IMG/VR virus record: IMGVR_UViG_3300033153_015063
Span: 1 to 64,000 of that record
Reading direction: 5' to 3' (one strand)
Length of the DNA stretch: 64,000 nucleotides
Below are positions 1-64,000 of the stretch, one piece after another. The notes under the pieces are model-generated. The model did no database searches, was not told where the DNA came from, and saw nothing but the letters and a program-made list of their open reading frames with translations. Position numbers and translations under genes: made by a program. Each line of letters starts with the position of its first letter. Positions within the stretch are counted from its first letter, which is position 1.

Positions 1-77
1 TTGTATTGTGTCTTTCCTTCCTCGTACTCGTACCTGTATCTGTTACCGGACCCTGGTGGAATCTCAACGGTGGTCAT
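1..77 (-). CDS. VEIPPGSG-module protein, copy 1 (partial, runs off window edge)
   Basis: Reverse complement from ATG at 77 reads MTTVEIPPGSGNRYRYEYEEGKTQY; TATA-like TTTATAA about 30 nt upstream; not in the supplied ORF track. Confidence 0.85.
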   Translation of the reverse strand, partial: MTTVEIPPGSGNRYRYEYEEGKTQY

Positions 78-297
78 GTCCAGGGAATAAAGAAGGTTGG
101 TTATAAACTGTTCTACTATCATTTTAGTAGATCCATCCAATATTTCGAGTCCCGTAAATTAGCCGATGAAAAGCTAAAACGCTTATTGAATAGCCGAGAA
201 AACGATGAGAAGATAGAAGGTATAATAAGTGTTTTCAACAATAACAGATTGGTTGGCTGACCAGACCCTTACGGGTATGTTTTTTGGTGTCATCGAA

Positions 298-1890
298 CTA
301 TCTCTTTGAGAAGCTGTCGAAGAAGTCCATCATCTCTTGTTCTTCATCGGAGAGAGGGTCAGTCAGTTTCCGGGTTCGCTTCTCATGGTCGAGCTTCAGG
401 GGTCCGTCGGGCCACTGTCCGACCTCGAAGTACTGTTGCTTCTTACGGCCTTTTCCTTTGATGAGAACGGTTCCATTTTCCTCGATGCCGAAGCGGCCAC
501 CAGACCACTGGTCGTGTTCCATCAGTATTCTCCAGAGCTCATGGGGGAACCTGTAGTAGTCCCGTCCCCCCTTCCGTTTGATGAAGGCCCACCGGTTGTT
601 TCCTATGATGGTCAAGGAATATACCTTCGCCTTGTAGTATCTGGACCGTAGATCCAGTTCGGTCTTTGTTGGGACCTTACCATTGGCAAGGGTAATGGGC
701 TGGAGGTCAGGATCGACGATGTGGATATGTTTCGGGTCGAGGACCCCAGACCTGATAAGGTTCAGAGTTCCTGTCTCATCTGTAGTTCCTCTGGCAAAGA
801 GGCGATGGACCAGAGTGACCGGGTGCCCTTCTGGTCGGACACCCCGGCCGATACTCTGGATGAGATGACGTTCTCCAGCCGAGCTGGACATGATAACTAC
901 ACAGTCGATGGTTGGAACGTTCATACCTTCCTGGAAGGTCCTGACGCTGACCAGTAGGTCAGTTTTGCCATCCTTGAAGCGGTTGATTGAACGAGTCCGA
1001 TCATCCCGGGACATCTGGCTATGCTCCATGAAGGCATGGAGGTGGTTCGCCAGTTCCACCGCTGGTGGTATGGACTCACCTACCACAAGCACCCTACGAC
1101 CATCTGAAAGGGCGTCTTTAACGAGTTTCTCAGTGAGGTCAATGCGGGTCTGGTGCTGGTAGAGAGCTCGCTTCCGTTCGAACAGGAGCTCCCTCAACTG
1201 AACGGCAAGGCGACGGCGTTCTGGGTCCTCATCCTTCGTGGCGATGCTGTTCAGCAGTTCTGGTGCCGGAGAATGGAGACCGAGTTTGTTCTCAAGTTGC
1301 TTCTTGTCCCGGCTGTACTTGTCATACTCTGCAGCTTCACTGGGGGCCATGGTGTAACCGACGTTGTTCATCTTGATGGAATGAATAATTCCATCAGAGA
1401 TTCCATCATCAAATGTGTAGCGGTAGATGACCTTCTTGAAGGGCCCCATCTCATCTGGGGCAGTAGCGGTCAGACCGAGTAGCCACCGATAGTCGGTGTC
1501 AAAGATGCGACTATTCTTCTCGGAGAAGTATCTGTGTGCTTCATCACAAACCAGAAGGACGTTTGGGAGATTGATGAGTGGCAACATCTCTCTGGCTGTA
1601 TTGACCACGATGACGTTGACCTTCTCCAGCCCTTTCCCGTTCCTACCTCCGCCCTTCCTGGATGCTTTGATACCCTGTTTCCAGAGCTCCTCATACCACT
1701 GTTCCATCAGGTTCGTACTTGGAACCACGATGAAACAAATAGCATTGGAATACTCAGTGGAAAGACGATTCCAGATTTCGATGGCAACAAAGGTCTTACC
1801 TGAGCCGGTGGAAGCTTCTACGATGCCCTTACCCTTGTCGAGGAAAGTATTGACAGCTTCTACCTGCCACTCTCGAAGTTCTGATGTCAT
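298..1890 (-). CDS. Superfamily 2 DEAH helicase (XPB/Rad25/ResIII-like)
   Basis: LREWQ Q-motif, ASTGSGKT Walker A, DEAH, TAT, QSIGRGVR motif VI. Confidence 0.9.
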   Translation of the reverse strand: MTSELREWQVEAVNTFLDKGKGIVEASTGSGKTFVAIEIWNRLSTEYSNAICFIVVPSTNLMEQWYEELWKQGIKASRKGGGRNGKGLEKVNVIVVNTAREMLPLINLPNVLLVCDEAHRYFSEKNSRIFDTDYRWLLGLTATAPDEMGPFKKVIYRYTFDDGISDGIIHSIKMNNVGYTMAPSEAAEYDKYSRDKKQLENKLGLHSPAPELLNSIATKDEDPERRRLAVQLRELLFERKRALYQHQTRIDLTEKLVKDALSDGRRVLVVGESIPPAVELANHLHAFMEHSQMSRDDRTRSINRFKDGKTDLLVSVRTFQEGMNVPTIDCVVIMSSSAGERHLIQSIGRGVRPEGHPVTLVHRLFARGTTDETGTLNLIRSGVLDPKHIHIVDPDLQPITLANGKVPTKTELDLRSRYYKAKVYSLTIIGNNRWAFIKRKGGRDYYRFPHELWRILMEHDQWSGGRFGIEENGTVLIKGKGRKKQQYFEVGQWPDGPLKLDHEKRTRKLTDPLSDEEQEMMDFFDSFSKR

Positions 1891-1910
1891 ACAACTTGAT
1901 TTGTATTCAG

Positions 1911-1952
1911 TCTTTATATAGTTTCATAGACCAAGACCGTAAAAAGCGTAAA
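1911..1952 (-). promoter_or_regulatory. Operator-class promoter 1 (TTTACGCTTTTTACGG upstream of TATATAAAG)
   Basis: Motif recurs 9 times; TATA 30 nt before helicase ATG. Confidence 0.8.
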
Positions 1953-2011
1953 TGTCTGTTTCATCTGGTCGCTCCCTGAAGAGATACTCCTCAGACCACC
2001 TCGGCCCTCGG

Positions 2012-2473
2012 TCACGACCTTGGTATAAGAGGGACCCGTTGCCATCTCCCACAGTTCAAACACTGAGCTCTGTAGGTCCGACAATGCCATCCACCACCCC
2101 GGTATTCCTTCATCAAGTCGCCACAACCAGGGCAGGTTGGTATCTTTGGTTTGATAGTGCGATTTAGAAGTAGTTTCTCTTCCATGAGTGAAACGGTCCC
2201 CAATAATTTTTCTATGATAAGGTCTTTTTCTCCGATGATCTTTTCCAGGGCATCAATACGTCCTTTTTCCTTATCGAGCTCATCGTTGAGATGCCTCGGT
2301 GCCTGTTTCTTCTTTCCCTTTTCATCTTTATGTCGTGCGAGCTTCAGGTTGACGGCCTGGCCAGTGGTCCCAAACATCTCTCCAATATCCTTGTTGGTGA
2401 GTTTCGGGCTCTTTTTCTTCATCCTGATTATTTCAGGTGCAGAGGGTAGTTTTGAAGGTCTACCACCAGGCAT
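2012..2473 (-). CDS. Putative DNA-binding protein (HTH, coiled coil, Zn ribbon)
   Basis: LTNKDIGEMFGTTGQAV HTH-like segment; CPGC...CLNC; upstream CTTTTTAAAC box. Confidence 0.55.
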   Translation of the reverse strand: MPGGRPSKLPSAPEIIRMKKKSPKLTNKDIGEMFGTTGQAVNLKLARHKDEKGKKKQAPRHLNDELDKEKGRIDALEKIIGEKDLIIEKLLGTVSLMEEKLLLNRTIKPKIPTCPGCGDLMKEYRGGGWHCRTYRAQCLNCGRWQRVPLIPRS

Positions 2474-2536
2474 CTATCTCACTTCCATTGTAAAACGGTA
2501 AGATAGGGAGAGTTTAAAAAGAGTACCCTAACCTTA

Positions 2537-3520
2537 TCAGAAATCCAACACGTTATGGCCCTCGGATTCCAGCCTGGCCTCGGCTATCTCAAAGGCACCA
2601 TATCCATCATTGGTGTTCTCCCCGATCTCACTTTCGAACCCGATGTATTTTCTACCCAGGCGATGAGCTGCAATAGCCGTTGTCCCAGAACCAATGAAAG
2701 GGTCCAATACCACATCGCCAAGCCTACTTCCGATGGTGATAAGGTAGGACATCAACTTGATGGGTTTGACTGAGATATGGGTGTTCTTGACCTTCTTTTT
2801 TCTACCTTCCTGTTCTTTGGCCTCGTAGCCCACATTACACCCACAGTTGTAATCCTTTCTTTTTCCGCATTCCACACAGAATAGATTATGAGAGTAGTAG
2901 TCACGATTCCTGGTCTCCGCTATTTGTTCAGTGACGCAGGACCCCTCTCTTTCGAAGTTCTCCAGGCCTTTTTCCTTTTCACTACGTGATGGTTTAGGAA
3001 CGATGAGAAAAGGAAAAGTTCTTTGAATGCTATCGGGTAATTGGTCGATAAGTTTTTCCCACCACCTATCGAGAGAAAAGAACATCGAGTAGTCACCTTC
3101 GTCGCCATAACCCCCCATCTGGAAGTCATCATAACCCCATTTTCCCGCTTTCTCATCTTTTGGTCTGGTTGTTTTACCGCCATCAGATTTCCTGATACAC
3201 CCATCATCAAGTACGTTGTCAGATACCAGTAGGTTCGGGGCAAAGCGACCTCTTGGGTCCACTACTGCATCATCCATCGACTTGTAACCATACTCAGCGG
3301 AACCAGTACCGATACGCCGGCCCTCGACGTTGTGCCGGCCACCGACGGATGGTTCCTCGGTCTCTCCATAGGGTATTTTTCCATCGTCCAACCAACAACA
3401 TCCAGTCCCTTGTTTGCAGAAATGAGCAATAGGTGGTTTTCTGAATTTACCATTAGGCAATCTTTCAACTTCCACCTCGATGCCATTATAATCTATTTCG
3501 TAGATTTTCTTTTCTTCCAT
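2537..3520 (-). CDS. Split N4/N6 DNA methyltransferase, C-terminal part
   Basis: HISVKP, DPFIGSGTT motif I; continues the alignment with intact paralogue 35816-37084 from KQGTG. Confidence 0.85.
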   Translation of the reverse strand: MEEKKIYEIDYNGIEVEVERLPNGKFRKPPIAHFCKQGTGCCWLDDGKIPYGETEEPSVGGRHNVEGRRIGTGSAEYGYKSMDDAVVDPRGRFAPNLLVSDNVLDDGCIRKSDGGKTTRPKDEKAGKWGYDDFQMGGYGDEGDYSMFFSLDRWWEKLIDQLPDSIQRTFPFLIVPKPSRSEKEKGLENFEREGSCVTEQIAETRNRDYYSHNLFCVECGKRKDYNCGCNVGYEAKEQEGRKKKVKNTHISVKPIKLMSYLITIGSRLGDVVLDPFIGSGTTAIAAHRLGRKYIGFESEIGENTNDGYGAFEIAEARLESEGHNVLDF

Positions 3521-4391
3521 CCTTCTTCCCTCAGTACCATCTTAATAGGAAACACAGAACAATTAAAATGAGAAGCACATTCTTTTACAGTTTTGTTTTT
3601 AACTATATAAAGTTCAAATAATGTCTTTTTATTGATATTGACTATTCTTTTATTAGATATATTAAACTTTCTCATATTTCTTTCTACAGTCGATGTTGAA
3701 CAACCAAAATATATTGAGGTTTCTTTTACAGTGTGTGTCGAGAGGAAATTTCTTAGTCCGTTTTCTTTTATGTTATATTTGAAGTTCGGGTTCAGTTTAC
3801 CTTTTCTTGCTTTAGCTTTCCGACTAATCTTCTTTCTCACATCAGGTCGTTTTGATGGATTTTTATCTCCTTTTATCCTCCCTTTTAATGTCTTACTTCT
3901 TTTTTTGTTGATTTCCTTTGGTTGCTTCTTTCCCCACATATAATGCTTTTCACCACTACATTTCTCTTCCATAGCTCTCTTATGTATCTGACGAACTATC
4001 TCATTTTCCATTGGATTGATATCTCCTCCTAAAGTCATATTGTAACCATTACCATTTCCTATAAACGTATCATATTCCTCAATAAAACTAACTTCCATAT
4101 TTCTTAATTCCTCGATAGATTCTGATTCATAAAGAGTAGTATATGTAAAGTTCTCTATCCCATATTCCTTTATCTTTTTATCTATTAATAGAGTAGGATT
4201 GGTATAACCTGATATTTTTTTATGTTCTTTCCATCTTTTATCCAACCCTCTACTATCAATACCAATATACATTTTATTATTTAGAGTATTTGTTATACAG
4301 TACACTACTCCCATTCTACATCAACTCCATATTTCTTTTCTATATCGAGTTTGATTTCCTCTAATATTCTTTCCTCTTCCCTTAATCTAGA
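3416..4391 (-). mobile_element. 976-bp homing-endonuclease insertion splitting a methyltransferase
   Basis: Removing it joins TYVDQAL to KQGTGCCWLDDGKI, which aligns without gaps to TFVENALKWGVAGLNIDGARI of the paralogue. Confidence 0.75.
3493..4314 (-). CDS. GIY-YIG homing endonuclease with NUMOD3-like and HTH repeats
   Basis: GVVYCITNTLNNKMYIG, R and E catalytic positions, GYNMT; AT-rich relative to flanks. Confidence 0.9.
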   Translation of the reverse strand: MGVVYCITNTLNNKMYIGIDSRGLDKRWKEHKKISGYTNPTLLIDKKIKEYGIENFTYTTLYESESIEELRNMEVSFIEEYDTFIGNGNGYNMTLGGDINPMENEIVRQIHKRAMEEKCSGEKHYMWGKKQPKEINKKRSKTLKGRIKGDKNPSKRPDVRKKISRKAKARKGKLNPNFKYNIKENGLRNFLSTHTVKETSIYFGCSTSTVERNMRKFNISNKRIVNINKKTLFELYIVKNKTVKECASHFNCSVFPIKMVLREEGWKKRKSTK

Positions 4392-5006
4392 TAGTGCCTG
4401 GTCCACATAGGTTTTTTCACTCAGTGGAACCATCGCCACTATGATGACCTCAACTGCTGGCTTAGGATTATAGCCTCCATAGGACCCTTCCATCGCCTTT
4501 GCCTCTTCTGTGGATGGTGCTGTTATATCACCCGCATCTCCTGTGCCACCAGTAGAACCACCATCACATCTCTTTGAGAATACAGCAGTATCTCTGGAAT
4601 AATTATATTGTTTGTGATGTGAACGACCTACTACTTCTCTCTCGACGCCAGCCCGTTCGTCAATCTTCTTCGAGATGTTTGGTGCCTTAGGCCACCCTGT
4701 AGCATAGGTCCAGTAGATGCTACTATTGGAAACCACAAATCCAGCGTCGTGGAGGTTGAGTATCATCTTTGCAAGGACATCTTGACGAGGCGATGACATC
4801 ACAAAGGCGAAGGACCCTGGTTTTAGGACCCGTAGACATTCCCTCCAGATTTCGACAGGCGGGACCCCTCGGTCCCAGTTTCGACCCATAAACGATAATC
4901 CATAAGGTGGATCTGTGATGATGGTATCAATGCAATTATCAGGAAGATGCACAGGCATACCAACCAGGCAATCCTCGTTGTAGATGATGTCGGTTTTGAA
5001 ATCCAT
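4305..5006 (-). CDS. Split N4/N6 DNA methyltransferase, N-terminal part
   Basis: MDFKTDIIYNEDC, TDPPY motif IV; start moved to 5006 to fit upstream TATA. Confidence 0.85.
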   Translation of the reverse strand: MDFKTDIIYNEDCLVGMPVHLPDNCIDTIITDPPYGLSFMGRNWDRGVPPVEIWRECLRVLKPGSFAFVMSSPRQDVLAKMILNLHDAGFVVSNSSIYWTYATGWPKAPNISKKIDERAGVEREVVGRSHHKQYNYSRDTAVFSKRCDGGSTGGTGDAGDITAPSTEEAKAMEGSYGGYNPKPAVEVIIVAMVPLSEKTYVDQALSRLREEERILEEIKLDIEKKYGVDVEWE

Positions 5007-5046
5007 ATGAAAGATACACACTAGATGGAGTTTAAAAAGATTCTTA

Positions 5047-5772
5047 TCAAATTTTCCTGAACACCATAAAGTGATGAAACCCACGTAGTAGGAATTTATT
5101 CTTTGTAGCACGATAGTGCCAGAGACCACCGGTCCCGGCCTGGTTCCTGACAGTGACAGAGATGTATTCGACTGGTTCAAAGTCTCGTTCAAGGAATAAT
5201 TGGTAGATACGCCAGCCTGCCGGTATGAACCTACCCTTTTTACTCTCATCCCCAATAAGCCAACCGACTGGCCCGCCACTCTTCAGGACTCTGTGAATCT
5301 CATCAATGACCTCCGCCATCGCCTCGAAGAAAGCATCGTCAGAGACAGGTATTTTACCTATATCTTCAGGATTATCTCCATAGTCGATGTTATCTCCATA
5401 AGGTGAATCGCAGAACACGGCGTCTATTGAATCCTCATTGAACACCTCACTGAGATTCCTAGCGTCGCAGAGTTCAATGTCGTCTCGATGCACATGCACA
5501 TCTGACCCAACAGCCTCTCGATCCATCATTTCAGCGACGTCGATGGTTGTTCCAGACCCACAAAATGGGTCGAGAACCAGATCACCTGGTTGGGTCCAGA
5601 GATGTAGGAAGTTCCAGATTACCCTGGCGGGTGTAACACCCCGGTATTTGTTATCACCACCTTTCACCTGCTTGTCACTCTGGGTCGGAAAATCCCAGAG
5701 AGTAGTGGTCTCTGGTTGGACCCCAACTCTCTTAACAAGTTCTTCTGGTAGATCATCCTCGAAGAAACTCAT
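5047..5772 (-). CDS. DNA methyltransferase (motif I before motif IV)
   Basis: DPFCGSGTT then DSPY, HRVLKSGG. Confidence 0.85.
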   Translation of the reverse strand: MSFFEDDLPEELVKRVGVQPETTTLWDFPTQSDKQVKGGDNKYRGVTPARVIWNFLHLWTQPGDLVLDPFCGSGTTIDVAEMMDREAVGSDVHVHRDDIELCDARNLSEVFNEDSIDAVFCDSPYGDNIDYGDNPEDIGKIPVSDDAFFEAMAEVIDEIHRVLKSGGPVGWLIGDESKKGRFIPAGWRIYQLFLERDFEPVEYISVTVRNQAGTGGLWHYRATKNKFLLRGFHHFMVFRKI

Positions 5773-5775
5773 ATA

Positions 5776-6438
5776 TTAAACCTCGCTTTTCTTTGATAGA
5801 AGTTTCAGACTGGTATCCGAGATAGTTTGATCTGAATCCAAATCCATCTCACCTATACCTTCGTTCATGTCTCCGTCCTCCAGCCACTTTCTATAGAATT
5901 TGAAGTGCTTTTTACATCCACTACAGAACATAGTATTCCCGGTAACCTTGTATTCGATACCACAATCACAGGGGTTTTGTTTCTCATAAATATTCCCGAC
6001 GATGTAGATTGACCCCTGTCTCACGACATCGAAGTCAAATAGGTCGATCTTTGGTTGTGGAACCCGCTCAGAACCTATGTAATCAGTCCAGCTCACCTCT
6101 AGCATGAACCTGGGGTAATACTTACCACGTGTCTCTTTCTTCCAGACCACTACACCCCTTATCAGATCATCTCTCAATGCGGGTTTGTTAGAGAATGTCT
6201 GGAAGGTAATGATGTCCCCTTCGTAGATGTTGTTACCTCTCCGGTCCTCCATCCCGATAGATGGCATCAGAACGTCACCCTCGTCGGTGCCGATGACCTC
6301 GGTACCCAGGTTATCTTCCTCTTCTATCGCAGCATTCCACGACCCATCACAGTAGACTGTCACACTATCGTAGAACCTCTGATGCCTGACAGACCAGGCA
6401 CGGAAATTGAATTCTCTCTCATCCTCGCACATGACCAC
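5776..6438 (-). CDS. YopX-family protein with C-terminal Zn ribbon
   Basis: FRAW, MEDRRGNNIYEGDII, VGNIYE; then FCSGCKKHF. Confidence 0.75.
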   Translation of the reverse strand: MVMCEDEREFNFRAWSVRHQRFYDSVTVYCDGSWNAAIEEEDNLGTEVIGTDEGDVLMPSIGMEDRRGNNIYEGDIITFQTFSNKPALRDDLIRGVVVWKKETRGKYYPRFMLEVSWTDYIGSERVPQPKIDLFDFDVVRQGSIYIVGNIYEKQNPCDCGIEYKVTGNTMFCSGCKKHFKFYRKWLEDGDMNEGIGEMDLDSDQTISDTSLKLLSKKSEV

Positions 6439-6604
6439 TCCTCACTCTGAAATTCATAGGATCTTCATTTTTGATGGATCGTTTTCGTAGTTGTTCACAT
6501 CGCCTTATGGCCACCCACTCGTTCCTGGTCCTGGTCCCAACGACCTCTGCCCATACACCAGGACGCTTTTCCTCTTGAACATAGTATGATTTGCCCATAA
6601 GACT

Positions 6605-7768
6605 TCAACACGCTGTGGAGAAAGTAAAATCTTCTGTGAAAGAATATACATTGATGGTATCGGCATCTTCGAGAGTGAACACAGGTTCATCCTCGTCAAA
6701 GTTACAATCATCGGTGTCTATCTCGTCTTCTCCGGGGGGATAGTTGAACTCATAGACAGGTTCTCCGTCGTTGTCACAGAACTCACAGTTGATAACGAGA
6801 CCAGAGAATATATCTTCCGGGGCATCTACGATATAAATACTCACATAACACAATGGGCAACATATCTCGATATATTTATCAAAGTGGCCTTCCTCGACCA
6901 TTTTCTCGAAGAGTGACTCAAAGTCAATTCCATCTGGTCTCGGTTCCAGATACTTCCAGATCCTACCCAGGAACCTTTTTTCGTATCCTTTGGATACGAT
7001 GAGTTCGATAAGTCTGGTCATTGCTTCCACTTCATCATCGGTGGACTCTGGTAGTATTTTCAATTTGAGTCTGGGTGGGCTACTCTTTTTGTCGGTGAAT
7101 AAGTGACTGGTAGATTTATCGGTGAGTGCTTCAAAGAGATGCATTATGGCCTTCTTACCCACTTTACAGGATGGTCCAGCATCTTCCCAGGGCGGCCCCA
7201 ACGCACATCCACATCTATCGTTATCGAAGCACCCAGCCAGATTCTCGGCAGCGTCCTTCCCACTCATGTTGCTGTTGACCCTCCATTTGACGTACTCCCA
7301 CATTTTATCCTCAACGTATCTCTTTCCCAACTCGACAAGATACAGTTCTTCCATAGCTTCCTTGTTCACTTCATCGGACCATGAAACGTTCTCGCCACAA
7401 CCAGGGCATGTCCATCCACCATCAATATTTCTCATCTGACAACAGTACTCGTGGTGAGATAGATAGACCAGACCACATCCGAGGCAGATAACAGCATAGG
7501 GGGTAGGAACCTCAGATACGGGGTCCTGGGGTTCTCCACCATAAGTGCACTGACAGTCATCCCAGACGTATTTCATCTCGTCGGCGGAAGGGATAACGTC
7601 TACTTCCTCAACATTGAACTGGAGATTTCTTCCATCGGTTGTTATATAGGAATATGAAGAACCATCTCTATCTCTCTTTCTCACTTCCACAACGGTTCCC
7701 GCTACCACAACGGTTTCCTCTACACTATATTGTGTATCTTTCTTCAGTACCACTTTCATTTCAATCAC
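6605..7768 (-). CDS. Hypothetical protein with several CxxC pairs
   Basis: 387-aa ORF in minus-strand operon. Confidence 0.6.
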   Translation of the reverse strand: MIEMKVVLKKDTQYSVEETVVVAGTVVEVRKRDRDGSSYSYITTDGRNLQFNVEEVDVIPSADEMKYVWDDCQCTYGGEPQDPVSEVPTPYAVICLGCGLVYLSHHEYCCQMRNIDGGWTCPGCGENVSWSDEVNKEAMEELYLVELGKRYVEDKMWEYVKWRVNSNMSGKDAAENLAGCFDNDRCGCALGPPWEDAGPSCKVGKKAIMHLFEALTDKSTSHLFTDKKSSPPRLKLKILPESTDDEVEAMTRLIELIVSKGYEKRFLGRIWKYLEPRPDGIDFESLFEKMVEEGHFDKYIEICCPLCYVSIYIVDAPEDIFSGLVINCEFCDNDGEPVYEFNYPPGEDEIDTDDCNFDEDEPVFTLEDADTINVYSFTEDFTFSTAC

Positions 7769-8249
7769 TCTTCAGTATAGATTTTTTGACCGCCAGATAA
7801 CGTGCATAGTGAGGGTTTTTGTGAAGTGTGTGTGGTAACGGGATGTTCCCATTGTCATCGAGGATAAAATCACCAATCAGGGTTTTTCCATTCTTCGTTT
7901 TGATGAAGTAATTACTGTTCCACACATCCATTACCTCCCACTGATGGGCAAGTGGTAATGGAACGCATCTATGACCAACTCTCTCTATCTCTGGTTCGGT
8001 GACGACACCGATGTAGTGTTCGATGTATTGATCGTATAAACCAACCTCATCGTCTGGCCACTTTCCACCATACTGCCGCCAATCTCCTACTCTCCACTTC
8101 CACTCAGCCCTGGGTTTGACGGGTGGACCTTCGTTCGTGTAGGTTGGTGTAAACTCTTCCCATGATGCTTCTACGAACAGAACTCGGCAGAACTCGACCA
8201 TCTCAGTGATCTCTTCTGGGGTCAGGTCATAAAACGGGGTATCTTCCAT
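7761..8249 (-). CDS. Hypothetical protein
   Basis: ORF overlapping next gene start. Confidence 0.55.
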   Translation of the reverse strand: MEDTPFYDLTPEEITEMVEFCRVLFVEASWEEFTPTYTNEGPPVKPRAEWKWRVGDWRQYGGKWPDDEVGLYDQYIEHYIGVVTEPEIERVGHRCVPLPLAHQWEVMDVWNSNYFIKTKNGKTLIGDFILDDNGNIPLPHTLHKNPHYARYLAVKKSILKSD

Positions 8250-8608
8250 TAACTATCCCTCATCTTCAACCATTTCAGGAAAGTAATTACAGAACAATCA
8301 TCGTCACACGGAATACCAGTATCAGCGGTATGAACATCTCGATGATAAACATCCCATAGGTGAAACAATTCATCAACACTGTACTTCATTTTTTAATCAC
8401 CCATTTACCATCTTCAAGTTGTTCGAAGCTACACTTCGCAAGTATAAATCCCAATTGACGTCTGCTGGGGATGGAACATCTGTACTTTCTCCTCTTGGTT
8501 TTACGAGTGGATGCAGATACCTCTATCATCTTCGGTAATATTTCACCAAACCATAACGGGCCATAGTTTTCGAGGACCATTTTGGTCAGTCTGGCGAATC
8601 TGCTATTG

Positions 8609-8794
8609 TCAGTCGTTTTGATGAGCCATTACCTCCTTTATGTTATCGGAACCGCAATCAGGACAGCATCCATCACCACTCATCTGATATTTACAGTCGG
8701 TGCAAAACTTCATGCCACATTCCAGGCATTCGTGTTCTGCGTCGTCACAACAGAAGTCACAGTTCTCCTTGTAAATACCCATCCTTACCACCAC
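8609..8794 (-). CDS. Small Cys-rich Zn-finger protein
   Basis: Four CxxC pairs. Confidence 0.5.
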   Translation of the reverse strand: MVVRMGIYKENCDFCCDDAEHECLECGMKFCTDCKYQMSGDGCCPDCGSDNIKEVMAHQND

Positions 8795-9492
8795 TTCAGG
8801 GCCGTCCCGGCTGACCGTTTCTTCTTTCCGTCATCATCAAACCAGATTAGACGCCAGGACGTCCACTGATGGAACTTCTCCTGCTTCTCATCCTCACTTT
8901 CGTCCTTGAATGAAGAAAAAATCTCATCGCAGACCAGATGGGTAAGATAACCCAGGAAAGCCATCAACCACATCAACACGAAGAGATAGAGCTCGATGTC
9001 TGCAACATACACAGAGATGAAGAAAATGGCCCCAATGATGGCAGAGTAAAGGATTCCAGCCCCGATGGAGTGCATATGCCCTCGGTGGTCAGTCAACTTG
9101 ACGGCCAGATAATAGGCAAACAGCCAGTTGAAAGCAACAGCCAGCATCACCGCCGAGAACACGTATGGTAGCATCTCCTTTGGAGACATCGAGAAAACAT
9201 AGTGACAGATAGCAACGGCAATGGACGAGAACAGCACCATGAAAATAGTCGAAGATACCTGTCTGGCAAGCTGAGAAGGTTTGGAGTTTGGAGAATCCAG
9301 GGCATCTGGCATCACGACGCCACCCATCCAGATGAAACAACCTGTCAGATAGAAAAACATGAAGCGTAAGACGGCCCAGAGGTCCAGAGACGAAAATGTG
9401 TGTGCTACTATGAACCATAACGGTAGCAGAATGAGAGAGAACACAATCAGCCATCTTTTGCCATAGAACACGTGGTCTTCGTAATTTCCCAT
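8785..9492 (-). CDS. Membrane-bound metal-dependent hydrolase (YdjM/DUF457-like)
   Basis: H near N-terminus, PDxLD, HRGHMHS, HLVCD, several TM helices. Confidence 0.75.
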   Translation of the reverse strand: MGNYEDHVFYGKRWLIVFSLILLPLWFIVAHTFSSLDLWAVLRFMFFYLTGCFIWMGGVVMPDALDSPNSKPSQLARQVSSTIFMVLFSSIAVAICHYVFSMSPKEMLPYVFSAVMLAVAFNWLFAYYLAVKLTDHRGHMHSIGAGILYSAIIGAIFFISVYVADIELYLFVLMWLMAFLGYLTHLVCDEIFSSFKDESEDEKQEKFHQWTSWRLIWFDDDGKKKRSAGTALKWW

Positions 9493-9669
9493 GCCTACTC
9501 AACCATCAGGAAGTGTTTTTAAATTTTACTATTACTGTTTTGGGTTCATCCACCCTTATGGGGCTAAGGTGCGTGTTTATAAACTTTACGCATATGTAAA
9601 GTGATAATATATAAATAGATATTCAAAAAGTTTATATATACCCTGTTTCACTCTTTTCGGTGATCTTCC

Positions 9670-9921
9670 ATGTTCTTACTCAACAACGTATTGGATATCG
9701 GCTATCAAACAGCAGTTCTGATGGGCCTCGTACTTGTAGTTCTCTTCGTAGTTGGAAAGAAGATAGCCGATAGGATAGGCTACACAACGATAAGTGGTGC
9801 ATGTTGTGTATCACTCGGGGCGATCATGGGATATATATTCCTTGATGTTATAGGATATGGGATAGTGCTGGTGGCAGCGTATCTTTTACAGAGTAGACTG
9901 AGAGGCACCTGTCCTATTTGA
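9670..9921 (+). CDS. Small membrane protein
   Basis: Hydrophobic ORF; TTTATATA about 30 nt upstream. Confidence 0.6.
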   Translation: MFLLNNVLDIGYQTAVLMGLVLVVLFVVGKKIADRIGYTTISGACCVSLGAIMGYIFLDVIGYGIVLVAAYLLQSRLRGTCPI

Positions 9922-10480
9922 CCTTATCCAGCCCTTCCCCATACTCAGCATCCATCTTATGGCACTCACATTTCTCTCGTGGTAAGTTACAGTGAGGGCA
10001 AGTCACCTTGCAATCGAGACACATCACATCTCCAGGTTCTGCAGCACTTCCCCAACACTCCTTGCAGAGAAGGGCATAAATACTATCCAGCGTGGGAGAC
10101 GGCGGTGTATTGTACAACTGGGCTGTTCTATCAGACACTCTGTTGACGATACGGTAGTAGTTTTTGAATGGCCCTATCTCAATCTCGTCCTCGACACCTG
10201 GTTGTTTGACGTGGACCAGACCGGCATAACCGATCTTCAGGACTTTGACTGGTTGATTTCCCCACAGGATCGTATCTCCGGGGTCGAGGTTATTGACTAC
10301 CTCGATTTTGGCCCTGATAACAACTTTCAGTTCGTCCAGGTCTTGGACCCTCTTTGCATCACGTAGGAACATTTCCAGTCTATTCATCTTATCGGTCCAT
10401 GCACAGGACATACAACGATGATACCACAGCGACAGGTAGACGAGACCACCACAGTCAGGACACTTCTTTGCATGCTTCAT
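9914..10480 (-). CDS. Hypothetical Zn-finger protein
   Basis: CxxC motifs at both ends. Confidence 0.55.
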   Translation of the reverse strand: MKHAKKCPDCGGLVYLSLWYHRCMSCAWTDKMNRLEMFLRDAKRVQDLDELKVVIRAKIEVVNNLDPGDTILWGNQPVKVLKIGYAGLVHVKQPGVEDEIEIGPFKNYYRIVNRVSDRTAQLYNTPPSPTLDSIYALLCKECWGSAAEPGDVMCLDCKVTCPHCNLPREKCECHKMDAEYGEGLDKVK

Positions 10481-10513
10481 GTACTATCAGAATCGCAGGG
10501 TATGAATAAATAC

Positions 10514-11053
10514 TTACCTCTTGTAGAAGAACCATGCGAGTCCGACGCCAATGAAACCGCCTGCGATGTCATAAAGGAAATCATCCATCGTATCAGCATA
10601 GAACATACCGAGTGGTGCAGGTGTCACCTCTACTAACTCCCACAGAAGATACTCAACCATCTCGATAAAATACCCAAACAATACCACCATACTCATAGAA
10701 ACCAATAGTATTAACCATCCACTTTCCAGATGACGGGACCAGAGACGATAAGCCATAATACCTACAAGGAAATGAATTGATAGGTGGATGTAATTATCAA
10801 AACCATTGTCCCACCAACCATAAAACGTGGCAAATCCAGATGTGATGGTAACAGCACACACACCTATCGAGACGACGTGATTGACGTCGTTGTACAGGCT
10901 GTAGATAAAAAAGCCCACAACTCCTCCTACGTATATCACATAGGTCCACGCCACGTTTGACCTGGCCTCTTTTAGCCAGAACCAGGACATTATGGCTGAT
11001 GTGGAGAGTAGAAGAATGAGGTTGAACCAGGCCTTTTGTTTATTGTCAATCAC
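10514..11053 (-). CDS. Membrane protein (DUF2238/VanZ-like)
   Basis: FDNYIH, EMVEY, DTMDD motifs between TM helices. Confidence 0.55.
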   Translation of the reverse strand: MIDNKQKAWFNLILLLSTSAIMSWFWLKEARSNVAWTYVIYVGGVVGFFIYSLYNDVNHVVSIGVCAVTITSGFATFYGWWDNGFDNYIHLSIHFLVGIMAYRLWSRHLESGWLILLVSMSMVVLFGYFIEMVEYLLWELVEVTPAPLGMFYADTMDDFLYDIAGGFIGVGLAWFFYKR

Positions 11054-11091
11054 GACTAGTAGAAAGGTTAACTACTATTTAAGGTGATTGT

Positions 11092-11170
11092 GTAACAAAC
11101 TAGCATACTTGGAGTTTGTTACGATTGAGATGGAGAGTTTGTTACGATTTGAGAATGGAGTTTGTTACGA
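11092..11170. repeat. Iteron-like repeats GAGTTTGTTACGA x3 (23-bp period) plus one inverted copy
   Basis: Copies at 11112, 11135, 11158; inverted GTAACAAACT at 11092-11101. Confidence 0.85.
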
Positions 11171-11219
11171 ATTTTTGGGGGAGAAACCTCTCGGTAGTCT
11201 ACAGTAATAACCCAAAGCC

Positions 11220-11708
11220 TCATTTATCGGATGGTTCTTCGAGGCCGAGTTTCTCCAACGTAGTCTCCCATGAGGTCTTGAAGGCATCGTAAGATAGCTG
11301 CTGTTGTTCCATCTCCTCCAACGGGCCGCCAGTAACCTTCAACTGGAACTTCAGTTGTAAAATGTTGGTAAGGGTGAAGAAGAAAGCTGCGTGGAACTTG
11401 TCTCCTATTTCTTCACAGAAACCAGCAGCTCCTAACATCATCTCCATTATGGTTTTTGCATTGAGTGGATTTGTAGATTCCATCTCTTTGATGGTAATCC
11501 ATAAGAAATAGTCTCTGACATCGGCCAACATCACTGTGGATTCATCTGGAGTAAACTTAACAACTTTAAGGTTATCACAACAATGATGATATTTATCATA
11601 ATAGGGTATCTCTTTAAAGCATCCTTGCTGTTCAACCTCGGTTCTGACGATGAAGAGAACCAGTTCATTATGAAAAACGGCCAGATCCTTCAGATAATTG
11701 TTATTCAT
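11220..11708 (-). CDS. Hypothetical protein
   Basis: ORF downstream of gyrB. Confidence 0.55.
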   Translation of the reverse strand: MNNNYLKDLAVFHNELVLFIVRTEVEQQGCFKEIPYYDKYHHCCDNLKVVKFTPDESTVMLADVRDYFLWITIKEMESTNPLNAKTIMEMMLGAAGFCEEIGDKFHAAFFFTLTNILQLKFQLKVTGGPLEEMEQQQLSYDAFKTSWETTLEKLGLEEPSDK

Positions 11709-11759
11709 ATTCTCACCATCAAAAATTCATTACTCTCGAAATCACTACATCAACCTCAG

Positions 11760-13721
11760 TTACACTTCCACCTCAGCTTCGAGTGCGTGTAAGAAGATAA
11801 AATCACGGCGGTGGCTCGGGTCCGTACCCATCAACTCCTCGAAAGCATTGGCCGTTGCCTCTTCATCCTCTATCTTGACCTGTATCAGAGTTCTACTATC
11901 AGGGTCCATCGTGGTTTCCCATAACTGGTCTGAGTTCATCTCACCCAGACCTTTGTATCGTTGAATCTCCATCTTACCAGTCCTGGTCAGCATCTTCTCA
12001 ACTACCTGTTCCTTCTCTTCCTCATTTATAACGTAGACAACTGAACGGCCCTTCGTTATTTTGTAGAGTGGAGGGCAAGCAACGAACACATGACCCTCTC
12101 TTATAAGAGTTGGGAGATATCTGAAAAAGAAGGTTAGTATAAGTATCTGGATATGGGCCCCATCTTCATCAGCATCACACATTATTATTATACGATTATA
12201 TCTGAGGTCATCATAATTGAAAATGCCAGTCAACTCGATCCCTGTCCCTATTACAGAAATCATCGACTGTATTTCACGGTTCTTCAGCACCTGACCCACG
12301 TCTACCTTCTCGACATTCCGCACTTTTCCTCGAAGAGGAAGAATTGCCTGTGTACGTCTGTCACGACCCTGTTTTGCCGTCCCACCGGCCGAGTTACCCT
12401 CTACTATGAACAACTCACACTCATCAGTATTCCGTGATGAACATGGTACGAACGATCCCTGGCTTTTCGGTAAGCCTCGCCTCTTACCTTTAGTTGCTTC
12501 TCTGGCCCTCTTGGCAGCCTCACGGGCCTTCCTCGAAGTGATTGCCCTTTCCACTATCAGCTTCGACTCTCGGATGTTTTTATCCAACCACTTCGACAGG
12601 TGCTCAGATACGACGTTATCAACTATTTTTCTGACCTCGGCGTTACCCAATCTGTACTTGGTCTGACCCATGAACTCTGGCTCAGGGACCTTCAAGGATA
12701 TTATTGATACGAGACCTTCTCTCACGTCTTCACCGCTGAGGGAACCATTCTTGTTGAGTCCGTGCTTCTCCGAGAATGAATTGATGGTCCTGGTGAAAGC
12801 AGACCTGAACCCCGCTGCGTGGGTTCCGCCTTCGATGGTTGGGATATTGTTGACGAAGGAAAGGAAGGTCTCACCATCGGCATAAGTATAGTAGAAGCCA
12901 ATCTCCACCAGCACTTCATCCCTGGTCTGGGAAATATACTCTGGTTTGTGGTGAATGGCACTCTTGTTACCTTTCAATTTCAAAACATAATCTTTCAAAC
13001 CACCTTTATGATGGTAGATAACCTCGTCCTCGTCGAGGTAGGTAAAGATGATAGCCAGACCGGGATTGAGATACGCCAGTTCATCACAGCGTTTTGAAAT
13101 CCTCTCCTCTGAAAATTTCCTAGGCCCGAACATCGTCTGGTCTGGCCTGAACCTGATAAGAGTTCCGGTCCCTCTCACCGGAACCTCCGTCAACTCCCTG
13201 GGTATCGAAGCATCCGTTAATTTCTTCGTGGTCGATTTGGTTAACGACAGCCGTGAAATTGGGGCATTAGCAACCCCCCGGGTGTATGACACCATCCAGA
13301 GCTTGTTTTGACGCCATACGTATGCTTCCAGGGTATCAGACAGGGCATTGGTCACCGACACCCCAACACCATGTAACCCACCAGAGACCTTGTAAGCACA
13401 CTTGTCAAACTTACCACCAGCATAGAGTGAGGTAAGAACCACCTCCAGGGCACTGGAACCACCGAACCTGGGGTCAGGATGCTTTCCAGTGGGGATACCC
13501 CTACCATTATCCTTGATGCTGACAAATCCACCTTTTTCAACGACTATGTTTATCTGGTCACAATAACCTGCGAGTGCCTCATCAATCGAGTTGTCGAGTA
13601 CCTCCCACAGCAGACGATGGAAACCACCTTCACCAACGTCATCAATGAACATGGCCGGACGTTTTCTGACTGCGTCAATACCATCAAGAGCTACGATGTC
13701 TTTGGCAGTATAACTTCCCAT
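11760..13721 (-). CDS. gyrB: Type IIA topoisomerase / DNA gyrase subunit B
   Basis: VRKRPAMF, EVLDNSIDE, DNGRGIP, SGGLHGVG, EGNSAGG, PLRGK, DADEDG, RYKGLGEM. Confidence 0.95.
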   Translation of the reverse strand: MGSYTAKDIVALDGIDAVRKRPAMFIDDVGEGGFHRLLWEVLDNSIDEALAGYCDQINIVVEKGGFVSIKDNGRGIPTGKHPDPRFGGSSALEVVLTSLYAGGKFDKCAYKVSGGLHGVGVSVTNALSDTLEAYVWRQNKLWMVSYTRGVANAPISRLSLTKSTTKKLTDASIPRELTEVPVRGTGTLIRFRPDQTMFGPRKFSEERISKRCDELAYLNPGLAIIFTYLDEDEVIYHHKGGLKDYVLKLKGNKSAIHHKPEYISQTRDEVLVEIGFYYTYADGETFLSFVNNIPTIEGGTHAAGFRSAFTRTINSFSEKHGLNKNGSLSGEDVREGLVSIISLKVPEPEFMGQTKYRLGNAEVRKIVDNVVSEHLSKWLDKNIRESKLIVERAITSRKAREAAKRAREATKGKRRGLPKSQGSFVPCSSRNTDECELFIVEGNSAGGTAKQGRDRRTQAILPLRGKVRNVEKVDVGQVLKNREIQSMISVIGTGIELTGIFNYDDLRYNRIIIMCDADEDGAHIQILILTFFFRYLPTLIREGHVFVACPPLYKITKGRSVVYVINEEEKEQVVEKMLTRTGKMEIQRYKGLGEMNSDQLWETTMDPDSRTLIQVKIEDEEATANAFEELMGTDPSHRRDFIFLHALEAEVEV

Positions 13722-13726
13722 CCGTT

Positions 13727-13984
13727 TTACTCCTTTTTGATGATTACAACGGAATGGATACTATCATCAACTTTAATCTTCATTGTAGATAACACATCTT
13801 TGATATCGTTCTGGAGAGTTGCCAGGTCACAGTTCGGTGTATGACCTGGTACCAATCTGTGACACATTGGGCACATGTTATGGAACTCTCCGCTGCACCA
13901 CTGAAGATTCTCGAACAGCATCTCGAAGCAACGCTTTAGTAATGGTGTCGTTCTACCCAGAGTGGATACAGCATCCTCTATCAT
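13727..13984 (-). CDS. Hypothetical protein
   Basis: ORF between promoter box and gyrB. Confidence 0.5.
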   Translation of the reverse strand: MIEDAVSTLGRTTPLLKRCFEMLFENLQWCSGEFHNMCPMCHRLVPGHTPNCDLATLQNDIKDVLSTMKIKVDDSIHSVVIIKKE

Positions 13985-14060
13985 ACAAAGAAGATAGTAG
14001 AACGTGTTTAAAAAGAAGATGGTGAGAAAAAAGGGTTGGGGGTGGTGTATGTAGTTATTT

Positions 14061-14993
14061 TCAATCCCGGGGGTCAGGAGTGTTGTCGGCGGTCCAGGGA
14101 GTCAGGTCCTCGACCCACCCCTTCGGGACATAGGTGCTGAAGAACCCAACCTCGTCGGAGTACTTCTCCAGTTGGGTCATTGCCTCCCGCTCGTCCTTGG
14201 CGGTCACTCCGACCCGGGCCCCGCAGATAGGTCCGATTCCAGTGATGACAGAGACCGGGTTGGTCAATGTCCTACCACAGATGTGACAAAGGGAATGGGG
14301 GGTTGTGTCGAATCGGGCGGTCACTTTGTACGCCTTCCCCGACTTACTCTCGGAGAGCTTGTAGACCTTCCACCGCCGCATAACAACCCGCTCCTCGTCC
14401 CATCCCAGGTCGTCCACGAAGCACCGTTGCTTCTTTTTCATGCCATACTTCGTCAGTGTGAGGATGTGGGTCGGGTCGGTCCCGGGGTCGGCGGTCTGGT
14501 AAGTGAACTTACCCTGGCCCTGGTTCTTCTGGGCATGTTCCTTCTCCTGCTTCTTGTTCTGGTTCCGCCGCCACTGGACTGCACCCTCGTCCTCGTTGCA
14601 GTACCAGATGGCTTTGCCGACATGGGACTTGAAGGGCTTACCATCCTTGTCGGTGTGTTCGACCTTACAGAACCCGCCCGACTTTCCGCAACGGTTCGGA
14701 CAGCGGAGACAGGGTTCCTTCACGTAGTCGGGAGTGGGCATCTCATCGAGCTTCTTATCGGCATAGAACCTGTTGGCCTTCGGACAGGCACCGTTGTCAG
14801 CAAGATGGCGGCTGGTGTCAGGGTCGATGGTGTCTCCACCCCGGACAGCATCAGCAAGGAAAGTTTTGAAGATTCGGCAGTAGTTACCCTTTCCACCCCG
14901 GCTGGGACACTCCTTACAGGGGGCAGGGGCACTCTCTGGGGCAGGGGGCACTGATCTGGGGGCACTTGTCAAATGATATCCATATCCCATCAT
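14061..14993 (-). CDS. Cys-rich protein with DUF6011-like domain
   Basis: CHICGRTLTNPVSVITGIGPIC; AGGTGAT RBS. Confidence 0.65.
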   Translation of the reverse strand: MMGYGYHLTSAPRSVPPAPESAPAPCKECPSRGGKGNYCRIFKTFLADAVRGGDTIDPDTSRHLADNGACPKANRFYADKKLDEMPTPDYVKEPCLRCPNRCGKSGGFCKVEHTDKDGKPFKSHVGKAIWYCNEDEGAVQWRRNQNKKQEKEHAQKNQGQGKFTYQTADPGTDPTHILTLTKYGMKKKQRCFVDDLGWDEERVVMRRWKVYKLSESKSGKAYKVTARFDTTPHSLCHICGRTLTNPVSVITGIGPICGARVGVTAKDEREAMTQLEKYSDEVGFFSTYVPKGWVEDLTPWTADNTPDPRD

Positions 14994-15022
14994 ACATCAC
15001 CTAACTCTTACCCGCATCTTGG

Positions 15023-15064
15023 TCTTTATATAGTTTTGGCTGGGTTGACTGTAAAAAGCGTAAA
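15023..15064 (-). promoter_or_regulatory. Operator-class promoter 2
   Basis: ctttatata...gtaaaaagcgtaaa on + strand. Confidence 0.8.
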
Positions 15065-15120
15065 AGGGAGGGGAGGTTAGAACCTTTTAAATACTCCTCA
15101 GCCCATCCCACATTGATACC

Positions 15121-15714
15121 ATGACCGTCGTCGAAATCCCTCCAGGTTCAGGGAATAGATACCGCTATGAATATGAAGAGGGAGCTACGGTTTACAAAGG
15201 CCCGGTCGGCACGGCCCCGGAGCTTTCGGAGGGGGAGTTCCTGGAGATGTCCCAGGTTGTTGGCCAGAAAGAACGAAAACTCAAGACAGCCTTCGAGATA
15301 CTGGACCTCGATGAACAAAACCGTTACGATACTGGTCTTGGGGATGTTGATTATGATGTGATGAGTGACCCACCACAGATAGCACTCTGGATGGGAATCG
15401 ACAACCCCCTATCAGATTTCGAGGAGGAAGGATATCATAGTGGTGAATATGAAGTGAGCCAGAGGGACCAGGACAAGATGGGTAAATACTTCGAGGAGAA
15501 CTACAAGGGCATCTCCTTCGACCCATCTCATCTCAACAAACAGTACATCTCTGTGTGGTTCACCATCGAACCGACGATGCCCCCAGATACCAAAAATGAA
15601 GATAAACTCCGGGAATGGTTTGATGGAGAAATGAATAGGGCTTTCCAAGACACCGGGGCCAACAGTTTCAGGAATGATTTTCTCATCTACGGAGAAAAAT
15701 TAGAGTTCGACTAA
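15121..15714 (+). CDS. VEIPPGSG-module protein, copy 2 (acidic unknown cargo)
   Basis: N-terminal module; TTTAAATAC promoter identical to that of copy 12. Confidence 0.85.
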   Translation: MTVVEIPPGSGNRYRYEYEEGATVYKGPVGTAPELSEGEFLEMSQVVGQKERKLKTAFEILDLDEQNRYDTGLGDVDYDVMSDPPQIALWMGIDNPLSDFEEEGYHSGEYEVSQRDQDKMGKYFEENYKGISFDPSHLNKQYISVWFTIEPTMPPDTKNEDKLREWFDGEMNRAFQDTGANSFRNDFLIYGEKLEFD

Positions 15715-16040
15715 TCCTCTTCCCGAAATGTCTCCTCGATGTCGTAACAGTCGTGCCATGCTTTTTGGCAGCCCTCGATGTCATCGGGGTTGATGCCCTG
15801 GTCACGCATCCATGTGAGGTCTTCCCGGGTGTGCCGGGGCCAATCCTGCACAGCGGGAGAGTTTCCATCAGCAGCCTCGGCGTGGAGGGCCTCGAAAGCA
15901 CCAAGACCACTCAGGCCCGGGATTTTCCCGATTCTACGGGCATATTCGGTCCACTCATGGGCATCAAGTGTCTTTACTGCTGATGTCAGGTCATATCTTA
16001 ATGCTATCTTGTCCACTACTCCACTTCCGTCATCTGGCAA
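15711..16040 (-). CDS. Hypothetical protein
   Basis: Last gene of GC-rich operon. Confidence 0.5.
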   Translation of the reverse strand: MPDDGSGVVDKIALRYDLTSAVKTLDAHEWTEYARRIGKIPGLSGLGAFEALHAEAADGNSPAVQDWPRHTREDLTWMRDQGINPDDIEGCQKAWHDCYDIEETFREED

Positions 16041-16209
16041 CAGGCGATGGCACGGCGGACGGCTGCCTTGTTGTCAGCGAAGTTGCCGCTTCGCACAAAA
16101 CCCGACCAGCTCCCGTCCTCATCTTCATCCACCGTCACCTCTCCGAGGCGTCCGACCCAGAGATACCGGTATCCACCATCCACCTGGGGCCAGAGACCCT
16201 CGACCGGCA

Positions 16210-17058
16210 TCACTCATCCTCCTGACACGCTTCCGCCAGCCACTCGGCGACATCTTCGATCTCGATGTCTGGCGGGAGTTCCCAACCCTGGTCTGGGCCC
16301 AGATCGACGAGGGACTCCACGTGTTGCTTCCAGTCGTATTCTTCGTCTCCTGGGTCAGTCTCGTCCCCTTGCCAGTCATTCCAGAGCTGGATAAGTGCGG
16401 TCACTCGGTCTCCACCCACCCCATCATAGATACCAATGTCGAGGGCGATGGCTGGATTGGTAGGGTCCCCACAATCACACTCGTCCTCGTCCTCTGGTGT
16501 ATCAGCCATGAACTCTCGACACCTGGGGCAACGGCTCAGAGGCACCTCATAGGTCACACTGTTGCGGTTTCCACACTGGTTGACATCACCGGAGATGACG
16601 GTCCGGCGGACGCCGCAGATGGTACAGTGTTCTGAACTGGAAATTGCTGCGCCGTTGAGTCCCCAGACACCAGGGTTTTCTTTGATGCCACCCTCGATTT
16701 CCAGGGTAGAGTCCCACTTATGATCGCACTCAGGGTCCCCACCGACCCTCCGAACCATCTCCTCCTCGTTGTGTTCGAACACCACCTCGACGCTGTCACT
16801 CGCCTCCTCGGAGTCCTCGTCTCCATCTTTGTCTTCCCATTCCCGGGTGACCTCGACGTAGCCGGTCACTGAACCGCCCTCCACCTCCAGGTCACCCCAG
16901 TCCCCTGAGCGAATCCAATCCTCGATACCATCGTGGTTGGCATCGCCATCCCGGGCCACAGCGAGGGCATCTTCCAGCGATGATGCCTCGATTGGTTCTT
17001 GATCCTCGTAATAGCCGTCATGTCCATACGAGACTTCGTAGGTTTTCTCTCCAGTCAT
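16210..17058 (-). CDS. Acidic hypothetical protein with Zn-binding Cys pairs
   Basis: RBS AGGTGAT and operator promoter upstream. Confidence 0.65.
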   Translation of the reverse strand: MTGEKTYEVSYGHDGYYEDQEPIEASSLEDALAVARDGDANHDGIEDWIRSGDWGDLEVEGGSVTGYVEVTREWEDKDGDEDSEEASDSVEVVFEHNEEEMVRRVGGDPECDHKWDSTLEIEGGIKENPGVWGLNGAAISSSEHCTICGVRRTVISGDVNQCGNRNSVTYEVPLSRCPRCREFMADTPEDEDECDCGDPTNPAIALDIGIYDGVGGDRVTALIQLWNDWQGDETDPGDEEYDWKQHVESLVDLGPDQGWELPPDIEIEDVAEWLAEACQEDE

Positions 17059-17092
17059 GCTTTATCACCTGTTGCCTCTTACTAACAATCAG

Positions 17093-17134
17093 CCTTTATA
17101 TAGTTTCAGGCTTAGTAACCGTAAAAAGCGTAAA
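17093..17134 (-). promoter_or_regulatory. Operator-class promoter 3
   Basis: cctttatata...ccgtaaaaagcgtaaa. Confidence 0.8.
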
Positions 17135-17150
17135 AGGATCTATAGAAGAG

Positions 17151-17669
17151 CTACTTTCTCAGAGCGTCTCTCACTTTTTTATCCATACTTGGGGTGAAGT
17201 AGAAATCAATCCTGACGGTCTTTCCACTCGTCATATTCTCACGGTTACTGTGCATGTTCTTCACGGTAAATCGTTGATGGGTCTCAGCCTCGATAAATGT
17301 CCTGAAGTGAGCATCATCGACGGTCTCGCCCTCTTGTTGATGCACGTCGAGACCGTCGACGATTGATATTGGTTCTCCGTATGTGTTCTGGTAAGGTATA
17401 TCATTGTGCATCTTGATATATGATGCACCATCAACCATCAACGATGGCCTGATTACACCCCGTTCTACCAGCCTTTTCAACTGGTGTTGCTTCAGAGTTA
17501 TCTTCTCTGAGGGTTCCTCGGTATCAAATGCTGCCATGAACTCAGGTTCTGTAAGTACTGGAACATCCCCGACCGGCCCCTTGTAGACCGTAGATCCACC
17601 TTCGTACTCGTACCTGTAGCGGTTGCCTGATCCAGGAGGGATTTCAACGATGGATTGTGAGGGCATCAC
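17151..17669 (-). CDS. VEIPPGSG-module protein, copy 3
   Basis: SIVEIPPGSGNRYRYEYEGGSTVYKGPVGDVPVLTEPEF. Confidence 0.85.
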   Translation of the reverse strand: MMPSQSIVEIPPGSGNRYRYEYEGGSTVYKGPVGDVPVLTEPEFMAAFDTEEPSEKITLKQHQLKRLVERGVIRPSLMVDGASYIKMHNDIPYQNTYGEPISIVDGLDVHQQEGETVDDAHFRTFIEAETHQRFTVKNMHSNRENMTSGKTVRIDFYFTPSMDKKVRDALRK

Positions 17670-17705
17670 CCACTGTATAGATTCCGTCAGTAAAAAGCTT
17701 TTCCT

Positions 17706-18083
17706 TCATGGACTGTCACAGATAACATTATTGAGAAAATCTTCCTCTGATACAACTGTGATACCCTGGGACTGAGCCTTCTGGACCTTGGCAGTCCGTC
17801 CATGACGCCCTGTATTGGCATAGACCAGATATTGGGTCCCGGCACGAAGAGACGTATGGTAGGTCCATCCCTTCATCTCAACCCACTCTTCGAAATTCCC
17901 CTTACTCTTGAAGTTCTGGAGTTTTCCTGTTACTGCTACTGATGTAGGACTAACTGGTGGTTGTGGTTGTGGTGGTGGTCGACCCGACGACACTCCCTTG
18001 AAGTGTGTTTTGCAGTCCTTACAGAAGTGGACCTTACCATGACCCTTTGTATTGGTGCCATTACATTTTGGGCATCTCATCAT
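17706..18083 (-). CDS. Zn ribbon plus BRCT-domain protein
   Basis: VAVTGKL, TQYLV, KVQKAQSQGITVVSEEDF resemble ligase/RFC-type BRCT. Confidence 0.75.
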   Translation of the reverse strand: MMRCPKCNGTNTKGHGKVHFCKDCKTHFKGVSSGRPPPQPQPPVSPTSVAVTGKLQNFKSKGNFEEWVEMKGWTYHTSLRAGTQYLVYANTGRHGRTAKVQKAQSQGITVVSEEDFLNNVICDSP

Positions 18084-18348
18084 TCGTCACCTCGGTGGTA
18101 TTACCTCAACTCCCGCTTCTCGATTGTGATGAAACTATTTATCTCCCAATAGTCAGGATTCCCATTTTCATCTTTGGTGTTCACTTCGTCGGGGTCAACC
18201 CACTCGATGCCATCCCCTTCAGGTTCTTTTACAGGGATATAACCCCTCCGTTCCAGGAGATATTTCTCTGCCTTTTTTTTCGAGGTAAAAGCAACATCTA
18301 CATAATTTCCGGTCTCTCCATGTTCATAGATTATCCAGGCAAACGGCA

Positions 18349-18603
18349 TTACAATACCTCCTGAAGTGCCCAGTACTCGTTGGCCGACCGGGTCCATCTT
18401 GGTTGCCAGGGACAGTCTCGGCATCGGGTCTCCTTCTCACAGGCATCACAGAAATCCTCGCCAGGCACAGGACATATCTCCATCTTACCCTGCACATAAT
18501 TGGCCCCTCTGGGGAGTAACTTGCAGATACCGAAGATACCGTTCTTCCCCTTTCCCTTCTTCTCAAAGTTGGGGCAGCTCCGACACAGGGGCATCTGACC
18601 CAT
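18349..18603 (-). CDS. Small Cys-rich protein
   Basis: Multiple CxxC in operon. Confidence 0.45.
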   Translation of the reverse strand: MGQMPLCRSCPNFEKKGKGKNGIFGICKLLPRGANYVQGKMEICPVPGEDFCDACEKETRCRDCPWQPRWTRSANEYWALQEVL

Positions 18604-18766
18604 TACAATACCTCAAAGATAGTAACGGTTGGGTTATCTCCCAGATGTACCAGGTAACTGGACAGAACGTCCTCGGAGACCCAAGCTCTGACAATCGAAC
18701 CGGTATCAGTCAAATACATCACATTACTCATCATCACACATCACCTAACTCTTACCTGACATTTGG

Positions 18767-18807
18767 TCTTTATATACTTTCAGGATTTCTAACTGTAAAA
18801 AGCGTAA
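18767..18807 (-). promoter_or_regulatory. Operator-class promoter 4
   Basis: tctttatatac...ctgtaaaaagcgtaa. Confidence 0.75.
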
Positions 18808-18884
18808 TAGAATCTACACCATCCCTCATCACCCATCCCTCATCACCCGAACTCTTTAAATACAACCATTCCTATTCCCTGGAC

Positions 18885-19226
18885 ATGACCAGAATAGAGT
18901 TTGATGTCACCAGGGCAGACCTCGTTGGATCGAGTTTTATTGCCTTCCTGATTATGTCCATTGCTATAACAATGGATTTCCTTGGTATAGGTGGTGGGCT
19001 TCAATTCGACCTATGGATGTATGTTGTATTAATAATATTCCTAATACCAATCTCTTTGGTGATGTTTCAGACAATCGCAAAAATAACAAATGATTTTATT
19101 GCGTCTGGTATCTGGATAGCATTCCCCTGGATTTTCACTACCATAGCACCAAACCAATTGATTGATGTTGGTGTCTGGTTCGTAATGATAGGAACTCTTC
19201 TATGGTTCCTGTGGGAATCGGTCTAG
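18885..19226 (+). CDS. Small membrane protein
   Basis: MTRIEFD start after CGAACTCTTTAAATAC box; about 4 TM segments. Confidence 0.65.
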   Translation: MTRIEFDVTRADLVGSSFIAFLIMSIAITMDFLGIGGGLQFDLWMYVVLIIFLIPISLVMFQTIAKITNDFIASGIWIAFPWIFTTIAPNQLIDVGVWFVMIGTLLWFLWESV

Positions 19227-19828
19227 GAAAGGTAGGCGTTGACTTCGTAACGTCCTGTATCGTGCCTGTACCATGAGAGTACCAGGATGGAGTTTTTGAT
19301 TACCTTCCACTCTTCGTCACCTACATCGTCTTTGAATACCCTGGCCATCTCGATACGGGCCCTACCTTCTCTTCCCAACAACATCCCACTCCAACGAGTA
19401 TAATCCTCCTGAAGTGGGACCACCCCGTTATCTTCCATCGACTCAAAGATGTCGTCCAGGGGAATCGCACGATGATAGTGGCTGGTCAAAGGGTACAACT
19501 TATCATTGATTTTATTTTTGATGTTTTTTGGGAGAGTGACCTGGTTTTTAAAATCAGCCACCAGTGGCGGTTTGACCTCGAATTGCTCAAGAGAAAAGTG
19601 TTTTTTGCACCTGTTACACCATATCGTTTTACCCCGGCGAACGATGTCAGATGACCCACATTCGATACAGGTTGTACTCAGGACAACACCTTCACTCATT
19701 GCCTGAATGAAGCGTTCCTCATCCAGGGCTGGTGCATTGCCGACCGGCCCCTTGTAAACCGTAGCTCCCTCTTCGTAGACATACCTATAGCGGTTACCTG
19801 AGCCTTCTGGGATTTCAACGGTGGTCAT
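19223..19828 (-). CDS. VEIPPGSG-module protein, copy 4 (module, Zn ribbon, unknown domain)
   Basis: MTTVEIPEGSGNRYRYVYEEGATVYKGPVG; WCNRCKKHF. Confidence 0.85.
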   Translation of the reverse strand: MTTVEIPEGSGNRYRYVYEEGATVYKGPVGNAPALDEERFIQAMSEGVVLSTTCIECGSSDIVRRGKTIWCNRCKKHFSLEQFEVKPPLVADFKNQVTLPKNIKNKINDKLYPLTSHYHRAIPLDDIFESMEDNGVVPLQEDYTRWSGMLLGREGRARIEMARVFKDDVGDEEWKVIKNSILVLSWYRHDTGRYEVNAYLS

Positions 19829-19860
19829 CAAGGAATACAATGGGTGTTGAGTATAAAAGA

Positions 19861-20580
19861 TTAACTGTCCAACAGCCCCAATCTCTTTACCGCAGCCCTG
19901 ATGGTACTCGGATTTCTCTTCAACATCATGGCTATCTTACTGGCCCTCTTTTCTTCCGGGATCGTCATTTTTCCAAACTCTTTTATGATGAATTGATTTT
20001 CCTCATCACTCATGGGTATTCTTACTCTCATCTTTCGGCCCATGACATGTGACCTTCTTTCAACTACCTTCAATCCAACGTTTTCCCCCATCTTTTCTGA
20101 TACATAATCTTTCAATACTCTACAGTTGATATCTGAAAATCCATTATCGTTCATATAATCTTTGATAATATTATCAATTCGGATGTTTCTTTCTTCCTCT
20201 ATCTCGCTTCTCGAAGAAAGTCCGAGTTGTTTTGCCTGTTGATTAACAGTAGATACGTCCCGCTTCAAAGTATCTGCGATCTCATTTGAAGTCATTTTAT
20301 ACCAGTTCGATTCGATAAAGTCATTTTCATCTCTTTTGAATTTCTTCTTGACTCTTCTCATACCTACTACGTCTTTTTCTTCTATCTCTACTCCCTCTTT
20401 CTTCATCCTGAGCGATTCTGAAAGCATCTCTCTCAAATTACCATCTACCCCAACCTTTGCTGCCAGTAGTTGGCAGCTTGTACAGAGAAAACGGAGTGTC
20501 TGACCCTCCTTGGTGATTATAAAGGAGTGACCACCACAATCACAGGATAAGGTATCGAGCCCATCGAAATCATCCCACAT
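19861..20580 (-). CDS. Putative DNA-binding protein (HTH/Myb-like repeats)
   Basis: EIADTLKRDVSTV and IAMMLKRNPSTI repeats. Confidence 0.6.
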   Translation of the reverse strand: MWDDFDGLDTLSCDCGGHSFIITKEGQTLRFLCTSCQLLAAKVGVDGNLREMLSESLRMKKEGVEIEEKDVVGMRRVKKKFKRDENDFIESNWYKMTSNEIADTLKRDVSTVNQQAKQLGLSSRSEIEEERNIRIDNIIKDYMNDNGFSDINCRVLKDYVSEKMGENVGLKVVERRSHVMGRKMRVRIPMSDEENQFIIKEFGKMTIPEEKRASKIAMMLKRNPSTIRAAVKRLGLLDS

Positions 20581-21142
20581 TTCTATCCCTCAATTCTTTT
20601 TTTCTCTTTAAAACACACTTTTTGCATTTCTTTTCATGGTATCTGGCTCCATCTTTTCTAACCGGGCCACTATAATAAAAATCGTGGATCGGTTTTGTCT
20701 CTCTACACTCCATACACTCACGTTCATCTGGTGGGTAGTAGGAACCCTGCCGTTTGGACTGGATAGGACCATTGACATCAGCTCGACTAACACCCCGAGC
20801 AATGCAGGAGACGGTATTCGAGGCAAGACCAACCTCAGTAGCAATATCCTTGTAGGACCTTCCCTTATCTGCCTCTTTACGGATATAGATCACCTGTGCT
20901 ATCGAAGACTGTATTTCTCCCACCTGTTTCTTCCGTTCTACCCATTTCTTCCCTTCTTTTACTTTCACTCTCCTGGTGACGATGTTCAGCTCGTTGGCCC
21001 GCCTGATGAGTATCAGGATTGTAGTATCCAATCTCATGGCCATCTCACCAATAACCATCTCTCCGGTCTTGATCTTGTGCCAGTTATCTCTGATGTAATC
21101 GTCTTCGACAGGAGAGAACACTCTCTTCTGGTCTCTATCCAA
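20570..21142 (-). CDS. HTH plus Zn-finger protein
   Basis: SYKDIATEVGLASNTV; CMECRETKPIHDFY...CKKC. Confidence 0.6.
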   Translation of the reverse strand: MDRDQKRVFSPVEDDYIRDNWHKIKTGEMVIGEMAMRLDTTILILIRRANELNIVTRRVKVKEGKKWVERKKQVGEIQSSIAQVIYIRKEADKGRSYKDIATEVGLASNTVSCIARGVSRADVNGPIQSKRQGSYYPPDERECMECRETKPIHDFYYSGPVRKDGARYHEKKCKKCVLKRKKELRDRNVG

Positions 21143-21162
21143 TCTGACCCTCCTTCAACAAC

Positions 21163-21711
21163 TCACACAGCCAACATATCACTGACAGTCTGGTGGATTT
21201 TCATCTGCTTCGCCTTACTGAGCCTCTCAATTACAGGTTTGTAGTTTGGGAATGAGTACCACTTGCATGACACCATCGGAGGTTCAGGATTTTTTCTCGA
21301 TGTCCAGATAGGTCCAGGGATTAAAATGTCCTTGAGTGGCCGGTGGGCCTGCGGGGCCCCCATGTCAATAATCTCGTTTGTATCTGGTAGATAGATTACT
21401 GCATGGAGTGGGTTTTTTACACCAGGGCGAGGGGCACCTAACCCCACAGACCACATCGTACTGGTTGGCCAGCCGTTTGCCTGGATGCTTCTGTTGAGCT
21501 CGTCCCAACCGATAACTCTGACAGCCGTTCTGAACTCCTGATTGCCATATGTGACGACGGCTGTTACAACTCCGTTGTGGATACTCAACTCATCCCACAG
21601 GACCTGGCCTACAATCATAGACATCGACAGACAGGTCGTCACACCAAGCCTGGCGGTAAGATAGGGATACACATTTTCAGTTAGAATGTGTAGTATCCTG
21701 TCCTTACTCAC
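21163..21711 (-). CDS. Hypothetical protein
   Basis: Operon member. Confidence 0.55.
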   Translation of the reverse strand: MSKDRILHILTENVYPYLTARLGVTTCLSMSMIVGQVLWDELSIHNGVVTAVVTYGNQEFRTAVRVIGWDELNRSIQANGWPTSTMWSVGLGAPRPGVKNPLHAVIYLPDTNEIIDMGAPQAHRPLKDILIPGPIWTSRKNPEPPMVSCKWYSFPNYKPVIERLSKAKQMKIHQTVSDMLAV

Positions 21712-22189
21712 GTTTATCTTCCCCTCTCATTTTTAACCAATAATCGAGGAGTCTGGGCCTTGTTATCTCTTCTTTAATTTTTTCCATCAAAAAATCATTT
21801 GGGATATTGATGCCGAGATACTCAGTTGGTGGGTGGTCGTAGGACTTATTATTTTCCTCGTAGCACCACTTCAGTTTTTCCAGAGTCAGGTCTATGACCT
21901 TCCCATTCTCATCGACTATCCAGGCATGTTCAATAGGGATTATTGTGAACACAAACCCCTCGTAGTATCTCCACGTAGGATGGAAGACCAACGCTATTAT
22001 GGAGTTATGAAAACACTCCTTTATCTCGGCGTCGATAAACTCGATTTCTGGCGTCTGGCCGATGGTGGGTTCGAACTCTTCTGCGTTTTCAATGAACCAC
22101 GTGTAGTACTCCAATTGTTTACTACAATCACTTGATGTGAACAGTTGAAGTAAACCATCAACATATCTCCGAAGGGTGGTTATTTCCAT
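21704..22189 (-). CDS. Hypothetical protein (ECFHNS...EHAW, transglutaminase-like Cys-His-Asp pattern)
   Basis: C...HAW...D spacing. Confidence 0.45.
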   Translation of the reverse strand: MEITTLRRYVDGLLQLFTSSDCSKQLEYYTWFIENAEEFEPTIGQTPEIEFIDAEIKECFHNSIIALVFHPTWRYYEGFVFTIIPIEHAWIVDENGKVIDLTLEKLKWCYEENNKSYDHPPTEYLGINIPNDFLMEKIKEEITRPRLLDYWLKMRGEDKRE

Positions 22190-22676
22190 CAATTCACTCC
22201 TTATACCAGGTCTCTTTGTCAAATCTCCAGTAGAGTTCAGTCCATCTTCCATTGCTGTAGACCGATTCTTTGACCACAGGTGCATTTGGTTTTCCTGGGA
22301 GTTTAGCACGACCCCGCTGAATCGTAGCGTATTGGAGTTCCACCGGATTCTCCGGGAGAGAAACATCTTTGATGTTTCTGATAACCCGACGATAGTGAGT
22401 TTTATGGTGGGGGTCTTGACCCCCACAACCACACCGACACGGTTCTGAACGCATCCTGATATACTCCTTTTCAGCCATCAGACCGACCTCATGTAGATGT
22501 CAAACCGCTTGAGAAAATCTGGATGCACGTTCTCTCTCCCGATTCTTCCCTTCCGGCAACAGTGTTTGCAGTAGCGGTCTCCGTTCTTGTGGTCTACTCC
22601 GCCGATACGACCAAAGGCTGTGAGTTTTCCACCGCATACCACACAATACACTACCATACCTCTTACTAACAATCAG

Positions 22677-22718
22677 CCTTTATATACTTTCAGGCTTAGT
22701 AACCGTAAAAAGCGTAAA
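22677..22718 (-). promoter_or_regulatory. Operator-class promoter 5
   Basis: Near-identical to copies 3 and 6. Confidence 0.8.
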
Positions 22719-22733
22719 AAGAGTTTCTTCCCC

Positions 22734-23402
22734 TCAAAACTCAAGAACACTTGTCTGATTGGGATGACCGTGATATCTGAACTCGGCTCTCTCGTTTGCA
22801 TCCTCCACCAGGTCGTTGTAGTCATCAGGAACAATTAACAGTTCTACTCCTCTCTTTTCCATTTCGAGATACTTACTATCGTTCTGTTCACTTTCAGTGA
22901 CCAACATCTCGAAACCAGATGGTTTAAAGGCACAGAACACCGCCGGGACCTTAGTAGTTTTACCATCAGTTACTCTGGTTCCACCCTTTCTATGGACAAG
23001 GTAAATCCATGTCTTACCAGGTTCCAACCACGCCGGGATGCCCGATACGGCTTTCGAAACTCCCATTCGTTTCGCTTCGTCAATGAACCATGTGGGGGTA
23101 TAATACTTCTCTCCAACCCACATCAAACCCCCATCTTTGGGTGGCCTACAGGTAGGACAAGCCTTGACGCATCCACAAACCCCTTCACACTTACCAAACA
23201 GGCGTTGTGGCTTAATCCTCCGAAGACCTCGGGTAAATCTGATACCTTCTCCACAGACAGGGCACGGTTGGTCCACGTTGAATGGTAATCGGTGACATCC
23301 ACTATCCTGTATGAGTGTAGATCCGACGAGATACAATTTGTGGAGGGTCCTGTACCCACAACCTCTGGCGGGTTCCAACCCAACCATTTTTTTTCGTGTC
23401 AT
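22734..23402 (-). CDS. Cys-rich hypothetical protein ending QTSVLEF
   Basis: RGCGYR, CPVC, WVGEKYY; PIP-like tail. Confidence 0.6.
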   Translation of the reverse strand: MTRKKMVGLEPARGCGYRTLHKLYLVGSTLIQDSGCHRLPFNVDQPCPVCGEGIRFTRGLRRIKPQRLFGKCEGVCGCVKACPTCRPPKDGGLMWVGEKYYTPTWFIDEAKRMGVSKAVSGIPAWLEPGKTWIYLVHRKGGTRVTDGKTTKVPAVFCAFKPSGFEMLVTESEQNDSKYLEMEKRGVELLIVPDDYNDLVEDANERAEFRYHGHPNQTSVLEF

Positions 23403-23403
23403 G

Positions 23404-23931
23404 TTAATTCCTGTAGAAGATATTGAGAAGAATATCTGACTCTTTTTGAACCCTACGGCAATAGTTACATCTAACGAGTAGTGGGTTTGTTGATATAAGC
23501 GTCGAGGATGGTATGAGTGGTTCGTTGTCGACCCTACTGATGCAACCAGAGTTGTTGCATCTAACCACACCTTTTAGCACCCTTGGTGGTGTAACAACAT
23601 ACTTCGAAATTACTTCATATTCCTGGATAAGATTGATAGTTACGTTCGGGGAAATAATACCAATTTTGGAAATATCCTTCTGATTAATATATGTATCTTC
23701 GATTTTGATGATATCTTTTTTTCTCATCCTACAGATAAGGCCGTCGCCATCTTTTTTTACGACCTTCGTGTCAATGTTCATCACAACCGAGATTGTTTCA
23801 GATGGTATCAAGTTACTACCAAGTAGACCCATGACCCGGAGAACCAGGAAGGCCCTACCTCCTGTGATGTGGTCTATGACCATCCCATTGGCAATCTTCG
23901 AGACTTTTAGCGTCTCACGTTCCTGCTTCAA
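23404..23931 (-). CDS. pyrI: Aspartate carbamoyltransferase regulatory chain
   Basis: KIANGMVIDHI, KKDIIKIE, CNNSGCIS, RCNYC. Confidence 0.9.
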   Translation of the reverse strand: MKQERETLKVSKIANGMVIDHITGGRAFLVLRVMGLLGSNLIPSETISVVMNIDTKVVKKDGDGLICRMRKKDIIKIEDTYINQKDISKIGIISPNVTINLIQEYEVISKYVVTPPRVLKGVVRCNNSGCISRVDNEPLIPSSTLISTNPLLVRCNYCRRVQKESDILLNIFYRN

Positions 23932-23997
23932 TGCCTAATCAATATCTGGATGTCTTTTTAAACTCATCGAGTGGAGAGTGGAAGGTGGAAGGTACTG

Positions 23998-24474
23998 TTA
24001 TGCACGCCTATCCCTTCCACTACCAACCTTCATCCTCTTCAAGAACTCCTCCTCCGTCAACTGAGGGCTATCCCCGACCGGGCCCTTGTAGATGGTTTTA
24101 CCGCCTTCGTAGATGTACCTGTATCTGTTGCCTGAACCTGGGGGAATCTCGACTATGGCACCTTTCACCTTCTCCCTCACTGGACGCTTCGTAAACTTTT
24201 CTCTCTTATGTTTTACCCACTTCTCAAGTTCGGCTTTACACTCCTCGCCATCCCAATCCATCGGTAAGATAAGGTTGCCCATCATATACTCATCATACCA
24301 TCTCTTATTCCACTCGCCCTGCTTACCATGTATCTCTGTCCCAAGATGCCTTCCAAACTCGTTGGGGTTGGCACTTCCATCGTGTGCTATAGCATGGAGT
24401 AGATAGTCCTCGTACTGATTGGGTGTCATAGCCCAGACGCCACCCTCTAACGATACATAGGTGTATCTTGGCAT
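23998..24474 (-). CDS. VEIPPGSG-module protein, copy 5 (module at C-terminus)
   Basis: Ends ...AIVEIPPGSGNRYRYIYEGGKTIYKGPVGDSPQLTEEEFLKRM... Confidence 0.8.
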   Translation of the reverse strand: MPRYTYVSLEGGVWAMTPNQYEDYLLHAIAHDGSANPNEFGRHLGTEIHGKQGEWNKRWYDEYMMGNLILPMDWDGEECKAELEKWVKHKREKFTKRPVREKVKGAIVEIPPGSGNRYRYIYEGGKTIYKGPVGDSPQLTEEEFLKRMKVGSGRDRRA

Positions 24475-24523
24475 ACATGAGGAAAGGCATAAGGTATTTA
24501 TATCCTTATCGCCATGCATCGTC

Positions 24524-24748
24524 ATGCCCCTGATACCTGAAGAGGTCCGTGAAAAAACAGGCCTGATGGTCGTCACCGCCCTGGGACTTTTCCTAGCACT
24601 CCAGTATTCTGTTGTTGTATCAGACATTTTCGAGGCTTATCTCCCAATGGGCGACAGTCTTATTATCCAGTTGGTTTATCTATTATTAATCACGATAATC
24701 GTGGTATACGCAGTCATCTTTGTTGAGAGACGTTTTGGTTCATCTTGA
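24524..24748 (+). CDS. Small membrane protein
   Basis: Two TM segments; divergent from copy 5 across one TATA region. Confidence 0.55.
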   Translation: MPLIPEEVREKTGLMVVTALGLFLALQYSVVVSDIFEAYLPMGDSLIIQLVYLLLITIIVVYAVIFVERRFGSS

Positions 24749-24770
24749 TAGTAGTGCTTTTTCTCTGTTC

Positions 24771-25018
24771 GTTGCATTTTTCTATCAATTATAATCATCA
24801 GTGAAACTGACGAGAACCCCCTTATCAACTTCGGTTATAATGTTGCATTTTTCTATCAATTATAATCATCAGTGAAACGTTACGGACCTTTGTGCTAAAG
24901 AGGTTAAGGTCATTGTTGCATTTTTCTATCAATCATAATCCTCAGTGAAGCCCTCAGTATGTAGGGTGAGCTCAAGAAGGCTGGAGTGGTTGTATTTTTC
25001 TATCAATCGTAATCATCA
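24771..25018 (-). CRISPR. Satellite CRISPR array B: 4 repeats (one degenerate), 3 spacers
   Basis: 37-bp repeat at 24771, 24842, 24915, degenerate at 24989; spacers 34, 36, 37 bp. Confidence 0.9.
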
Positions 25019-25927
25019 AAAGTCCAGAACGCTGGTGTTTTTATCTGTTTCTTTGCTTATTAGATTTTTCCAGTCTTCAGGATTTTTCAGGAACGACCTA
25101 AAATCCAGACCTTCGAGTAGACCAAAGAACTGGTCGAAGTCGGGCTCGCCCTGGTCTGGGATGGTAATACCCTGCTGTTCGGGGTACTCAGGAACCAGTG
25201 GAAGAGTAATGAGCTCGATGTTCCGTTTGATGAGCTCGATGTTATCAGGTTCATTGACCCGGGCCATCACCCCTTTCAATCCATCAAACGGTAGTGCTTT
25301 GACGCTGATAACCTTCTTAGCTATCTTAATGGCCCTCTTCTTCCCAATACCATTGACACCATCAATGTTATCAGATGGGTCCCCCATCATCGCCTTCATA
25401 AAAAGGAACTGTTCTTTTATATCTCTATACTCATCCGGGTAGTCTTTGAAGTCGTCGATGGTGAAGGGTTCTTTCCCCCTTGGGTTCCAGATGGTAATAA
25501 CATCGTCCACGAGCTGACGGAAATCCCTATCTGATGATACAATGACAATATTATCCTCAATCTTATCACAATACATATCTGTCATAATTGCTATGACATC
25601 GTCAGCTTCAACATCAGGATACCGGAGGTGAGGAATACCCAGGGCGTCGAGAATCCTGGTGAATATCTCAATCTGAGCATAAAAGGTTTTTTCCATGTCA
25701 ACGGATCGGTTGGCCCTGCTACTGGTTTTTTTGTAAGTAGGGTGTATCTCCAACCTACGCTTACTGATACCACCATCAAACACATAAACAACATCATGTC
25801 CAGGGAATTTAGTGATGGTGTTACGGAACATAGCCAGCATCGAGAAGACGGTCCCGTTGGTGAGTTTTTGGCCCATCGTACTGTGGGCCATCCAGGCCTG
25901 GTTATTACCATCAAAGATGATTACCAT
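25016..25927 (-). CDS. 5'-3' exonuclease / flap endonuclease (Pol I N-domain type)
   Basis: FDGNN, VFDGG, YK, EADDVIA, SSDRDF, GDPSDNIDGVNGIGKKRA. Confidence 0.9.
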   Translation of the reverse strand: MVIIFDGNNQAWMAHSTMGQKLTNGTVFSMLAMFRNTITKFPGHDVVYVFDGGISKRRLEIHPTYKKTSSRANRSVDMEKTFYAQIEIFTRILDALGIPHLRYPDVEADDVIAIMTDMYCDKIEDNIVIVSSDRDFRQLVDDVITIWNPRGKEPFTIDDFKDYPDEYRDIKEQFLFMKAMMGDPSDNIDGVNGIGKKRAIKIAKKVISVKALPFDGLKGVMARVNEPDNIELIKRNIELITLPLVPEYPEQQGITIPDQGEPDFDQFFGLLEGLDFRSFLKNPEDWKNLISKETDKNTSVLDF

Positions 25928-25963
25928 ACCGGTCGATTACCGACCAAGTTTATAAAGAACAGC

Positions 25964-26464
25964 CTATCGTTTTTTATCTATTCGTCGGCGTGTCAAGCTT
26001 CTCGGTTTCAGGTCGGGTTCAAGTTCCCTGATAAGCACGTTCATCCTTTTCCCCTTCTCGGTGAGACCGCCCTGCCACACCCAATACCGCTCACCGCCAT
26101 GCGGGAACCTTCCTTCATCGGATTCCCAATCTACGAGTCCGTGCCGATACAGAACTGCCAACGTCCTGACGTTGAACAACTGCTGGTCGGTGGTCCCTAT
26201 TGTATGGATTGGTGCATTCGGATGAAGAGTCGAGAGCATGAGGACCCCTTCTTTCTGTGCATTCGAGAGTTTTCTGTATGTCTGGCGTAATTGTACGTCA
26301 AGCACGTCGATCCCCTTTATATCGTCACCAATCATCCCCTTCAAGAACTCCTCCTCCGAAAGCTCAGGTGCTTCTCCCACAGGCCCCTTGTAGACCGTAG
26401 ATCCACCTTCGTACTCGTACCTGTATTTATTCCCTGAACCCTCAGGTATCTCTACAGTGGTCAT
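25964..26464 (-). CDS. VEIPPGSG-module protein, copy 6
   Basis: MTTVEIPEGSGNKYRYEYEGG; CGAACTCTTTAAATAC promoter. Confidence 0.85.
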   Translation of the reverse strand: MTTVEIPEGSGNKYRYEYEGGSTVYKGPVGEAPELSEEEFLKGMIGDDIKGIDVLDVQLRQTYRKLSNAQKEGVLMLSTLHPNAPIHTIGTTDQQLFNVRTLAVLYRHGLVDWESDEGRFPHGGERYWVWQGGLTEKGKRMNVLIRELEPDLKPRSLTRRRIDKKR

Positions 26465-26622
26465 TGGAGAGTGATAGGGCCGGAGAGTATTTAAAGAGTT
26501 CGGGAGGTTTATTACCACCGTCATCATCTATTGACCGCCACCGAAGTCAATCATACCAGTCAATGAAGGCACTATACACTTCCTCTCCATCTTCCTTTTT
26601 CATCAAAGTTAGACCACTTTGT

Positions 26623-27498
26623 TCAGAAATCCTCGGCTACATCGAATCTTTTCTTCTCCCGCATCTCCAGTGAATCTGCACGTTCTGTAAAGACAACATT
26701 CCCACCGACCTTCTCTCTGATAATAGTCCGTAGGTTCTTATCCACATCATAGCCTATCCCCTGCCGATCCAGGTCCCTGGCGACCGCCAACGTCGTCCCG
26801 GACCCGCAGAAAGGGTCCAGAACTACCTCGTTTTTGTGTGAAAACAGCGTTATCAGGCGAAAGGGTATCTCCGGGGGAAAGGCTGCGATATCCTCTTCTA
26901 AACGCCCCGGAATGGGCAAAACATTGGTGATGTCCCAGACGTTCAGATACCACTTCTCGGACTGGAACCGTTCCAGGTCAATCCCGGAGAGATTCTTCAG
27001 GTCCTTCGAGACCGCCTTGTGATTGTGCTTCCCCTTTTGCCAGATGAGAATAGATTCCTGGATGTTGTCGGGATAGTAGTACATGGGATATGGATGCTGC
27101 ACTACGACGCCAGAACGTCTACTGGTTCTGATGTACCCTTCGGGCTTTCTCCAGACGATACGGTCTCTGTAGATCCACTTCAGATCCGCCTGGTCATGCA
27201 GCTCCAGAGAAGAATTAATTATCGACCTGGTGTTCATCCACAAGTCAGATACGATGGGATACTTGACCCCATCTACTATGATATCGTCTATGACGATGCA
27301 GGCGATACGTCCCCTCTTCAGAACCCTGTGCATCTCCTTTAGGACCCGTGTCATAAACGAGAGATAGGTGCCATAGTTTTCGAAGAGACCTGGGTAGTCG
27401 AACGGAGCGTTGTAGTAAGGCGGAGAGGTCACAATGAGGTCCACACTCTCATCCTTGATTTCTTCCATGTTTTCACATGACCCAAAAATAACCTTCAT
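26623..27498 (-). CDS. N4/N6 DNA methyltransferase (beta class)
   Basis: TSPPY, AAFP, DPFCGSGTT. Confidence 0.9.
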   Translation of the reverse strand: MKVIFGSCENMEEIKDESVDLIVTSPPYYNAPFDYPGLFENYGTYLSFMTRVLKEMHRVLKRGRIACIVIDDIIVDGVKYPIVSDLWMNTRSIINSSLELHDQADLKWIYRDRIVWRKPEGYIRTSRRSGVVVQHPYPMYYYPDNIQESILIWQKGKHNHKAVSKDLKNLSGIDLERFQSEKWYLNVWDITNVLPIPGRLEEDIAAFPPEIPFRLITLFSHKNEVVLDPFCGSGTTLAVARDLDRQGIGYDVDKNLRTIIREKVGGNVVFTERADSLEMREKKRFDVAEDF

Positions 27499-27501
27499 TG
27501 C

Positions 27502-27936
27502 TCAGTGTCCCCACTCTTCAATCTTCTTTTTCATATCAGGAAGGATATAAACATCTTTGAGTTTTATCTCTTTCAACTCTTTCCGGCAATTTGGACATCT
27601 ATCAATAACCATTCTCAAAGCCCCGATTTTCTCCTCCAAAATCTTTACATCTTTCCGTGTATAGAGTAGATCCATAGCGAGTACTTCCTTTGGATGTATC
27701 TCGACAAATGTTCCTTCTTTTTTGATATCCTGCTTTATTTTTCTGTTGTTTATGAAGAGTATGATACAGGCAATACCACACATCACGCCTGGCATCATAC
27801 CAAAGAGATGAATCTCATATAGGAGATAGATAACAATCAAACTGAACCATATCGACACTGATAGGAGTATTCCCACGAGTATCCCCACGAGCCAATTGAA
27901 TGCTTGGCCCTTTTCCTCTTCAGGACACATAGACAA
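27502..27936 (-). CDS. Membrane-anchored hypothetical protein
   Basis: Two TM helices, upstream promoter box. Confidence 0.55.
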   Translation of the reverse strand: MSMCPEEEKGQAFNWLVGILVGILLSVSIWFSLIVIYLLYEIHLFGMMPGVMCGIACIILFINNRKIKQDIKKEGTFVEIHPKEVLAMDLLYTRKDVKILEEKIGALRMVIDRCPNCRKELKEIKLKDVYILPDMKKKIEEWGH

Positions 27937-28003
27937 TGATGAGCCCGGTGAGTTTAAAAAGATTGAGTAGAAGAAAGGGTTGATATCGGATGGAAACGAT
28001 ACT

Positions 28004-28443
28004 GTTACATTTTTCTATCAGTCATCAATGGAACCGTTCTCCACAAGTCCCTATTGTTACATTTTTCTATCAATCATAATCCTCAGCGAAACGGACGTCT
28101 AACAATGAGTCGTAGAGAGTACAATGATCGTTGCATTTTTCTATCAATTATAATCCTCAGTGAAACATGGCATGGCTGTCGCTGAAGGGAGAGATGCTTA
28201 TTATAATCCTCAGTGAAACCAGTACAAAGTGAAGAAGAAGAGAGGCTTTTGCTGCTTCGTTGCATTTTTCTATCAATCATAATCCTCAGTGAAACAAAAT
28301 GCGTTGAGAGAGTTGGGGATACCATTTCGTATGTTGCATTTTTCTATCAATTATAATCCTCAGTGAAACTACTCCATGTTGACGGTCCACATCCAGGTAT
28401 TTGTGTGTTGCATTTTTCTATCAATCATAATCCTCAGTGAAAC
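28004..28443 (-). CRISPR. Main CRISPR array A: 7 repeats (one partial, distal ones degenerate), 6 spacers
   Basis: Repeat GTTTCACTGAGGATTATAATTGATAGAAAAATGCAAC (minus) at 28407, 28333, 28259, 28200 (partial), 28130, 28056, 28004; 3' ATGCAAC end as in Cas12f/Cas14 repeats. Confidence 0.95.
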
Positions 28444-28444
28444 C

Positions 28445-30166
28445 CTACTTTTTCACTCTATGTAGGGTCCCTTTCGCCTTTTTTAGGAGCTCAGTTGTCT
28501 GCTTCAACCTCTCCGTTCTGTTCTTAACTCTGTCGCTCATAATAAGGTCACGGTTTTCAACCAACACCCCGGCGAAATGAGCTGCGTTGGTAGCTGCGTT
28601 CCGGTCAGCGTTGAGTTGGCGGCCGCAGTCACCACATCTGAACCATGAGTGCCAGTGTTCCCAGAAGACGCCAGATTTCCCTACATCTCCATGTTTACCC
28701 CACCCACCACACACTGAACACCGTTTGCAAGCCAGCGTCAAAGGAATCTTCTGGATAACGATGTTGGGAATCTCTCTCAGCTTATATGTGAGTTGCCAAT
28801 CTACGATATGGAAAGGCCACCTATTGGCCATCCTCCTGATAAAGTCCGGTAGGAGTTCCTCCTCGCAACCTACCATGTTTTCCAATCTACCAGCTTTGTC
28901 CCTACTTCCGGTGAAATCGTGGATGCAGACCAGGATGTTCCCGCCGAGTTCTTTGAGTTTGTTGGCAATCATCCTGGTTGCGTTGTGTAGCTCGTGCCTT
29001 AGAACCAACGACGCTTTTGTGAGATAAATAGATGCCTTCTTATACTTGATAGAAAGGTTCTTTTTTGTTATCGGGCGTTGATCTTTTCCACGACGGGTTG
29101 CCTTGGATTGTCTTTCCGCATACTTATCGTCACTTGACTTCCAGTCACGAAGCATTTTCTTTCCTTTATGTATGTAATGAAACAACTCTCGGCCAGTTCT
29201 GGCATCCAACACAACCAACGACATTGGACGATAGATACCACCATGAACACCAACAATATAGTCTATTTCATCTTTTTTGTAATCATAAACGTCCACATCA
29301 ACGGATAGTGTGATGTGAAGCCACCACTTACCATCCTTTGGTATCAAAGTCCCTGAACCATGTTTCAGGATCGCTTCAAGTGTAAGCTCGCACCATCCCT
29401 CCTGATAGTGTTTCTTACCGAACTCTTTCAACACCCCGGATCGGTCCCTGATTTGTGATGACTCTACCTGGGCTGAAAAAATACCATTACGATTTATTAC
29501 TCCAACACTAAAGACAATCCCAAAATTATTACCGTTTTTCTTAATTTTGATGGACCTGTTATGCAGTTCAATAACATTATACTTTTCATAGCTTGGTCTG
29601 TTCTTGTTATTGACGGGTTTCCTTGGCCCTTTTTTGGTTGATGTTCTGTTCATAATCTCATCAACCAACTTTGTTTTAATATCTGGGATCTGTTTTCTGG
29701 CTATTTTAAGTAGGATTTTTCTATACTCTCCTATTTCCTTTTTGTATTTCTTATTTCCCTTTTTTCTGGGGTAAGCCGGTGGATTGGCTACTTGACTGGT
29801 CAACCATGGCCACCATAACTTATATTTGTTGAGTAGAACATAGCTATCGGTACGCCAGAGACGGCTTATCCAATTGGACAATGAGGAACGAAAGTTGGCC
29901 AGAACAACCGATACCTGTTCCTGAACAGTAGTTGATGAAAGTAGTGTGGTATTGATTTTCTGATCTTTATTAATTCCTTGAGAAAGACGTAGAATATGTG
30001 GCGGGAGTTTAGGAGACTTAGGAATCTTACTGCCTTTGTAGTAAGATGGTATCATAATTGATGCATAGTCAGCTACATCTCTGGCCTGCCCAAGGGCCAC
30101 AAACAGACGTTCAGAGTCCTCTTTCTTGAACGTCAATGGGACCTGGATTGTTCTGATTGATTTCAT
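28445..30166 (-). CDS. cas12: Type V Cas12f-like effector with non-canonical, probably inactive RuvC
   Basis: IRTIQVPL N-terminus, RuvC-I VGVHGG, RuvC-II CIHDF, Zn finger CSVC...CGDC, RuvC-III NADRNAA; array starts 2 nt after stop. Confidence 0.85.
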   Translation of the reverse strand: MKSIRTIQVPLTFKKEDSERLFVALGQARDVADYASIMIPSYYKGSKIPKSPKLPPHILRLSQGINKDQKINTTLLSSTTVQEQVSVVLANFRSSLSNWISRLWRTDSYVLLNKYKLWWPWLTSQVANPPAYPRKKGNKKYKKEIGEYRKILLKIARKQIPDIKTKLVDEIMNRTSTKKGPRKPVNNKNRPSYEKYNVIELHNRSIKIKKNGNNFGIVFSVGVINRNGIFSAQVESSQIRDRSGVLKEFGKKHYQEGWCELTLEAILKHGSGTLIPKDGKWWLHITLSVDVDVYDYKKDEIDYIVGVHGGIYRPMSLVVLDARTGRELFHYIHKGKKMLRDWKSSDDKYAERQSKATRRGKDQRPITKKNLSIKYKKASIYLTKASLVLRHELHNATRMIANKLKELGGNILVCIHDFTGSRDKAGRLENMVGCEEELLPDFIRRMANRWPFHIVDWQLTYKLREIPNIVIQKIPLTLACKRCSVCGGWGKHGDVGKSGVFWEHWHSWFRCGDCGRQLNADRNAATNAAHFAGVLVENRDLIMSDRVKNRTERLKQTTELLKKAKGTLHRVKK

Positions 30167-30179
30167 GTGACAGTAAGTG

Positions 30180-30420
30180 TGGGGGGCAAAAGCCCCCCTT
30201 GATAGATTTCGACCGCCCCGCACTTTTCCCCTAACTCCGAAGAGATTGGTGACTTATGTACAGTTGGATAGCAGTACTCTGGGCCCAAACTGATGCACAG
30301 CCTGGGGGAACATACAACAGTCCCTGTTACCGGCGGTACGCAACCCCGGATTTCCGGTCTGGGAATCGAACCCAGCCTGGTTGGCCCAATTGACAACCAG
30401 TTCCAACATCCGAACATCTG
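30180..30420 (-). ncRNA. Putative tracrRNA
   Basis: TATA at 30443-30450; hairpin CCAGGCUG-UGCAU-CAGUUUGG whose loop pairs with repeat AUGCA; UCUAUCAA (30199-30206) pairs with repeat UUGAUAGA; terminal GGGGGGC-UUUU-GCCCCCC hairpin. Confidence 0.75.
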
Positions 30421-30452
30421 GTACTTGATAGCGAGGAATGTGTTTATAAACA

Positions 30453-30749
30453 TTACGTGTCAACTCTCTCAACCGATACCTTCATTTTATAACCCTCGCC
30501 AGCATCCTCACTGACCTTTGAACCATAGGCAAAGCACATCTCAAGGAGGTCTTCATCAGGCCAGCAGAGTATGAACTTCTCATCTACGTTCTCCCACCAG
30601 GCCCAGTATGTGTCATCTACATCATGGTTTTCGGTCAATCGGTATTTTCCAATCTCACCAGAAGAAACCATCTCAACCTGGTGTTTGTAAAGGTAGAAGT
30701 GTCGAGGGCCCTTCTCAGTCTCAAGAGCAAACATCTCACTACTTCTCAT
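30453..30749 (-). CDS. Hypothetical protein
   Basis: Operon member. Confidence 0.5.
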   Translation of the reverse strand: MRSSEMFALETEKGPRHFYLYKHQVEMVSSGEIGKYRLTENHDVDDTYWAWWENVDEKFILCWPDEDLLEMCFAYGSKVSEDAGEGYKMKVSVERVDT

Positions 30750-30811
30750 GTTGAACGCCTCTCCACACCATCGTTCTCTTTCTCGGTCATGTTTACATCA
30801 CCTCTGTTGCA

Positions 30812-31768
30812 TCATGGTGGGTTCTTCGCCGGTGTCAGGTAAGATTCGTAACCATTTTTCTTGAAACACCGTTTACATAAATCGAACCACTGAGAGGTGA
30901 ATGCACCGGTAAATACGTTCCTGGACCAGAAGTATTCACCAATGAGCCATCCGCTGACCCCTTCCCCAGATCCATGCTTCCCTGGAATGTGGAATTTACC
31001 AGAGTCACTTACAGACAACTCAATTGTTGGGTACTGATCGAGAATCTTTGTGATAGAATCCTCGTCAAGGGGCTTATGACTATATCTTTCTGACGAGTGA
31101 TATGCAAGGGTGTGCCGATGGAGTCCTTGGATGGTGTCGAAGAATTTCAAACACCTTGGCCCATTCTCACCTGGGTAGTAACAGTAGAATGGCCTACCTC
31201 CGCATTCATCAGCGATGCATTTCAGTCCATCGGGATACTCCGACATCAACTCATTGTACAGGTCTGGATGGGCATCCCTCAGGTCGTTGTGGAACTCCTC
31301 TCGGTGCTTCCGTTCCTTTTCTTCCTCATCATGGGCCAGCTTAGCTCTGTATTTGCTCCATGCATCATCCTTGAGTGGGTTGAGTACCCTATTGAGAAGA
31401 TCACACGTGAGGTCCATTACCTCCGTTTTAAGCCGGTCAATGAAGCTCCATGCAACGCCAAACTCCCCTTCGTCCATCAGATGGTGACACTTTGCCTGGC
31501 CGAGTGCGAAAGCTTCCATCGGACTGATTATCTTTTCTTTGTGAACCTCCACCAACACCAGTGACCTGTCAGCGTTACAATAAGGGCAGGAAAAACGGTC
31601 ATTCACGTTTTCCAAAAGTTCTTCACCTTCCACGTCCATGACATAGGTGTTCTCCCTCCAGAAGCCTTTTTTCTGGTGTTCCATCGAGACTTGGAACTTG
31701 TTGGAACAGGTAACACAGGAAAGGGACACAAACTCATCATCAGTCATTCTCGTCACCTTCATAATCAC
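30812..31768 (-). CDS. Hypothetical Zn-finger protein
   Basis: CxxC pairs and a C2H2-like segment. Confidence 0.55.
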   Translation of the reverse strand: MIMKVTRMTDDEFVSLSCVTCSNKFQVSMEHQKKGFWRENTYVMDVEGEELLENVNDRFSCPYCNADRSLVLVEVHKEKIISPMEAFALGQAKCHHLMDEGEFGVAWSFIDRLKTEVMDLTCDLLNRVLNPLKDDAWSKYRAKLAHDEEEKERKHREEFHNDLRDAHPDLYNELMSEYPDGLKCIADECGGRPFYCYYPGENGPRCLKFFDTIQGLHRHTLAYHSSERYSHKPLDEDSITKILDQYPTIELSVSDSGKFHIPGKHGSGEGVSGWLIGEYFWSRNVFTGAFTSQWFDLCKRCFKKNGYESYLTPAKNPP

Positions 31769-32022
31769 TCATAAGCTCAAGGTCTGCGATGATACGATTC
31801 ACCTGGGGCCCAGAGAACTCGACGGACATAGCATCGGCAAGCTGCTGGCCATCTAACTGCAGTTTTAGAGTATCTCTGTAGAAATCTGCCGAGAACTCAT
31901 AGATACAGGCAATACCGTATCCGATGAACTCGTTGAAGAGGTCCTGCCGACACTGAGATTCGTTACACCCATCTGTTTGAGTTGCCATCATACATCACCT
32001 GTTGCCTCTTACTAACAATCAG

Positions 32023-32064
32023 CCTTTATATACTTTCAGGCTTAGTAACCGTAAAAAGCGTAAA
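32023..32064 (-). promoter_or_regulatory. Operator-class promoter 6
   Basis: Part of a ~100-bp repeat shared with 49681-49783. Confidence 0.8.
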
Positions 32065-32136
32065 AGACCCTTTCACTCTCCGTGCAGTCGGTCTAGCTTG
32101 AATCGACGGTCCACTCTGGACATTTTCGTTGCCCAT

Positions 32137-32925
32137 CTAAAATTCCAGTACGTCATAGTTATTGAAGAACCTCTCAAAGTCAGGATTCACCTCATACCCG
32201 ATAGACCTACGGCCCATCCGTCGTGCAACTCTGGTTGTTGTGCCAGTCCCGAGAAAAGGGTCCATCACTACCTCGGTAAGATAGGAAAAGCCCCTGATGA
32301 TACGTATTGGGATCTCCTTTGGAAAAGGGGCAGGATGGTCACGGTTTCCACTTGGAGCTGGCTTTATCTTCCAGACCGAGCTCTTCTTTATCTCCACCCA
32401 CTGGTCCTTACTGAGCTTCGAGGCTTCCTTTATCTCGCCAGAGAGATGAGATAGGTCACGCTTCCCAGATTTCTCAAATTCAAGGATAAATTCATGCATG
32501 AAATTGATTGGAAGGGCCCCTGGATAGGGGTAAGATCCGATAGGAGACTGAACAGAATTGGCCTTCTCCCAGATGATCTCTCGCTTGAACGCAAACCCCA
32601 ACCCCACACAATCGTCGATGGTCCAGCCGACCAGATTGATGGAGTGGAACAATTGCTTATCAGAGGCCGGGACAGGCAGGTTCATCAGATTGACAAACAT
32701 CTTACGCCCAGGGGCAAGTACACGGAGGCACTCTTTCCATACGTCTCTCATTTTGAGACGCCATGAATCTGGATTGGTCGTGTTACCGAGGTCGTCTGGT
32801 AGATTTGAGTATTTCTTTGCGTTGTAGTATGGCGGGCTGGTCACCACGAGATGAACAGAACAATCATCCACCTCGGACATATCCCTCGAATCTCTGACGT
32901 GATAGATAGGCTCAAAAAACTCCAT
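32137..32925 (-). CDS. N4/N6 DNA methyltransferase (beta class)
   Basis: TSPPY, HPAPFP, DPFLGTGTT. Confidence 0.9.
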   Translation of the reverse strand: MEFFEPIYHVRDSRDMSEVDDCSVHLVVTSPPYYNAKKYSNLPDDLGNTTNPDSWRLKMRDVWKECLRVLAPGRKMFVNLMNLPVPASDKQLFHSINLVGWTIDDCVGLGFAFKREIIWEKANSVQSPIGSYPYPGALPINFMHEFILEFEKSGKRDLSHLSGEIKEASKLSKDQWVEIKKSSVWKIKPAPSGNRDHPAPFPKEIPIRIIRGFSYLTEVVMDPFLGTGTTTRVARRMGRRSIGYEVNPDFERFFNNYDVLEF

Positions 32926-33289
32926 CTGTCTCACTGTGATAATCACATTCCCGTGAACAATATTCATCATCGTCGTAACAGAGTTTGTTGCATCCATTCC
33001 CCTGACATCTACCAGTAGGTTCGAAATCTTCTTCTTCTGTATCTATGTAGTCGATGATTGGGCATAACCACTGGTTGGCAGTTGGGTCAACTATCTCGCC
33101 ATCTGGAGTAGTAAGCCACCAATGATCTTCCAGTAGTTTTGGTCGGGCGGCTAGGGTAACAAAACCACTACAGAGTCTGAGTTCAGGAAAGATATCGTTC
33201 ATCTCTATACAGAGTTCTTTACACCTGTTAATCTTTTTTTCAAGTGTCGTTTTCTCAATCCACTCTTCGTAGATAGGTGACAAACTCAT
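32912..33289 (-). CDS. Hypothetical protein
   Basis: C...HWW...DPT pattern; upstream promoter box. Confidence 0.5.
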   Translation of the reverse strand: MSLSPIYEEWIEKTTLEKKINRCKELCIEMNDIFPELRLCSGFVTLAARPKLLEDHWWLTTPDGEIVDPTANQWLCPIIDYIDTEEEDFEPTGRCQGNGCNKLCYDDDEYCSRECDYHSETDGVF

Positions 33290-33327
33290 GTATATCAAAC
33301 AGCGGAGTGTGTTTAAAAAGAACGTGG

Positions 33328-33615
33328 TCAAAAATTCAACACCTCACCTCTTTTCTCTATCAATTCCACCAGAACGTCACCATGACACGGTTTTGGTTTA
33401 CACCAACACCCAAGCACCTTCCCTTCCAACTCACCAATACGAGATAAAAGTTCTGGTTTGTTATTGATATATCTACGATACATCTCGACAACCTCGGCCC
33501 TACTTCCATCCTTTCCAACTATGAAGGGATTTCCCCAGACACTCGGTCTTCCGATATAGATATCCCACTCTTCATCAAAAATATGTACCACTCTGGTTGT
33601 CATTTTGGTTCCCAT
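33328..33615 (-). CDS. DUF4326-family protein
   Basis: YIGRPSVWGNPF, LGCWCKPKPCHGDVL. Confidence 0.85.
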   Translation of the reverse strand: MGTKMTTRVVHIFDEEWDIYIGRPSVWGNPFIVGKDGSRAEVVEMYRRYINNKPELLSRIGELEGKVLGCWCKPKPCHGDVLVELIEKRGEVLNF

Positions 33616-33871
33616 CCTAACAGTTCAGCGAAAGTCTTGATAAGTTTATAGTCGTCTTCGTTTATCTCCATCCAGTACACCCAGAAGGATTCATGGTCGT
33701 ACAAATACATTCTATCGTCATCGGCACACACTTCCAGGTCAGCCAGTCCTTTATCTTTATCGGGGTCTCGAACAATTATCATTTTATCAATATGTTTCGT
33801 TTCCACCATTTTTTCACCTTCAAAAGTCCATGATTGTGCATCCTTCTGATACATCCACTCTAACCGTAGCA

Positions 33872-34207
33872 TTACTTATTACTACCACTATTCAGACCGC
33901 CATTTTTAATATATATCATTGTATCGAATAGCCTGAAACCTATATCCTTGAAGAATAATGCCTGCCGAAAACTTGTTCCTGTTTCGCTACCATCTACAGT
34001 GGCGTCACCCACGACCCAGACAACCACGCCGCCCTTTTTTGTTACTCGAAACAGTTCTTCTGCTACGTTCTTAAAGTCGAAGTTGTAGCCATCATACTCT
34101 CTGAGGTCATCGTATGGTGGACTTGTCACGGTCAGATCCACAAAGTTATCTGGCATACCCGCCATTGTAATCAAGCAGTCTTCATTGTATATCATATTCA
34201 TTTCCAT
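33872..34207 (-). pseudogene. Truncated DNA methyltransferase (N-half only)
   Basis: IYNEDC, TSPPY, stops after DTMIYIK; no motif I follows. Confidence 0.7.
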
Positions 34208-34691
34208 CTTCTTTCTCCAGATTTTCCAGTAGCTTTTCTGCATCCTTCTTCAATCGGTCCAATTCCTCCAGAACCTCATCACGTAGTGAACCATCATTGT
34301 TACGGACCTTTCCACCACGCCTCAGACAAGCCCAGTTACGTCGGAGGTCCTCTCTCTTTGACCAGACCCGCCATCTCAACGCTTTGTACCCTTCCCAAAA
34401 CATAGTGGCGTTCGACGGCCTGTAGTTGTTGTTCATTTTGGGCGGCCTATAGTAGAACTCTTCAAGGTCATAGATGTTTGAGTAGTAGAGAAGCGTCTGA
34501 ACGGAATGGGGGACCTTCATGGCCGTATGGTACTCCCATCCATTTGCTTCCATCAGATACTTGGTCTCTGATGCACAACAGAATCCTGTGGTCATCAGCT
34601 CGTAGACCAACAACCGTGCTGCGGCCTCGTTGGCACCAATGTTGTTCCGCCTGCCGCCCCCTGTTCCCTTTTGCTGTCCTGAAGTCAACAT
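34182..34691 (-). CDS. Hypothetical protein
   Basis: TATA about 30 nt upstream. Confidence 0.5.
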   Translation of the reverse strand: MLTSGQQKGTGGGRRNNIGANEAAARLLVYELMTTGFCCASETKYLMEANGWEYHTAMKVPHSVQTLLYYSNIYDLEEFYYRPPKMNNNYRPSNATMFWEGYKALRWRVWSKREDLRRNWACLRRGGKVRNNDGSLRDEVLEELDRLKKDAEKLLENLEKEDGNEYDIQ

Positions 34692-34757
34692 GTATCTACA
34701 TACCTCCGATTGTATTTAAATATATTTCCTTGCCTTGATAAAACCTTGATACTTCTC

Positions 34758-34810
34758 AGCTCCTGTGGAAACACGGCATGATGGGCCTGCTTGAAGGGTT
34801 TAGTATTCTG
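34758..34810 (-). repeat. Orphan ~52-bp copy of methyltransferase segment (37302-37354)
   Basis: Encodes QNTKPFKQAHHAVFPQEL; one mismatch to source. Confidence 0.8.
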
Positions 34811-34827
34811 AAGGATAGGCCTCGTCA

Positions 34828-35550
34828 TCATCGAGTCTTGTCTGAGTTAGCAGATTGAAAAAGTAACTCATCAAAACACTCATCTTCAAATTCAAATCTC
34901 AGTTGTGCTTCTTTCTCCTGTATGTCCATAACCCTACCATGCTTTTCTTTCACAAGTTTTTTTCCACAAGTTGGGCAAAAAAACATTTTATATTCATCAC
35001 CAAGATAGTTGGTATATTTGGTCTTTACATCCTCAAAAACAAGAACGCAGTCTCTACAGAATAATACAATTTCGTTTTTGATATCCTCAGTTTGGCACTC
35101 GCTGCAGAGAAGATTCTCGTTGACATCACAGTATTTACAATAAGTATCGTAGCCACCGCCACACCCACCACATCTTGGGCATATTGGTGGTGGGATTAGT
35201 TTTTCAGCACATATATCACAGGTATCTTCATCACACTCGCTGCAGAGAAATAAATGTGGGTTATGTGCATCAATACTGCAAATTTTACAAAAATCCTCTA
35301 TTTTGATTTTGCGGTTACATCTTCTACAGGTTGTGGTTAGTGTAATCAATATCTCTTCACAATGAAAGGAACAACTCTCGATATTCTTATTGTAGCGTAA
35401 CGAAGGTTTTTGATTATCGGTTTCCGGTTCCGGGTAGTATCTTCGAGCTGTTCTGATATTTCCACATTGAACATCTTGTGTACCATCATCCTTCATCGGG
35501 ACTTTTTCAGCCGGTGCTTGTGTATGGTTGGGGTCCGGTACGATAGCCAT
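34828..35550 (-). CDS. Cys-rich multi-Zn-finger protein
   Basis: Many CxxC; internal LCSEC duplication. Confidence 0.6.
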   Translation of the reverse strand: MAIVPDPNHTQAPAEKVPMKDDGTQDVQCGNIRTARRYYPEPETDNQKPSLRYNKNIESCSFHCEEILITLTTTCRRCNRKIKIEDFCKICSIDAHNPHLFLCSECDEDTCDICAEKLIPPPICPRCGGCGGGYDTYCKYCDVNENLLCSECQTEDIKNEIVLFCRDCVLVFEDVKTKYTNYLGDEYKMFFCPTCGKKLVKEKHGRVMDIQEKEAQLRFEFEDECFDELLFQSANSDKTR

Positions 35551-35815
35551 GAAGGTAGAAGGGCCGCCTGTCTTTATAAAGAGTTTGAGCTCAGTCCCAT
35601 GTTGCCATCAGTTCACTTTCTACCTCTACCCATTCGACAGAATCCTGGGTCACCTACGTTTGCCAACAAGGGGCTCCATCACCTCTCCGATTTCAATGGC
35701 ACTCCTTCCCTTTTCCTTATGTTCCCTCTTCAACCATTCCTTGTTTTTGTATAGGTATTTATTCTTACTCATAGCTAACCTCCAATTTGCTATTTTTTTC
35801 ACTCATCTCATCATC

Positions 35816-37084
35816 TCAGAAATCCATCACATCGCTTTTTACCATGATACTACCATCTTCGTCTATAGGAACCATTTCGCCTATCCTTTTCATAGCAATG
35901 TCATAGTAACGTTTTTCCCTCTCAAAACCAATATAATCCCTACCACATCTGGCTGCTGCGATAGCTGTAGTGCCCGACCCCATGAATGGGTCCAGGATGA
36001 TACCTCCACTTGGAGTTGCTGTGAGTCTGCAAAGATATTCTATCAACTCCAATGGTTTTACAGTTTCATGGTCGTTGTACTCACATCGTTCTGACCTCGA
36101 TGCTTTAGCACAGTAAAAAAATCTTGAAGGTCGGTCATCATTACCAACCTCATTGTCCAATAAATTACCTACATCCTCATCCAATATGAGATTGGCCGGA
36201 TAACGCCCTTTTGGATTATGGCGTTCCTCACCTAGATTTCGTGGTGGGGTCTTACCTTTACCCCATATCCCAGCACCAGGGACACTGGTCCTCCGTTCGC
36301 TATCTAGAACCTTACTCTCTATCCTCGCACCGTCGATGTTCAATCCGGCCACACCCCATTTCAAAGCATTCTCAACAAAGGTTCCATCGAGAGGTTTCAT
36401 AGCAACGAGGATGGTTTCCCATGCTGGTTTGAGTGAACTCCTCCAACCATCCCATATCTTTGCCTCCTCAGTCGCTGGAGTGGTAATATTGATCTCTCGT
36501 CTGCCAGCTTTCCAACCACCAGGAGCTTCATAGCCGCCATCCTTCTGGTTGATAAATATCCTTGCTCGCTTTTCATCGACACCAACGACCTCCCTCTCGG
36601 CTCCGGCGGCCTTGTCAATTCCCTTCGAGATATCGGTTCCCTTACCCCAACCCGACCCATACAACCACATCATTGTATCTCTAATTATCCATCCAGCATC
36701 CTCGATGGCACAGGCCAACCGATGCCAAGTTCTGGTACCAGAAAAAGCGAGAAAGAAAGCTCCTGGTTTTGCTACTCTTAAAGCCTCTACGGACCACTTA
36801 TAGTGCCACTCGTAAAGTTTTTGCATTTGTTTAATATGATTATGAGAACCGCCAAATTTTGGTGATGGTAAGTGCCTCGGCCATTTAATTCGCCTTTCTC
36901 CTATACCTGGTTTTTGAAATGGCTGAACGTCGCCTTCTTTCCAAGGCGAGTCCCACTCTGACATAAACGATAATCCATAAGGTGGATCTGTGATGATGGT
37001 ATCAATGCAATTATCAGGAAGATGCACAGGCATACCAACCAGGCAATCCTCGTTGTAGATGATGTCGGTTTCAATCTCGTCCAT
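35816..37084 (-). CDS. N4/N6 DNA methyltransferase (intact paralogue of split gene)
   Basis: TDPPY, GRYPAN, HETVKP, DPFMGSGTT. Confidence 0.9.
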   Translation of the reverse strand: MDEIETDIIYNEDCLVGMPVHLPDNCIDTIITDPPYGLSFMSEWDSPWKEGDVQPFQKPGIGERRIKWPRHLPSPKFGGSHNHIKQMQKLYEWHYKWSVEALRVAKPGAFFLAFSGTRTWHRLACAIEDAGWIIRDTMMWLYGSGWGKGTDISKGIDKAAGAEREVVGVDEKRARIFINQKDGGYEAPGGWKAGRREINITTPATEEAKIWDGWRSSLKPAWETILVAMKPLDGTFVENALKWGVAGLNIDGARIESKVLDSERRTSVPGAGIWGKGKTPPRNLGEERHNPKGRYPANLILDEDVGNLLDNEVGNDDRPSRFFYCAKASRSERCEYNDHETVKPLELIEYLCRLTATPSGGIILDPFMGSGTTAIAAARCGRDYIGFEREKRYYDIAMKRIGEMVPIDEDGSIMVKSDVMDF

Positions 37085-37096
37085 CTCGTTTCACCC

Positions 37097-38326
37097 TCAG
37101 AAATCCATCACGCTACTATCTCTCAACAAACCTTCGGTCTCGGCCCTGTCTATAGCCATCCTCACGTACTTCTCTGAAGTATCGCACCCCAACCAATCCC
37201 TACCCTCCTGGGTAGATACAACGGCTGTGGTCCCACTTCCCATGAAAGGGTCGAGAACGACACCGTCCGATGGGCAACATGCCTTGATGATTGGCCTGAT
37301 GAGCTCCTGTGGAAACACGGCATGATGGGCCTGCTTGAAGGGTTTGGTATTCTGTAAGATTGATACCACCCCATTCTCATCGTCCAATGCCCCATACTTC
37401 CCCATGTCATATCTGGCAGTAGATAACTCGTGTAGTAGTGTCTCCAGATTCTCTATGATGACGTCAATGGAATCTGAGTACCAGTCAATGGTTCTACGGT
37501 AGTGCCCCTGTTCTCTGATTGCTTCCCGATCATAGTAGTAGGATTCCTGCTTCGTGAGTACAAGGAAATATTCGTGTGCGATAGTAGGGCGATCCTTGGC
37601 GGATTCTGGCCGGATATTCCATTTCAACCATGGTACGACGGCCCGCCAATACCACCCAGCAGCCTGGAGAGACATTGCCAGACGCCAGGGGATACCAACC
37701 AAATCCTTCGGTTTTACACCCTCTGGGACCCTCACGGACATCCAGTTACCAACGTCCCCTACCTTCCCATCGACCTGTCCCCATGTCCTGTTTGCAGCGT
37801 ATGTATCACCGATATTCAGCCACAGAGACCCGGTGTCTTTGAGTACCCGCCAGTATTTCCCGAACACTGACGTCAGGTTGGAAACGTAGATGTTGGGTTC
37901 TGGTTCCAGACCAAGATGCCCCTTCCAAGCATCACACCATTTACAGTAGTATGACGTATATCCCTCGCCTCTGATGACACTCTCGCTCATCACCCGGTTC
38001 GCACCTACAGAAGAAGGTCGGTCAGGGTGGTTTTTACCACCCCTCGCAGGTGTAAAATGTTCCATCCACTCATGGGTACATTCATAGGGTTCCAAATCGT
38101 AACATTCTTTGTTCTGGGGATGGTAACAAAGTAACTCTTCACCATCACTGACCTGTTTACATTGCGGGCATCTCCGAAACCTTTTCCCACCCCACACCTC
38201 GGCTTTACCTAGATACTCTCTCAACATCCAGAATGGTGGTGATGTGACTATCAGGTCTACTATCCCATCTGGTAGAGTGTCGGCATACTCCATCGTATTC
38301 GATAAAGCGACTGTGTTGAGTGCCAC
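37097..38326 (-). CDS. N4/N6 DNA methyltransferase with Cys-rich insert
   Basis: TSPPF, HHAVFP, DPFMGSGTT; GTG start 30 nt after TTTATAAA. Confidence 0.88.
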   Translation of the reverse strand: MALNTVALSNTMEYADTLPDGIVDLIVTSPPFWMLREYLGKAEVWGGKRFRRCPQCKQVSDGEELLCYHPQNKECYDLEPYECTHEWMEHFTPARGGKNHPDRPSSVGANRVMSESVIRGEGYTSYYCKWCDAWKGHLGLEPEPNIYVSNLTSVFGKYWRVLKDTGSLWLNIGDTYAANRTWGQVDGKVGDVGNWMSVRVPEGVKPKDLVGIPWRLAMSLQAAGWYWRAVVPWLKWNIRPESAKDRPTIAHEYFLVLTKQESYYYDREAIREQGHYRRTIDWYSDSIDVIIENLETLLHELSTARYDMGKYGALDDENGVVSILQNTKPFKQAHHAVFPQELIRPIIKACCPSDGVVLDPFMGSGTTAVVSTQEGRDWLGCDTSEKYVRMAIDRAETEGLLRDSSVMDF

Positions 38327-38396
38327 TATCGAGAAATGGCCGCCCGTCTTTATAAAGAGTTTGAAAGCGTTCTGGAACTCCTTCATTTCCAGAACT

Positions 38397-38568
38397 CATT
38401 TTTCTATCAATCATAATTCTCAGTGAAACTGGCACAACGTCAATACTACCGTTCTACAACGACATTTGTTGCATTTTTCTATCAATTATAATCCTCAGTG
38501 AAACAAGGTGGGGTGGGCAAGACACTAAACCATCTATCTGTTTATGCTTTATGCCAGTTGCATTTTCT
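38397..38568 (-). CRISPR. Satellite CRISPR array C: 2 repeats plus a remnant
   Basis: Repeats at 38397-38429 and 38468-38504, 38-bp spacer; GTTGCATTTTCT remnant at 38557. Confidence 0.8.
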
Positions 38569-38589
38569 GGGTGTGAACATGTTATTAAT

Positions 38590-39129
38590 TTACTCCCACG
38601 TTGCCTCCAGCTCACTCTTTATATCATCCCACTCAGCCATGTCATGGGTACTGTGGGATTGCCAACACCTCGACCCATCTTCTCCAATGTCGACGAGTAA
38701 TCCTTTGTTCTCCAGTAACGTGGAAATAGTACTGACACGTTCCATGCTAATACCGATATTTTCCCCTATTGTATCTTCATAGGCGGCGTAGGATTTGAAC
38801 ACGAACATAAGCACCTTCAACTCATCTGAATGCTCTTGTTCCTCTATCTCATACCTTACACGTGTAAAGGCTTCACTTCTCATTTTTGTTATTTTATCTC
38901 CATCTCTCAGGAAGTAAATCCTCGTCGTTCTTTTTCCCACTATCGGGTCCTTGACAGCATACACCTCTCTGTCAGTTTGTCTATTGTTCTCTGACAACAT
39001 TTTATTATCATGCTGAAGACAGCATTTAACGGCACCTTGCATTGTATTGTGGACCTTTTTGCACCAACCATCACGTTTACCGAGACAGACAAATCCAGAT
39101 TTCCTTCCTCTCTTACCCATATCACTCAC
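38590..39129 (-). CDS. Hypothetical protein
   Basis: Operon member. Confidence 0.55.
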   Translation of the reverse strand: MSDMGKRGRKSGFVCLGKRDGWCKKVHNTMQGAVKCCLQHDNKMLSENNRQTDREVYAVKDPIVGKRTTRIYFLRDGDKITKMRSEAFTRVRYEIEEQEHSDELKVLMFVFKSYAAYEDTIGENIGISMERVSTISTLLENKGLLVDIGEDGSRCWQSHSTHDMAEWDDIKSELEATWE

Positions 39130-39851
39130 CGATTAATTTTTTCGGACCTTCCCTCATTTTTCTTTGCGAGTTTGTTGATGGCCCACTGATATTCACAACC
39201 AGGACACTCAACATACAACCACTGACGTTGTGGAAAACCATCTACACATTGGCCGTCGGAGTGGTCATAGTACTTGAGTCGGTGGAAATCGAGCTCTGTG
39301 CCACAAGTTGGGCAATCTGGAGATTGAGTACGTTTCAATTCCTCAATCCAACCATCAAGAGTTAAATCGTATTTGGGAATTATAATATGTGGTTCAAAAA
39401 TATCAGTCTCTGGGAGACCCCTGACCGGCCCCTTGTACACGGTCTTGCCGCCTTCGTAGACGTATTTGTAGCGGTTACCTGAACCTGGGGGAATTTCAAT
39501 TACAGTCGTCCCTCTACATTTTATCTTTCTACATTTTTTGAGTATATAATCATTGATAACTCTATCCATCTGCCCCCTTGTATAACCATCGAGTGAGTCC
39601 CAGTCAACAGATATAAACACGACATCACTACTCATAACTTCATAATGTGTTTTACATAAGGGGCACCATTTTATTTTGCCTCTACTCCTTTGTTCACCAC
39701 ATGTATGTTTATGGTCAAATATTACTTTGTCAAATATCTTACAGAAAACGTCAGATGGGGCTGGATTTTTATGTTTCCGGTGCTTGGTCCATTGCTGAAA
39801 AAACAACGGAAGATTGAACTCATCAAGAGTGAATGTTAGATTCATCGGCAT
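39126..39851 (-). CDS. Protein with internal VEIPPGSG module (copy 7) between Zn ribbons
   Basis: TVIEIPPGSGNRYKYVYEGGKTVYKGPV at about 39420-39510. Confidence 0.8.
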   Translation of the reverse strand: MPMNLTFTLDEFNLPLFFQQWTKHRKHKNPAPSDVFCKIFDKVIFDHKHTCGEQRSRGKIKWCPLCKTHYEVMSSDVVFISVDWDSLDGYTRGQMDRVINDYILKKCRKIKCRGTTVIEIPPGSGNRYKYVYEGGKTVYKGPVRGLPETDIFEPHIIIPKYDLTLDGWIEELKRTQSPDCPTCGTELDFHRLKYYDHSDGQCVDGFPQRQWLYVECPGCEYQWAINKLAKKNEGRSEKINR

Positions 39852-40298
39852 TCACACTCTGTTGTAGTGCCTGATGTAGATTTTACCTCTTCGTAGCTTC
39901 TGACTGGCCACAGAAACGATTTTACCATTCTGTCCAATAAGCCTACCTGGTCTATTTGTATAGATAATAACCCGCCCGGCCCCTTTTGTGACCCAGTCGA
40001 AGTTGGAATCGAAAGATTCCCCAAAGGCATCAGAAACCTCGTTCTGTAAAGAATGGTTCTTCTGCCACCCTTCAGAAAGATCATCAGTACTCCTACGGTC
40101 TATGGTCCCATCCGGGTTCAGGACACAACCCTTCTCCTGGCATTGCCACCCGAGATGATGCCAGACCAGGGCCGAGTTCCGTCCACACTCCGGGCACACC
40201 TCATGCAGTACTGGTGCCTCTACATTCTCGTCCTCACCGACGTCCCACAACCAGGACATCTTTTCTTTCTTTGATACTATATCCCATAGATTCATCAT
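39852..40298 (-). CDS. Zn ribbon plus KH-like (uS3-type) domain protein
   Basis: VIIYTNRPGRLIGQNG GxxG loop. Confidence 0.55.
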   Translation of the reverse strand: MMNLWDIVSKKEKMSWLWDVGEDENVEAPVLHEVCPECGRNSALVWHHLGWQCQEKGCVLNPDGTIDRRSTDDLSEGWQKNHSLQNEVSDAFGESFDSNFDWVTKGAGRVIIYTNRPGRLIGQNGKIVSVASQKLRRGKIYIRHYNRV

Positions 40299-40310
40299 CT
40301 TACTTCCTCC

Positions 40311-41543
40311 TTATCCTTCGATATTATGTTGGATTTTGACCTTTGGTAGCTCTTTATCGCCCCTCTCATATGGAGGGTGCCAGCTCAACCAATACTTGAG
40401 CTCCAGTTCATGGTGACAGACCGGGCACTCTGATGTACCACGTTCTTTTTTATAGATACGTTTGCCACAGTTGGCACATTTGCTGAGTTTGTGATATGAC
40501 CCCACAACATCATGTCGATATCGGAGGCGATGGATCGGTTTCTCTCCATCCTCATACTCAGGATGTTCAGAGATATGGACCTCCTTTGGAACAAGCCTCT
40601 TATCTCTCCTGACAACAAGTGTTGGAATCTCAGGAATAGAGAATATAAAACCTTCACGACGCTCCAACCTCTTCATCTTTGATGGCTTGTCCCTTTTTTT
40701 CTCGGCCACTTTTCTACACTTGATTTCTCGATAGATTAGTGTCCAGATAATCCGTTTGATAAAATAGAGTATTCCGATAGAGTTTTTGAACATTGGGCAA
40801 GCAACGTCGTCTCTAACATCGTTCGTGTCGTTATCCATCGGTTTAACATAATGAATACAAAGCGGGAGAGCTCCATTGAAATTTTCGTGCCCTGATACAT
40901 CGAGGGCGGCCCTGTCACGTCCCACTGTGCCTTTGGTCATAGCAGTCCGGTAGGGGCATCCATCCTCATCAATTATGATTTCGTTACTATCACTGTAGAA
41001 CGTGGCTATGGTAGGACAGGATAACCTGGCGATCCACAACTCACCCAGGGTTCTGTCAATCTCGAATATAAAATCCTGTCCAGCCCCTCTACCAGTATAG
41101 ATGGTGACTGTGATGTTGTCAGAATCCAATCCAGGGTTAACGTCTTTGAACAGATGGTCCACAGTTCCGACGTTCTCTTTTATATCCCCGAAGAGTGCCT
41201 TCAGGGTTTGGCCACCAGCCAACAAAACACCATATATCTTTGATGAATTGGTTTTTTTCTTTTTCTCCACAGGAGGGTTATTCTGATTTGGAACACTTCT
41301 GATTACTGTGCCTGTCTCCAGAGGTTTTTCAAAGTTCAAAAATATATTATCAAATGGAAGATGTAGTAGTTTTTTATCATTCTCCACATCACGGAAATTA
41401 ACTTTTTCTAACGCATTTATAAAGCCCTCAGTGATATAATAGACATGGCTCTTGAGCAGAGCTGTGAATGGGTGCTTTGACACAACGTTCGGGTCCTGGC
41501 TGTAGTCTCTGTGCCTTTGCAACAAAACCTTGTCATAAAACAT
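40311..41543 (-). CDS. Hypothetical protein with C-terminal Zn ribbon
   Basis: 410-aa ORF with RBS. Confidence 0.6.
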   Translation of the reverse strand: MFYDKVLLQRHRDYSQDPNVVSKHPFTALLKSHVYYITEGFINALEKVNFRDVENDKKLLHLPFDNIFLNFEKPLETGTVIRSVPNQNNPPVEKKKKTNSSKIYGVLLAGGQTLKALFGDIKENVGTVDHLFKDVNPGLDSDNITVTIYTGRGAGQDFIFEIDRTLGELWIARLSCPTIATFYSDSNEIIIDEDGCPYRTAMTKGTVGRDRAALDVSGHENFNGALPLCIHYVKPMDNDTNDVRDDVACPMFKNSIGILYFIKRIIWTLIYREIKCRKVAEKKRDKPSKMKRLERREGFIFSIPEIPTLVVRRDKRLVPKEVHISEHPEYEDGEKPIHRLRYRHDVVGSYHKLSKCANCGKRIYKKERGTSECPVCHHELELKYWLSWHPPYERGDKELPKVKIQHNIEG

Positions 41544-41602
41544 GTATCAGCAACCTCCTTTCATCACTTTCCATCTTTAAATACTTTCAGGATAGTGTTT
41601 CG

Positions 41603-43096
<1,494 letters not shown>

Positions 43097-43402
43097 CACC
43101 TCTTTCGGCTTCGATTGAAAGTACTCAGGACGAACTCGCCACCACACCCATCTACACACTCGTAGATGGATTGGAACGAAGGCCCACCGGTCATATCCCC
43201 GGTCTGCCTCAGGATTTTGTGGTCACACCCCTCGATCCTTACAAATCTCAGGTAATCATCAACATCGTCCAACGTCCGGTGGTAGGTCTCTTTACCAAGC
43301 AGTAATGTCCGATAACGACATTCCCCGTCCCAAATCTGGTCGAAACCGGGAACCCGGCGTTCCAGGGTATATCCGTTCTCTCTGGCTTTCTGCTGCATCT
43401 TT

Positions 43403-44026
43403 TCAAACTTGCTTACCATTGTTCTCACCTTTCCATAACTCAAAGAAATGTTCTGCTTTATCGGGATGTTCTTCAATCAGATGTTCCTTCATCTGACTCC
43501 ATGACGGAACTTTACTGGGATGCCAATGATAGCAATCTGCCTGTGTAGTGTCGATATCAGACATCTTCCCAATATCTCTGATGTACTCCCAGACGTTCTG
43601 TTCTGACATACCACAGGCCATCCCAGCTTCTATCACGAAGCGATAGACGAGACCCTGGGTCAGAGTGTCGGTTACATCATCATCATCGGCATAGACCTTT
43701 TTATCGAACATACCAAAGTAATTGAGCAAGAATATATTGATTGTTGTGAGAATCGAACTACCATTAGCCTCCACCAACTTCTGAAGGAAATCCTCTGCTA
43801 GTTGAGAGATACGTCTGTTACCGGCCTTCCGTCTCATCCCCCAATCGTGTGGTTCTCCGTCTTCGATGAGATATTTCTCAAAGTCTCCCAGGCTCAGTCT
43901 AGAACCAGAGAACATCCGAGTATCCATCCCTACCCCAGATTCGTAGTCAAAGTGTAACTTACACGACTGGCAGAAATAGTTCTTACCAACACTCCTTGCT
44001 TCATTGCCACATTTTGGGCAATCCAT
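43403..44026 (-). CDS. Hypothetical protein with N-terminal Zn ribbon
   Basis: CPKC...FCQSCKLHF. Confidence 0.6.
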   Translation of the reverse strand: MDCPKCGNEARSVGKNYFCQSCKLHFDYESGVGMDTRMFSGSRLSLGDFEKYLIEDGEPHDWGMRRKAGNRRISQLAEDFLQKLVEANGSSILTTINIFLLNYFGMFDKKVYADDDDVTDTLTQGLVYRFVIEAGMACGMSEQNVWEYIRDIGKMSDIDTTQADCYHWHPSKVPSWSQMKEHLIEEHPDKAEHFFELWKGENNGKQV

Positions 44027-44046
44027 GACACTTACAGTGTATTCAG

Positions 44047-44088
44047 CCTTTATATAGTTTCATGGTTTTGAACCGTAAAAAGCGTAAA
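44047..44088 (-). promoter_or_regulatory. Operator-class promoter 7
   Basis: cctttatata...ccgtaaaaagcgtaaa. Confidence 0.8.
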
Positions 44089-44114
44089 AGGTTTACTTTC
44101 TTTTCAACACACCT

Positions 44115-46145
44115 CTACTTCTTACTTGGACAGTTCATATCAAGACACATATTCCAGGGTTGCTTCCCTTTTGTCTTGATTACAACCTTCGGCGTGTTGC
44201 ACGACACACAGATTGCCCCGGTAACCTTGATATCACCCTGCCCGGGGAGTGGAAAGGTCCTGCTACAACCTGGATAACCCGAACATCCCACAAACCTTTT
44301 TCCCTTCCTGGAACGGCGTATTTTCAGGTCCTTCCCACAATCAGGGCATGGACCAACCACTTCACCGGATTGCTGAGCCCCAGATCCCATTTTTTTACTG
44401 ATTTCAGGTGTCCTCTTCAGCAACCCATCAATGATTTTATCCAGATTGTCTCTAGAGACAGTCAACACTTTATCTTTCGTGTTCTGACCATCGGCAATCA
44501 TGTCCATGTCAACTTCCAACTCCTTTGTCATGGTAGGTTTACTGATACCAGGTGCAAAGTCCATCAGGAGTTCCGCCAGTGCCATTCCATCTTGAGTTGG
44601 TCGGATATTCCCCTCGACATACCCACGATTGTAGAGCTTTGAGATGATTTCTGCTCTTGTAGATTTGGTACCAAGACCTTCGTTCTGCATCACCGAAACC
44701 AATGTGCCCTGTGAGAACCTGGAAGGTGGTTGGGTAGTTTTTTCTATTAATATTATAGTATTAACAGGTATCTTCTCATCCAATTTTAAGGAAGGCAAGT
44801 GGTTTGGTGGACTCCATCCATATTGATACACGTCTCTCCATCCCATCTCAATAATCCTTGAACCAACAGTAATAAAAAATTCTCCATCAATATCGAGTTC
44901 TACTTTAGTATATTCGTAGACGTAGTTTGGCATCAGCGTCGCCAGGAAGCGTCTGACAATGATATCAAACAGTTCGCTTTCGTCACCATTCATTGACCCG
45001 AAGAGACCAGTTGGATGGATAGGTGGATGGTCAGTGGTCTGTATCTTACCTTTACTCGGTCTTATCTTCGGGAGTCCGAGAACTACGCCGGCAGCATCAT
45101 AGATAGAACTGGTTGTGGGATACTCATTGAAGAACGACATTGTAATGTTCTTCAGACCGATACCTATTGGATAAACAGTATTGTCAGTACGTGGATATGA
45201 ACATATTCCTTTGAGATAGATGCTCTCGGACACATCCAATACCTTCTTGGCGTTCCAACCCAACACCCCAGTTGCCAGTCTGACCAATTCGGTTGTATCG
45301 AGTGGTGGTGGTGCCCATGCTTCCTGTCTCGTGGTGTCAACGTCGGATACCACGGCCTGTTTCGAACTCTCGATTCTGGTAAATATGTCTCTGGCTACTT
45401 TTTTATCGGTAAACTTACCTTCTGTGTGCCAGGCATCGAAGTTGCGGTTCTTGGTCAGATTCGCCTTGATTTTCCAGTATGGTGTTGGTTTGAAGTTCAG
45501 TATCTTCTTCTCACGTTCAACGATGAGGCATAGCGTCGGACTCTGGACCCTACCGACAGAGAGAAAACCTTTCCCCCTTCGTCCAGTCGACAGAGAGAAA
45601 AACCTGGTCAGAACAGCACCCCACACCAGGTCCACGAACTGGCGGGTTTCCCCCGCTGACGCCAGATTGTAGTCGAGACCGACGAGGTTCTTGAAAGCCC
45701 TTATCACCTCGATATTTGTCAAAGATGAAAATTGAGCTCTTTCGATAGAGACTCTGGGTCCTACCATCTTCACGATGTCGATAGCCTCCTTACCGATAAG
45801 CTCTCCTTCACGGTCATAGTCAGTGGCCACTATAATTTTATTCACTTTCTTCCCCAACATCTTCAGAGTCGCCACAATCTCTTTTTCAGAAGGTATCACA
45901 ATCGGGTTGGCATAGATGACATCCTTCAGATTCCCCAACTCCCAACTCTTGTATTTCTGAGGATACTCAACCTTCACGATATGCCCACGCAGACCAACGA
46001 TGTAGATGGTGTCGTTGCCATCATCATACGAGAAGTAGTAGATTGCACCATTCTTTCTGGTGATGTATCTGTTGCTGGGGGAGAGTATGTAAGCCAGCCT
46101 CTTCGCAGCTTTGGATTTCTCTGCTATGACCAGAGTATCTACCAT
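44115..46145 (-). CDS. topA: DNA topoisomerase I (type IA, archaeal-like)
   Basis: IAEK, ATDYDREGE, GRVQSPTL, SYPRTD, GLGTKSTR, C-terminal Zn ribbons. Confidence 0.95.
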   Translation of the reverse strand: MVDTLVIAEKSKAAKRLAYILSPSNRYITRKNGAIYYFSYDDGNDTIYIVGLRGHIVKVEYPQKYKSWELGNLKDVIYANPIVIPSEKEIVATLKMLGKKVNKIIVATDYDREGELIGKEAIDIVKMVGPRVSIERAQFSSLTNIEVIRAFKNLVGLDYNLASAGETRQFVDLVWGAVLTRFFSLSTGRRGKGFLSVGRVQSPTLCLIVEREKKILNFKPTPYWKIKANLTKNRNFDAWHTEGKFTDKKVARDIFTRIESSKQAVVSDVDTTRQEAWAPPPLDTTELVRLATGVLGWNAKKVLDVSESIYLKGICSYPRTDNTVYPIGIGLKNITMSFFNEYPTTSSIYDAAGVVLGLPKIRPSKGKIQTTDHPPIHPTGLFGSMNGDESELFDIIVRRFLATLMPNYVYEYTKVELDIDGEFFITVGSRIIEMGWRDVYQYGWSPPNHLPSLKLDEKIPVNTIILIEKTTQPPSRFSQGTLVSVMQNEGLGTKSTRAEIISKLYNRGYVEGNIRPTQDGMALAELLMDFAPGISKPTMTKELEVDMDMIADGQNTKDKVLTVSRDNLDKIIDGLLKRTPEISKKMGSGAQQSGEVVGPCPDCGKDLKIRRSRKGKRFVGCSGYPGCSRTFPLPGQGDIKVTGAICVSCNTPKVVIKTKGKQPWNMCLDMNCPSKK

Positions 46146-46194
46146 ACCACAACATCAATGGGAGAGTTTAAAAAGAGTTCTGAGCTCAGGAAGT

Positions 46195-46803
46195 CTACCA
46201 TCGAGGGATTCTTCTTGCGAAAACATCAGCTCTGGATTCTCTTCGATAGAAGGGGTCCACTTTCCCGTTGATATCAACTGACCGATATGTGATTGAATTG
46301 GTATAACCATCCGAGAAGACCTGTGCATTCCAGACGATACGGCTGTTCTTGACTGCTACAATCCCTACCCCCAACCCATTATGCTTACTCCATATGGGAG
46401 GAGATGTTGACTGATTACCTATGCTGACGTGTAGTTCGAGACCTTCCTTGATGCTTTGCTTTGTGAGTCGTCGGAGTTTGTTCACCAATGCACGGCCTTC
46501 TGCCGCTGCATATTTTTCATCTCTCTCTACAGCGATATGGGCCATGGCTTTTTTCATAGCATCCGTCTTGAGGATATCGGACACTTGAATTGGAGTATTT
46601 ATCGGCACATCCGATCTATCTTCCCATGTTATCTCTATAGATGGCTTGGATCTTTTCAATCCACCCATACTGAACATCTCCAGGAACTCCTCCTCCGAAA
46701 GCTCCGGGGCCGTGCCGACCGGCCCCTTGTAGACCGTAGCTCCCTCTTCATATTCATAGCGGTATCTATTCCCTGAACCCTCAGGTATCTCTACGGTGGT
46801 CAT
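46195..46803 (-). CDS. VEIPPGSG-module protein, copy 8
   Basis: N-terminal module; 5' flank shared with copy 4. Confidence 0.85.
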   Translation of the reverse strand: MTTVEIPEGSGNRYRYEYEEGATVYKGPVGTAPELSEEEFLEMFSMGGLKRSKPSIEITWEDRSDVPINTPIQVSDILKTDAMKKAMAHIAVERDEKYAAAEGRALVNKLRRLTKQSIKEGLELHVSIGNQSTSPPIWSKHNGLGVGIVAVKNSRIVWNAQVFSDGYTNSITYRSVDINGKVDPFYRRESRADVFARRIPRW

Positions 46804-46844
46804 CAAGGAATACAATGGGTGTTGAGTATATAAAGAGTTCGGGA

Positions 46845-47756
46845 CTACTTCTTACTTACCTTCTCCAGATACCTATCGGCTTTCTCTCTATCCTGGTCCC
46901 GATGAGGCACTCTGGTGAAATTGAACTTGATGTAGAGGTCAACTATTTGTTCCTCTGTCATATGTTTGACAGACATCATAGGCATCGTGGTTTGTCGAAA
47001 CTCAAACCGGTCCCTCTGAGAGAGTTCTGAGAACTTCGTCCCCCTCACTATCAGCTCGTCGTTGAAGAACATGATTATCGCCTTCAGGCGGTGTTTTCCA
47101 TCAATCACTTTCTGGTGCATTATATCTCTGTCATCTATAATAACAGATGGTGCCATAACCCTATCAAAAATTGACTCGATGAACTCATCATACTGTCCAT
47201 CGGTCCAGACAAAACCACGCTGATAGTCAGGAACGTAGAGACCAGGTCTGTCATCGTCTACCATTTTGTGATAATCTTCGTCTTTCTCTTTCCAGTCGAG
47301 ACCAAACTTCTGCCACTCCCCGATGGTAAAGTTGTACATCTCATAGATCAATCGCTTTGTGAAGGTAAGCTTATCAGGGTTCGATTCGTCAGACCAGGGG
47401 CTATCAGGGACTTGTTTCATGCCACCGGTGGTAGTTGGGTCAGGCTGAGTGTCTTTCGACGCTTGTGACCGTCTTTTTTCCCAACGTTTCTCGTCGTGAG
47501 AAGGCATATCCCATTGATAGTTAAATTTACGGTCAGTGTAAAACTCACCATCGAGATAAACGCCGATACCTTTCTCAAATGCAACATCCCGCTTCTCTAT
47601 TAATGATGGGTGTTGTGAGGACAATGTAGTGAGGGCTTTGTAGACCGTCTTCGCTGTCACTTTGTATCGTTCCGCTATCTCAAAAGTTGTACCTCCTTTG
47701 AAAGCCCCATCCATCAGGCCCTCGTAGATCCGATCCTTCACACTTTTTCTTGACAT
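46845..47756 (-). CDS. wHTH plus DUF262 (ParB/Srx-fold, GmrS-like) protein
   Basis: PDYQRGFVW, VIDGKHRL, KFN. Confidence 0.8.
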   Translation of the reverse strand: MSRKSVKDRIYEGLMDGAFKGGTTFEIAERYKVTAKTVYKALTTLSSQHPSLIEKRDVAFEKGIGVYLDGEFYTDRKFNYQWDMPSHDEKRWEKRRSQASKDTQPDPTTTGGMKQVPDSPWSDESNPDKLTFTKRLIYEMYNFTIGEWQKFGLDWKEKDEDYHKMVDDDRPGLYVPDYQRGFVWTDGQYDEFIESIFDRVMAPSVIIDDRDIMHQKVIDGKHRLKAIIMFFNDELIVRGTKFSELSQRDRFEFRQTTMPMMSVKHMTEEQIVDLYIKFNFTRVPHRDQDREKADRYLEKVSKK

Positions 47757-47916
47757 TCGTTCACCTCCTGAAAGCCTCGAACACTTCATTGAGAGTGTCA
47801 CCAGAGTTCCATAGCAAGGTGTCTTCGATTTCCTGCCTTGTCAGGAGATTTATCTGGTCACAATCGCAGCGTCTTTCCTGTGTAATTACACTCTCATTTT
47901 TATCCATATTTCTCCC

Positions 47917-48318
47917 TCATATCGTTTCGTACTCGATGTCTTCGATTGTGATTGTATAAACTGGTTTACCATACCTCTTCATCTCGTCGATGGTGTGTGC
48001 TGTGCCTCTGGAACCGATATCCAGGGCTACCAACACATCTGAGACCTTAACCATCTCTTTGTTTCGTCTCAATGGGGCACCCCGGTCGTTCGAGTGCATG
48101 TATTGGGGTTTCATGGTCTCTGGTTCGATGTCTCTGGACCTGGCCCACACCATTCCAACCTCCCGGTCAAAACCCCTAGCGCCACCTGTCAAAACCGACG
48201 TGATGCCCCCTTGTTCCGCTTCAACCTTTGGGATAATCTCGGCGTCAATATATGCCAGGATACTGTCTATTCCTACCCCAACGGGCATATCCCTTGGTCC
48301 AGAGAATAATAGTTTCAA
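47917..48318 (-). CDS. SLOG-superfamily (YspA-like) protein
   Basis: SGPRD, TGGARGFD, RNKEM, SRGTAHTI. Confidence 0.8.
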   Translation of the reverse strand: MKLLFSGPRDMPVGVGIDSILAYIDAEIIPKVEAEQGGITSVLTGGARGFDREVGMVWARSRDIEPETMKPQYMHSNDRGAPLRRNKEMVKVSDVLVALDIGSRGTAHTIDEMKRYGKPVYTITIEDIEYETI

Positions 48319-48728
48319 CTCTCCACCTCAGTGACAACATCGCTTCCTTCGAACCATTCCCACGCTTCGAGTAGCTTGTTGAGTTTAGCAATACGTTTCT
48401 CTGACTTGCTACGGAAGATGGAACCTTTCAGGTTGTTAATGATGTCGCCTGAAACCTTTCTCATTCTCTTCTCGAAGTTGGCCCGGACCTCAGCCTCCGT
48501 ATGGTGACCAGGATTTTTTGACTGCAATCCCTCTTCACTCTTTTTAACGAGTTGATGATTCTCCTCGAACCGGATGCCGTCGAGTGACGGCCAGGCATCA
48601 GTGTAATCGTTTCCATCCATCTCAAATTTACTGACCAGAAGGACACCCACCTCAGTCTTATTGATATAAATGCGATGATTTCTACCCTTCCTGTTGCATA
48701 TCTCTATTCTACTCATCGGCGTCATCAC
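48315..48728 (-). CDS. Hypothetical protein
   Basis: Operon member. Confidence 0.5.
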   Translation of the reverse strand: MMTPMSRIEICNRKGRNHRIYINKTEVGVLLVSKFEMDGNDYTDAWPSLDGIRFEENHQLVKKSEEGLQSKNPGHHTEAEVRANFEKRMRKVSGDIINNLKGSIFRSKSEKRIAKLNKLLEAWEWFEGSDVVTEVES

Positions 48729-48771
48729 ATCCCAACAGAATACGGCCCAGTGCCTATCTCGTTTTTATTCA

Positions 48772-49251
48772 TTATTCACTTCCTTCGAAGATGGCCTGGA
48801 CCTCATCCTCTGTATGGCCCAACAGAATACGGGCGGCTTTAATACCCGCCTCCCACCTCCGCTGTTCTTTCTCAACATCAGCGGCAGGAGAGTAGATACA
48901 TTGTTCAGACCGACAGGACCAGATATCTTTCTTGAACTTTTTACAGTAGCTCCCAGCCCGACCCTGGCGATAATTACACTTACTACAGATGGGTGGGCAG
49001 TTGTCAGGAATATCTCCATGAGGGGTCCCTTCGGAGTAAGGAGGTGTGACTTTCCTGAACCTCTTCACCTTTTTACCAGTCTTTTTATCTACCTTTATCG
49101 TGGTCTTCCCCTCAATCACAGTTGTTGAAGTTTTGGTACTCTGGTTAGGGTTGAAGTGTTGCTTACAACCTTTACACCAAAGTGCCTTTCCCGTTTTTTT
49201 GTAGGGAAACTCATATTGGTCACAATCACAGTAACGGGTTAACTCAACCAT
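48772..49251 (-). CDS. Basic Cys-rich protein with Zn ribbon
   Basis: WCKGCKQHF. Confidence 0.55.
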   Translation of the reverse strand: MVELTRYCDCDQYEFPYKKTGKALWCKGCKQHFNPNQSTKTSTTVIEGKTTIKVDKKTGKKVKRFRKVTPPYSEGTPHGDIPDNCPPICSKCNYRQGRAGSYCKKFKKDIWSCRSEQCIYSPAADVEKEQRRWEAGIKAARILLGHTEDEVQAIFEGSE

Positions 49252-49697
49252 CCTACATCACACTTGACAGTCTTCCCTACCACATTCGATGATGGTCTCT
49301 CCACATTCGATGCACCACTTACAACCGCATTCTAACCTCTCCAGGTTTGTCGAGTTACATTCAGGGCACTTGTCCATCATACATCACCAATAAGATTCAA
49401 TTAATCCTTTTTTCTTCATCCTGCGAAGATCAATATCCCAGGGCCAATCATCCTCAATATCTTCTTTTTTTACTACTATCACTTTCTTCTTTGCTATTTT
49501 TACTTCACCAACGTATTCTTCCATTTCATCATCGTAATAGATATTTTTGACCATCGCTGTACGGGTTGTCTCGCCATCGGAGAGTCCTGGTAGCCATCCA
49601 TCCCAGATTGCGTGGTTATCCCCAGCGTCGATGAAGATTTTTTGTTTCTTCAAATTTTTATCCACATACACTATCATTACCTCTTACTAACAATCAG

Positions 49698-49739
49698 CCT
49701 TTATATACTTTCAGCACCTTCAACCGTAAAAAGCGTAAA
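49698..49739 (-). promoter_or_regulatory. Operator-class promoter 8
   Basis: Same motif; precedes ORF 49384-49677. Confidence 0.8.
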
Positions 49740-49767
49740 AGATCCTTTCACTCTCCGTGCAGCCGGT

Positions 49768-50103
49768 CTAGATTGAATCGACGGCAGGTGGTTTGTCCCG
49801 AACTGCATCGACGATGAGCTCTTGCACCTTTACCTTCAGTCGATTCCATCCACAAACAGGGCACATATCCGTATCTGTAAGCCGGTTACAGCTCGGGCAC
49901 CATGATGCATTCTCATTCAATTTGAATGAGTACATTGGTTCATCTCCTGCGAAAGCAACAAAGTGCTTACTGCCACACTCAGGGCACACAGGGTCCGTCC
50001 CCTCTTTGTGGCAGTCGATACAGAACCTCTCTCGGCAGATCAAACACAGACCAAGTTCCGTGTCACAGTCATTGCACACTTCACACAGTATCGTTGTTGG
50101 CAT
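49768..50103 (-). CDS. Small Zn-finger protein
   Basis: Six CxxC pairs. Confidence 0.55.
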   Translation of the reverse strand: MPTTILCEVCNDCDTELGLCLICRERFCIDCHKEGTDPVCPECGSKHFVAFAGDEPMYSFKLNENASWCPSCNRLTDTDMCPVCGWNRLKVKVQELIVDAVRDKPPAVDSI

Positions 50104-50145
50104 GGATGTAGAACACAGACTATGTTTTTAAAGAGATTGGTGTTA

Positions 50146-50634
50146 CTACCAACTACGAACAAACACCCACACTTGAACATTGAAACCTTCTCGTTCCATT
50201 GGATTGAGCTTCGATTCCACTTCAGCTCGGGCCCAATTGACAGCATTATAAAAATCCTTGACTTTGATAGGACTGTGAGTACAGTAATCGTCGTTGGAAA
50301 CTATCAGCCTCCCGATCAGATGTCTATTCTGATAGCCATCTGGGAGGGGACAACTCTCTCTGTTATCGGGATGACTGGCCCATTCGAGTTGATCGGCCCT
50401 TCCTCCTTGTAGACATCTATCGGAACCGATTTCCTCGGGTTCTCTGAGTTGAGTATCGAGGAAATTACTCATATTTTTCATGTCCTCGTCGTTCTCCATC
50501 ATCAACTCGATATCTTCATTCCACTTCTCTGTGTATCTCACGAACTGTTCCCTGGTCATAAAGTAGCGTAGGACCTTTGGATGTTCTTGGAGAACGATGC
50601 CCACAAAGACTTTTGCCGTGTGTGTTGTAGTCAT
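50146..50634 (-). CDS. Hypothetical protein
   Basis: Upstream CTTTTTAAAC box. Confidence 0.55.
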   Translation of the reverse strand: MTTTHTAKVFVGIVLQEHPKVLRYFMTREQFVRYTEKWNEDIELMMENDEDMKNMSNFLDTQLREPEEIGSDRCLQGGRADQLEWASHPDNRESCPLPDGYQNRHLIGRLIVSNDDYCTHSPIKVKDFYNAVNWARAEVESKLNPMEREGFNVQVWVFVRSW

Positions 50635-50774
50635 TGGTAGTATAAAACCCAGAGTATGTTTAAAAAGATATTGTATAATAATCTTCCAGCATCCCCTTCC
50701 ATGCGTCTCCCAGCCTCCAGTTTCCAGCCTCCAACATCGAATCTTTTAAATAGTCCATCCCCTATCCATGATCT

Positions 50775-51023
50775 ATGAGTGAAATATCGGAGATACTCAT
50801 CATACCTGTGACAGCTGCTATCGTGGCCACGGTCCTTATCTTTCTCATCGTGGCCACCATCCTCGTCTTCATCTTCTCGTGGTGGTTCGGTTCAAAGATG
50901 CTGGGCTACAACAGGAAAAAGTCCACCACACTCGGTCTCGTGTCAGCAGCAAGCTTCATCTTCACAGGTTTCATCGGACCAATCGTGGTTCTAGCGGTTG
51001 CCTGGTTCTTTTTCAAGCAATAG
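50775..51023 (+). CDS. Small membrane protein
   Basis: Hydrophobic; TTTTAAATA upstream. Confidence 0.6.
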   Translation: MSEISEILIIPVTAAIVATVLIFLIVATILVFIFSWWFGSKMLGYNRKKSTTLGLVSAASFIFTGFIGPIVVLAVAWFFFKQ

Positions 51024-51031
51024 ATGGGACT

Positions 51032-51622
51032 CTACCCGCCAGGTAACTTTGGGACCTTCGTCGGTCTCGTCAACCTCAGATTACTGTTGGTAGTTCGTAA
51101 CAGGATGGCGAAGTAACTTTCGTCCTCATCAAACTCGACTGACACGACGGCCATCTTCTCTCGATACCCAGCCCTTATGACAATCGGGGTTATAAAAGGG
51201 CCTTTCATCTTCATCAACATAGCAATGAAAAAAAGTGGGACTTTCTGATTATCCACTGATGGTACTACTTCGAAATATTCATCAAAAACGAAATCATCTT
51301 TGTCTTTTTCAGGTATTTGTTCACGTAATTCGAGATATCGTGTTCTCTCAACTTTATCAATACGATTACCAGTTCTTTCATCTATAGCGTAGACCTCTTC
51401 ACGTTTGTAGTTCAGACCGTCGGAATTTGTCAACTCTTTTTTCTCATCATAATCGTAGATAGGAAAATTTTCATTATCATACATCTGTTGCCGATAGGAT
51501 ACCTCTTCTTGGCTTTTCTTCGATAATAATTTTATCTTTGGCACGTGCATGAGTTCCTTCTTTTCAAGTGGAAGTAACTTGACCCTGGCGGAGAAGTGTT
51601 CAGTCTGGAAAGTAATCTCCAT
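51032..51622 (-). CDS. Ku-like DNA end-binding protein (putative)
   Basis: ITF...VKL, LELREQIP...FDEYFEVVP, IVIRAGYREKMAVV follow prokaryotic Ku core pattern. Confidence 0.5.
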   Translation of the reverse strand: MEITFQTEHFSARVKLLPLEKKELMHVPKIKLLSKKSQEEVSYRQQMYDNENFPIYDYDEKKELTNSDGLNYKREEVYAIDERTGNRIDKVERTRYLELREQIPEKDKDDFVFDEYFEVVPSVDNQKVPLFFIAMLMKMKGPFITPIVIRAGYREKMAVVSVEFDEDESYFAILLRTTNSNLRLTRPTKVPKLPGG

Positions 51623-51823
51623 ACCAACAAGAAACCTAACCATCTTTATAAAGATTCTTCATCTTTTCTCCGCTTCGAGCTCCGCAACCCGTGTGTTCAA
51701 TCGAGTGATGTGGTCAGTAACCAGTTACTTCTCTGTCAACCACTCACACCAAATGCAACGTTCGGAAGAGACACAGACTACGAACTCTTTAAATACATCC
51801 CATACTATTCCTTGGTCAATACT

Positions 51824-53297
51824 ATGACCATAGTCGAAATCCCCCCAGGTTCAGGGAATAAATACAGGTACGTTTACGAACAATCAAGTCAGGACACTGT
51901 CTACAAGGGGCCAGTAGGCCAGGCCCCGGAACTGGGAGACCTATGTAGTTGGTGGTGCGGTCCGGGACCTCGTGATGGGTCGGGAACCGAAGGACTACGA
52001 TATTGCAACATCAGCTACTCCCGGAGAGATAAAGGACATCTTCGGAGACGAAGTGGCCAAGACAATCGGTGGTGACGTTCACGGGACTGTCCTTATCAAA
52101 GACCCCCGTCGGGGAGGACGAGAACCGATGGAGGTTACGACGTTCAGAAAAGAAACCTATGGTGAGGCGGGCCGAGGTAGAAGGCCCACAGATGTAGAGT
52201 GGACCCGTTCGCTTGAAGAGGATCTCGGGCGTCGGGATTTTACTATCAACGCCATGGCCATGAAGACCGATGGAACTGTCATAGACCCCTACAACGGTAT
52301 TTCTGACATCAAAGCAGGTGTTATCCGGGCGGTGGGGAACCCAGACCTACGTTTCGATGAAGACCGTCTCAGGATGCTTCGGGCTGTCCGTTTCGCCAGC
52401 AGGTTTGGGTTCGATATCGAATCGGGCACAAAAAATTCGATCCAGAGAAACAAAGACAGCATCAACGAGTTACGGGCTGACGGACAACGTGTTGTGTCAT
52501 GGGAACGTATCAGAGGTGAGTATGACAAGGGTTTCTCACAACAGATGTTTGAGGCTGCCGCTGAGGTAGGGTTACTCGATGAAACCATACCAGAGGTCGC
52601 TGACCTGATTGGCTTTGAACAACGGAACCCCTGGCACTATGGCGACGTCTACGCACATACGATGGATGTGGTCAATGAGGGTATGAAGATGGAAGCACCG
52701 AAGGAGGTTAGGTGGGCATCTCTTCTCCATGATGTTGGTAAGATACAAACACGAACCATCGAAGAAAAGGAAGGCCAACAGATACATCGCTTCTTTGGGC
52801 ACGACAAGGTATCGGCTACGATGTCAGACGAGATACTGACCAAACTCAAATTCCCCAATGATGAGAAGGAATACATCAAGCTTCTGGTCTCGAAGCACAT
52901 GGTTCAACTGCCAGACGTCGATGACCCAGGTTTTGGTCGGGCGGTGGACCGATGGGAACGGAGGCTACAAGCAAAAGTGAAGAAGAACCCCAACAAATAC
53001 AAACCCAGGGTTGCAGGGGACCTGTTGATGCTTCGTAAGGCCGATGCCCTTGCCCATGTCGGTGGCGTCGAACTGGCTACCAATGTTGATGCGGTCCAGA
53101 GACACCGAGAGAACAGACAACCTGTGGTCGAGGTCAAACCAGTCCTGAGTGGCAAAGACCTGATAAACATGGGCTATGACCCTGGACCCAGGTTCAAGGA
53201 TATATTACAGTCTCTTACAGATTGGGAAGATGACCTTGGTTACAGACCAACGAAAGAGATGGCCCAGACCTTCATTGAAGAGAATTATGGTGAATGA
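51824..53297 (+). CDS. cca: VEIPPGSG module (copy 9) joined out of frame to class II CCA-adding enzyme with HD domain
   Basis: Module from ATG 51824; YVVGGAVRD, DYDIAT, RRDFTINA, EDRLRMLRAVRF, LLHDVGK in the +1 frame from about 51930. Confidence 0.85.
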
Positions 53298-54109
53298 GTA
53301 TGTCCATAGTCGAAATCCCTCCAGGTTCAGGGAATAAATACAGGTATGAGTACAACGCTGAGACCAAGGCTACAATCTACAAGGGGCCGGTCGGCACGGC
53401 CCCTGAGATGGGAGAAGAGGAGTTCATGGCGGCTATGGTGAAAAGCCCTGAAGAACGATATCCCGGTCTCTTCATGGACACAGATAAAGATGGTATCCCG
53501 AACGTCGATGACACTGAGCCACTTGTATATGGTGGTGGTTGGGTCGAAGAGATTTCACTCGCCGAGGAGATGAGAAAGATACTATCTCATAGAGATTCAT
53601 ATGATGAAGATTTACCAAAACTCAAAAGTGAGCTAAGGGGCATATCACCAGATGACGCTGAAATCAAAGGAAGAACAAAAAGTCTTTACTCTATAATAAA
53701 CAAACTACAACGTTCTCATCTCGATAAAATGCATGACATAATGGCCGCCAGAATAGTAGTTAATGATAACAAAGAACTTATGAGAGTGAAAGCGAACGTC
53801 GAGAAAAAATACAACCAAAATGTATTATCAGTCTGGGATTATTATAGTAATCCACTTGGTGGTTATCGTGCCTATCATTATATCATCGAAGGGTCTGACG
53901 GAAAAATGTTCGAGCTACAATTAAAAACAAAGAGATTATCAAGATTGAGCTCATTATCTCACACACCATACAAGAAAGGGGCACTCGACAAAGCGGAGTA
54001 TGGAAGATTGAGTGAACTGGCCGTCAGAGCTGATATGGAAGACAGTGATGCTATGAGTGTATTTGATGGGTACTCAGATGAAGAGTTAATTAATATGATA
54101 GAGAAGTAA
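53294..54109 (+). CDS. VEIPPGSG module (copy 10) fused to RelA/SpoT-type small alarmone synthetase
   Basis: GRTKSLYSIINK, DIMAARIV, DYYSNP.GGYRAYH, ELQLKT; DTDKDGIPNVDD Ca-binding-like linker. Confidence 0.85.
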   Translation: MSMSIVEIPPGSGNKYRYEYNAETKATIYKGPVGTAPEMGEEEFMAAMVKSPEERYPGLFMDTDKDGIPNVDDTEPLVYGGGWVEEISLAEEMRKILSHRDSYDEDLPKLKSELRGISPDDAEIKGRTKSLYSIINKLQRSHLDKMHDIMAARIVVNDNKELMRVKANVEKKYNQNVLSVWDYYSNPLGGYRAYHYIIEGSDGKMFELQLKTKRLSRLSSLSHTPYKKGALDKAEYGRLSELAVRADMEDSDAMSVFDGYSDEELINMIEK

Positions 54110-54185
54110 CCATCCTCCCACCACCTCCCACCTCTCGTTCCCAGTTCCCGAACTCTTTAAATACCCATCAGCTCATCCATAGCCG

Positions 54186-55247
54186 ATGACCACCGTTGAG
54201 ATTCCACCAGGGTCCGGTAACAGATACAGGTACGAGTACGAAAATGGTAAAACTGTGTACAAGGGGCCGGTCGGCAATGCACCTGAGCTGGGAGAGGTTG
54301 AGTTCCTGGAGATGATGGCTGGGGTGGGTATAGAGGACCCTGTAGTTGGTTGCCCTATTCATGGTGACACTGATATCAAAAAAGGTAGGGCAAGGTCAAT
54401 TAAAGAAGCCAAAAAAACATATACTGTAATTCCAGGAAAGAAATGTGGGATTTGTGGTGGTCCAATAGTAGAACTTCGTTCTGCACGTCCTGGTGTTGTA
54501 GTCGAACTTGGAAAGGGTGTTACAGACCCCAACATCAGAGACCTACCATTAAACGAGGACAGTACTGGCGACGAGGCGTATGTCATCGGAAGAGACAGAG
54601 ATACAGTGTATGTTTCCAGGCGTCGTCGTAAAAGTGACGGCTTGATGGAAGAGACCATCTACAGGATATCAGACCCCACAGGAAAACTCAAGTATGAATA
54701 TGGTGTAGGTGAACATGTCCCTTTCGACTACAGAAACCGGTATCAATTCTACTGGCAAAACCCCTGGTCTGGACAACATATTTATTATCCATTCAAAGAT
54801 GAGTTTGGTAGTCGTCGATACTGGATTACCAGTAAAACAACCAAGGAAGAGAAAGAAGTTCGCAATCAGTGGCTGACCACCCAGATGAGAACCGAAGGTT
54901 ACAATGTTATACAGATATGGCCGGACAGGGGACGTATCACAAAAGTGGAGATAAAAGAGTTGAAGAACGTTCTGAGAACAGGAAAGATGCATGGTTTCGA
55001 GTCAGATGAGTTCGATAAGGATTACAACAGGATGTGGGACGTTCTTGGGACCGATAAAGGGAACCGCATCGACAACATGTACAGGCACGTCTCGGACCTG
55101 GAGGGAGAGGATACGTCGAATGTGGTGTTCAGAATCCACTCTTCACAAAAAGAAGAGGCTGGAGAGTTCATGGATGCACCTTATGGATATTTTGAGAAGC
55201 GTTACCAAGATGGGATTTCCAAACCTGCCAGACACCTGGTTTTCTAA
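54186..55247 (+). CDS. VEIPPGSG-module protein, copy 11
   Basis: N-terminal module; CGAACTCTTTAAATAC promoter. Confidence 0.85.
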   Translation: MTTVEIPPGSGNRYRYEYENGKTVYKGPVGNAPELGEVEFLEMMAGVGIEDPVVGCPIHGDTDIKKGRARSIKEAKKTYTVIPGKKCGICGGPIVELRSARPGVVVELGKGVTDPNIRDLPLNEDSTGDEAYVIGRDRDTVYVSRRRRKSDGLMEETIYRISDPTGKLKYEYGVGEHVPFDYRNRYQFYWQNPWSGQHIYYPFKDEFGSRRYWITSKTTKEEKEVRNQWLTTQMRTEGYNVIQIWPDRGRITKVEIKELKNVLRTGKMHGFESDEFDKDYNRMWDVLGTDKGNRIDNMYRHVSDLEGEDTSNVVFRIHSSQKEEAGEFMDAPYGYFEKRYQDGISKPARHLVF

Positions 55248-55323
55248 TATGGTTGTATCACCTACCATCAACTATCAGCTATCAGCCTAATCTTTTTAAA
55301 CTCTCCAAAGGTTTCTGTGTAAG

Positions 55324-56157
55324 ATGGTAGTGAGTGAACGTAAAAACGTTATCTGGTTATCAGATTGCTGGAAGGACGAGTATCCAACCAGGCTAATCGG
55401 TGGTAAGGCGAAGAACCTGGGTATTCTGAAAAGGAACAGGTTCAACTGCCCTGATGGGTTTGTGGTTTCCACCTCAGTACAGGTGAGGTATGATGGGGAG
55501 AGGTTCGCTCATCAGGATCGTCAAGCGATCATGGATGCATATCACTATCTCACTTGCTATGTTGCCGTGAGGTCGTCTGGCGTTAAAGAAGATGGCGACG
55601 AGGAGAGTATGGCGGGGAAGTTCAGCACCTTTGTCTACATCTTCGGAGATACTAACCTACTACTCAATATCAGGAAATGTTATGAATCCGGTCCAGGGAC
55701 GCAGATGGCGGTTGTGGTCCAACGGATGGTGAACCCGGTTTGTGCTGGTGTGATGTTCACAACTTCTCCTTTTTCCTGGGATGATGGCAAAACTCTTATC
55801 GAGGGTTCATGGGGTCTCGGGTCCATCGTTGTGGATGGAATGGTGGTCCCAGATACTTTCAAATGCGATACAACTGGTATGGCAAAAAACGAAAAAGAAC
55901 TTGGTAAAAAGGCGATGAAGAGATTTCTGACAGATAGTAATATTGTAATGGGTTTACCAACAACAGCAGAGGAGCAAGAATCTTTTATACTCACAGATGT
56001 CCAGGTATTTGAATTAAGTAGGATAGGAAAGAACATCGAAAAGGTGTATTCACGTCCTATGGACGTCGAGTGGTTATTGGATGAAGACGGTATGTTCCAT
56101 ATCGTCCAGGCCCGTCCGCTGACAACGATTCTATCGGAATTTTCGATGTCTGGTTGA
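55324..56157 (+). CDS. Stand-alone PEP synthase/PPDK N-terminal ATP-binding domain
   Basis: GGKAKNL, PDGF, AVRSSG, SMAGK, VVQRMV, GLG..VVDG, DVEW, QARP; no His-swivel or pyruvate domain. Confidence 0.85.
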   Translation: MVVSERKNVIWLSDCWKDEYPTRLIGGKAKNLGILKRNRFNCPDGFVVSTSVQVRYDGERFAHQDRQAIMDAYHYLTCYVAVRSSGVKEDGDEESMAGKFSTFVYIFGDTNLLLNIRKCYESGPGTQMAVVVQRMVNPVCAGVMFTTSPFSWDDGKTLIEGSWGLGSIVVDGMVVPDTFKCDTTGMAKNEKELGKKAMKRFLTDSNIVMGLPTTAEEQESFILTDVQVFELSRIGKNIEKVYSRPMDVEWLLDEDGMFHIVQARPLTTILSEFSMSG

Positions 56158-56337
56158 CCAGATAGGTTCAAGGCCAAGGGGAACTCTGATAAATGGCCAC
56201 TCCTTACATTGTTCACAGAGACCTTCTTCGTTTAATATATCCTCAGGGAAGTTGCAGCCCTTACATTTTTTGTAAGTGTGGTTACTGACCATGAAAATAC
56301 TCAAGTGATGGAGAGTTTAAAAAGAGTTTGGTGGGTT

Positions 56338-57057
56338 CTAATCGCTTTTCTCGATGATTAACTGAAGACCATAGTCTCCATCGGCCTCGGAATTTCCAAA
56401 GAAAAATTGTGCTGAGTAACCGTCGGGGACTGAGAACTCTGTGAGATTGTTGAGGCCACCAGCGACTCTGTCCAGCGTCGGTTCGATAAGGTCGCCCCAT
56501 ACTTCAGGGCCGTATTGTACACCATATCCAGGACTCAATCCAGGGCCTTCGATGTAATCTTCTAATTCCTTTTCGGGAAAGAGGCCCTCAAACTCGGAGA
56601 TGACCTCCCCTGGCATATATGTTCCAGCGGAACCTGATGCGACAGTCTCTATCCAGTACTCGGCCCTCCCATCATCGAACTCGTATTCCTCGAAATTGGG
56701 TCCTATGACCTCGTTGAGTGCTGCCTGAGCGGCCATTTCTGCCCGCTTGATGCCATTATGACCATAGGCTTTCAGAGCTGATGCAGCATCTTTGGCCTCT
56801 CCCATGCTGGAGAAATATTCACCGGCCACGAACATGTTGGCAGCGGTCTCGATATCAACATCCTTGGCGATGATGGAGAGTGCTTCCAGGTCAGTCTTCA
56901 CCCTTGGATTCATACCACTCCGCTCCATCATCTCCAGGAACTCCCCCTCCGAAATCTCCGGGGCCGTGCCGACCGGCCCCTTGTACACAGTCTTGCCGCC
57001 TTCGTAGACGTATTTGTAGCGGTTACCTGAACCTGGGGGGATTTCGACGACGGTCAT
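56338..57057 (-). CDS. VEIPPGSG-module protein, copy 12
   Basis: N-terminal module; 5' flank identical to copy 2. Confidence 0.85.
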   Translation of the reverse strand: MTVVEIPPGSGNRYKYVYEGGKTVYKGPVGTAPEISEGEFLEMMERSGMNPRVKTDLEALSIIAKDVDIETAANMFVAGEYFSSMGEAKDAASALKAYGHNGIKRAEMAAQAALNEVIGPNFEEYEFDDGRAEYWIETVASGSAGTYMPGEVISEFEGLFPEKELEDYIEGPGLSPGYGVQYGPEVWGDLIEPTLDRVAGGLNNLTEFSVPDGYSAQFFFGNSEADGDYGLQLIIEKSD

Positions 57058-57121
57058 GGTATCAATGTGGGATGGGCTGAGGAGTATTTAAAGAGTTCGG
57101 AGTAGGAGCGATACATCATCG

Positions 57122-57457
57122 TCACGAACTACGTTCGTCCTCGTCATCATCACCACAGCAATCATCATCGTCGTCTTCGTCTTCGTAGTCATCCTTCGGG
57201 TACTGGATTGAGGTGTCAATGGTAATCTCGTTGACCAACACCTCTGCACACGAAGTTGCCTCTCTCCAGTTCGGAGAAAGAATGTCGAGGATTCTCGCAA
57301 TATGATAAAGCAAAGGTTTGTTTTTGAAATCTTCAGATGTAGCGAGTTTTTCAAGCTCTTCTGGTCCCGGCGAGTCGTACATCAGTTCTTCAAATCCATA
57401 TTCTTGTAGATGCTCGAAGATACACCAACCTTGCTCAAGTGTCAGTTTCTGTTTCAT
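57122..57457 (-). CDS. Acidic hypothetical protein
   Basis: Upstream CTTTTTAAAC box. Confidence 0.55.
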   Translation of the reverse strand: MKQKLTLEQGWCIFEHLQEYGFEELMYDSPGPEELEKLATSEDFKNKPLLYHIARILDILSPNWREATSCAEVLVNEITIDTSIQYPKDDYEDEDDDDDCCGDDDEDERSS

Positions 57458-57501
57458 GTTGAAGTGTAGATGAAGAAGTGTTTAAAAAGATTGTTATTGT
57501 T

Positions 57502-57930
57502 CTATGAAGATGAAAGATGCTCTTTGATAGATTCAACGTGGATTTCTTTTTCCTGAAGGGCCGATAGACGTGGAGGGATACGATAAGCAACCTTAATAGG
57601 TCGAATTTTTTTCAATCGTGTAAAATTCCTTTTGAAGTCGCCCTTGACCAGATCCCCATTTTTATCATACCCCCAGATAAGGAGTTTCGAAGGGTCAGGG
57701 TGCCTGTTCTCCTTATCGACATAGACGATGATTGGGTCGCTCCAGAGGTTCTCCTGATACTCGTATGCCAACAGGGTAGCCTCGCCCCTTCCCTTTCCTA
57801 TAACATTCAAGAACTCCTCTTCTCCCATCTCAGGGGCCGTGCCGACCGGCCCCTTGTACTGTGTCTTGCCGCCTTCATATTCGTAGCGGTATCTATTCCC
57901 TGAACCTGGAGGGATTTCGACGACGGTCAT
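57502..57930 (-). CDS. VEIPPGSG-module protein, copy 13
   Basis: N-terminal module; CGAACTCTTTAAATAC promoter. Confidence 0.85.
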   Translation of the reverse strand: MTVVEIPPGSGNRYRYEYEGGKTQYKGPVGTAPEMGEEEFLNVIGKGRGEATLLAYEYQENLWSDPIIVYVDKENRHPDPSKLLIWGYDKNGDLVKGDFKRNFTRLKKIRPIKVAYRIPPRLSALQEKEIHVESIKEHLSSS

Positions 57931-57976
57931 GGTTGGAGATAACCGGGATGGTATTTAAAGAGTTCGGAAAAGGATG

Positions 57977-60355
57977 TTAGTAGATAGTAAGCCCTTGGAC
58001 CTTTTTCTTCGCAATATATACGTATAGAATTTTTCCATCTACCAACTTCTGGCCACCTCGCTTAATCTCCTCAGCCTTCTTTAACACTACAGATCCATCT
58101 TCTTTAAAGAGATAAACTTCATCGTCGGGTCCTATGCCCCATACCCCGATAAGTTTTTTCTTCTGTGCTTGTGGTACTATTTCAAGTACCTTACCGACCA
58201 ATCCCCTGTTCCTATCTGAAATCTCTTCAATAGGACATTTCCTCCCCCACCCAGTTGTGGAGACCATCAACACCTCTTCACGTTCCGATACAACCGACGC
58301 CCCCCGGCACTCTGTATCAACCTTGATTCCCCTCACACCAACACCATCCCTGTTCGTAGGCCTTATATCTCCAATTGGATAAGATACGTATCTGGCAATT
58401 TCATCAACGTGGATAATCCGTGTATCATCACCTGGGAACCTACCGAATCCATACGACAGATCCGCATCTATAAGGAAATCTCCATATCTGATAGTCAACA
58501 TCTTGGTACTGGCCCGATTGCTGTTCAATGAAGATAACTTGATTGCTTTGACTTTTCCTGATCGTAGAAAGAAATAAACTTTTCTATCATCGAACTCCTC
58601 TATGGCCATAACCTTTCTGAAAATCTCTTCGCCACAAACCTTCAATATCTCATGGAACGGAGTTCCTTTCCCTTTTTCACTCAGAGGTATGTCCCATGCC
58701 TTTACCCGGTGAGCTCTATCATCGGTAAAGAAAAGGATTGTATCGTGAGATGAACACTGTACCATATCCACCAATCCCTTCCCCTGGGTTTTCTTTTTCC
58801 GCCAACTTGACAGATAGTCTTTTTTTATCCCATCAGACGTTAATGATATAATTATATCACGATCTTTTACCATGTCTGATTTTTCCACATCCACCGGTTT
58901 TTTAATCAAACTCGATCTTCTGGACGATGTAAACACGTCCCTCATGTTATTGATTTCATCTACTATAAGCCTCAATATTTTCTTATCATCGGATACTGTA
59001 ATGGAAAGTGCTTTGATATCGACTGAAAGTTCTTTGACCTTCTCCTCCAACTCATCAACCTCGAATCTCGCCAACCTTTTGAGAGACATTTGCATCACGG
59101 CTTTTGCTTGTGTCTCACTGAAACCCATCTCGACCAATGAATAGATCAACTCCTTATCGGTTGTGCAGACCTTCACCTTCTCTATGATGGTGTCGATGAT
59201 AGGAAGTGCCTTCATCAACCCAACCTTGATATTGTAATCATAGGTTTTCTTTTCGAGTTCAAACTCTACCCGACGCTGGACCACCGACATCCTGTGTTCG
59301 ATCCACCGCTGAAACAGGTGGTAAAGAGAGACCTCTATCGGTATCCCACCATCCAGTACAAGGTTGAGATACGAGTACGTCTGGTCAAGTGATGTCCTTT
59401 TCAGTATCTGGTTCCTCACAACCTGAGGTTCGTCTCCCCGTTTGACCTCGATGACTATACGAAGTGTGTCACTACTCTCATCACTGTAATCTGCAATACC
59501 AGAGTTTTTCTCCTCAGCCAACTTCTCCAGTTGCCCGAACAGTTTCTCCTTTGTAAGGTTGTAAGGTAGTTCTGTGATGATGACCCTGTTCTTTTCCGTC
59601 CTGATTTTAGCTCTGACGTGAAACGAACCTCGGCCTGTCTCAAAAATCTTCCGAAAGTCCCCATAGACCTCACCACCTGTAGGAAAATCCGGGCCACGCA
59701 TGAACATCATATAACCATTCACAGCCTCAGAAACCCGCTGTTTTTCGTCGCTCAACGACGCTAGACCATCCATGTTATGGATATGCCAGACCGCTGCGGT
59801 TATCACTTCCTGGATGTTGTGTGGATACATCCTGGTCGCCATCCCAACAGCAATCCCTTCGGTCCCATTGATAATTAGATTAGGAACCATCGCCCCGAGT
59901 ACCGTGGGTTCTTTGAGAGACCCATCAAAGTTAGGAATGAAATCGACGTACTGGTTATCAGTATCTTCGAGTAGGTACAAGGAATATTTTGAAAGGGTAG
60001 CTTCGGTGTATCTCATTGAAGCTGGTGCATCTGGGTCATTGGAACCGAAGTTACCCTGACCTATCACCATAGGCTCCCTGACTTGCCAGTCCTGTGCCAT
60101 CCTCACCATAGTAGAGTAAACGGACTGGTCACCGTGTGGATGCCACTTTCCCATCACATCTCCAACGATACGAGCTGACTTGACAGGTTTTCCGCCCGGT
60201 TTCAGACCCAACTCCATCATCGCCCATAGAATACGCCGTTGGGCCGGTTTCAGCCCATCTCTGACATCTGGTAGGGCCCTGACCAGAGAAATCATCGAGT
60301 AATCAAGTAGGTTCTTTTGGAGAAGGTCGATGATGTCCCTACCATTTATAGACAC
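57977..60355 (-). CDS. gyrA: Type IIA topoisomerase / DNA gyrase subunit A
   Basis: [29 protein letters not shown] catalytic Tyr, GPDFPTGG, C-terminal pinwheel-like repeats. Confidence 0.93.
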
Positions 60356-60447
60356 AGTAGAAAATCAATGTGCGAGTTTAAAAAGACTATGGACCGGAGA
60401 CCGGATGAGCATCTTTTGGTGCAGCCGGGTAATTGGGCCAGGTGAGT

Positions 60448-60780
60448 TTAAGATAAACATGATCTTCTGGACATTTCTAGTTTGGTGATGATACGTGCGA
60501 TGCTTTTTGCCCGTTCTAGATTCTCTTCTTCAATCTCTTTTTCACTCTCGATTGTGTTCATAATACCCCATAAAACATCGTGGGTAAGCTCGCCACTCTT
60601 GACCATCTCCATCTGTTCGTAACAAATATCCTGAAAGGATGGATTTTCGATTATTATATCTTCATCAAGTGCCCAATCTTCAAGTATATTCAATAGTAGA
60701 CTTTTTTCGGTGTCATCAAGATCTACAGGTATCTTTCTCTGACCCATTTTAGGGGTTGGATTATCTGGTATGGCAGGCAT
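60448..60780 (-). CDS. Hypothetical protein
   Basis: ORF divergent from tRNA. Confidence 0.5.
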   Translation of the reverse strand: MPAIPDNPTPKMGQRKIPVDLDDTEKSLLLNILEDWALDEDIIIENPSFQDICYEQMEMVKSGELTHDVLWGIMNTIESEKEIEEENLERAKSIARIITKLEMSRRSCLS

Positions 60781-60858
60781 TCTAACTTCATCCTTTACGG
60801 TATTTATGGTTCAAGTTGGGAAAAGTATATAAATCTAGATCCAAAGGTAGTAGTGGGA

Positions 60859-60947
60859 CCGGGGGTGGCTGAGTGGCCGAAGGCGAGGGGTTTAAATCCC
60901 ATCGGCGTCGCTGCCCATCGTGGGTTCGAATCCTGCCCCCCGGACCA
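60859..60947 (+). tRNA. tRNA-Leu(UAA), CCA encoded
   Basis: CCGGGGG/CCCCCGG acceptor, GAGTGG D-loop, TAA anticodon, long variable arm, GGTTCGAATCC, discriminator A; TATATAAA upstream. Confidence 0.8.
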
Positions 60948-61005
60948 CCTTTACCTCCCATCCGATTACACTACTTGATGTATAACTCTGTCTGAGTTAT
61001 TAAAG

Positions 61006-61437
61006 TTAATCCATCAAGTAAAGTCTGGACCTGAGGTCATTGACAAACACTTCAGGATTTCTTTCGATGAAAGTGGGCCAATCAGGAGTATCACTACTCT
61101 GGCCGTGACTCATGGCATAGTAGATGGCCTTTCTTCTCTTATCACTGGATGTATCTGGACCGATAATACGGGCAAGTGAGAACAACTCATCCATGGCCAT
61201 CGCTTCAGTTCCCATCCATCTATCAGTTTCGATGACCTGGCCGTTGACGATGTATGGCCTGATATCGTATTGTACCTCAACAACATTCTCGGCTGGAGAG
61301 ATAGTCATGGCGTAGATAAACTCCCCCTCGCTCATCTCAGGAGAATCCCCGACCGGCCCCTTGTAGACCGTAGCTCCCTCTTCATATTCATAGCGGTATC
61401 TGTTACCTGAGCCAGGAGGGATTTCGACGGTGGTCAT
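61006..61437 (-). CDS. VEIPPGSG-module protein, copy 14
   Basis: N-terminal module; 5' flank shared with copy 6. Confidence 0.85.
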   Translation of the reverse strand: MTTVEIPPGSGNRYRYEYEEGATVYKGPVGDSPEMSEGEFIYAMTISPAENVVEVQYDIRPYIVNGQVIETDRWMGTEAMAMDELFSLARIIGPDTSSDKRRKAIYYAMSHGQSSDTPDWPTFIERNPEVFVNDLRSRLYLMD

Positions 61438-61494
61438 CGGAGAGTGATAGGGCCGGAGAGTATAAAAAGATGGTGTTGACTGTTGACTGTTGAC

Positions 61495-61893
61495 CTAAAG
61501 ATCATCAAGCGTCATCGGACGCTCCGGTTCTTCGTCGATCACATCTTTTTCAGTTTTTACTTTTCGTTTCCTGGGTTTCTTTGGCGGTAGTTTCACAGCA
61601 TCAGCGTTGACGATGGCGATGCCTTCCAGACCCAGGTCCTCCTTCACTTTGTAGAGCTCGACGGCACGAACGTGCTTGCACCTGAAATTATCTTCACCAC
61701 GACGTGTCTGTATCTCCCAATCCTTACACTCACAGGACCGTTTATCATCTCCGAAGTAGACGTTGTAGATACTTTCAACCTCCACCCCCTTCTTTAATTT
61801 CCTCGAAGTGACCTTGAAAAGTGGCCCACCAGAGACCAGGCGTTCTACATCCATGTCGAGTGCCTTCAAACTACGCTGGTCAATGCCGGTCAT
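61495..61893 (-). CDS. SWIM zinc-finger protein
   Basis: YNV...CECKDW...CKHVRAV. Confidence 0.75.
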   Translation of the reverse strand: MTGIDQRSLKALDMDVERLVSGGPLFKVTSRKLKKGVEVESIYNVYFGDDKRSCECKDWEIQTRRGEDNFRCKHVRAVELYKVKEDLGLEGIAIVNADAVKLPPKKPRKRKVKTEKDVIDEEPERPMTLDDL

Positions 61894-61899
61894 AGGACC

Positions 61900-62241
61900 T
61901 CAGTACTCCAACCTAACAAATGAAGAGTGGGTAGATCCTCTCAGATATGTTATAAGTTTATTTTTATCGAAGTCTGGTGGGTACGACATCTCATCGAGAA
62001 ATAGTTCTAATCCATCAATACCGCTGATTATTTTACAGACCTCACCACACCAGTCATTGCTGTCGTAAACAATAACTTGTTCTGGATGCCTCTCGATGAA
62101 GGACCTCACATCTGTTTCAACGTCGTTACCACCAAGGTAGTGTCCGACTGCAACAGGAATGGAGTCGAGGGACGCAACTTTGTTGAGACTCAATGAAGTT
62201 TGTTTGACGGCAAATACATCGAGATAAGCGTCATAACCCAT
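61900..62241 (-). CDS. Hypothetical protein
   Basis: Operon member. Confidence 0.5.
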   Translation of the reverse strand: MGYDAYLDVFAVKQTSLSLNKVASLDSIPVAVGHYLGGNDVETDVRSFIERHPEQVIVYDSNDWCGEVCKIISGIDGLELFLDEMSYPPDFDKNKLITYLRGSTHSSFVRLEY

Positions 62242-62777
62242 CAGTGCCACGCACCACAGGAACACGGGCCCTCTCGCACATCACAACCATTTCCCAATCT
62301 GGTCAGGAACCCCCCTCCAAGTGCCAGACCGTCGATGGTGCCGGTTTTCCTGTCGGTTGCTTTCTTCACCAACTCTTGAAAGGTTGGTTTTTCACTCATA
62401 TCACTGGATCGCCTGTCTGTCTTTATAAAGATATCACTCTTCACTATCCTACTTGGTTGACGCCATGAACCATGAACCAATCCATTTAAATACAACACCA
62501 GGCATTGGAGTGTTGATGTTAAGCGGGTTTGTAATCAAACCACTCCTATCTCCACTGGTCGAAACGGTCTACGTCGGAGAGAATAGAATCTACAACATGG
62601 GAGAGACCACACACATCGAGGACGGAGAGGTTGTTGAGATAGCCAGAATGATTGATAACATTCTTCGGCACTCAGGTGACTTTGTTGCCCGGGAGGGGAA
62701 CCGATTGGTCCCTGTGCCAAAACGCTAAGTTTTTTAACACTCCATGCGTCTTTCCTGTTCAGGGACACCGGGCAGGT

Positions 62778-63185
62778 ATGGATTATAAAATCTTAACAGG
62801 AAACACCTTTTTTCATTGTAATAGATGCCTGGTGCCACTCCAGGGAATAGAATATTGGGTTGCTTTTCTGTTTGTCTATGGTGCTGACCACAACTTGGAC
62901 AAGGTCGACGAAAGATACTACTGCACAACCTGTCTCGATCTGTCGATGGACGCTGGGGATGGCTGTTCCTTTTGCCTCAAGTACGTGGATATGATGTTAG
63001 GTTGGTATTGGGAGTTACTTCTTTTCGAGAAGGAGAGTGATTGGTTGGATGAACCCAAAGAAAAGCGATACTCCTGCCATAGTTGTATGACCAACTTCGA
63101 CCAGAAGATAGAGGCTGGTCACGAACCGCAATCAGAAGAAAAAAATGGGTTTAGATTGAATGAGTTGTCTGGGTTCAGGCCCTGA
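62778..63185 (+). CDS. Cys-rich hypothetical protein
   Basis: Four CxxC pairs. Confidence 0.5.
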   Translation: MDYKILTGNTFFHCNRCLVPLQGIEYWVAFLFVYGADHNLDKVDERYYCTTCLDLSMDAGDGCSFCLKYVDMMLGWYWELLLFEKESDWLDEPKEKRYSCHSCMTNFDQKIEAGHEPQSEEKNGFRLNELSGFRP

Positions 63186-63380
63186 ACTGGTGGATCTTCT
63201 TTGGGGGCATCATCAACACCTCATAAACCATATCAGTGGGTTGATGCCCGGCCCTTTGTCCCTCTTCATCCATCCAGTCATAGTACTCTTTCAGTTCACT
63301 CTTCAGCACAAGGCCTGCCAGGACTCCGTTGCCCATTACTGCCATAGACATACTTACATCACCTACTACTCGCTTTGTAG

Positions 63381-63424
63381 CCGATTATATAATAGTTACT
63401 GCCCGTTAACAGTAAAAAGCGTAA
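63381..63424 (-). promoter_or_regulatory. Operator-class promoter 9 (variant)
   Basis: attatataata...cagtaaaaagcgtaa; AGGTGAT RBS and small ORF downstream. Confidence 0.65.
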
Positions 63425-63425
63425 T

Positions 63426-63980
63426 TTACTCGAATGAGTTTGCGACGTAGCCTGCCAGGGCACCCAGCAATCCAGCTACGATGGCTGCATTGATAGTCAC
63501 CTCGTAGATTAAAGGTGGCCAGTAGATGATTATCAATATTGGAAATATAACCGTAAAGGCCATGAGTGGCCTACCGACATCGACACCAAGTCGAACCATG
63601 AAGAATAGTAGAAAAACTCCGAAAACCAACGAAAGGAAAGCGACCTCTGTTCTTTCGACCTCGATTGGGGCGAGGTAGACAAACAGGAGTGCCAATGCAA
63701 TTGTGAAGATGAATGGATATACTTTCAGGTCTTTTCCCGGGCCCCCATCTTTTATTTTCAGTTGCTCGTAGTGAAAAAGAAGGAAACCACCTATCCCGAA
63801 GTACATACCAACTGAACCGCAGAACAACACCAGATTGCCCTCCATCCCCTGTGATACCCAGTACCAGAAAGGCAGCACGATGAACGTCGTCATGGTCCCA
63901 AGTCTCCATGGCCCACCCCACGTCTCAAGTGTGCCATAGACAACTACCGCCGCCAACATACCTATGACCACACACAGCAT
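63426..63980 (-). CDS. Multi-pass membrane protein (possibly 5'-partial)
   Basis: About 7 hydrophobic segments; frame open to window edge. Confidence 0.6.
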   Translation of the reverse strand: MLCVVIGMLAAVVVYGTLETWGGPWRLGTMTTFIVLPFWYWVSQGMEGNLVLFCGSVGMYFGIGGFLLFHYEQLKIKDGGPGKDLKVYPFIFTIALALLFVYLAPIEVERTEVAFLSLVFGVFLLFFMVRLGVDVGRPLMAFTVIFPILIIIYWPPLIYEVTINAAIVAGLLGALAGYVANSFE

Positions 63981-64000
63981 GTTGATTTGCCTGGTGAAGG

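Follow-up and report, generated by a model that had tools for sequence, protein, structure and literature searches.

The stretch of DNA analysed here (the window) is the first 64 kb of a 242,596-bp record, an archaeal-type mobile element. It contains eight minus-strand ORFs whose products end in a similar short sequence closed by Phe, exactly as listed in the initial annotation. Pfam profile searches identified five of these as N6_N4 DNA methyltransferases, one as a PolI-type 5'-3' exonuclease (flap nuclease) and one as a DUF4326 protein, whereas the ORF at 22734 could not be assigned to any Pfam, PHROG or PADLOC family and yielded only a weak DUF559-like Atlas lead (0.83). Two overlapping ORFs at 4305–5772, with partial methyltransferase matches and no tail, are probably the upstream pieces of an interrupted methyltransferase cluster whose last piece is the ORF at 2537. 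Further carriers of the tail lie outside the window and include the RFC-type clamp-loader large subunit (RFC-L), the C-terminal piece of the family-B DNA polymerase (PolB) and five more methyltransferases, although one of these, at 184029, matches methyltransferase profiles only below their cut-offs.

Coordinates and C-termini of tail carriers and related ORFs in the 242,596-bp element (ORFs listed by a single position lie outside the window)
Position	Strand	Product	Length (aa)	C-terminus	Tail codons	Profile match or remark
2537–3520	−	N6_N4 DNA methyltransferase, C-terminal part	327	..GHNVLDF	2540–2551	PF01555, 9.6e-20 (profile positions 153–212 only)
4305–5772 (4305–5279 and 5047–5772)	−	Two overlapping ORFs, partial N6_N4 methyltransferase matches		no tail
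22734–23570	−	Unknown	278	..NQTSVLEF	22737–22748	Q at PIP position 1
25016–25927	−	PolI-type 5'-3' exonuclease (flap nuclease)	303	..NTSVLDF	25019–25030	PF02739, 5.4e-24; PF01367
26623–27498	−	N6_N4 DNA methyltransferase	291	..FDVAEDF		PF01555, 2.9e-42; weak variant that fits none of the patterns used
32137–32997	−	N6_N4 DNA methyltransferase	286	..NYDVLEF	32140–32151	PF01555, 5.3e-37
33328–33615	−	DUF4326 protein	95	..RGEVLNF	33331–33342	PF14216, 5e-27
33872–34243	−	N-terminal methyltransferase fragment	123	no tail		profile positions 1–92
35816–37084	−	N6_N4 DNA methyltransferase	422	..KSDVMDF	35819–35830	PF01555, 7.1e-33
37097–38386	−	N6_N4 DNA methyltransferase	429	..DSSVMDF	37100–37111	PF01555, 7.4e-38; in tandem with 35816–37084
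96266		Unknown, tail carrier
97021		Unknown, tail carrier
158409		Methyltransferase without a clean tail		..LPFSF
163310		Unknown, tail carrier
178067		Methyltransferase, tail carrier
179383		Methyltransferase, tail carrier
184029		Tail carrier				methyltransferase matches below cut-offs only
184588		Methyltransferase, tail carrier
189131–190474		RFC-L		..GGVFDF		phrog_11838, 2.9e-45; RFC lid
192106–192717		PolB, C-terminal piece		..DVMGY		phrog_262, profile positions 672–845
205213		Methyltransferase, tail carrier
241014		Methyltransferase without a clean tail		..AMRF

Enrichment and distribution of the C-terminal tail

To assess whether such C-termini could arise by chance, we counted them among the 308 non-overlapping ORFs of at least 60 aa in the element and compared the counts with shuffled expectations. 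Ten ORFs end in [VI][LM][DEN]F, against 0.02–0.03 expected, and 15 in [VIA][LMF][DENG][FY], against 0.14–0.17 expected. When L is also allowed at −3, 17 ORFs match, against 0.20–0.25 expected, the largest count in 2000 shuffles being only three. Of 724 discarded overlapping ORFs, by contrast, none matches the strict pattern and one the relaxed one. The carriers are not recent duplicates, since the methyltransferases share 25–42% identity, mostly local, and the other carriers share nothing detectable. Moreover, the tail codons vary synonymously and the DNA downstream is unrelated, and conservation is therefore at the protein level.

The annotated carriers are all DNA-acting enzymes, and no structural-type protein carries the tail. 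It is also absent from RFC-S, gyrase, topoisomerase IA, the helicases and TnpB, and four methyltransferase ORFs lack a clean version of it (those at 26623, 158409 and 241014, and the fragments at 4305–5772). The tail lies at the free C-terminus, beyond the catalytic domain and after a short, non-conserved linker. Homologues of the flap nuclease in bacterial phages align to residues 1–286 only, indicating that the tail is an added extension, while in the methyltransferase alignment the conserved domain ends at ..GYE[IV]N and is followed by a variable linker and then the tail.

Relationship to the archaeal PIP box

The initial annotation had proposed that these C-termini are clamp-binding tags akin to the PCNA-interacting (PIP) box, and four independent lines of evidence support this. 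The same tail ends the RFC-L, the C-terminal piece of PolB and the flap nuclease of the element, which are the classic clamp clients. Among the 106 full-length best homologues of the RFC-L, 24 end in h-h-x-[FWY]-COOH and 40 carry Qxxhxx[FWY] at the end (..QKTLFDF and similar), so that the tail occupies the position of the archaeal RFC-L PIP box. Archaeal RFC-L is known to carry a C-terminal PIP box, and archaeal PIP boxes usually lie at the extreme C-terminus, some without the second aromatic (PMC7776575; PMC3504372). Similarly, 14 of the 119 best homologues (55–57% identity) of the methyltransferase at 32137 end in h-h-x-F-COOH, mostly as ..QKLLVEF, and 13 of them have Q at PIP position 1; one is named Thermoplasmata archaeon and one lies on a cellular archaeal contig, while a GyrB control gave 0 of 119. 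Finally, the haloarchaeal tailed virus HCTV-1 (NC_021330), which encodes RFC-L, RFC-S and PolB with no PCNA_N match in its 103-kb genome, ends its RFC-L in ..SVLDF, its PolB in ..GVLSW and two further proteins in ..SVLEF and ..DVLDF. HCTV-1 nonetheless differs from the element in being a halophile-type virus with only four carriers and no N6_N4 methyltransferase at all, and protein identity between the two is 25–30%.

Consistent with an archaeal setting, TATA-like hexamers start at −30 to −28 from the start codon in 46 cases (the boxes sitting at about −27) and only seven of 54 such genes have a Shine–Dalgarno-like site, which is the archaeal leaderless pattern. PolB and RFC-L are, moreover, nearest to haloarchaeal virus proteins, and RFC-L has almost no close relatives among 1.8 billion representative proteins. 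Some genes are nonetheless of bacterial-phage type, namely the PolI-type exonuclease and a class II CCA enzyme. The element encodes both RFC-L and RFC-S, but six clamp profiles (PCNA_N, PCNA_C, TIGR00590, DnaN, and gp45 N-terminal and C-terminal; PF02916 and PF09116 for the gp45 family) found nothing in six frames, even at E = 10, although a very divergent element-encoded clamp cannot be excluded.

The tail, x-x-[small/polar]-[VIAL]-[LMF]-[DE]-F-COOH, is thus best read as a truncated PIP box comprising positions 4 to 7. As in the archaeal C-terminal type found on RFC-L, FEN1, PolB and RNase HII (QxxhxxFF/QxxLxxFx), it has an aliphatic residue at position 4 and an aromatic one at position 7. 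It differs, however, in that position 5 is itself hydrophobic (L/M/F) and position 8 is never present, every carrier ending at position 7; many RFC-L homologues also stop there, and an A. fulgidus RNase HII PIP box without the second aromatic is documented (PMC3504372). In addition, the conserved Gln at position 1 of the PIP consensus invoked in the initial annotation is mostly absent, with Q at −6 in only two of 17 carriers and N in three.

Possible coupling of methylation to replication

We infer, with a probability of roughly 0.7 and without direct evidence of binding, that the tails tether these enzymes to the hydrophobic pocket of an archaeal PCNA, most likely that of the as yet unidentified host, loaded by the RFC-L/RFC-S clamp loader of the element. 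By carrying the same tail as the polymerase, flap nuclease and clamp loader, at least ten divergent amino-methyltransferases would ride on clamps left on newly made DNA and methylate their sites during or directly after replication, thereby protecting the DNA of the element from restriction. DUF4326 and four unknown proteins carry the tail too. If the tails do bind PCNA, the element would illustrate a simple way for a mobile genome to have its DNA methylated at many different sites before host restriction enzymes can see it, would add methyltransferases, DUF4326 and several unknown proteins to the archaeal PCNA client list, and would bear on how little sequence a functional PIP box needs. DNA methyltransferases are not known archaeal PCNA clients, and full-text searches found no report of clamp-tethered DNA methyltransferases in archaea or their viruses. 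In eukaryotes, DNMT1 is recruited to the clamp through a PIP-type peptide so that nascent DNA is methylated (mentioned in PMC5264654), but the likeness is functional only: DNMT1 is a C5 cytosine methyltransferase with an internal N-terminal PIP box, whereas here no PF00145 was found in the genome, the carriers are N6/N4 amino-methyltransferases with C-terminal tails, there are ten or more of them in one element, and the likely purpose is escape from restriction rather than epigenetic inheritance.

Other explanations appear less likely. The tails could bind a clamp encoded by the element itself that is too divergent for current profiles, the mechanism being the same but the ring different. The presence of both RFC-L and RFC-S and the many unannotated ORFs of 200–300 aa would be in keeping with this, as would a survey relating replicase components to genome size in dsDNA viruses (PMC3201878), and large dsDNA viruses with a clamp loader usually seem to encode a clamp as well. 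Nevertheless, we consider it unlikely given the negative profile searches, the same combination of RFC and tails with no PCNA_N match in HCTV-1, and the cellular archaeal methyltransferase ending in ..QKLLGEF, which must use the PCNA of the cell. Less likely still is a tag for a different hub or process, such as a single-strand-binding protein, a protease or degron system, or sorting of proteins into the particle. Acidic C-terminal tails ending in Phe may mediate other replication contacts, as in T7 gp2.5 and gp4 and the bacterial SSB tail, and six carriers have no established function (DUF4326, the unknowns at 22734, 96266, 97021 and 163310, and the ORF at 184029), but this reading would not account for the positional equivalence to the RFC-L PIP box, for the full Q-x-x-L-x-x-F form in orthologous methyltransferases, or for the DNA-acting nature of the annotated carriers.

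That the element is a bacteriophage whose tails bind a bacterial beta clamp or a T4-type gp45 clamp is very doubtful. The flap nuclease, the CCA enzyme and the gyrase do resemble bacterial or phage proteins, and the RB69 polymerase appears to end in a similar h-h-D-F tail that docks onto the trimeric gp45 clamp. However, the h-h-x-F spacing does not fit the beta-clamp motif QL[SD]LF, no DnaN or gp45 profile matched, the clamp loader is of the two-AAA+-subunit RFC type, with a Rep_fac_C domain and nearest relatives in archaeal viruses, and the expression signals are of archaeal type. Chance, or descent from one duplicated C-terminal segment without a function of its own, might be suggested by most carriers belonging to one Pfam family, N6_N4_Mtase, but is effectively refuted by the shuffle and codon analyses, and seven carriers from unrelated families or with no family, plus one with only sub-threshold methyltransferase matches (RFC-L, PolB, FEN, DUF4326; the unknowns at 22734, 96266, 97021 and 163310; the ORF at 184029), share the tail.

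More tentatively, replication-coupled DNA methylation through clamp tethering may be a general prokaryotic and viral strategy that has gone unnoticed, with one enzyme family having swapped its tail to match the clamp of each host domain, and the many tails of the element might in addition compete with host clients for PCNA. In this regard, cellular archaeal orthologues carry a full PIP box (..QKLLVEF), whereas the bacterial members of the same methyltransferase family end in ..FQQKL[LI] or ..QPKLF, which looks like the beta-clamp motif.

Carriers of the tail and their enrichment

The initial annotation had listed eight proteins sharing a C-terminal V-[LM]-[DEN]-F tail, read as a clamp-binding-like tag, and we found that all eight ORFs lie on the minus strand and end exactly as it reported. 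Pfam identifies five of them as N6_N4 DNA methyltransferases, one as a PolI-type 5'-3' exonuclease and one as DUF4326, with no family for ORF 22734. The window is the first 64 kb of a 242,596-bp record that is catalogued as a complete virus with direct terminal repeats, and a survey of every C-terminus in the whole genome showed more carriers outside the window. Among 308 non-overlapping ORFs of at least 60 aa, 10 end in [VI][LM][DEN]F against 0.02–0.03 expected, 15 in [VIA][LMF][DENG][FY] against 0.14–0.17 expected, and 17 in [VIAL][LMF][DENG][FY] against 0.20–0.25 expected, the largest count in 2000 shuffles being 3. By contrast, the 724 rejected overlapping ORFs gave 0 matches to the strict pattern and 1 to the relaxed one. 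Phe is the second most common last residue in the genome.

An explanation of the tails as copies of one repeated DNA segment was rejected, since Val, Leu, Asp, Glu and Phe are each written with several codons and the DNA after the stop codons is unrelated. Moreover, the methyltransferases are only 25–42% identical to each other, mostly around motif I, and the other carriers share no detectable similarity. The conservation is therefore selected at the peptide level.

Besides the methyltransferases, the carriers include an RFC-type clamp-loader large subunit (RFC-L) and the C-terminal piece of a split family-B DNA polymerase (PolB), whereas the RFC small subunit (RFC-S) has no tail. Polymerase, flap nuclease and RFC large subunit, but not RFC small subunit, is the textbook client list of a sliding clamp. 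The genome holds about 15 methyltransferase ORFs, comprising 13 N6_N4 ORFs (15 profile matches) plus 179383–179976 and 184029–184583, the latter with Pfam matches below the cut-offs, and no C5 methyltransferase is present. Every full-length one ends in Phe, and ten fit the strict or relaxed pattern. Gyrase A and B, topoisomerase IA, three helicases, a PD-(D/E)XK nuclease, a TnpB-like protein, a hmdU kinase and all surface-type proteins lack the tail, as do a GmrSD_N-domain protein and a class II CCA-adding enzyme. Of the carriers without assigned function, 22734–23570 gave only a weak DUF559 lead in the Atlas (0.83) and an unusable AF2 model (pLDDT 35), and the Atlas gave nothing for 96266–97021.

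Features of the element and of the haloarchaeal virus HCTV-1 (L001–L009, stretches of the rest of the element's genome, in their own coordinates; L010, HCTV-1)
Location	Strand	Feature	C-terminus or remark
2537–3520	−	N6_N4 methyltransferase, profile positions 153–212 only	Carries the tail
3493–4314		ORF starting MGVVYCITN	GIY-YIG-like by eye only
4305–5279; 5047–5772		Partial methyltransferase matches	
22734–23570	−	No family	
25016	−	PolI-type 5'-3' exonuclease	
26623	−	N6_N4 methyltransferase	
32137–32997	−	N6_N4 methyltransferase	
33328	−	DUF4326	
35816	−	N6_N4 methyltransferase	
37097–38386	−	N6_N4 methyltransferase	
96266–97021; 97021–97269		Unknown	..RLFNF and ..RLFDF
163310–163942		Unknown	..ALGF
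178067–179155		Methyltransferase	..NVLEF
179383–179976		Methyltransferase (phrog_11619)	..SVMEF
184029–184583		Weak, sub-threshold matches to N6-methyltransferase profiles	..TILDF
184588–186234		Methyltransferase	..NALDF
189131–190474		RFC-L (phrog_11838, 2.9e-45; RFC lid, Rad17 and AAA Pfam hits)	..GGVFDF
192106–192717		PolB C-terminal piece, 203 aa (phrog_262, profile positions 672–845 of 856)	..DVMGY
192907–194946		PolB N-terminal piece, 679 aa	
192106–194946 (L007:8106–10946)		Split PolB, with a 63-aa ORF between the pieces	
205213–206040		Methyltransferase	..FVLGF
212634–213647		RFC-S, Rep_fac_C domain	No tail
213708–214448		246-aa ORF beside RFC-S	Member of the 37-ORF module family
15121–15714(+), 17151–17669(−), 19223–19840(−), 23998–24627(−), 25964–26527(−), 39126–39851(−), 46195–46815(−), 51596–52075(+), 53294–54109(+), 54186–55247(+), 56338–57057(−), 57502–57930(−), 61006–61437(−)	as given	Window members of the 37-ORF module family	24 more in L001–L009
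Starts at 1890(−), 14993(−), 31991(−), 44026(−), 46145(−), 49677(−), 54186(+), 55324(+), 57057(−), 57457(−), 57930(−), 60355(−)	as given	Examples of window genes with promoter-like boxes	
28445–30223(−), 46845–47801(−), 11760–13721(−), 57977–60355(−), 44115–46145(−), 51972–53297(+)	as given	TnpB/Cas12f-like protein (592 aa), GmrSD_N-domain protein, gyrase B and A, topoisomerase IA and class II CCA-adding enzyme	No tail
L007:3177–4241 and 13258–14241; L008:5190–7049; window 55324–56157		5-hmdU DNA kinase (PF18723, 3.7e-48), PEP-utiliser domain protein, 619-aa thymidylate-synthase-like protein; window ORF PPDK-like by eye only	
L009:9909–11597; L001–L002 (68–95 kb)		HerA/AAA_10-like ATPase; large PKD and thrombospondin-repeat proteins	
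L010 (NC_021330): 29541–30704, 12442–12918, 19319–19816, 16281–16577		DUF6610 protein, small winged-helix protein, acetyltransferase-like protein and HNH protein of HCTV-1	..SDVLDF, ..ESVLEF, ..DPLDF and ..DPLDY

Correspondence to the archaeal PIP box

To find what the tail corresponds to, we ran a full HMMER search with RFC-L against 1.84 billion representative proteins, which gave 3196 hits, only one of them closer than 30% identity. Of the 106 full-length proteins among the best 151, 24 end in h-h-x-[FWY]-COOH and 40 carry Qxxhxx[FWY] at the end, for example ..QKTLFDF, ..QKSLFDF and ..QKSLLEF, with one ending ..KQATLFDFLKK, which appears to be the Pyrococcus-type RFC-L PIP box. Published reviews state that archaeal RFC large subunits carry a C-terminal PIP box, that archaeal PIP boxes usually sit at the extreme C-terminus and that some lack the second aromatic (PMC7776575; PMC3504372). 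The C-terminus of the element's RFC-L therefore aligns as PIP positions 1–7 with the chain ending at position 7, and the shared tail is positions 4–7 of a PIP box.

A second, independent line of evidence comes from methyltransferase 32137–32997. Fourteen of its 119 best homologues, 55–57% identical to it and one of them named Thermoplasmata archaeon, end in h-h-x-F-COOH, and 13 of these have Q at position 1, mostly as ..QKLLVEF or ..QKLLIEF, whereas none of 119 GyrB homologues does. In the alignment, the conserved domain ends at ..GYE[IV]N and is followed by a variable linker and then the tail. One of these proteins, P0158, lies on cellular contigs of up to 260 kb, with archaeal-type genes (CarS-like, MJ0043_C) and a PD-(D/E)XK gene as neighbours. 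In contrast, the HTH-fused members among homologues P0166–P0272, some of them named as bacterial, end in ..NFQQKL, ..FQQKL[LI] or ..QPKLF, and 37 of 119 end in Qxx[LM][FLIM]-COOH, which resembles the beta-clamp-binding motif; the tail may be matched to the clamp of each host domain.

A third line is provided by HCTV-1, the best database match to the element's RFC-L. Its RFC-L ends in ..SQSVLDF and its PolB in ..GGVLSW, and the same tail sits on its DUF6610 and small winged-helix proteins. These last two, together with the acetyltransferase-like and HNH proteins, are unannotated candidate PCNA clients in a cultured virus, in whose 103 kb no PCNA_N match and no N6_N4 methyltransferase were found.

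Candidate clamp and proposed mechanism

No DnaN, PCNA (N-terminal, C-terminal or full-length) or gp45 (N- or C-terminal) profile (PF00712, PF00705, PF02747, TIGR00590, PF02916 and PF09116) matched the element in six frames, even at E = 10, and Pfam, PHROG and PDB-sequence scans of about 30 ORFs next to the replication genes revealed no clamp; the ORF adjacent to RFC-S belongs instead to a family described below (AF2 model unusable, pLDDT 36). The setting looks archaeal. TTTAWA or TATAWA hexamers pile up with their first base at −30 to −28 from the start codon, with 46 cases in three positions against about one per position elsewhere, and are often preceded by a purine-rich GAAA(C), as a BRE would be. 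Two promoter-like classes, GAAAC-TATATAAAG and CT(C/T)TTTAAA(C/T), each lie at a fixed −30 to −23 from the start codon, and only 7 of the 54 genes with such a hexamer have a Shine-Dalgarno-like site, the pattern of leaderless archaeal transcripts. Moreover, PolB and RFC-L are nearest to haloarchaeal virus proteins, at 25–30% identity. The proteome is not halophilic (6.6% Lys, median pI of 5.7). The host appears to be an archaeon but is not identified, and we therefore favour host PCNA loaded by the element's own RFC, with a hidden divergent clamp as the main rival.

Megablast of the window against phages found no match, a scan of IMG/VR with RFC-L found none, and a k-mer protein search found no close RFC-L homologue; the nearest RFC-L relative, P0004 (41% identity), lies on a 2.3-kb contig. 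GyrB homologues, 48–50% identical to diverse bacteria, were uninformative, and the one genome scan, with the TnpB-like ORF, gave a spurious Hungatella hit.

We propose that the free C-terminal V-[LM]-[DE]-F inserts into the hydrophobic pocket of PCNA, which would concentrate the methyltransferases on clamps at and behind the fork, so that the element's DNA becomes methylated at many specificities as it is made and is thereby protected from restriction, while the flap nuclease, polymerase and RFC-L would use the same docking site for replication itself. Insertion into the pocket remains an inference from sequence, as a single co-fold, without alignments, of the non-cognate A. fulgidus PCNA with residues 390–429 of methyltransferase 37097–38386 returned no verdict (score 0.01, partner pLDDT 33) and counts neither way.

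The clamp-binding reading of the initial annotation is supported: the tail has the spacing, extreme C-terminal position, linker and client set of a PIP box, but Gln at position 1 occurs in only 2 of 17 carriers and position 8 is never present. The tail is best called a truncated PIP-box variant, of the kind already seen at the ends of many RFC-L proteins. It is not the bacterial QL[SD]LF motif, because the spacing is wrong and no DnaN was detected, nor a T4 gp45 system, because no gp45 was detected and the loader is of RFC type. Functionally, the nearest analogue is DNMT1–PCNA in eukaryotes, although the enzymes here are amino-methyltransferases, number ten or more, and carry C-terminal tails. 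Full-text searches for PCNA-binding methyltransferases in archaea or archaeal viruses returned nothing relevant.

Other shared modules and genes of the element

Thirty-seven ORFs, more than 10% of the genes and 13 of them in the window, share a nearly identical module of about 45 aa, VEIPPGSGNRYRY..YKGPVG..EF, mostly at the N-terminus and followed by unrelated sequence. No Pfam, PHROG or Atlas family matches this second, even larger shared tag, for which a sorting, packaging or docking role is only a guess.

No hit was found with the virus hallmark profiles Terminase_6N and Phage_capsid (HK97 capsid), and there are instead a HerA/AAA_10-like ATPase and large PKD and thrombospondin-repeat proteins, so that the 243-kb record may be a virus or a plasmid-like element. 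The 5-hmdU DNA kinase in particular, encoded along with a PEP-utiliser domain protein and a thymidylate-synthase-like protein, suggests that the element may hypermodify thymidine in addition to methylating its DNA heavily. Lastly, the methyltransferase cluster at 2537–5772 looks interrupted, with two ORFs carrying partial methyltransferase matches separated from 2537–3520 by ORF 3493–4314, and a homing endonuclease insertion is possible.

What the first reader, a model, noticed from the sequence alone, without database searches (positions are those of the whole stretch)
2537..5006. Methyltransferase split in two by a homing endonuclease with no visible intron or intein
Seen: a 976-bp insert lies exactly between DQAL and KQGTG. 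The three ORFs overlap head to tail (4305-4314, 3493-3520), leaving no non-coding space for a group I core. Frame changes and stops exclude an intein. Each half has gained new residues (SRLREEERILEE...WE tail; MEEKKIYEIDYNG... head) and both keep their catalytic motifs. Known: phage Aeh1 nrdA is split by mobE and works as two polypeptides. Inference: a two-subunit methyltransferase, or an unrecognised archaeal-type intron.
Basis: partly seen in the sequence, partly recalled or inferred. Interest (0 to 1): 0.65.

Follow-up and report, generated by a model that had tools for sequence, protein, structure and literature searches.

The report
Docking cassette splits a phage methyltransferase
A homing-endonuclease gene has cut a jumbo-phage DNA methyltransferase gene in two, and it is flanked by two short conserved peptides, found in dozens of other uncultured phages, that probably hold the two enzyme halves together without RNA or protein splicing.

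Summary
On the minus strand lie three overlapping ORFs: the methyltransferase (MTase) N-half (4305-5006), a GIY-YIG homing endonuclease, HE (3493-4314), and the MTase C-half (2537-3520). The 976-bp low-GC insert (3416-4391) sits where unsplit homologues are continuous.

It is not an intron or an intein:
- Rfam finds no intron.
- The flanks lack the intein fold and its nucleophiles.
- Related loci (L018, L032) have the two halves overlapping by 4 nt with nothing between them.

The "new residues" are not idiosyncratic. The 28-aa tail of the N-half and the ~30-aa head of the C-half belong to a conserved module:
- It occurs in 54 protein clusters, all MTases, always at residue 1.
- It accompanies GIY-YIG HEs, HNH HEs or no HE.
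- It occupies two different sites and two MTase subfamilies, and one MTase is in three pieces.
- Tail and head share the HE's third-position GC, not the MTase's.
- Split forms are scattered among unsplit ones on the MTase tree (one clade rejected, p 6e-7).
- A complex model places the tail on the head (0.79 against a best control of 0.08).

Best reading: a mobile endonuclease cassette that carries its own docking peptides. This generalises the single Aeh1 NrdA precedent. Nothing has been tested at the bench.

The parts
4305..5006 (-). MTase N-half gene (233 aa, P0001), stop codon included: beta-class N6/N4 DNA MTase, with motif IV DPPY at 4902-4913
   Evidence: Alignment A3 shows that homologues start at this ATG.
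4392..5006 (-). N-half core, homologous to unsplit MTases up to ..YVDQAL
   Evidence: GC 0.48, GC3 0.45.
4308..4391 (-). Tail: 28 codons absent from unsplit homologues. Predicted as an amphipathic helix followed by a short strand ending ..KYGVDVEWE
   Evidence: The tail is conserved in about 24 other N-halves, with the W at least 90% conserved. GC3 is 0.29, like the HE. Tail residues 206-233 touch head residues 7-42 in the complex model.
3493..4314 (-). GIY-YIG homing endonuclease gene (273 aa, P0003). The catalytic domain lies at 4066-4314 and helix-turn-helix-like motifs follow it. Its ATG lies inside the tail codons GAA-TGG
   Evidence: PF01541 23.4 bits against a cut-off of 22.6. phrog_314 E 5e-29 and phrog_7168 E 4e-23. 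52% identical to the HE at the same place in L015. GGAG lies 10 nt upstream of the ATG.
3416..3520 (-). Head: the first 35 codons of the C-half. It forms a beta-hairpin, then the LPNGKF turn. The last 5 codons (3416-3430, IAHFC) align with VDQAL of unsplit enzymes
   Evidence: The head profile A5 finds 54 cluster representatives with the head at residue 1. G13, L21, G24 and P29 are invariant. GC3 is 0.34. GAGGG at 3528-3532 lies 7 nt before the ATG.
2537..3520 (-). MTase C-half gene (327 aa, P0002), stop codon included. Motif I DPFIGSGTT lies at 2678-2704
3416..4391 (-). The whole cassette (tail, stop, HE, start, head): 976 bp forming one low-GC unit

Best explanation
The window holds one copy of a recurrent endonuclease-bearing 'docking cassette' inserted in frame into a beta-class DNA (probably N6-adenine) methyltransferase gene of a 243-kb jumbo phage. 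The cassette supplies several things in order: about 28 codons and a stop to the upstream gene piece, a free-standing GIY-YIG homing endonuclease gene, and then a ribosome-binding site, a start codon and about 30 codons to the downstream piece. The three genes are probably co-transcribed and translated separately. The two MTase halves reassemble into one Rossmann-fold enzyme: the N-terminal strand with DPPY packs against the C-terminal AdoMet-binding part. The added tail (helix plus strand) packs on the added head (beta-hairpin plus turn) and acts as a non-covalent clamp. No RNA or protein splicing is involved. The endonuclease spreads the cassette, tail and head included, into related MTase genes by double-strand-break repair, and the docking peptides make the insertion harmless to the phage.

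Shown here: the anatomy; conservation of and purifying selection on tail and head; their occurrence with different HEs, with no HE, at two sites and in two subfamilies; their HE-like composition; and the scattered distribution on the MTase tree.

Inferred: that the halves bind through the module, that the enzyme is active, and that the HE homes.
For: 1. Anatomy and the continuity of unsplit homologues across the insertion point.

2. Conservation. Other N-halves end in the same kind of tail. Other C-halves begin with the same head. Tail and head are as conserved as, or more conserved than, the enzyme cores in pairwise comparisons; L016 against L018 gives tail 70%, head 83%, cores 51-57%.

3. 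The module does not depend on the HE. It occurs with GIY-YIG HEs (window, L015, L031, L016, L013), with HNH HEs (L014, L017, L030, L033, P0023), and with none. In L018, genes 3501-4139 and 4136-4981 overlap by 4 nt.

4. Purifying selection where no HE is present. L018 against L032 gives, for the head, 19 identical, 9 synonymous and 1 non-synonymous codons; the C core gives 72, 53 and 11.

5. Portability. The same tail and head occur at a second site, after ..GFPKxxNI and before ..GSYGGFQPKP (L030 and ten class-2 representatives). They also occur in a distant MTase subfamily (L033 and eight class-3 representatives). A 92-aa middle piece carries both a head and a tail, giving a three-piece MTase (P0279, L032).

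6. Composition. Pooled over six loci, GC3 of tail plus head is 0.250, the HE 0.251, the MTase cores 0.465 (Fisher p 5e-15) and gene-end controls 0.507 (p 2e-11).

7. Phylogeny of the C cores. The careful tree needs 20 split/unsplit changes, at least 8 of them forced by starred branches. The window's C-half is sister to unsplit P0005 and P0006 (100/99). The AU test rejects one clade of split forms (delta lnL 356, p 5.8e-7).

8. Complex model of the two halves. ipSAE was 0.79 (three runs: 0.78-0.79) against a best control of 0.08. That mark was reached by 58 of 80 solved complexes and 2 of 110 mismatched pairs. The runs share at least 85% of their contacts and the partner's pLDDT is at least 58. 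Tail residues 206-233 touch head residues 7-42, and V230, E231 and W232 lie against F26 with an expected error of 0.8-0.9 A.

9. Precedent. In phage Aeh1 the tails that arose with the mobE insertion are essential for the activity of the split NrdA (PMC3045599).
Against: There is no experimental datum: no RNA, protein, methylation or cleavage data, and no sequencing run was listed.

Two halves of one fold are expected to co-fold in a predictor, and solved beta-class MTases exist. The complex score may therefore reflect likeness, and my own alignments were used, so the calibration holds only roughly.

A single-chain model of the middle piece P0279 gave confident local structure (hairpin and helix, pLDDT about 83). 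It gave no confident packing of its head on its tail (pTM 0.31), although those two are not cognate partners.

The head profile was found only in MTases, so portability is shown only within this enzyme family.

HE-like GC3 of tail and head could come from co-conversion tracts during homing into already split alleles, rather than from movement of the whole cassette into unsplit genes.

The tree rests on about 218 columns, and recombination between MTase genes could also scatter the split state.
Confidence: 0.72

Rival explanations
1. An anciently split MTase with a squatting endonuclease. The gene was split once, long ago. Tail and head evolved in place and are inherited vertically with the MTase. 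The junction between the two genes is simply a convenient intergenic landing site for free-standing HEs, as in T4 seg/mob genes. On this view the HE in the window did not cause the split and does not carry the module.
For: HE-less split loci exist (L018, and L032 site 1). Two unrelated HE families occupy the same gap. The head occurs only in MTases.
Against: One clade of split forms is rejected (p 5.8e-7), and the window's C-half is nested among unsplit enzymes at 100/99 support. The same module sits at a second site and in a second subfamily. Tail and head have the HE's GC3, not the core's, in six loci. The HE start codon lies inside tail codons and the HE's 3' end overlaps head codons, so the parts are physically interlocked.
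Confidence: 0.15
2. A decaying, non-functional MTase. The HE insertion killed the gene and the two ORFs are remnants.
For: There is no direct evidence of activity. The phage has at least three other MTase genes that could make this one dispensable. In L014 the N-part carries a further break without any module.
Against: Both halves are full length with intact motifs IV and I. The arrangement persists across loci whose cores are only 45-55% identical. Synonymous changes far outnumber non-synonymous ones in head and core. Start signals are in place.
Confidence: 0.06
3. A degenerate or atypical split intein that still trans-splices the halves, as in the 'fractured genes' that carry a free-standing HE between intein halves.
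For: The layout is the same as in fractured genes (PMC2677866). The head is about the length of a C-intein. The residue before the resumed MTase sequence is usually T or C.
Against: Tail plus head total about 55-60 aa, less than half of a minimal HINT domain. Pfam finds no intein family even at E 10. The first tail residue varies (S, G, K, A, N, L or Y), so there is no N-terminal nucleophile. The head ends in F, Y or L, not in Asn or Gln. The tail is predicted helical, not beta.
Confidence: 0.03
4. An intron (group I, group II or archaeal bulge-helix-bulge) with an HE ORF, spliced from the mRNA to give one continuous MTase.
For: GIY-YIG HEs are often intron-encoded (established knowledge). Removing exactly 976 nt would restore the reading frame.
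Against: Rfam at E up to 10 gives no intron family in 2400-5400. Only 154 nt of the insert lie outside the HE ORF, and they encode peptides conserved at the protein level. The junctions pair no better than shuffles (p 0.15). L018 and L032 have split halves with zero intervening nucleotides.
Confidence: 0.02

Closest known systems
Aeromonas phage Aeh1 nrdA-a / mobE / nrdA-b (Friedrich et al. 2007; Crona et al. 2010, PMC3045599)
   Same: A free-standing HE splits an enzyme gene and overlaps the downstream piece. The insert has low GC. Both pieces gain unique tails absent from unsplit homologues. The tails are needed for activity. There is no RNA or protein splicing.
   Different: The Aeh1 case is a single locus with an HNH-type HE in a ribonucleotide reductase. 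Its tails have no known relatives, and they promote dimerisation of heterodimers rather than the binding of the two pieces. Here the tail and head form a conserved family (54 clusters). They occur with two HE families or none, at two sites and in two MTase subfamilies, and they are predicted to bind each other directly.
Fractured genes: split inteins with a free-standing HE between the halves (Dassa et al. 2009, PMC2677866)
   Same: Host gene piece, added peptide, HE gene, added peptide, host gene piece. They occur mainly in uncultured phages. GIY-YIG HEs are among those used. Gene-control elements are brought in with the HE.
   Different: Those flanks are true HINT-domain halves with splicing residues. 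Here the flanks are far too short, lack the residues and have a different predicted structure. No MTase is among their eight host enzyme types.
T4 gene 39 / mobA / gene 60, and split gp43 DNA polymerases of T4-related phages (as discussed in PMC3045599 and PMC2677866)
   Same: HE-associated fission of a conserved phage enzyme into separately translated pieces. Tail-like extensions have been noted on gp39 and gp60.
   Different: No conserved, recurrent docking module has been reported for them. The role of the tails there is speculation.
Group I introns carrying GIY-YIG HEs (I-TevI in T4 td; established knowledge)
   Same: The same HE superfamily, and insertion at a conserved site of a conserved phage gene.
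   Different: Those rely on a ribozyme core and RNA splicing. Neither is present here.
Naturally two-chain or engineered split DNA MTases (M.AquI and M.EcoHK31I from my own knowledge; split M.HhaI and M.SssI, PMC2836561 and PMC3404938, seen here only as titles and abstracts)
   Same: They show that fragments of a DNA MTase can reassemble into an active enzyme.
   Different: Those are C5-cytosine MTases. They have no HE and no dedicated docking peptides in nature; zinc fingers or leucine zippers are added by engineers.

Membership tests
HE-fragmented gene reassembled through added tails (Aeh1 NrdA type) | A free-standing HE ORF lies between two pieces of a gene that is continuous in relatives | tested here: met
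HE-fragmented gene reassembled through added tails (Aeh1 NrdA type) | Each piece has its own stop or start, and carries extra residues absent from unsplit homologues | tested here: met
   Tail at 4308-4391 and head at 3416-3520. GAGGG lies 7 nt before the C-half ATG.
HE-fragmented gene reassembled through added tails (Aeh1 NrdA type) | The tails are required for assembly or activity | not testable with these tools
   Support is indirect only: conservation, purifying selection, and tail-head contacts in the complex model (0.79 against a best control of 0.08; the mark was reached by 58 of 80 solved and 2 of 110 mismatched pairs).
Split intein / fractured gene | HINT domain (blocks A, B, F, G) of about 130 aa or more, shared between the two flanks | tested here: not met
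   The flanks total about 55-60 aa. No intein family appears in Pfam at E up to 10. The tail is predicted helical.
Split intein / fractured gene | Cys or Ser as the first intein residue; a terminal Asn (or Gln) followed by Cys, Ser or Thr | tested here: not met
   The first tail residue is S, G, K, A, N, L or Y. The head ends in F, Y or L. Only the following T or C is common.
Group I / group II intron with HE ORF | A ribozyme core detectable by covariance model, with non-coding sequence to hold it | tested here: not met
   Rfam at E up to 10 finds no intron. The 154 nt outside the HE ORF encode conserved peptides. HE-less relatives have 0 nt between the halves.
Group I / group II intron with HE ORF | Spliced mRNA | not testable with these tools
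   No sequencing run was listed for 2537-5006.
Archaeal bulge-helix-bulge intron | The two junctions pair into a bulge-helix-bulge motif | tested here: not met
   Duplex energy of the junctions is -18.6 kcal/mol against shuffles at -15.0 +/- 3.4; 15% of shuffles do as well.
GIY-YIG homing endonuclease | A GIY-YIG catalytic domain above the Pfam cut-off, followed by a DNA-binding part | tested here: met
   PF01541 23.4 bits against 22.6. Sub-threshold helix-turn-helix hits at residues 192-215 and 234-254. PHROG HE families at E 5e-29. Cleavage was not tested.
Beta-class N6/N4 DNA methyltransferase (PF01555) | Motif IV (D/S)PP(Y/F) near the N-terminus and motif I FxGxG near the C-terminus, in that order | tested here: met
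   DPPY is in the N-half and DPFIGSGTT is in the C-half. The solved relatives are CcrM, DpnA, M.MboIIA and M.PvuII. Base specificity and the target site were not tested.

The most novel reading that the evidence does not exclude
Tail-HE-head cassettes are a third class of self-neutralising intervening element, beside self-splicing introns and inteins. They would be selfish endonuclease genes that carry a matched pair of short docking peptides. Those peptides are translated onto the two ends of the broken host protein and re-join it non-covalently. That lets the element invade and move between conserved coding sites: here two sites and two subfamilies of phage DNA methyltransferases, once twice in the same gene.
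Probability: 0.5. Interest if true: 0.88.

Novelty: new variant of a known kind. Interest (0 to 1): 0.78.

Why it matters
Homing endonucleases are thought to survive inside essential genes only by hiding in introns or inteins. The Aeh1 ribonucleotide reductase showed one exception, in which tails that came with the insertion restore function. Its authors predicted that similar tails would be hard to recognise elsewhere.

This locus leads to a whole family in which the tails can be recognised. They are conserved, under selection and compositionally tied to the endonuclease. They are re-used at different sites, so the idea becomes directly testable and can be generalised.

The finding also offers a natural pair of roughly 30-residue peptides that may reassemble split proteins, which is of practical interest. 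It further shows that gene callers will systematically report such methyltransferases as fragments or pseudogenes.

Tried and rejected
- The search for related loci with the C-half in IMG/VR found no relative. With the HE it returned 9 loci at 29-40% identity, which I did not analyse further.
- A degenerate DNA pattern for LPNGK(F/Y)(K/R)xP in IMG/VR gave 11 loci. Two were true heads (the same contigs as L014 and L018). Nine were chance matches or Vsr-like nuclease ORFs selected by the pattern itself.
- The word search restricted to residues 1-40 found only the query.
- Pfam on isolated heads and tails at E up to 10 gave nothing meaningful.
- The ESM Atlas search on residues 1-36 returned only unnamed viral clusters and short structural look-alikes, which gave no usable lead.
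- No sequencing run was listed, so there was no read evidence for splicing or for presence/absence polymorphism.
- tblastn of a head plus the following 30 residues against 50,697 cultured-phage records found no match. The halves alone found only unsplit MTases there.
- The single-sequence fold of P0279 was poor (pLDDT 52). With an alignment, the local structure was good but pTM was 0.31, so I ran no fold search on it.
- RNA folds around the two internal starts were no better than shuffles, so there is no sign of an Aeh1-like hairpin sequestering the HE ribosome-binding site.
- There are no minus-strand terminator-like sites in 1900-5900.
- I built and searched no joined (spliced) MTase sequence. 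The halves were always handled separately, by reference.
Full report
**Where the window lies.** The window is the first 64 kb of a 242,596-bp virus record with direct terminal repeats, rated complete. It encodes T4-type topoisomerase II subunits, a CCA-adding enzyme, one tRNA and several DNA methyltransferases. It is therefore a jumbo phage known only from a metagenome.

- One search lists three minus-strand ORFs in three different frames: 4305-5279, 3493-4314 and 2537-3520. The true start of the first is the ATG at 5006, where the homologues of alignment A3 also begin.
- The ORFs overlap by 10 nt (4305-4314) and 28 nt (3493-3520).
- Both outer ORFs match PF01555. The first carries DPPY and the last carries DPFIGSGTT.
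- The middle ORF is a GIY-YIG endonuclease.
- Two cultured-phage MTases, BSP18 gp163 and Henu15 gp12, are continuous across the point between ..DQAL and KQGTG... So is the nearest metagenomic relative, P0005, at 57% identity.
- The insert is 3416-4391, or 976 bp. Its GC is 0.30-0.35 against 0.48 on both sides.
- The last five head residues fall in the same alignment columns as VDQAL of the N-half, so about 15 bp may be duplicated at the junction.

**It is not an intron.**
- An Rfam scan at E up to 10 finds no intron family.
- Only 154 nt of the insert lie outside the endonuclease ORF, and these encode conserved peptides.
- The two junctions pair no better than shuffled sequence.
- Most decisive: in locus L018 the two halves, each with its tail or head, overlap by 4 nt with nothing between them. 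The same holds at one junction of L032.

**It is not an intein.**
- The three frames differ.
- The flanks total about 55-60 residues.
- Pfam finds no intein family.
- The first tail residue is not conserved, and the head does not end in Asn.

**The added residues form a conserved module.**
- Searching with the C-half returned many stand-alone C-halves of 255-345 aa. All begin with the same head of about 30 residues: a hairpin, then LPNGKF, then KKP.
- Searching with the N-half returned about 24 stand-alone N-halves. After ..YVDQAL they end in a 23-34-residue tail with a helical E/K-rich stretch and a terminal ..Y(G/N)xxx(V/I)EW...
- In pairwise comparisons of nine loci, tail and head are as conserved as the enzyme cores or more so.
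- Between L018 and L032, the head shows 9 synonymous changes against 1 non-synonymous change. No endonuclease is present at that junction in either locus.

**What lies between the halves varies.**
- Homologous GIY-YIG genes: the window, L015 (a 198-kb contig with the same layout), L031, L016 and L013.
- Homologous HNH genes: L014, L017 and P0023.
- Nothing: L018.
- Among site-1 loci, all five with GIY-YIG genes have tails that begin (K/S/G)R..EE. Both of the HNH loci whose N-half tail was read (L014, L017) have tails that begin (L/N)WY.ER. The sample is small, but this fits joint inheritance of tail and endonuclease.

**The module is portable within the MTase family.** A profile of 19 heads was searched against 1.84 billion cluster representatives.
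- It found 54 clusters at E up to 0.001. Apart from a few long repetitive proteins, the head starts at or within 13 residues of residue 1.
- Of 40 scanned against Pfam, 27 match PF01555. None matches an unrelated enzyme family.
- Reading the hits shows three classes.
  - Class 1: the window's site.
  - Class 2: a second site about 35 residues upstream, where the head is followed by ..GSYGGFQPKPAVE.. There are ten representatives plus P0048.
  - Class 3: that same second site in a distant MTase subfamily, with eight representatives.
- L030 and L033 confirm that the N-pieces at the second site end in the same kind of tail and are followed by HNH genes.
- P0279 (92 aa, L032) has a head, the 35-residue hairpin segment and a tail. 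That enzyme is therefore in three pieces, with modules at both sites.

**The module belongs to the endonuclease, not to the MTase.**
- I pooled the six loci where the MTase core and the endonuclease differ in third-position GC (GC3). Tail plus head have GC3 of 0.250 (88/352) and the endonucleases 0.251.
- The MTase cores have 0.465 (p 5e-15).
- Gene-end controls, namely the first 30 codons of N-halves and the last 28 codons of C-halves, have 0.507 (p 2e-11).
- The endonuclease start codon lies inside the tail's GAA-TGG codons, and its 3' end overlaps the first head codons. The parts are interlocked.

**Split forms are scattered on the MTase tree.**
- *Rows.* The trees used C-core sequences, from the GRFPANL anchor to the end. 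Rows had to carry DP(F/Y)xGSG and be clearly split (head present, no DPPY) or clearly unsplit. Fragments were left out.
- *Quick tree.* With 124 rows it needs 23 changes between split and unsplit.
- *Careful tree.* It has 77 rows. I left out 37 near-identical members of one unsplit clade, seven near-duplicates, one identical row and two long-branch rows (P0233, P0248).
- *Result.* The careful tree needs 20 changes (bootstrap range 20-23). At least 8 are forced by starred branches. The window's C-half joins unsplit P0005 and P0006 at 100/99.
- *AU test.* It rejects a single clade of split forms: delta lnL 356, p 5.8e-7.
- *Reading.* The cassette has been gained or lost many times, as mobile introns and inteins are.

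**How the halves may fit together.**
- A complex prediction of the two halves, using alignments A3 and A4, scored 0.79 (runs 0.78, 0.79, 0.79) against a best control of 0.08.
- That mark was reached by 58 of 80 solved complexes and by 2 of 110 mismatched pairs.
- The runs share at least 85% of their contacts, and the partner's pLDDT is at least 58.
- Beside the expected contacts within the fold, tail residues 206-233 touch head residues 7-42. The tail contacts have helical periodicity and the head contacts alternate as in strands.
- V230, E231 and W232 lie against F26.
- This supports binding but does not show it. Halves of one known fold are expected to score well, and the calibration holds only roughly with my own alignments.
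- Single-chain models of P0279 confirm the local structure, a hairpin at 5-20 and a helix at 64-86. They do not give a confident overall packing.

**Comparison with what is known.**
- The closest precedent is phage Aeh1, where tails created by the mobE insertion are essential for the split NrdA (PMC3045599). Its authors suggested this could be general but hard to detect.
- 'Fractured genes' have the same layout but with true split inteins, and none of them is an MTase (PMC2677866).
- Full-text searches found no report of a natural HE-split N6/N4 MTase or of conserved docking tails.
- No cultured phage among 50,697 records has the head.

**Verdict.** I rate this a new variant of a known kind. 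The window's locus alone would be one more HE-split gene. The family behind it is what is new.

**Limits.**
- Everything here is computational.
- No run was listed for the region.
- I built and searched no joined MTase sequence.
- Host, base specificity, target site, endonuclease activity and actual assembly all remain untested.

Noticed in passing
window 5047-5772 (-), 35816-37084 (-), 37097-38386 (-): There are three further DNA MTase genes in the window. One lies directly upstream of the split gene and has motif I before motif IV. The 422-aa one is unsplit at the very site that is broken in the split gene (..FVENALKWGVAGLNIDG..). The phage appears to modify its DNA heavily.
   Followed up: partly
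L032 229-507 (protein P0279): A 92-aa gene encodes a head, a 35-residue MTase hairpin segment and a tail. It shows an MTase in three pieces, with an HNH gene at one junction and none at the other.
   Followed up: partly
L014 2903-3500: The N-part of this split MTase is broken once more at 3183-3208 (..GFPKA stop, then a new frame). That is the position of the second insertion site, but no tail or head is present. It may be a frameshift, decay or an assembly error.
   Followed up: no
window 28445-30223 (-): A 592-aa ORF matches phage 'transposase' PHROGs 506 and 12300 (E 6e-14), inside a jumbo-phage genome.
   Followed up: no
window 11760-13721 (-) and 57977-60355 (-): T4-type topoisomerase II subunits are encoded 44 kb apart. 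Nearby are a CCA-adding enzyme (51972-53297, +) and tRNA-Leu(TAA) (60859-60947, +).
   Followed up: no
window about 2831-2875 (P0002 residues 216-230): A CxxC...CxC insert (CVECGKRKDYNCGCN) lies in the variable region of the C-half. It is shared with some split and unsplit relatives (P0012, P0045) and may be a small zinc-binding element.
   Followed up: no
L013 3245-5089; L014 5283-5594: Neighbours of other split MTases include a gene with an intein splicing domain (PF14890) and a phage-borne ribosomal protein S21 gene.
   Followed up: no
L020 664-689, L024 858-883, L025 1130-1155: Vsr-like nuclease ORFs contain ..LPNGKYKNPDF.., which resembles the head motif. The search pattern itself selected them, so I give the likeness no weight.
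   Followed up: no

Follow-up and report, generated by a model that had tools for sequence, protein, structure and literature searches.

The closest described relatives of the system reported here belong to type V-F (Cas12f/Cas14), in which a small TnpB-derived effector with WED/REC, RuvC and zinc-finger (TNB) domains is guided by a crRNA and a long tracrRNA joined through two repeat:anti-repeat duplexes, of which one is a pseudoknot, and sits as a homodimer on a single guide RNA. The guide scaffolds of Cas12f and TnpB are both of the pseudoknot type. With TnpB, the start of the DNA for the omega RNA coincides with the 3' end of the nuclease gene or falls within it, and the guide lies within that gene's transcript. 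CasPhi and CasLambda work without a tracrRNA, and their RuvC sites are intact.

Several other type V lineages and relatives, including Cas12m (V-M), Cas12c (V-C), Cas12k, dCas12f and TldR, have an altered RuvC domain and a preserved guide apparatus; such binding-only systems are often found on mobile elements and block transcription, as shown or predicted (PMC12669027, PMC11656645, PMC13472631). In dCas12f and TldR, a C-terminal truncation removes part of RuvC, and a single guide RNA serves without a tracrRNA (PMC13472631). The CRISPR systems of huge phages have compact arrays, lack Cas1, Cas2 and Cas4 and have been proposed to act against hosts or rival phages, and a phage Cas14 without a catalytic residue has been noted before (PMC7162821). 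Viruses may also carry mini-arrays or solitary repeat units that copy the host repeat and rely on host Cas proteins (PMC11656645, PMC10120712). In the literature searched, no description was found of arrays of one repeat placed between unrelated genes of a phage that carries the matching effector.

The window analysed here is a stretch of 64,000 nucleotides (positions 1 to 64,000 of IMG/VR record IMGVR_UViG_3300033153_015063) from a 242,596-bp phage contig, on which one 37-nt repeat occurs in at least five places. The original prediction of a single repeat forming three separate arrays in this window was real but understated, and we conclude that the contig encodes a phage type V CRISPR variant whose new features are dispersed arrays, a covarying putative tracrRNA and an altered RuvC triad. 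The repeat, GTTTCACTGAGGATTATGATTGATAGAAAAATGCAAC on the minus strand, was found in 9 copies at up to 3 mismatches (0 expected from shuffles), and its 14-nt core, TTGATAGAAAAATG, gave 15 matches at up to 2 mismatches (0.69 expected), 12 of them inside arrays. The repeat-bearing sites are the following.

28004-28443, minus strand: array A, the main array, with five full repeats, one 5'-only copy and a terminal 3' half-repeat
28443-28407, 28369-28333, 28295-28259, 28166-28130 and 28092-28056, minus strand: full repeats of array A (ungapped scan)
28219-28200, minus strand: truncated copy in array A, of which only the 5' 20 nt are kept
ending at 28004, minus strand: terminal 3' half-repeat of array A
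24771-25025, minus strand: array B, a degenerate first repeat followed by three good repeats, with spacers of 34-37 nt
25025-24989, minus strand: opening repeat of array B, with 28/37 identical positions (27/30 counted from position 8) and a degenerate 5' part
24951-24915, 24878-24842 and 24807-24771, minus strand: later repeats of array B
38393-38568, minus strand: array C, a 12-nt relic followed by two repeats around a 38-nt spacer, the first full and the second (terminal) short of its last 4 nt
38504-38468 (full) and 38429-38393 (minus the last 4 nt), minus strand: repeats of array C
about 38568-38557, minus strand: weak 12-nt relic of array C, AGAAAATGCAAC
L003:1650-1815, minus strand: array D, a fourth array (mini-array) on the same contig, missed in the original prediction
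L016:4981-5005, opposite strand: unit E, a fifth site on the same contig with a solitary 3' half-repeat, likewise missed

Arrays A to D have a repeat period of 71-75 nt and unique spacers of 32-39 nt, the pattern that defines a CRISPR array. The three minus-strand arrays of the window were borne out by the repeat counts and by the ungapped scan, in which the repeats of A, B and C share the orientation of the effector gene. All 15 spacers are distinct, and none had a second match in the window, L003 or the loci of relatives. In array A (spacers of 32-39 nt), perfect repeats adjoin the effector gene, decayed ones lie distally, and deletion scars are visible. Two repeats of array B carry private variants, TGATGATTATAAT. 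The first unit of array D is a 3' half-repeat and its terminal repeat is truncated, and unit E runs antisense to the genes beside it. The genes that flank the arrays of the window are listed below.

28445-30166, minus strand: effector gene (ATG at 30166), encoding a 573-aa Cas12f-like, TnpB-derived protein identical to P0001
25016-25927, minus strand: 5'-3' exonuclease (FEN-like) gene (PF02739 at 5e-24, PF01367, phrog_107 exonuclease)
38590-39129, minus strand: 179-aa ORF directly upstream of array C, with no Pfam, PHROG, NCBIfam or PADLOC match
ATG at 38386, minus strand: DNA methyltransferase gene (PF01555) after array C

The attachment of the arrays to gene ends was found as described earlier. 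Array A begins just past the effector stop, with TAG at 28447-28445, the first repeat from 28443 and one base between them; the exonuclease stop TGA (25018-25016) lies within the first repeat of array B; and array C is downstream of the 179-aa ORF and ends 6 nt ahead of the methyltransferase ATG. The arrays had also been called leaderless, and the 100 nt upstream of arrays A and B are indeed coding sequence which reaches the first repeat of each, so that no separate leader is present there. Arrays A to D are all in sense orientation, at, overlapping or within about 26 nt of the stop of the upstream co-directional gene, and the gap from the last repeat to the next gene start is 6-143 nt. As arrays so placed have hardly any space, or none, for promoters of their own, the simplest reading is that they are transcribed within the flanking mRNAs, and the layout makes it plausible that the arrays are co-transcribed with their neighbours as polycistronic mRNA. 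Consensus scans for sigma-70 promoters and intrinsic terminators gave background levels only, which weighs neither for nor against this.

Other parts of the original prediction fared less well. Guides had been proposed to arise from 3' UTRs, but the arrays are intercistronic rather than operon-terminal, given the short distance to the next gene. Nor was there a temporal-class signal in favour of guide sets for different life-cycle stages: one 14-kb co-directional block, dominated by DNA methyltransferases and DNA-metabolism genes, holds arrays A, B and C, and the neighbours of array D are nucleotide-metabolism and replication genes. Truncated and half repeats fit the suggested spread by recombination, yet no donor-recipient junction was found. 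Neither the candidate tracrRNA nor the altered RuvC triad figured in the original prediction, and both of them, like the two additional loci, alter the view of the mechanism.

The effector contains a Cas12f1-like_TNB domain (PF07282, E value of 7e-8). PADLOC and NCBIfam returned weak matches to Cas12f, Cas12u3 and Cas12f2 that were far under the cut-offs (40.8 bits against a cut-off of 450 for NCBIfam Cas12f2; E values of 1e-7 to 5e-13 for PADLOC Cas12f/Cas12u3), and a Foldseek search of the PDB with the effector model gave AsCas12f, OsCas12f and CnCas12f as the best matches (E value of ~1e-12), alongside other Cas12 and TnpB structures; identity to solved Cas12f proteins is 12-14%. From these comparisons, the protein is nearest to Cas12f but is not a demonstrated V-F member, and the curated model score does not place it in the Cas12f clade. 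It does have the TnpB-like three-motif RuvC fold, the TNB/zinc finger (CxxC...CxxC, intact) and the array 1 nt past its stop that mark a type V effector. The catalytic D-E-D triad is the exception, its positions being occupied by His308, His416 and Asp521.

This assignment of the triad came from hhalign against canonical TnpB-like proteins (probability 99.8%), which aligned H308 with the RuvC-I Asp and H416 with the RuvC-II Glu, and from a profile alignment in which H308 falls on D326 of Un1Cas12f1. In the structure model, which is of moderate quality (pLDDT 67, pTM 0.47), H308 and H416 end strands 303-308 and 411-416, and D521 starts helix 520-537. The three residues are invariant in all five homologues, proteins that are only 31-65% identical, as are the flanking motifs GxHGGIYR and HDxTGxRD. 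Since the triad reads His-His-Asp in all five, canonical DNA cutting by the effector is doubtful. This is no bar to a place in type V, because several accepted type V subtypes are also without an active RuvC triad (PMC12669027). Two strictly kept histidines are unusual for a dead site and could reflect a different chemistry instead of a loss of function.

The region directly upstream of the effector gene holds a conserved structured RNA.

30179-30349, minus strand: candidate tracrRNA core, a structured RNA kept upstream of the effector in 5 of 5 family loci
30318-30312, minus strand: anti-repeat 1, GTTGTAT, within a hairpin loop
30206-30199, minus strand: anti-repeat 2, TCTATCAA
30198-30181, minus strand: terminal GC hairpin of the tracrRNA candidate, 14 nt ahead of the effector ATG

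Of the 26 pairs in the consensus structure from the five family loci, 11 are backed by compensatory changes. Both anti-repeats occupy the same alignment columns in the four array-bearing loci and covary with the repeat of their own locus. Anti-repeat 2 forms 8, 9, 8 and 9 Watson-Crick pairs with its own repeat versus 3-7 with those of other loci (shuffled-repeat P of 0.0004-0.01 per locus), and for anti-repeat 1, GTTGC goes with GCAAC whereas GTCGC goes with GCGAC. The ATACAAC end of the first repeat of array B pairs perfectly with GTTGTAT. These pairings were obtained by a column-anchored analysis; unanchored duplex prediction between the upstream region and the repeat gave inconsistent, locus-specific pairings. 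Because two anti-repeats covary with each locus's repeat, the conserved RNA is very likely the tracrRNA, the pairing with the repeat that is typical of V-F being found here computationally through conserved structure and covariation. The listed ORF 30163-30453 is probably not a real gene. The isolated repeat folds at 0 kcal/mol, without secondary structure, which favours a tracrRNA over the self-folding handle of CasPhi or Cas12a type; the latter was ruled out on this basis.

The pairing of both anti-repeats is confined to the final ~20 nt of the repeat, and this limit explains the conserved 3' half-repeats. What survives in decayed units, here as well as in relatives, is precisely the 3' part that pairs with the tracrRNA, and arrays B and D each open with a 3' half-repeat (with a degenerate 5' part in B) that retains both pairing segments. 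The dead unit of array A is without its 3' half, the relic of array C is without anti-repeat 2 pairing, and the ends of arrays C and D are truncated, which indicates that part of the system is decaying.

The effector family is very rare: 1.84 billion representatives included only four close relatives, each of them on a phage-like contig. Its peptide patterns were found only on the source contig in IMG/VR, on one known marine-sediment metagenome contig and in no species genomes, and neither megablast with 24 kb of the window nor tblastn with the effector matched phage records. In the relatives L004 and L005, the stop codon of the effector gene and the first repeat (or half-repeat) overlap; a first repeat at the stop codon is a family trait. 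The marine-sediment relative is represented by strains that have an identical effector and are told apart only by whether 1, 3 or 5 perfect repeats adjoin its gene. In this family, arrays thus turn over rather than persist as fossils, and the confinement of the differences to effector-proximal perfect repeats fits polar turnover. Neither the metagenome collection nor 185,579 species genomes of bacteria and archaea contained an exact match to the 22-nt repeat core. Its absence from the species genomes suggests that the guides serve the phage's own effector, and the host-repeat identity of virus-borne mini-arrays was not seen in these collections, outside which the host itself may lie. On other viral contigs, 23 single matches to an 18-nt half-repeat pattern did not extend beyond the pattern and were rejected as chance, as were matches to the 5' half of the repeat. 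The GyrA- and GyrB-like proteins of the phage gave no host signal.

Searches for targets gave chance-level results for the spacers of arrays A, B and C against 50,697 phage records (best E values of 0.3-0.9) and no match for those of array A against 72,556 plasmids. Exact 20-mers of spacers A1, B1 and C1 matched only themselves in IMG/VR, and hence have no second copy on the 242-kb contig. The first spacer of the relative L005 had no match, and the spacers of the marine-sediment relative had no self-targets in the loci compared. Genes for cas1, cas2 and cas4 were absent among 46 Pfam-scanned ORFs (30 in the window at 19.8-47.8 kb, 10 in L003 and 6 in L016). The analysis covered ~83 kb of the 243-kb contig, so cas1 and cas2 may lie elsewhere on it.

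Compared with type V-F, then, the system shares the domain plan, the profile and PDB best matches and the two-duplex tracrRNA but differs in its low identity and score, its H-H-D triad, its huge-phage effector and its dispersed arrays abutting stop codons. It resembles the binding-only lineages in its altered RuvC, but no sequence kinship to them was detected beyond the common TnpB core, and unlike dCas12f and TldR, it keeps the C-terminus, the third Asp and a tracrRNA, the replaced residues being conserved histidines. With CasPhi (Cas12j), CasLambda and phage V-F variants it has in common a huge phage, compact arrays and no Cas1, Cas2 or Cas4 among the ORFs scanned; CasPhi and CasLambda differ in lacking both a tracrRNA and an altered RuvC, and their structures ranked far below Cas12f in the fold search. 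The 1-3 spacers and the solitary unit recall virus-borne mini-arrays, but the repeat fits the effector and tracrRNA that the phage itself encodes and is carried by none of the species genomes searched. As in TnpB, guide DNA begins at or in the 3' end of the effector gene, but the phage system has multi-spacer arrays whose spacers are unrelated, encodes its tracrRNA separately upstream, and has neither transposon ends nor TnpA.

The reading towards which we lean, though only somewhat, is a phage type V (Cas12f-like) system in which one effector and its adjoining tracrRNA use guide units at five or more sites, probably for binding only. The effector and the tracrRNA directly upstream would serve all guide units, no adaptation genes being present in the examined regions. 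Arrays between co-directional genes would be transcribed within polycistronic mRNA, and the two short anti-repeats of the tracrRNA, which pair with the last ~20 nt of each repeat as the covariation shows, would form a pseudoknot-type scaffold. Since only the 3' half is needed for pairing, any unit keeping it could yield a guide consisting of the handle and the downstream spacer, presumably released from the transcripts by processing. With the zinc finger and RuvC fold kept and the triad changed to His-His-Asp, the effector would bind under RNA guidance without canonical DNA cutting, and the bound complex may block transcription or replication of host or rival-element DNA. A bolder version, in which the His-His-Asp pocket still acts (in guide excision or new metal chemistry) and guides follow operons as a timed silencing programme, strikes us as quite improbable.

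It is possible, although we consider it rather unlikely, that only array A is used and that B, C, D and E are debris of illegitimate or repeat-mediated recombination without array renewal. The satellites are very small (1-3 spacers) and begin or end in degenerate repeats, array A itself is scarred, unit E is antisense, and neither adaptation genes among the tested ORFs nor spacer targets in the searched collections were found. Debris is harder to reconcile with internal satellite repeats that are 35-36/37 identical to the consensus, with degenerate first units that keep both tracr-pairing segments, with the turnover of arrays in the related phage, and with three multi-unit satellites that are all sense-oriented and disrupt no gene. 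That A, B and C are one former array split by gene-cassette insertion is very improbable, even though A and B lie 3 kb apart on the same strand and members of a multi-copy gene family, which have a 45-aa module in common, adjoin B and lie near C, a hint of mobile cassettes. Such an insertion should leave matching 5' and 3' repeat parts, whereas A ends in a 3' half-repeat and B starts with a near-complete one that is fused to the exonuclease coding end; moreover, B has its private variants, C lies at a distance of 10 kb, and the contig carries D and E at other places.

Concerning the effector, an alternative that we judge unlikely is that it is still a nuclease, with His-His-Asp as a different site that uses another metal or excises pre-crRNA from mRNAs, and that it cleaves DNA or RNA as other type V systems commonly do. 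Some RNase H-fold nucleases do have a His metal ligand, as in the DEDH tetrad of Argonaute, and the invariance of H308, H416, D521 and their motifs down to 31% identity is unlike the drift usual in dead sites. However, only one of the three carboxylates that make up the two-metal RuvC centre is left, and we know of no characterised Cas12 or TnpB nuclease with such a triad. The kept third RuvC Asp and zinc finger set the protein apart from the C-terminally truncated dCas12f (PMC13472631) and so speak for activity, but several altered-RuvC type V lineages bind only (PMC12669027, PMC11656645). Mimicry of a host repeat, by which the scattered repeats would be RNA anti-CRISPRs or borrowed mini-arrays that poison or use host Cas proteins, has well-documented precedents among virus mini-arrays and solitary units (PMC11656645, PMC10120712), and unit E is such a solitary unit. 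We find it scarcely credible here, as the phage has its own effector with a repeat-matched tracrRNA, the 22-nt core is absent from the species genomes and metagenomes searched, and the effector family is found on phage-like contigs only.

Phage type V systems are a source of compact editing enzymes, and binding-only Cas12 relatives are natural silencers. The system favoured above would join an unusual set of features, namely, a 573-aa effector, a computationally defined tracrRNA, ~20 nt of repeat per guide and a conserved His-His-Asp. If the satellites are expressed, they would be natural multiplexed guides cut from ordinary mRNAs and would show how a virus without adaptation genes keeps and distributes guides; if, in addition, the His-His-Asp pocket is active and guides follow operons, the phage would have a built-in, timed silencing of host or rival genes. 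The locus is also a test case for the relation of CRISPR arrays to the TnpB layout, in which the guide lies within the 3' end of the nuclease gene. As a separate observation, the sole match in an Rfam scan was a tRNA-Leu.

An exact repeat search placed the window on IMGVR_UViG_3300033153_015063, a viral contig of 242,596 bp, and range arithmetic on the locus fetched with the effector showed that contig coordinates 1-64000 are the window coordinates. No nucleotide-level relative of the window was found among 50,697 phage records. The minus strand carries almost all genes from ~3.5 to 51.6 kb of the window. The 37-nt repeat (minus strand, GTTTCAC...ATGCAAC) occurs in nine copies at ≤3 mismatches versus 0 expected, and its 14-nt core gave 15 matches at ≤2 mismatches versus 0.69 expected, with 12/15 lying within arrays; degenerate copies were picked up by an ungapped scan. 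The effector gene and the repeat loci of the phage are as follows:

28445-30166, minus strand: effector gene, encoding the Cas12f-like protein P0001 (573 aa)
28443-28004, minus strand: array A, five full repeats, a 5'-only copy and a terminal 3'-only copy
25025-24771, minus strand: array B, first repeat 27/30 identical from position 8 on
38504-38393, minus strand: array C, a weak 12-nt relic, then one full and one 3'-truncated repeat
L003:1650-1815, minus strand: array D, a mini-array elsewhere on the contig, in which two spacers separate a half-repeat, a full repeat and a 3'-truncated repeat
L016:4981-5005, opposite strand: unit E, a solitary 3' half-repeat (19 nt exact) at a further locus of the contig

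The original prediction described three arrays of one repeat, with distinct spacers, attached to gene 3' ends, and its description of the sequence was correct. The first repeat of array A lies one base past the TAG of the cas-like gene, the stop codon of the 5'-3' exonuclease gene is the TGA at positions 8-10 of the first repeat of array B, and array C, which shares the repeat of A and B, has an unknown ORF on one side and, starting 6 nt past its last repeat, a DNA methyltransferase gene on the other. Every spacer is unique. The three arrays are real, but the count was incomplete, as the proposed search for more repeats revealed the two loci of D and E on the same contig. The accompanying search for cas1 and cas2 found no Cas1, Cas2 or Cas4 domains in 46 ORFs scanned from ~83 kb of the 243-kb contig. 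Since the other 23 matches of the half-repeat search that yielded unit E were on unrelated contigs and none extended past the pattern, a chance match on precisely this contig is very unlikely.

Within array A, the copy at 28219-28200 has kept the 5' 20 nt alone and the terminal copy the 3' 18 nt alone, and the ungapped scan showed perfect repeats proximal to the effector and decayed repeats distal to it. Stop codons were read in two of the three frames of the repeat, so that a gene running into it terminates at once. The ORF that follows array D (L003:1201-1656) stays open across the terminal 3'-truncated repeat, and since its listed TTG start falls within that repeat (L003:1650-1660, minus strand), the next gene may owe its start to the repeat.

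The effector matches a Cas12f1-like TNB domain, and the Cas12f, Cas12u3 and Cas12f2 models matched it weakly, far under their cut-offs. A structure search with its AlphaFold model (pLDDT 67) returned Cas12f first (E about 1e-12, 12-14% identity), followed by other Cas12 proteins and TnpB. HMMER, run in full against 1.84 billion representative proteins, produced only four relatives at E < 1e-30 and eight remote TnpB-like matches, and no family member was found in 185,579 species genomes. The relatives' loci are all on phage-like metagenome contigs (L004; L005; L006-L010 with L013; L011), the third group being from marine sediment and including a 137-kb contig.

Alignment of the five homologues (P0001-P0005) exhibited the invariant motifs GxHGGIYR, HDxTGxRD and NADxNA. 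Profile-profile alignment with canonical TnpB-like proteins (probability 99.8%) placed His308, His416 and Asp521 at the positions of the RuvC-I Asp, RuvC-II Glu and RuvC-III Asp, respectively, and a profile search of the PDB aligned His308 to D326 of Un1Cas12f1, which is Ala in the D326A structure. In the effector model, H308 and H416 close strands 303-308 and 411-416 and D521 opens helix 520-537, as expected for RuvC. The replacements at RuvC I and II, together with the model positions, indicate at the level of sequence and predicted structure that the canonical two-metal centre is absent. Independent RuvC inactivation with retention of binding-type interference has been described for types V-C and V-M and predicted for V-O and V-P (PMC12669027), and inactivation with binding kept is also known for dCas12f and TldR (PMC13472631). 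The effector described here likely acts by binding only. A live alternative is that the His-His-Asp site supports another chemistry, since the two histidines are strictly conserved, whereas dCas12f, TldR and the inactive type V proteins are truncated or drifted.

The repeat alone has no fold. The effector ATG is ~290 nt away from the preceding gene, and this interval includes a stretch that is conserved upstream of the effector at all five loci, with a consensus fold of 26 pairs, 11 of which show compensatory changes, and a terminal GC hairpin 14 nt 5' of the ATG. Two segments of this RNA occupy constant alignment columns and can base-pair with the repeat of their own locus, over its last ~20 nt. 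Anti-repeat 1, a hairpin-loop segment (GTTGTAT, GTTGCA, GTCGCTG and GTCGCA), pairs with ATGCAAC, TGCAAC, TAGCGAC and TGCGAC, respectively, and anti-repeat 2 in four loci (TCTATCAA, TTCCATCAA, AAACATCC and TAGCATCCC) with TTGATAGA, TTGATGGAA, GGATGTTT and GGGATGCTA. The cross-pairing matrix of anti-repeats versus repeats was diagonal-dominant, and shuffled repeats matched the observed anti-repeat 2 helix in just 0.04-1% of trials per locus. These results argue strongly, on computational grounds, that the upstream RNA is a tracrRNA whose repeat:anti-repeat pairing is split and of pseudoknot type, an arrangement also seen in Cas12f and TnpB guide RNAs. With such pairing, one tracrRNA could serve arrays anywhere in the genome and only the 3' ~20 nt of the repeat would be needed before a spacer, which would explain why exactly this part is what decayed units retain, both in this phage and in the relatives, and what the first units of arrays B and D keep. 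The variant end of the first repeat of array B, ATACAAC, perfectly matches the tracr GTTGTAT.

One of the two repeat variants (GGATTATAATTG) contains a perfect TATAAT hexamer, in the following copies:

28369-28333, 28166-28130, 24878-24842, 24807-24771 and 38504-38468: TATAAT-bearing repeats

The hexamer is probably not a guide promoter, since a start ~7 nt downstream would leave a handle too short for anti-repeat 2 pairing. Only the window (about 30353-30378, minus strand) and L004 (about 920-945) have, directly 5' of their tracr core, a hairpin whose loop resembles that of a tRNA T-arm (GGTTCGAxTCC), at which neither ARAGORN nor Rfam called a tRNA. The 14-nt interval that separates the terminal hairpin from the effector ATG (30167-30180, minus strand) contains no Shine-Dalgarno-like sequence; the effector may be translated from a transcript starting with the tracrRNA, or the host may be independent of Shine-Dalgarno pairing.

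Arrays in the relatives also abut the effector. The first repeat of L004 starts within the last sense codon of the effector gene, and in L005 a half-repeat overlaps the TAG of that gene, after which come an AT-rich stretch resembling a leader and an array of 2 kb. The marine-sediment contigs L006, L007, L008, L010 and L013 encode an identical effector and differ solely in the number of perfect repeats beside it (1, 3 or 5), with 11 decayed distal units identical throughout, and thus unit gain or loss in the family arrays takes place at the end nearest the effector. Array A shows this polarity too. The first 8 nt (ATCATCTC) are common to two spacers of this phage, a hint of unit deletion by microhomology. 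Solitary half-repeats lie upstream of the effector in two loci:

L004:1107-1157: solitary 3' half-repeat, between the tracr hairpin and the ATG
L006:9606-9652: solitary 3' half-repeat, upstream of the tracr

Each has a guide-like stretch downstream, for which no target was found within the family loci; they are possible autoregulatory cr-like RNAs.

Arrays A-D are intercistronic, with 0-26 nt from the upstream stop to the first unit and 6-143 nt on to the next start codon. Scans for consensus promoters and terminators gave background levels. Co-transcription of these arrays with their neighbours is the economical inference, and guides would be processed from such transcripts. The suggestion that different operons provide stage-specific guide sets gained no support from gene content: arrays A-C are housed in one 14-kb co-directional block, alongside the exonuclease gene, five genes encoding N6/N4 DNA methyltransferases and small unknown ORFs, and the neighbours of array D are genes for thymidylate synthase, a PD-(D/E)XK nuclease and a clamp loader. 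Unit E is flanked by, and antisense to, genes for a MoxR-like ATPase and a winged-helix regulator. The spacers presumably have biological targets, with none found in the window or family loci, phage records, plasmids or IMG/VR. Viral mini-arrays and solitary repeat units are known to have decoy or host-hijack roles (PMC11656645; PMC10120712), but the absence of this repeat from species genomes and metagenome contigs argues against such a role here.

Huge phages carry compact arrays without adaptation genes and V-F variants, including one without a catalytic residue (PMC7162821), and the present system belongs among their CRISPR systems. In its working it is closest to a tracrRNA-dependent Cas12f system; V-F membership is not demonstrated, as its scores fall below the curated cut-offs. 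What sets it apart is the His-His-Asp triad, the fusion of arrays to gene ends and the spread, over at least five loci, of guide units which rely on the effector encoded by the phage itself.

Five to seven N6/N4 DNA methyltransferase genes are grouped around the cas12-like gene, probably forming an anti-restriction island:

26623-27498, 32137-32997, 33872-34243, 35816-37084 and 37097-38386; also 2537-3520 and 4305-5279: N6/N4 DNA methyltransferase genes
46845-47801: GmrSD_N-like ORF

Further phage gene products are GyrB-like, GyrA-like, a type IA topoisomerase, a PyrI-like aspartate carbamoyltransferase regulatory chain and tRNA-Leu(TAA) (jointly, 11760-13721, 57977-60355, 44115-46145 and 23404-23931, minus strand, and 60859-60947, plus strand). 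A ~45-aa module (consensus MTxVEIPPGSGNRYRYEYEGGxTVYKGPVGxAPExSEEEF, 60-88% identical) forms the N-terminal start of at least 10 ORFs that are otherwise unrelated, and is internal or C-terminal in three more:

15121-15714, 51596-52075, 53294-54109 and 54186-55247, plus strand: module ORFs
17151-17669, 19223-19840, 23998-24627, 25964-26527, 39126-39851, 46195-46815, 56338-57057, 57502-57930 and 61006-61437, minus strand: module ORFs

The two scanned (23998-24627 and 25964-26527) had no Pfam match. The module might serve as a targeting or propeptide signal common to these proteins, or else represent the conserved end of a mobile gene cassette; ORFs bearing it adjoin array B and stand near array C.

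Follow-up and report, generated by a model that had tools for sequence, protein, structure and literature searches.

A Cas12f-like effector on a viral contig has a conserved His-His-Asp RuvC site and may be an RNA-guided DNA binder

A 242,596-bp viral contig (IMG/VR UViG_3300033153_015063) encodes what appears to be a self-contained type V CRISPR module of the Cas12f lineage. In its effector, the Asp-Glu-Asp triad of the RuvC site is replaced by a conserved His-His-Asp, and the position of an Arg in the zinc-finger loop is changed as well. Our proposal is that the effector represents an H-H-D variant within the Cas12f lineage and works by binding DNA under RNA guidance. This proposal draws on analogy to known non-cutting proteins, and we consider it about equally likely to be right or wrong. 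Below, we describe the effector and its relatives, the arrays and the putative tracrRNA that accompany them, and the other ways in which the altered site might work. The window that we analyzed is the first 64 kb (64,000 nucleotides) of the contig, and all coordinates refer to it unless stated otherwise.

The effector and its RuvC site

The gene and the residues that concern us here are:

28445–30166, minus strand: Cas12f-like effector gene, 573 amino acids plus a TAG stop codon at 28445–28447 (identified by ORF calling, Pfam, NCBIfam, and Foldseek)
29243–29245, minus strand: CAT codon of His308, at the position of the RuvC-I catalytic Asp (from alignments and the model; invariant in 5/5 family members)
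28916–28921, minus strand: His416 (CAC, 28919–28921), at the position of the RuvC-II catalytic Glu, and the adjoining Asp417 (from alignments and the model)
28604–28606, minus strand: GAC codon of Asp521, the retained RuvC-III catalytic Asp, within LNADRNAA
28625–28720, minus strand: TNB zinc finger (C483, C486, C511, and C514), with a family-specific insertion (from alignments)

The reading frame is unbroken and starts with the ATG at 30166. A longer version with a GTG start would encode 592 amino acids; the homologs instead share the start MK(S/A)IRTIQ.

The protein has a compact TnpB-like architecture, with WED/REC and a RuvC domain that is split by a zinc-finger (TNB) domain. It matches the Cas12f1-like TNB domain of Pfam (PF07282) with 33 bits, above the gathering cutoff of 26.3. 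The best NCBIfam models are Cas12f2 (E = 1.2e-10, 40.8 bits) and TnpB (E = 1.7e-7, 30.8 bits), and both scores are under the models' cutoffs of 450 and 100 bits, respectively. When we compared a profile of the effector, four close relatives, and six distant relatives to the PDB, it matched Cas12f structures with E values of 2e-41 to 1e-30. A profile from the five close family members alone matched only Cas12f and TnpB chains. We also predicted the structure of the monomer with AlphaFold2 (mean pLDDT of 76, and roughly 85–90 in the RuvC core). With this model as the query, the best 13 Foldseek hits were all Cas12f chains (E = 1e-17 to 2e-12; target-normalized TM scores of 0.40–0.61), led by AsCas12f (8j12, E = 1e-17). 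Cas12k appeared from 16th place and TnpB from 24th place, while Cas12m2 (8hio) ranked 39th with E = 1e-7. By this ranking of structures and profiles, the best reading is that the effector belongs to the tracrRNA-dependent Cas12f lineage and not to Cas12m.

Three lines of evidence agree that His308, His416, and Asp521 occupy the canonical catalytic positions of the RNase H fold, as placed by alignment and by the predicted structure. First, a MAFFT alignment that includes six more distant relatives puts His308 (in the context DYIVGVHGGIYRP) in a column of Asp (G(V/I)D.G) and His416 (in VCIHDFTG) in a column of Glu (LEDL). The next residue, Asp417, is invariant in all 11 aligned sequences. Second, the profile search of the PDB gave the same register against solved Cas12f chains, with GiDgG aligned to GVDMG and leDLtg aligned to MEDLTG. 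Third, in the AlphaFold2 model, His308 ends β1, His416 ends β4, and Asp521 opens the helix after β5.

The zinc finger is altered too. Cleavage by Cas12f requires a loop Arg between the two CxxC pairs. In this family, about 10–13 residues are inserted in the zinc-finger loop, among them an invariant Glu503-His504-Trp505. His492, in the same loop, is also invariant, and position 494 is usually Asp. The column of Asp494 contains Arg in AsCas12f and in three canonical relatives. In the alignment, the family has no conserved Arg in either of the columns that the canonical relatives or AsCas12f use for the TNB Arg. The alignment also has no invariant acidic residue on β5 that might serve as a compensating glutamate.

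A first-pass annotation of this DNA, made from the sequence alone, had described an uninterrupted 573-amino-acid Cas12f-like protein with a D-to-H change in RuvC-I (codon 29243–29245), an E-to-H change in RuvC-II (codon 28919–28921), and an intact RuvC-III motif (NADRNAA) and zinc finger. This description holds up. The ORF was confirmed at 28445–30166 on the minus strand; the Cas12f-like identity was borne out by Pfam, the NCBIfam ranking, the PDB profile search, and Foldseek; both substitutions were recovered by the alignments, the PDB profile register, and the position in the model; and Asp521 and the four cysteines are present.

A small and deeply diverged family keeps both histidines

We used HMMER to scan 1.84 billion cluster representatives in full, which together stand for about 15 billion proteins. 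At E < 1e-30, the scan yielded just four relatives, for a family of five. Their identities are 65% (P0002), 43% (P0003), 37% (P0004), and 32% (P0005). Across the family, identity spans 30–65%, and the members contain 548–720 amino acids. Word-index protein searches added no further family members. We found no relatives in 185,579 species-representative genomes from GTDB and no homologs in annotated phage records.

All five members have His, His, and Asp at the three RuvC positions (G[IVL]HGGIYR, [IVY]HD[FW]TG, and NAD.NA). The five proteins are monophyletic (support of 100/100), on a long stem, and nearest-row paths between members are as long as about 2.5 substitutions per site. Synonymous divergence (dS) is saturated in nine of the ten family pairs, and dN is 0.28 in the closest pair. 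Both His codons switch synonymously between CAT and CAC among the members, and 76 columns of the family alignment are invariant. Because all five proteins keep H/H/D while dS is saturated and the His codons vary synonymously, these comparisons indicate that the His substitutions are ancient and under purifying selection, and are not signs of decay. The first-pass annotation had raised recent decay, with close homologs that keep Asp and Glu, as an outcome that would count against it; instead, homologs down to 30% identity keep both histidines. P0008, a more distant protein, combines a His at motif I with a retained Glu at motif II and groups weakly with the clade.

CRISPR arrays beside and away from the effector gene

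The window contains three arrays:

27968–28443, minus strand: CRISPR array B, with five full 37-nt repeats, one 5'-only fragment, and a final unit with the 3' handle only
24734–25025, minus strand: CRISPR array A, with 4 units, of which the first has the 3' handle only
38393–38504, minus strand: CRISPR mini-array C, made up of a full repeat, a single spacer, and a second repeat that is degenerate at its 3' end

On the minus strand, the 37-nt repeat that arrays A, B, and C share reads GTTTCACTGAGGATTATGATTGATAGAAAAATGCAAC. Array B starts 2 nt past the stop codon of the cas gene. In the first unit of array A, the 5' half is formed by the end of a gene for a FEN-like nuclease. Elsewhere on the 242-kb contig, there is an additional array of three repeats near 207.9 kb, and near 145.7 kb, on the other strand, there is a solitary handle-plus-guide unit with a TATA-like box before it.

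Arrays also adjoin the homologs' genes in three other loci (L001, L002, and L003), and the array in L002 has about 30 distinct guide units. Units with only the 3' handle of the repeat are numerous in L002, in L003, and in the window's arrays. Some of these handle-only units are spaced just 12–22 nt from the next handle. In total, this virus carries about 14 guides, and L002 and L003 have about 45 between them.

A putative tracrRNA upstream of the effector gene

Upstream of the effector gene, we identified these features:

30170–30420, minus strand: candidate tracrRNA, also the 5' leader of the cas mRNA (from conservation and covariation)
30312–30318, minus strand: anti-repeat 1, within the candidate tracrRNA
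30199–30206, minus strand: anti-repeat 2, within the candidate tracrRNA
30181–30198, minus strand: terminal G6/C6 hairpin, within the candidate tracrRNA
30359–30375, minus strand: hairpin that resembles a tRNA T arm, within the candidate tracrRNA
30441–30450, minus strand: TATA-like box TTTATAAACA, about 25 nt upstream of the start of sequence conservation

A non-coding stretch of about 285 nt is kept upstream of the effector gene in all five loci, and the consensus structure of the upstream RNA has compensatory changes in 14 of its 33 pairs. Furthermore, two anti-repeat segments occupy homologous positions in four loci, and in each locus they change in step with the last ~20 nt of its own repeat:

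Window: anti-repeat 2 TCTATCAA with handle TTGATAGA; anti-repeat 1 GTTGTAT with ATGCAAC (one G-U pair)
L001: anti-repeat 2 TTCCATCAA with handle TTGATGGAA; anti-repeat 1 GTTGCA with TGCAAC
L002: anti-repeat 2 AAACATCC with handle GGATGTTT; anti-repeat 1 GTCGCT with AGCGAC
L003: anti-repeat 2 TAGCATCCC with handle GGGATGCTA; anti-repeat 1 GTCGCA with TGCGAC

A simple scan with RNAduplex was uninformative about the anti-repeat, and the pairing is clear only from covariation across loci. This linked change of both segments and the repeat's 3' end, seen in four loci, is strong comparative evidence that the conserved upstream RNA is a tracrRNA. Guide RNAs of Cas12f have the same arrangement of two repeat:anti-repeat duplexes, and the window's repeat, like that of Cas14a, ends with ...AUGCAAC. 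Pairing between the tracrRNA and the 3' end of the repeat would also explain why many array units keep the 3' handle alone. The first-pass annotation had placed the effector between a tracrRNA and an array; the conservation and the covariation with the repeat support the former, and array B, which adjoins the stop codon, confirms the latter. We also considered that the 5' module of the tracrRNA might be a tRNA, but the Rfam hit is not significant (E = 4.7) and ARAGORN finds nothing there.

L001 has the same TATA-like box. In the window, there is no other TATA-like box between the box at 30441–30450 and array B. Because a single box precedes the RNA and none precedes array B, one archaeal-type promoter probably drives a single primary transcript that comprises the tracrRNA, the effector's mRNA, and array B.

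Proposed function: RNA-guided DNA binding

In our proposal, the last ~20 nt of the repeat would pair with the two tracrRNA segments, and the effector would bind that pair of RNAs. Guides would come from array B as well as from the additional mini-arrays and the one solitary handle-plus-guide unit that are dispersed over the 242-kb genome. Cleavage of double-stranded DNA by two metal ions is most likely impossible for this protein, because H-H-D replaces D-E-D and because the Arg position in the loop has changed. Instead, the displaced strand might be held through a single metal ion, which would give tight RNA-guided binding to DNA. Once bound, the effector would keep its targets, perhaps competing mobile elements or host genes, from being transcribed or replicated. 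We infer the loss of cleavage, the single-metal clamp, the single transcript, and the silencing role from the comparisons described here.

The precedent for this proposal is Cas12m2, which shares the motif-I His and the motif-III Asp with our effector. Cas12m2 has a natural His-Asp-Asp triad, and cryo-EM shows one Mg ion between the His and the RuvC-III Asp (PMC10442227). This Mg binds a phosphate of the displaced (non-target) strand; Cas12m2 does not cut DNA and protects by silencing (PMC10442227). Reverting its triad to DED did not restore cutting (PMC10442227). By likeness to Cas12m2, which is the sole support for this point, our effector is probably nuclease-dead.

The genes around the effector also fit with a binder, if weakly. 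A domain search of the ORFs within about 10 kb on either side of the effector found no cas1, cas2, or cas4 and no transposase, in agreement with the first-pass annotation, which had noted no transposase or cas1/cas2 nearby. The adaptation machinery is thus absent from this region. Nor did we find a sigma factor or recombinase within about 10 kb, or any protein-coding neighbor that is common to the five family loci. Similarly, the spacing of 12–22 nt between some handles is weakly suggestive, given that the binding-only dCas12f proteins use guides of 14–16 nt (PMC13472631).

Other explanations for the altered site

Several observations seem harder to reconcile with a protein that only binds. 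His-His-Asp is a classic set of ligands for transition metals, and these good ligands are strictly conserved in the family. His492, the usual Asp494, and Glu503-His504-Trp505 are conserved as well and could mark a rebuilt catalytic center. The L002 array, with its ~30 distinct guides, resembles an array for interference. And a survey of TnpB and Cas12 proteins argued that conserved, specific replacements often correspond to retained activity (PMC10691335).

So we also considered that the His-His-Asp site, possibly with Asp417, His492, Asp494, Glu503, and His504, is a working catalytic center that uses a transition metal or one metal ion. Such a center might cut or nick DNA under RNA guidance, or cut single-stranded DNA or RNA in trans. 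We view this as somewhat unlikely, but as a serious contender. Residues of the metal-ligand type are strictly conserved at both positions across 30–65% identity, and the additional invariant His, Glu, and Trp lie in a loop that reaches the active site in Cas12f. These extra family-specific residues (His, Asp, and Glu) in the zinc-finger loop make an altered metal site more plausible. Conserved but rearranged RuvC sites have been judged likely to be active elsewhere, and compensating glutamates that are supplied from loops have been documented (PMC10691335). The large and diverse array in L002 fits with cutting too. However, the RuvC-I Asp bridges both metals in the canonical site, and in Cas12m2, a His at this position goes along with one Mg and no cleavage, and cutting does not come back on reversion to DED (PMC10442227). 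Also, our family lacks both the conserved TNB Arg and an invariant acid on β5.

A bolder version of this idea, which we consider unlikely, is that the RuvC pocket was rebuilt as a transition-metal center that is rich in His, Asp, and Glu and whose chemistry is unlike that of every known Cas12. Its ligands may include His308, His416-Asp417, and Asp521, along with His492, Asp494, and Glu503-His504 from the loop. If this were true, then the protein would not be a dead enzyme but a new catalytic solution for RNA-guided nucleases, such as one-metal cleavage, nicking, or RNA cutting that depends on Zn, Mn, or Fe.

Alternatively, the altered pocket might serve only in the maturation of RNA (either the primary transcript or the pre-crRNA), with DNA merely being bound. 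This would supply the processing that is needed if the tracrRNA, the ORF, and array B share one promoter, as they appear to, with no TATA-like box between them. Cas12c and Cas12j do process pre-crRNA in the RuvC site (PMC10442227). But Cas12c and Cas12j keep the DED triad, and the processing could fall to RNases of the archaeal host or to the tRNA-like module, so we consider this explanation improbable.

Still more doubtful, in our judgment, is that the effector is a targeting module that recruits an unlinked protein, as Cas12k does with Tn7 or dCas12f does with sigma-E. Other nuclease-dead derivatives of Cas12 and TnpB offer precedents (PMC13472631, PMC10691335), but this seems inconsistent with the five loci having no protein-coding neighbor in common and with there being no transposase, sigma factor, or recombinase within about 10 kb.

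Finally, although the canonical catalytic residues are gone, we give almost no credence to the effector being a decaying pseudo-effector without a function: all five deeply diverged members have unbroken ORFs, the RNA partners coevolve, dS is saturated with a dN of 0.28 in the closest pair, and there are 76 invariant columns, so conservation across the family effectively rules out recent decay.

Comparison to known systems

The proposed RNA-guided binder is most similar to Cas12f/Cas14 (type V-F; AsCas12f, OsCas12f, CnCas12f1, and Un1Cas12f1). These proteins have the same small size and a RuvC domain that is split by a CCCC TNB domain. Cas12f acts as an asymmetric homodimer on one guide RNA; the structure that we predicted for the effector is that of a monomer. 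They likewise use a tracrRNA that forms two repeat:anti-repeat duplexes, and the array adjoins the gene. But Cas12f proteins have the D-E-D triad, while all five members of our family have H-H-D. The effector also differs from Cas12f in its changed TNB Arg position, in its insertion of about 10–13 residues, and in its invariant Glu-His-Trp. Furthermore, the system is carried by a virus, its mini-arrays are dispersed, and it lacks cas1, cas2, and cas4. The effector departs from Cas12f on two of the criteria for membership: it lacks the DED triad, and it scores under the cutoffs of the curated models.

Cas12m2 (type V-M) is similar in another way. It also has a natural His in RuvC-I, a retained Asp in RuvC-III, and a non-canonical middle residue; it is compact, binds without cutting, and silences (PMC10442227), and loci without adaptation genes are common for such miniature systems. 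However, Cas12m2 combines H-D-D with a crRNA alone, while our family combines H-H-D with a putative tracrRNA. The triads listed for the Cas12m clades (HDD and HEK/HQK) share the motif-I His, and H-H-D is not among them (PMC10442227). The profile of the five family members had no match to Cas12m at E < 0.01. Given this result, the support for a tracrRNA, and the Foldseek rank of 39, we rejected membership in Cas12m, and we read the likeness to Cas12m2 as probable convergence. Because the ranking of structures and profiles puts the effector in the Cas12f lineage, the altered site probably arose separately from that of Cas12m.

Other non-cutting relatives are less similar. The CRISPR-associated and sigma-E-associated dCas12f proteins (Hoffmann et al. 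2026, PMC13472631) are nuclease-inactive binders that derive from Cas12f, and a subset of them lie beside arrays. But they are from Bacteroidetes, have lost part of RuvC by C-terminal truncation, and have no tracrRNA-like species detected (PMC13472631). In contrast, our effector is full length with RuvC-III intact, and its sequence context suggests that it is archaeal-viral and tracrRNA-dependent. TldR (TnpB-like nuclease-dead repressors) and Cas12k are also TnpB/Cas12 scaffolds with an inactivated RuvC that do targeting only. TldR works with an omega-RNA and without an array, and its replacement residues vary, unlike the context of our effector. The marks of dCas12f-sigmaE and TldR are a C-terminal truncation or a lost RuvC-III, neighbors of the rpoE/HTH or flagellin type, and a single guide that resembles an omega-RNA. 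We rejected the class of dCas12f-sigmaE and TldR for this effector because RuvC-III is intact, there is no conserved sigma or HTH partner, and true arrays are present. Cas12k (type V-K CAST) is linked to Tn7 genes (tnsB, tnsC, and tniQ), and we rejected this class as well because the ORFs that flank our effector contain no such domains.

In the literature that we searched, we found no mention of an H-H-D RuvC triad or of the sample accessions. A survey of TnpB and Cas12 proteins in PNAS mentions altered sites in Cas12f branches in general terms only (PMC10691335).

Each of the naturally non-cutting Cas12 relatives (Cas12k, Cas12m, TldR, and dCas12f) has brought to light another way to use RNA-guided binding. 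With this clade, there would be one more origin of an altered RuvC site, distinct from Cas12m by the ranking of structures and profiles. In this site, the catalytic residues are not lost, and a strictly conserved His-His pair takes their place. The family permits a clean test of His substitutions in a RuvC site. If the proteins are indeed binders, the family would offer a compact (548–720 amino acids) DNA binder from nature whose guide RNA is defined. Moreover, the contig illustrates how a virus can have many small guide arrays spread across its genome and yet no adaptation genes.

Guide targets

None of the window's guides matched the window itself, L012, or L017, whether we allowed as many as 5 mismatches over 24 nt or searched by a 12-nt seed, which argues against self-targeting. 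We also searched IMG/VR, including the entire 242-kb contig, with guides B1, B2, B4, and A1, with the solo guide of L012, and with guide 2 of L017; each matched only its own position. Thus, these searches (of the window, L012, L017, and IMG/VR) found no protospacer for any guide, and hence no sign of a promoter bias. As a weak point in favor of a binder, one guide from L002 has a borderline match to the helicase gene of the window's virus: its first 15 nt match exactly, with 17 of 20 matching overall, and about 0.6 such matches with up to 3 mismatches are expected by chance.

Genome context and host

Besides the CRISPR module, the window encodes gyrase A and B, topoisomerase IA, a FEN-like nuclease, and a helicase. 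At least eight ORFs have DNA methyltransferase domains, and many ORFs have no matches. The similarity of the window's GyrB to phage proteins is uninformative about the host.

TTTAWA hexamers lie at −30 to −26 of the start codon for 16 of the 83 called genes and are nearly absent elsewhere upstream. This placement is that of archaeal TATA boxes on leaderless transcripts and points to an archaeal host. The viral contig and the TATA-like boxes together support the suggestion, made in the first-pass annotation, that this is an archaeal mobile element. The 18-nt handle of the repeat has only single chance matches in GTDB, in 27 unrelated genomes and never in an array.

Two of the five family members are on large virus-like contigs, one of which has archaeal-type promoters. 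One of the homologs (P0004, or LCGC14_0621350) is on a 137-kb contig from a metagenome of sediment from Loki's Castle. We also noticed that the nearest canonical (DED) relative has a gene for MCM helicase on the same contig, about 2 kb away.

Irregular arrays and scattered guide units

Many of the repeat units are irregular, both in the window and at the loci of two homologues that share its H-H-D triad (L002 and L003):

L002:4690-6270, irregular array units
L003:12117-12731, irregular array units
window 28004-28027 and 24989-25025, irregular array units

In these units, conservation is confined to the 3' ~15–20 nt of the repeat, which is the handle that pairs with the tracrRNA, and the start-to-start spacing of the handles varies from 30 to 123 nt. 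The pattern suggests that growth or upkeep of these arrays does not depend on Cas1-Cas2. Guide units also lie elsewhere on the window virus's own contig:

L012:4960-5040 (contig ~145.66 kb), plus strand, solitary handle-plus-guide unit that has a TTTTTAAACA box of its own
L017:1650-1830 (contig ~207.9 kb), three-repeat array distant from the cas gene

With these two, guide units occur at at least five places in the genome of the window virus.

One guide from L002 (L002:5742-5761) matches window 892-911 on the minus strand, inside a helicase gene (ORF 298-1890). Nucleotides 1–15 are identical, with 17/20 matching in all, and the flank is ...TTCCAA. Related viruses may be targeting one another, or the match may be due to chance, which would be expected to give ~0.6 such matches when up to 3 mismatches are allowed.

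The candidate tracrRNA and a possible fused guide

In its 5' part, the candidate tracrRNA resembles a truncated tRNA:

window 30349-30418, minus strand, truncated-tRNA-like module (acceptor-like stem, one arm, and near-consensus T-arm)
window 30359-30375, minus strand, T-arm-like hairpin CUGGGUUCGAUUCCCAG, near consensus

The T-arm is kept in L001, the locus of the closest homologue, and in part in L003. Against Rfam, the module gave only non-significant matches, to tRNA-Sec (E = 4.7) and mascRNA (E = 7.4). It could be a processing signal for RNase P or RNase Z.

At L001:1107-1157, a half repeat, CATCATAGGAAAATGCAAC, comes after the tracrRNA hairpin, and the ~30 nt beyond it extend into the start codon of the cas gene. 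The arrangement has the look of a natural fusion of tracrRNA, handle, and guide, and it resembles the half-repeat/tracrRNA fusion in a published scenario for the evolution of dCas12f (PMC10691335). The window has no counterpart of this fusion.

A distant relative

The distant relative P0008 (L047:4001-5437) has the RuvC-I histidine but keeps the RuvC-II glutamate (H-E-D), and it may be either an intermediate or a case of parallel change. Its gene adjoins two tyrosine-recombinase genes, and its locus, L047, has no array.

Promoters and other genes of the element

Across the window, 16 of the 83 called genes have a TTTAWA box at -30 to -26 from the start codon, where these boxes peak sharply; the peak of Shine-Dalgarno-like motifs falls at -15 to -6. 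These positional peaks point to archaeal-type promoters and to many leaderless genes.

At least seven ORFs in the 64-kb window contain N6/N4 DNA methyltransferase domains, which suggests that the DNA is heavily modified against restriction. Two of these ORFs may together form a split gene whose GIY-YIG insert lies at 3493-4314.

2537-3520, 4305-5279, 26623-27498, 32137-32997, 33872-34243, 35816-37084, and 37097-38386, all minus strand, methyltransferase-domain ORFs
11760-13721 and 57977-60355, gyrase B and A
44115-46145, topoisomerase IA
51972-56157, plus-strand block
23404-23931, PyrI-like aspartate carbamoyltransferase regulatory subunit

The plus-strand block encodes a CCA-adding/poly(A) polymerase-HD protein, a RelA/SpoT-like protein, and a protein with a PPDK N-terminal domain; GC skew flips there, at 52–56 kb.

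Copies of a small paralogous ORF family with the motif G.KYRYEY...YKGPVG, for which no database matches were found, are repeated near the window's CRISPR module, and L001 also has the family, upstream of its homologous module:

window 23998-24627, 25964-26527, and 19226-19828, minus strand, paralogues
L001:155-829, paralogue
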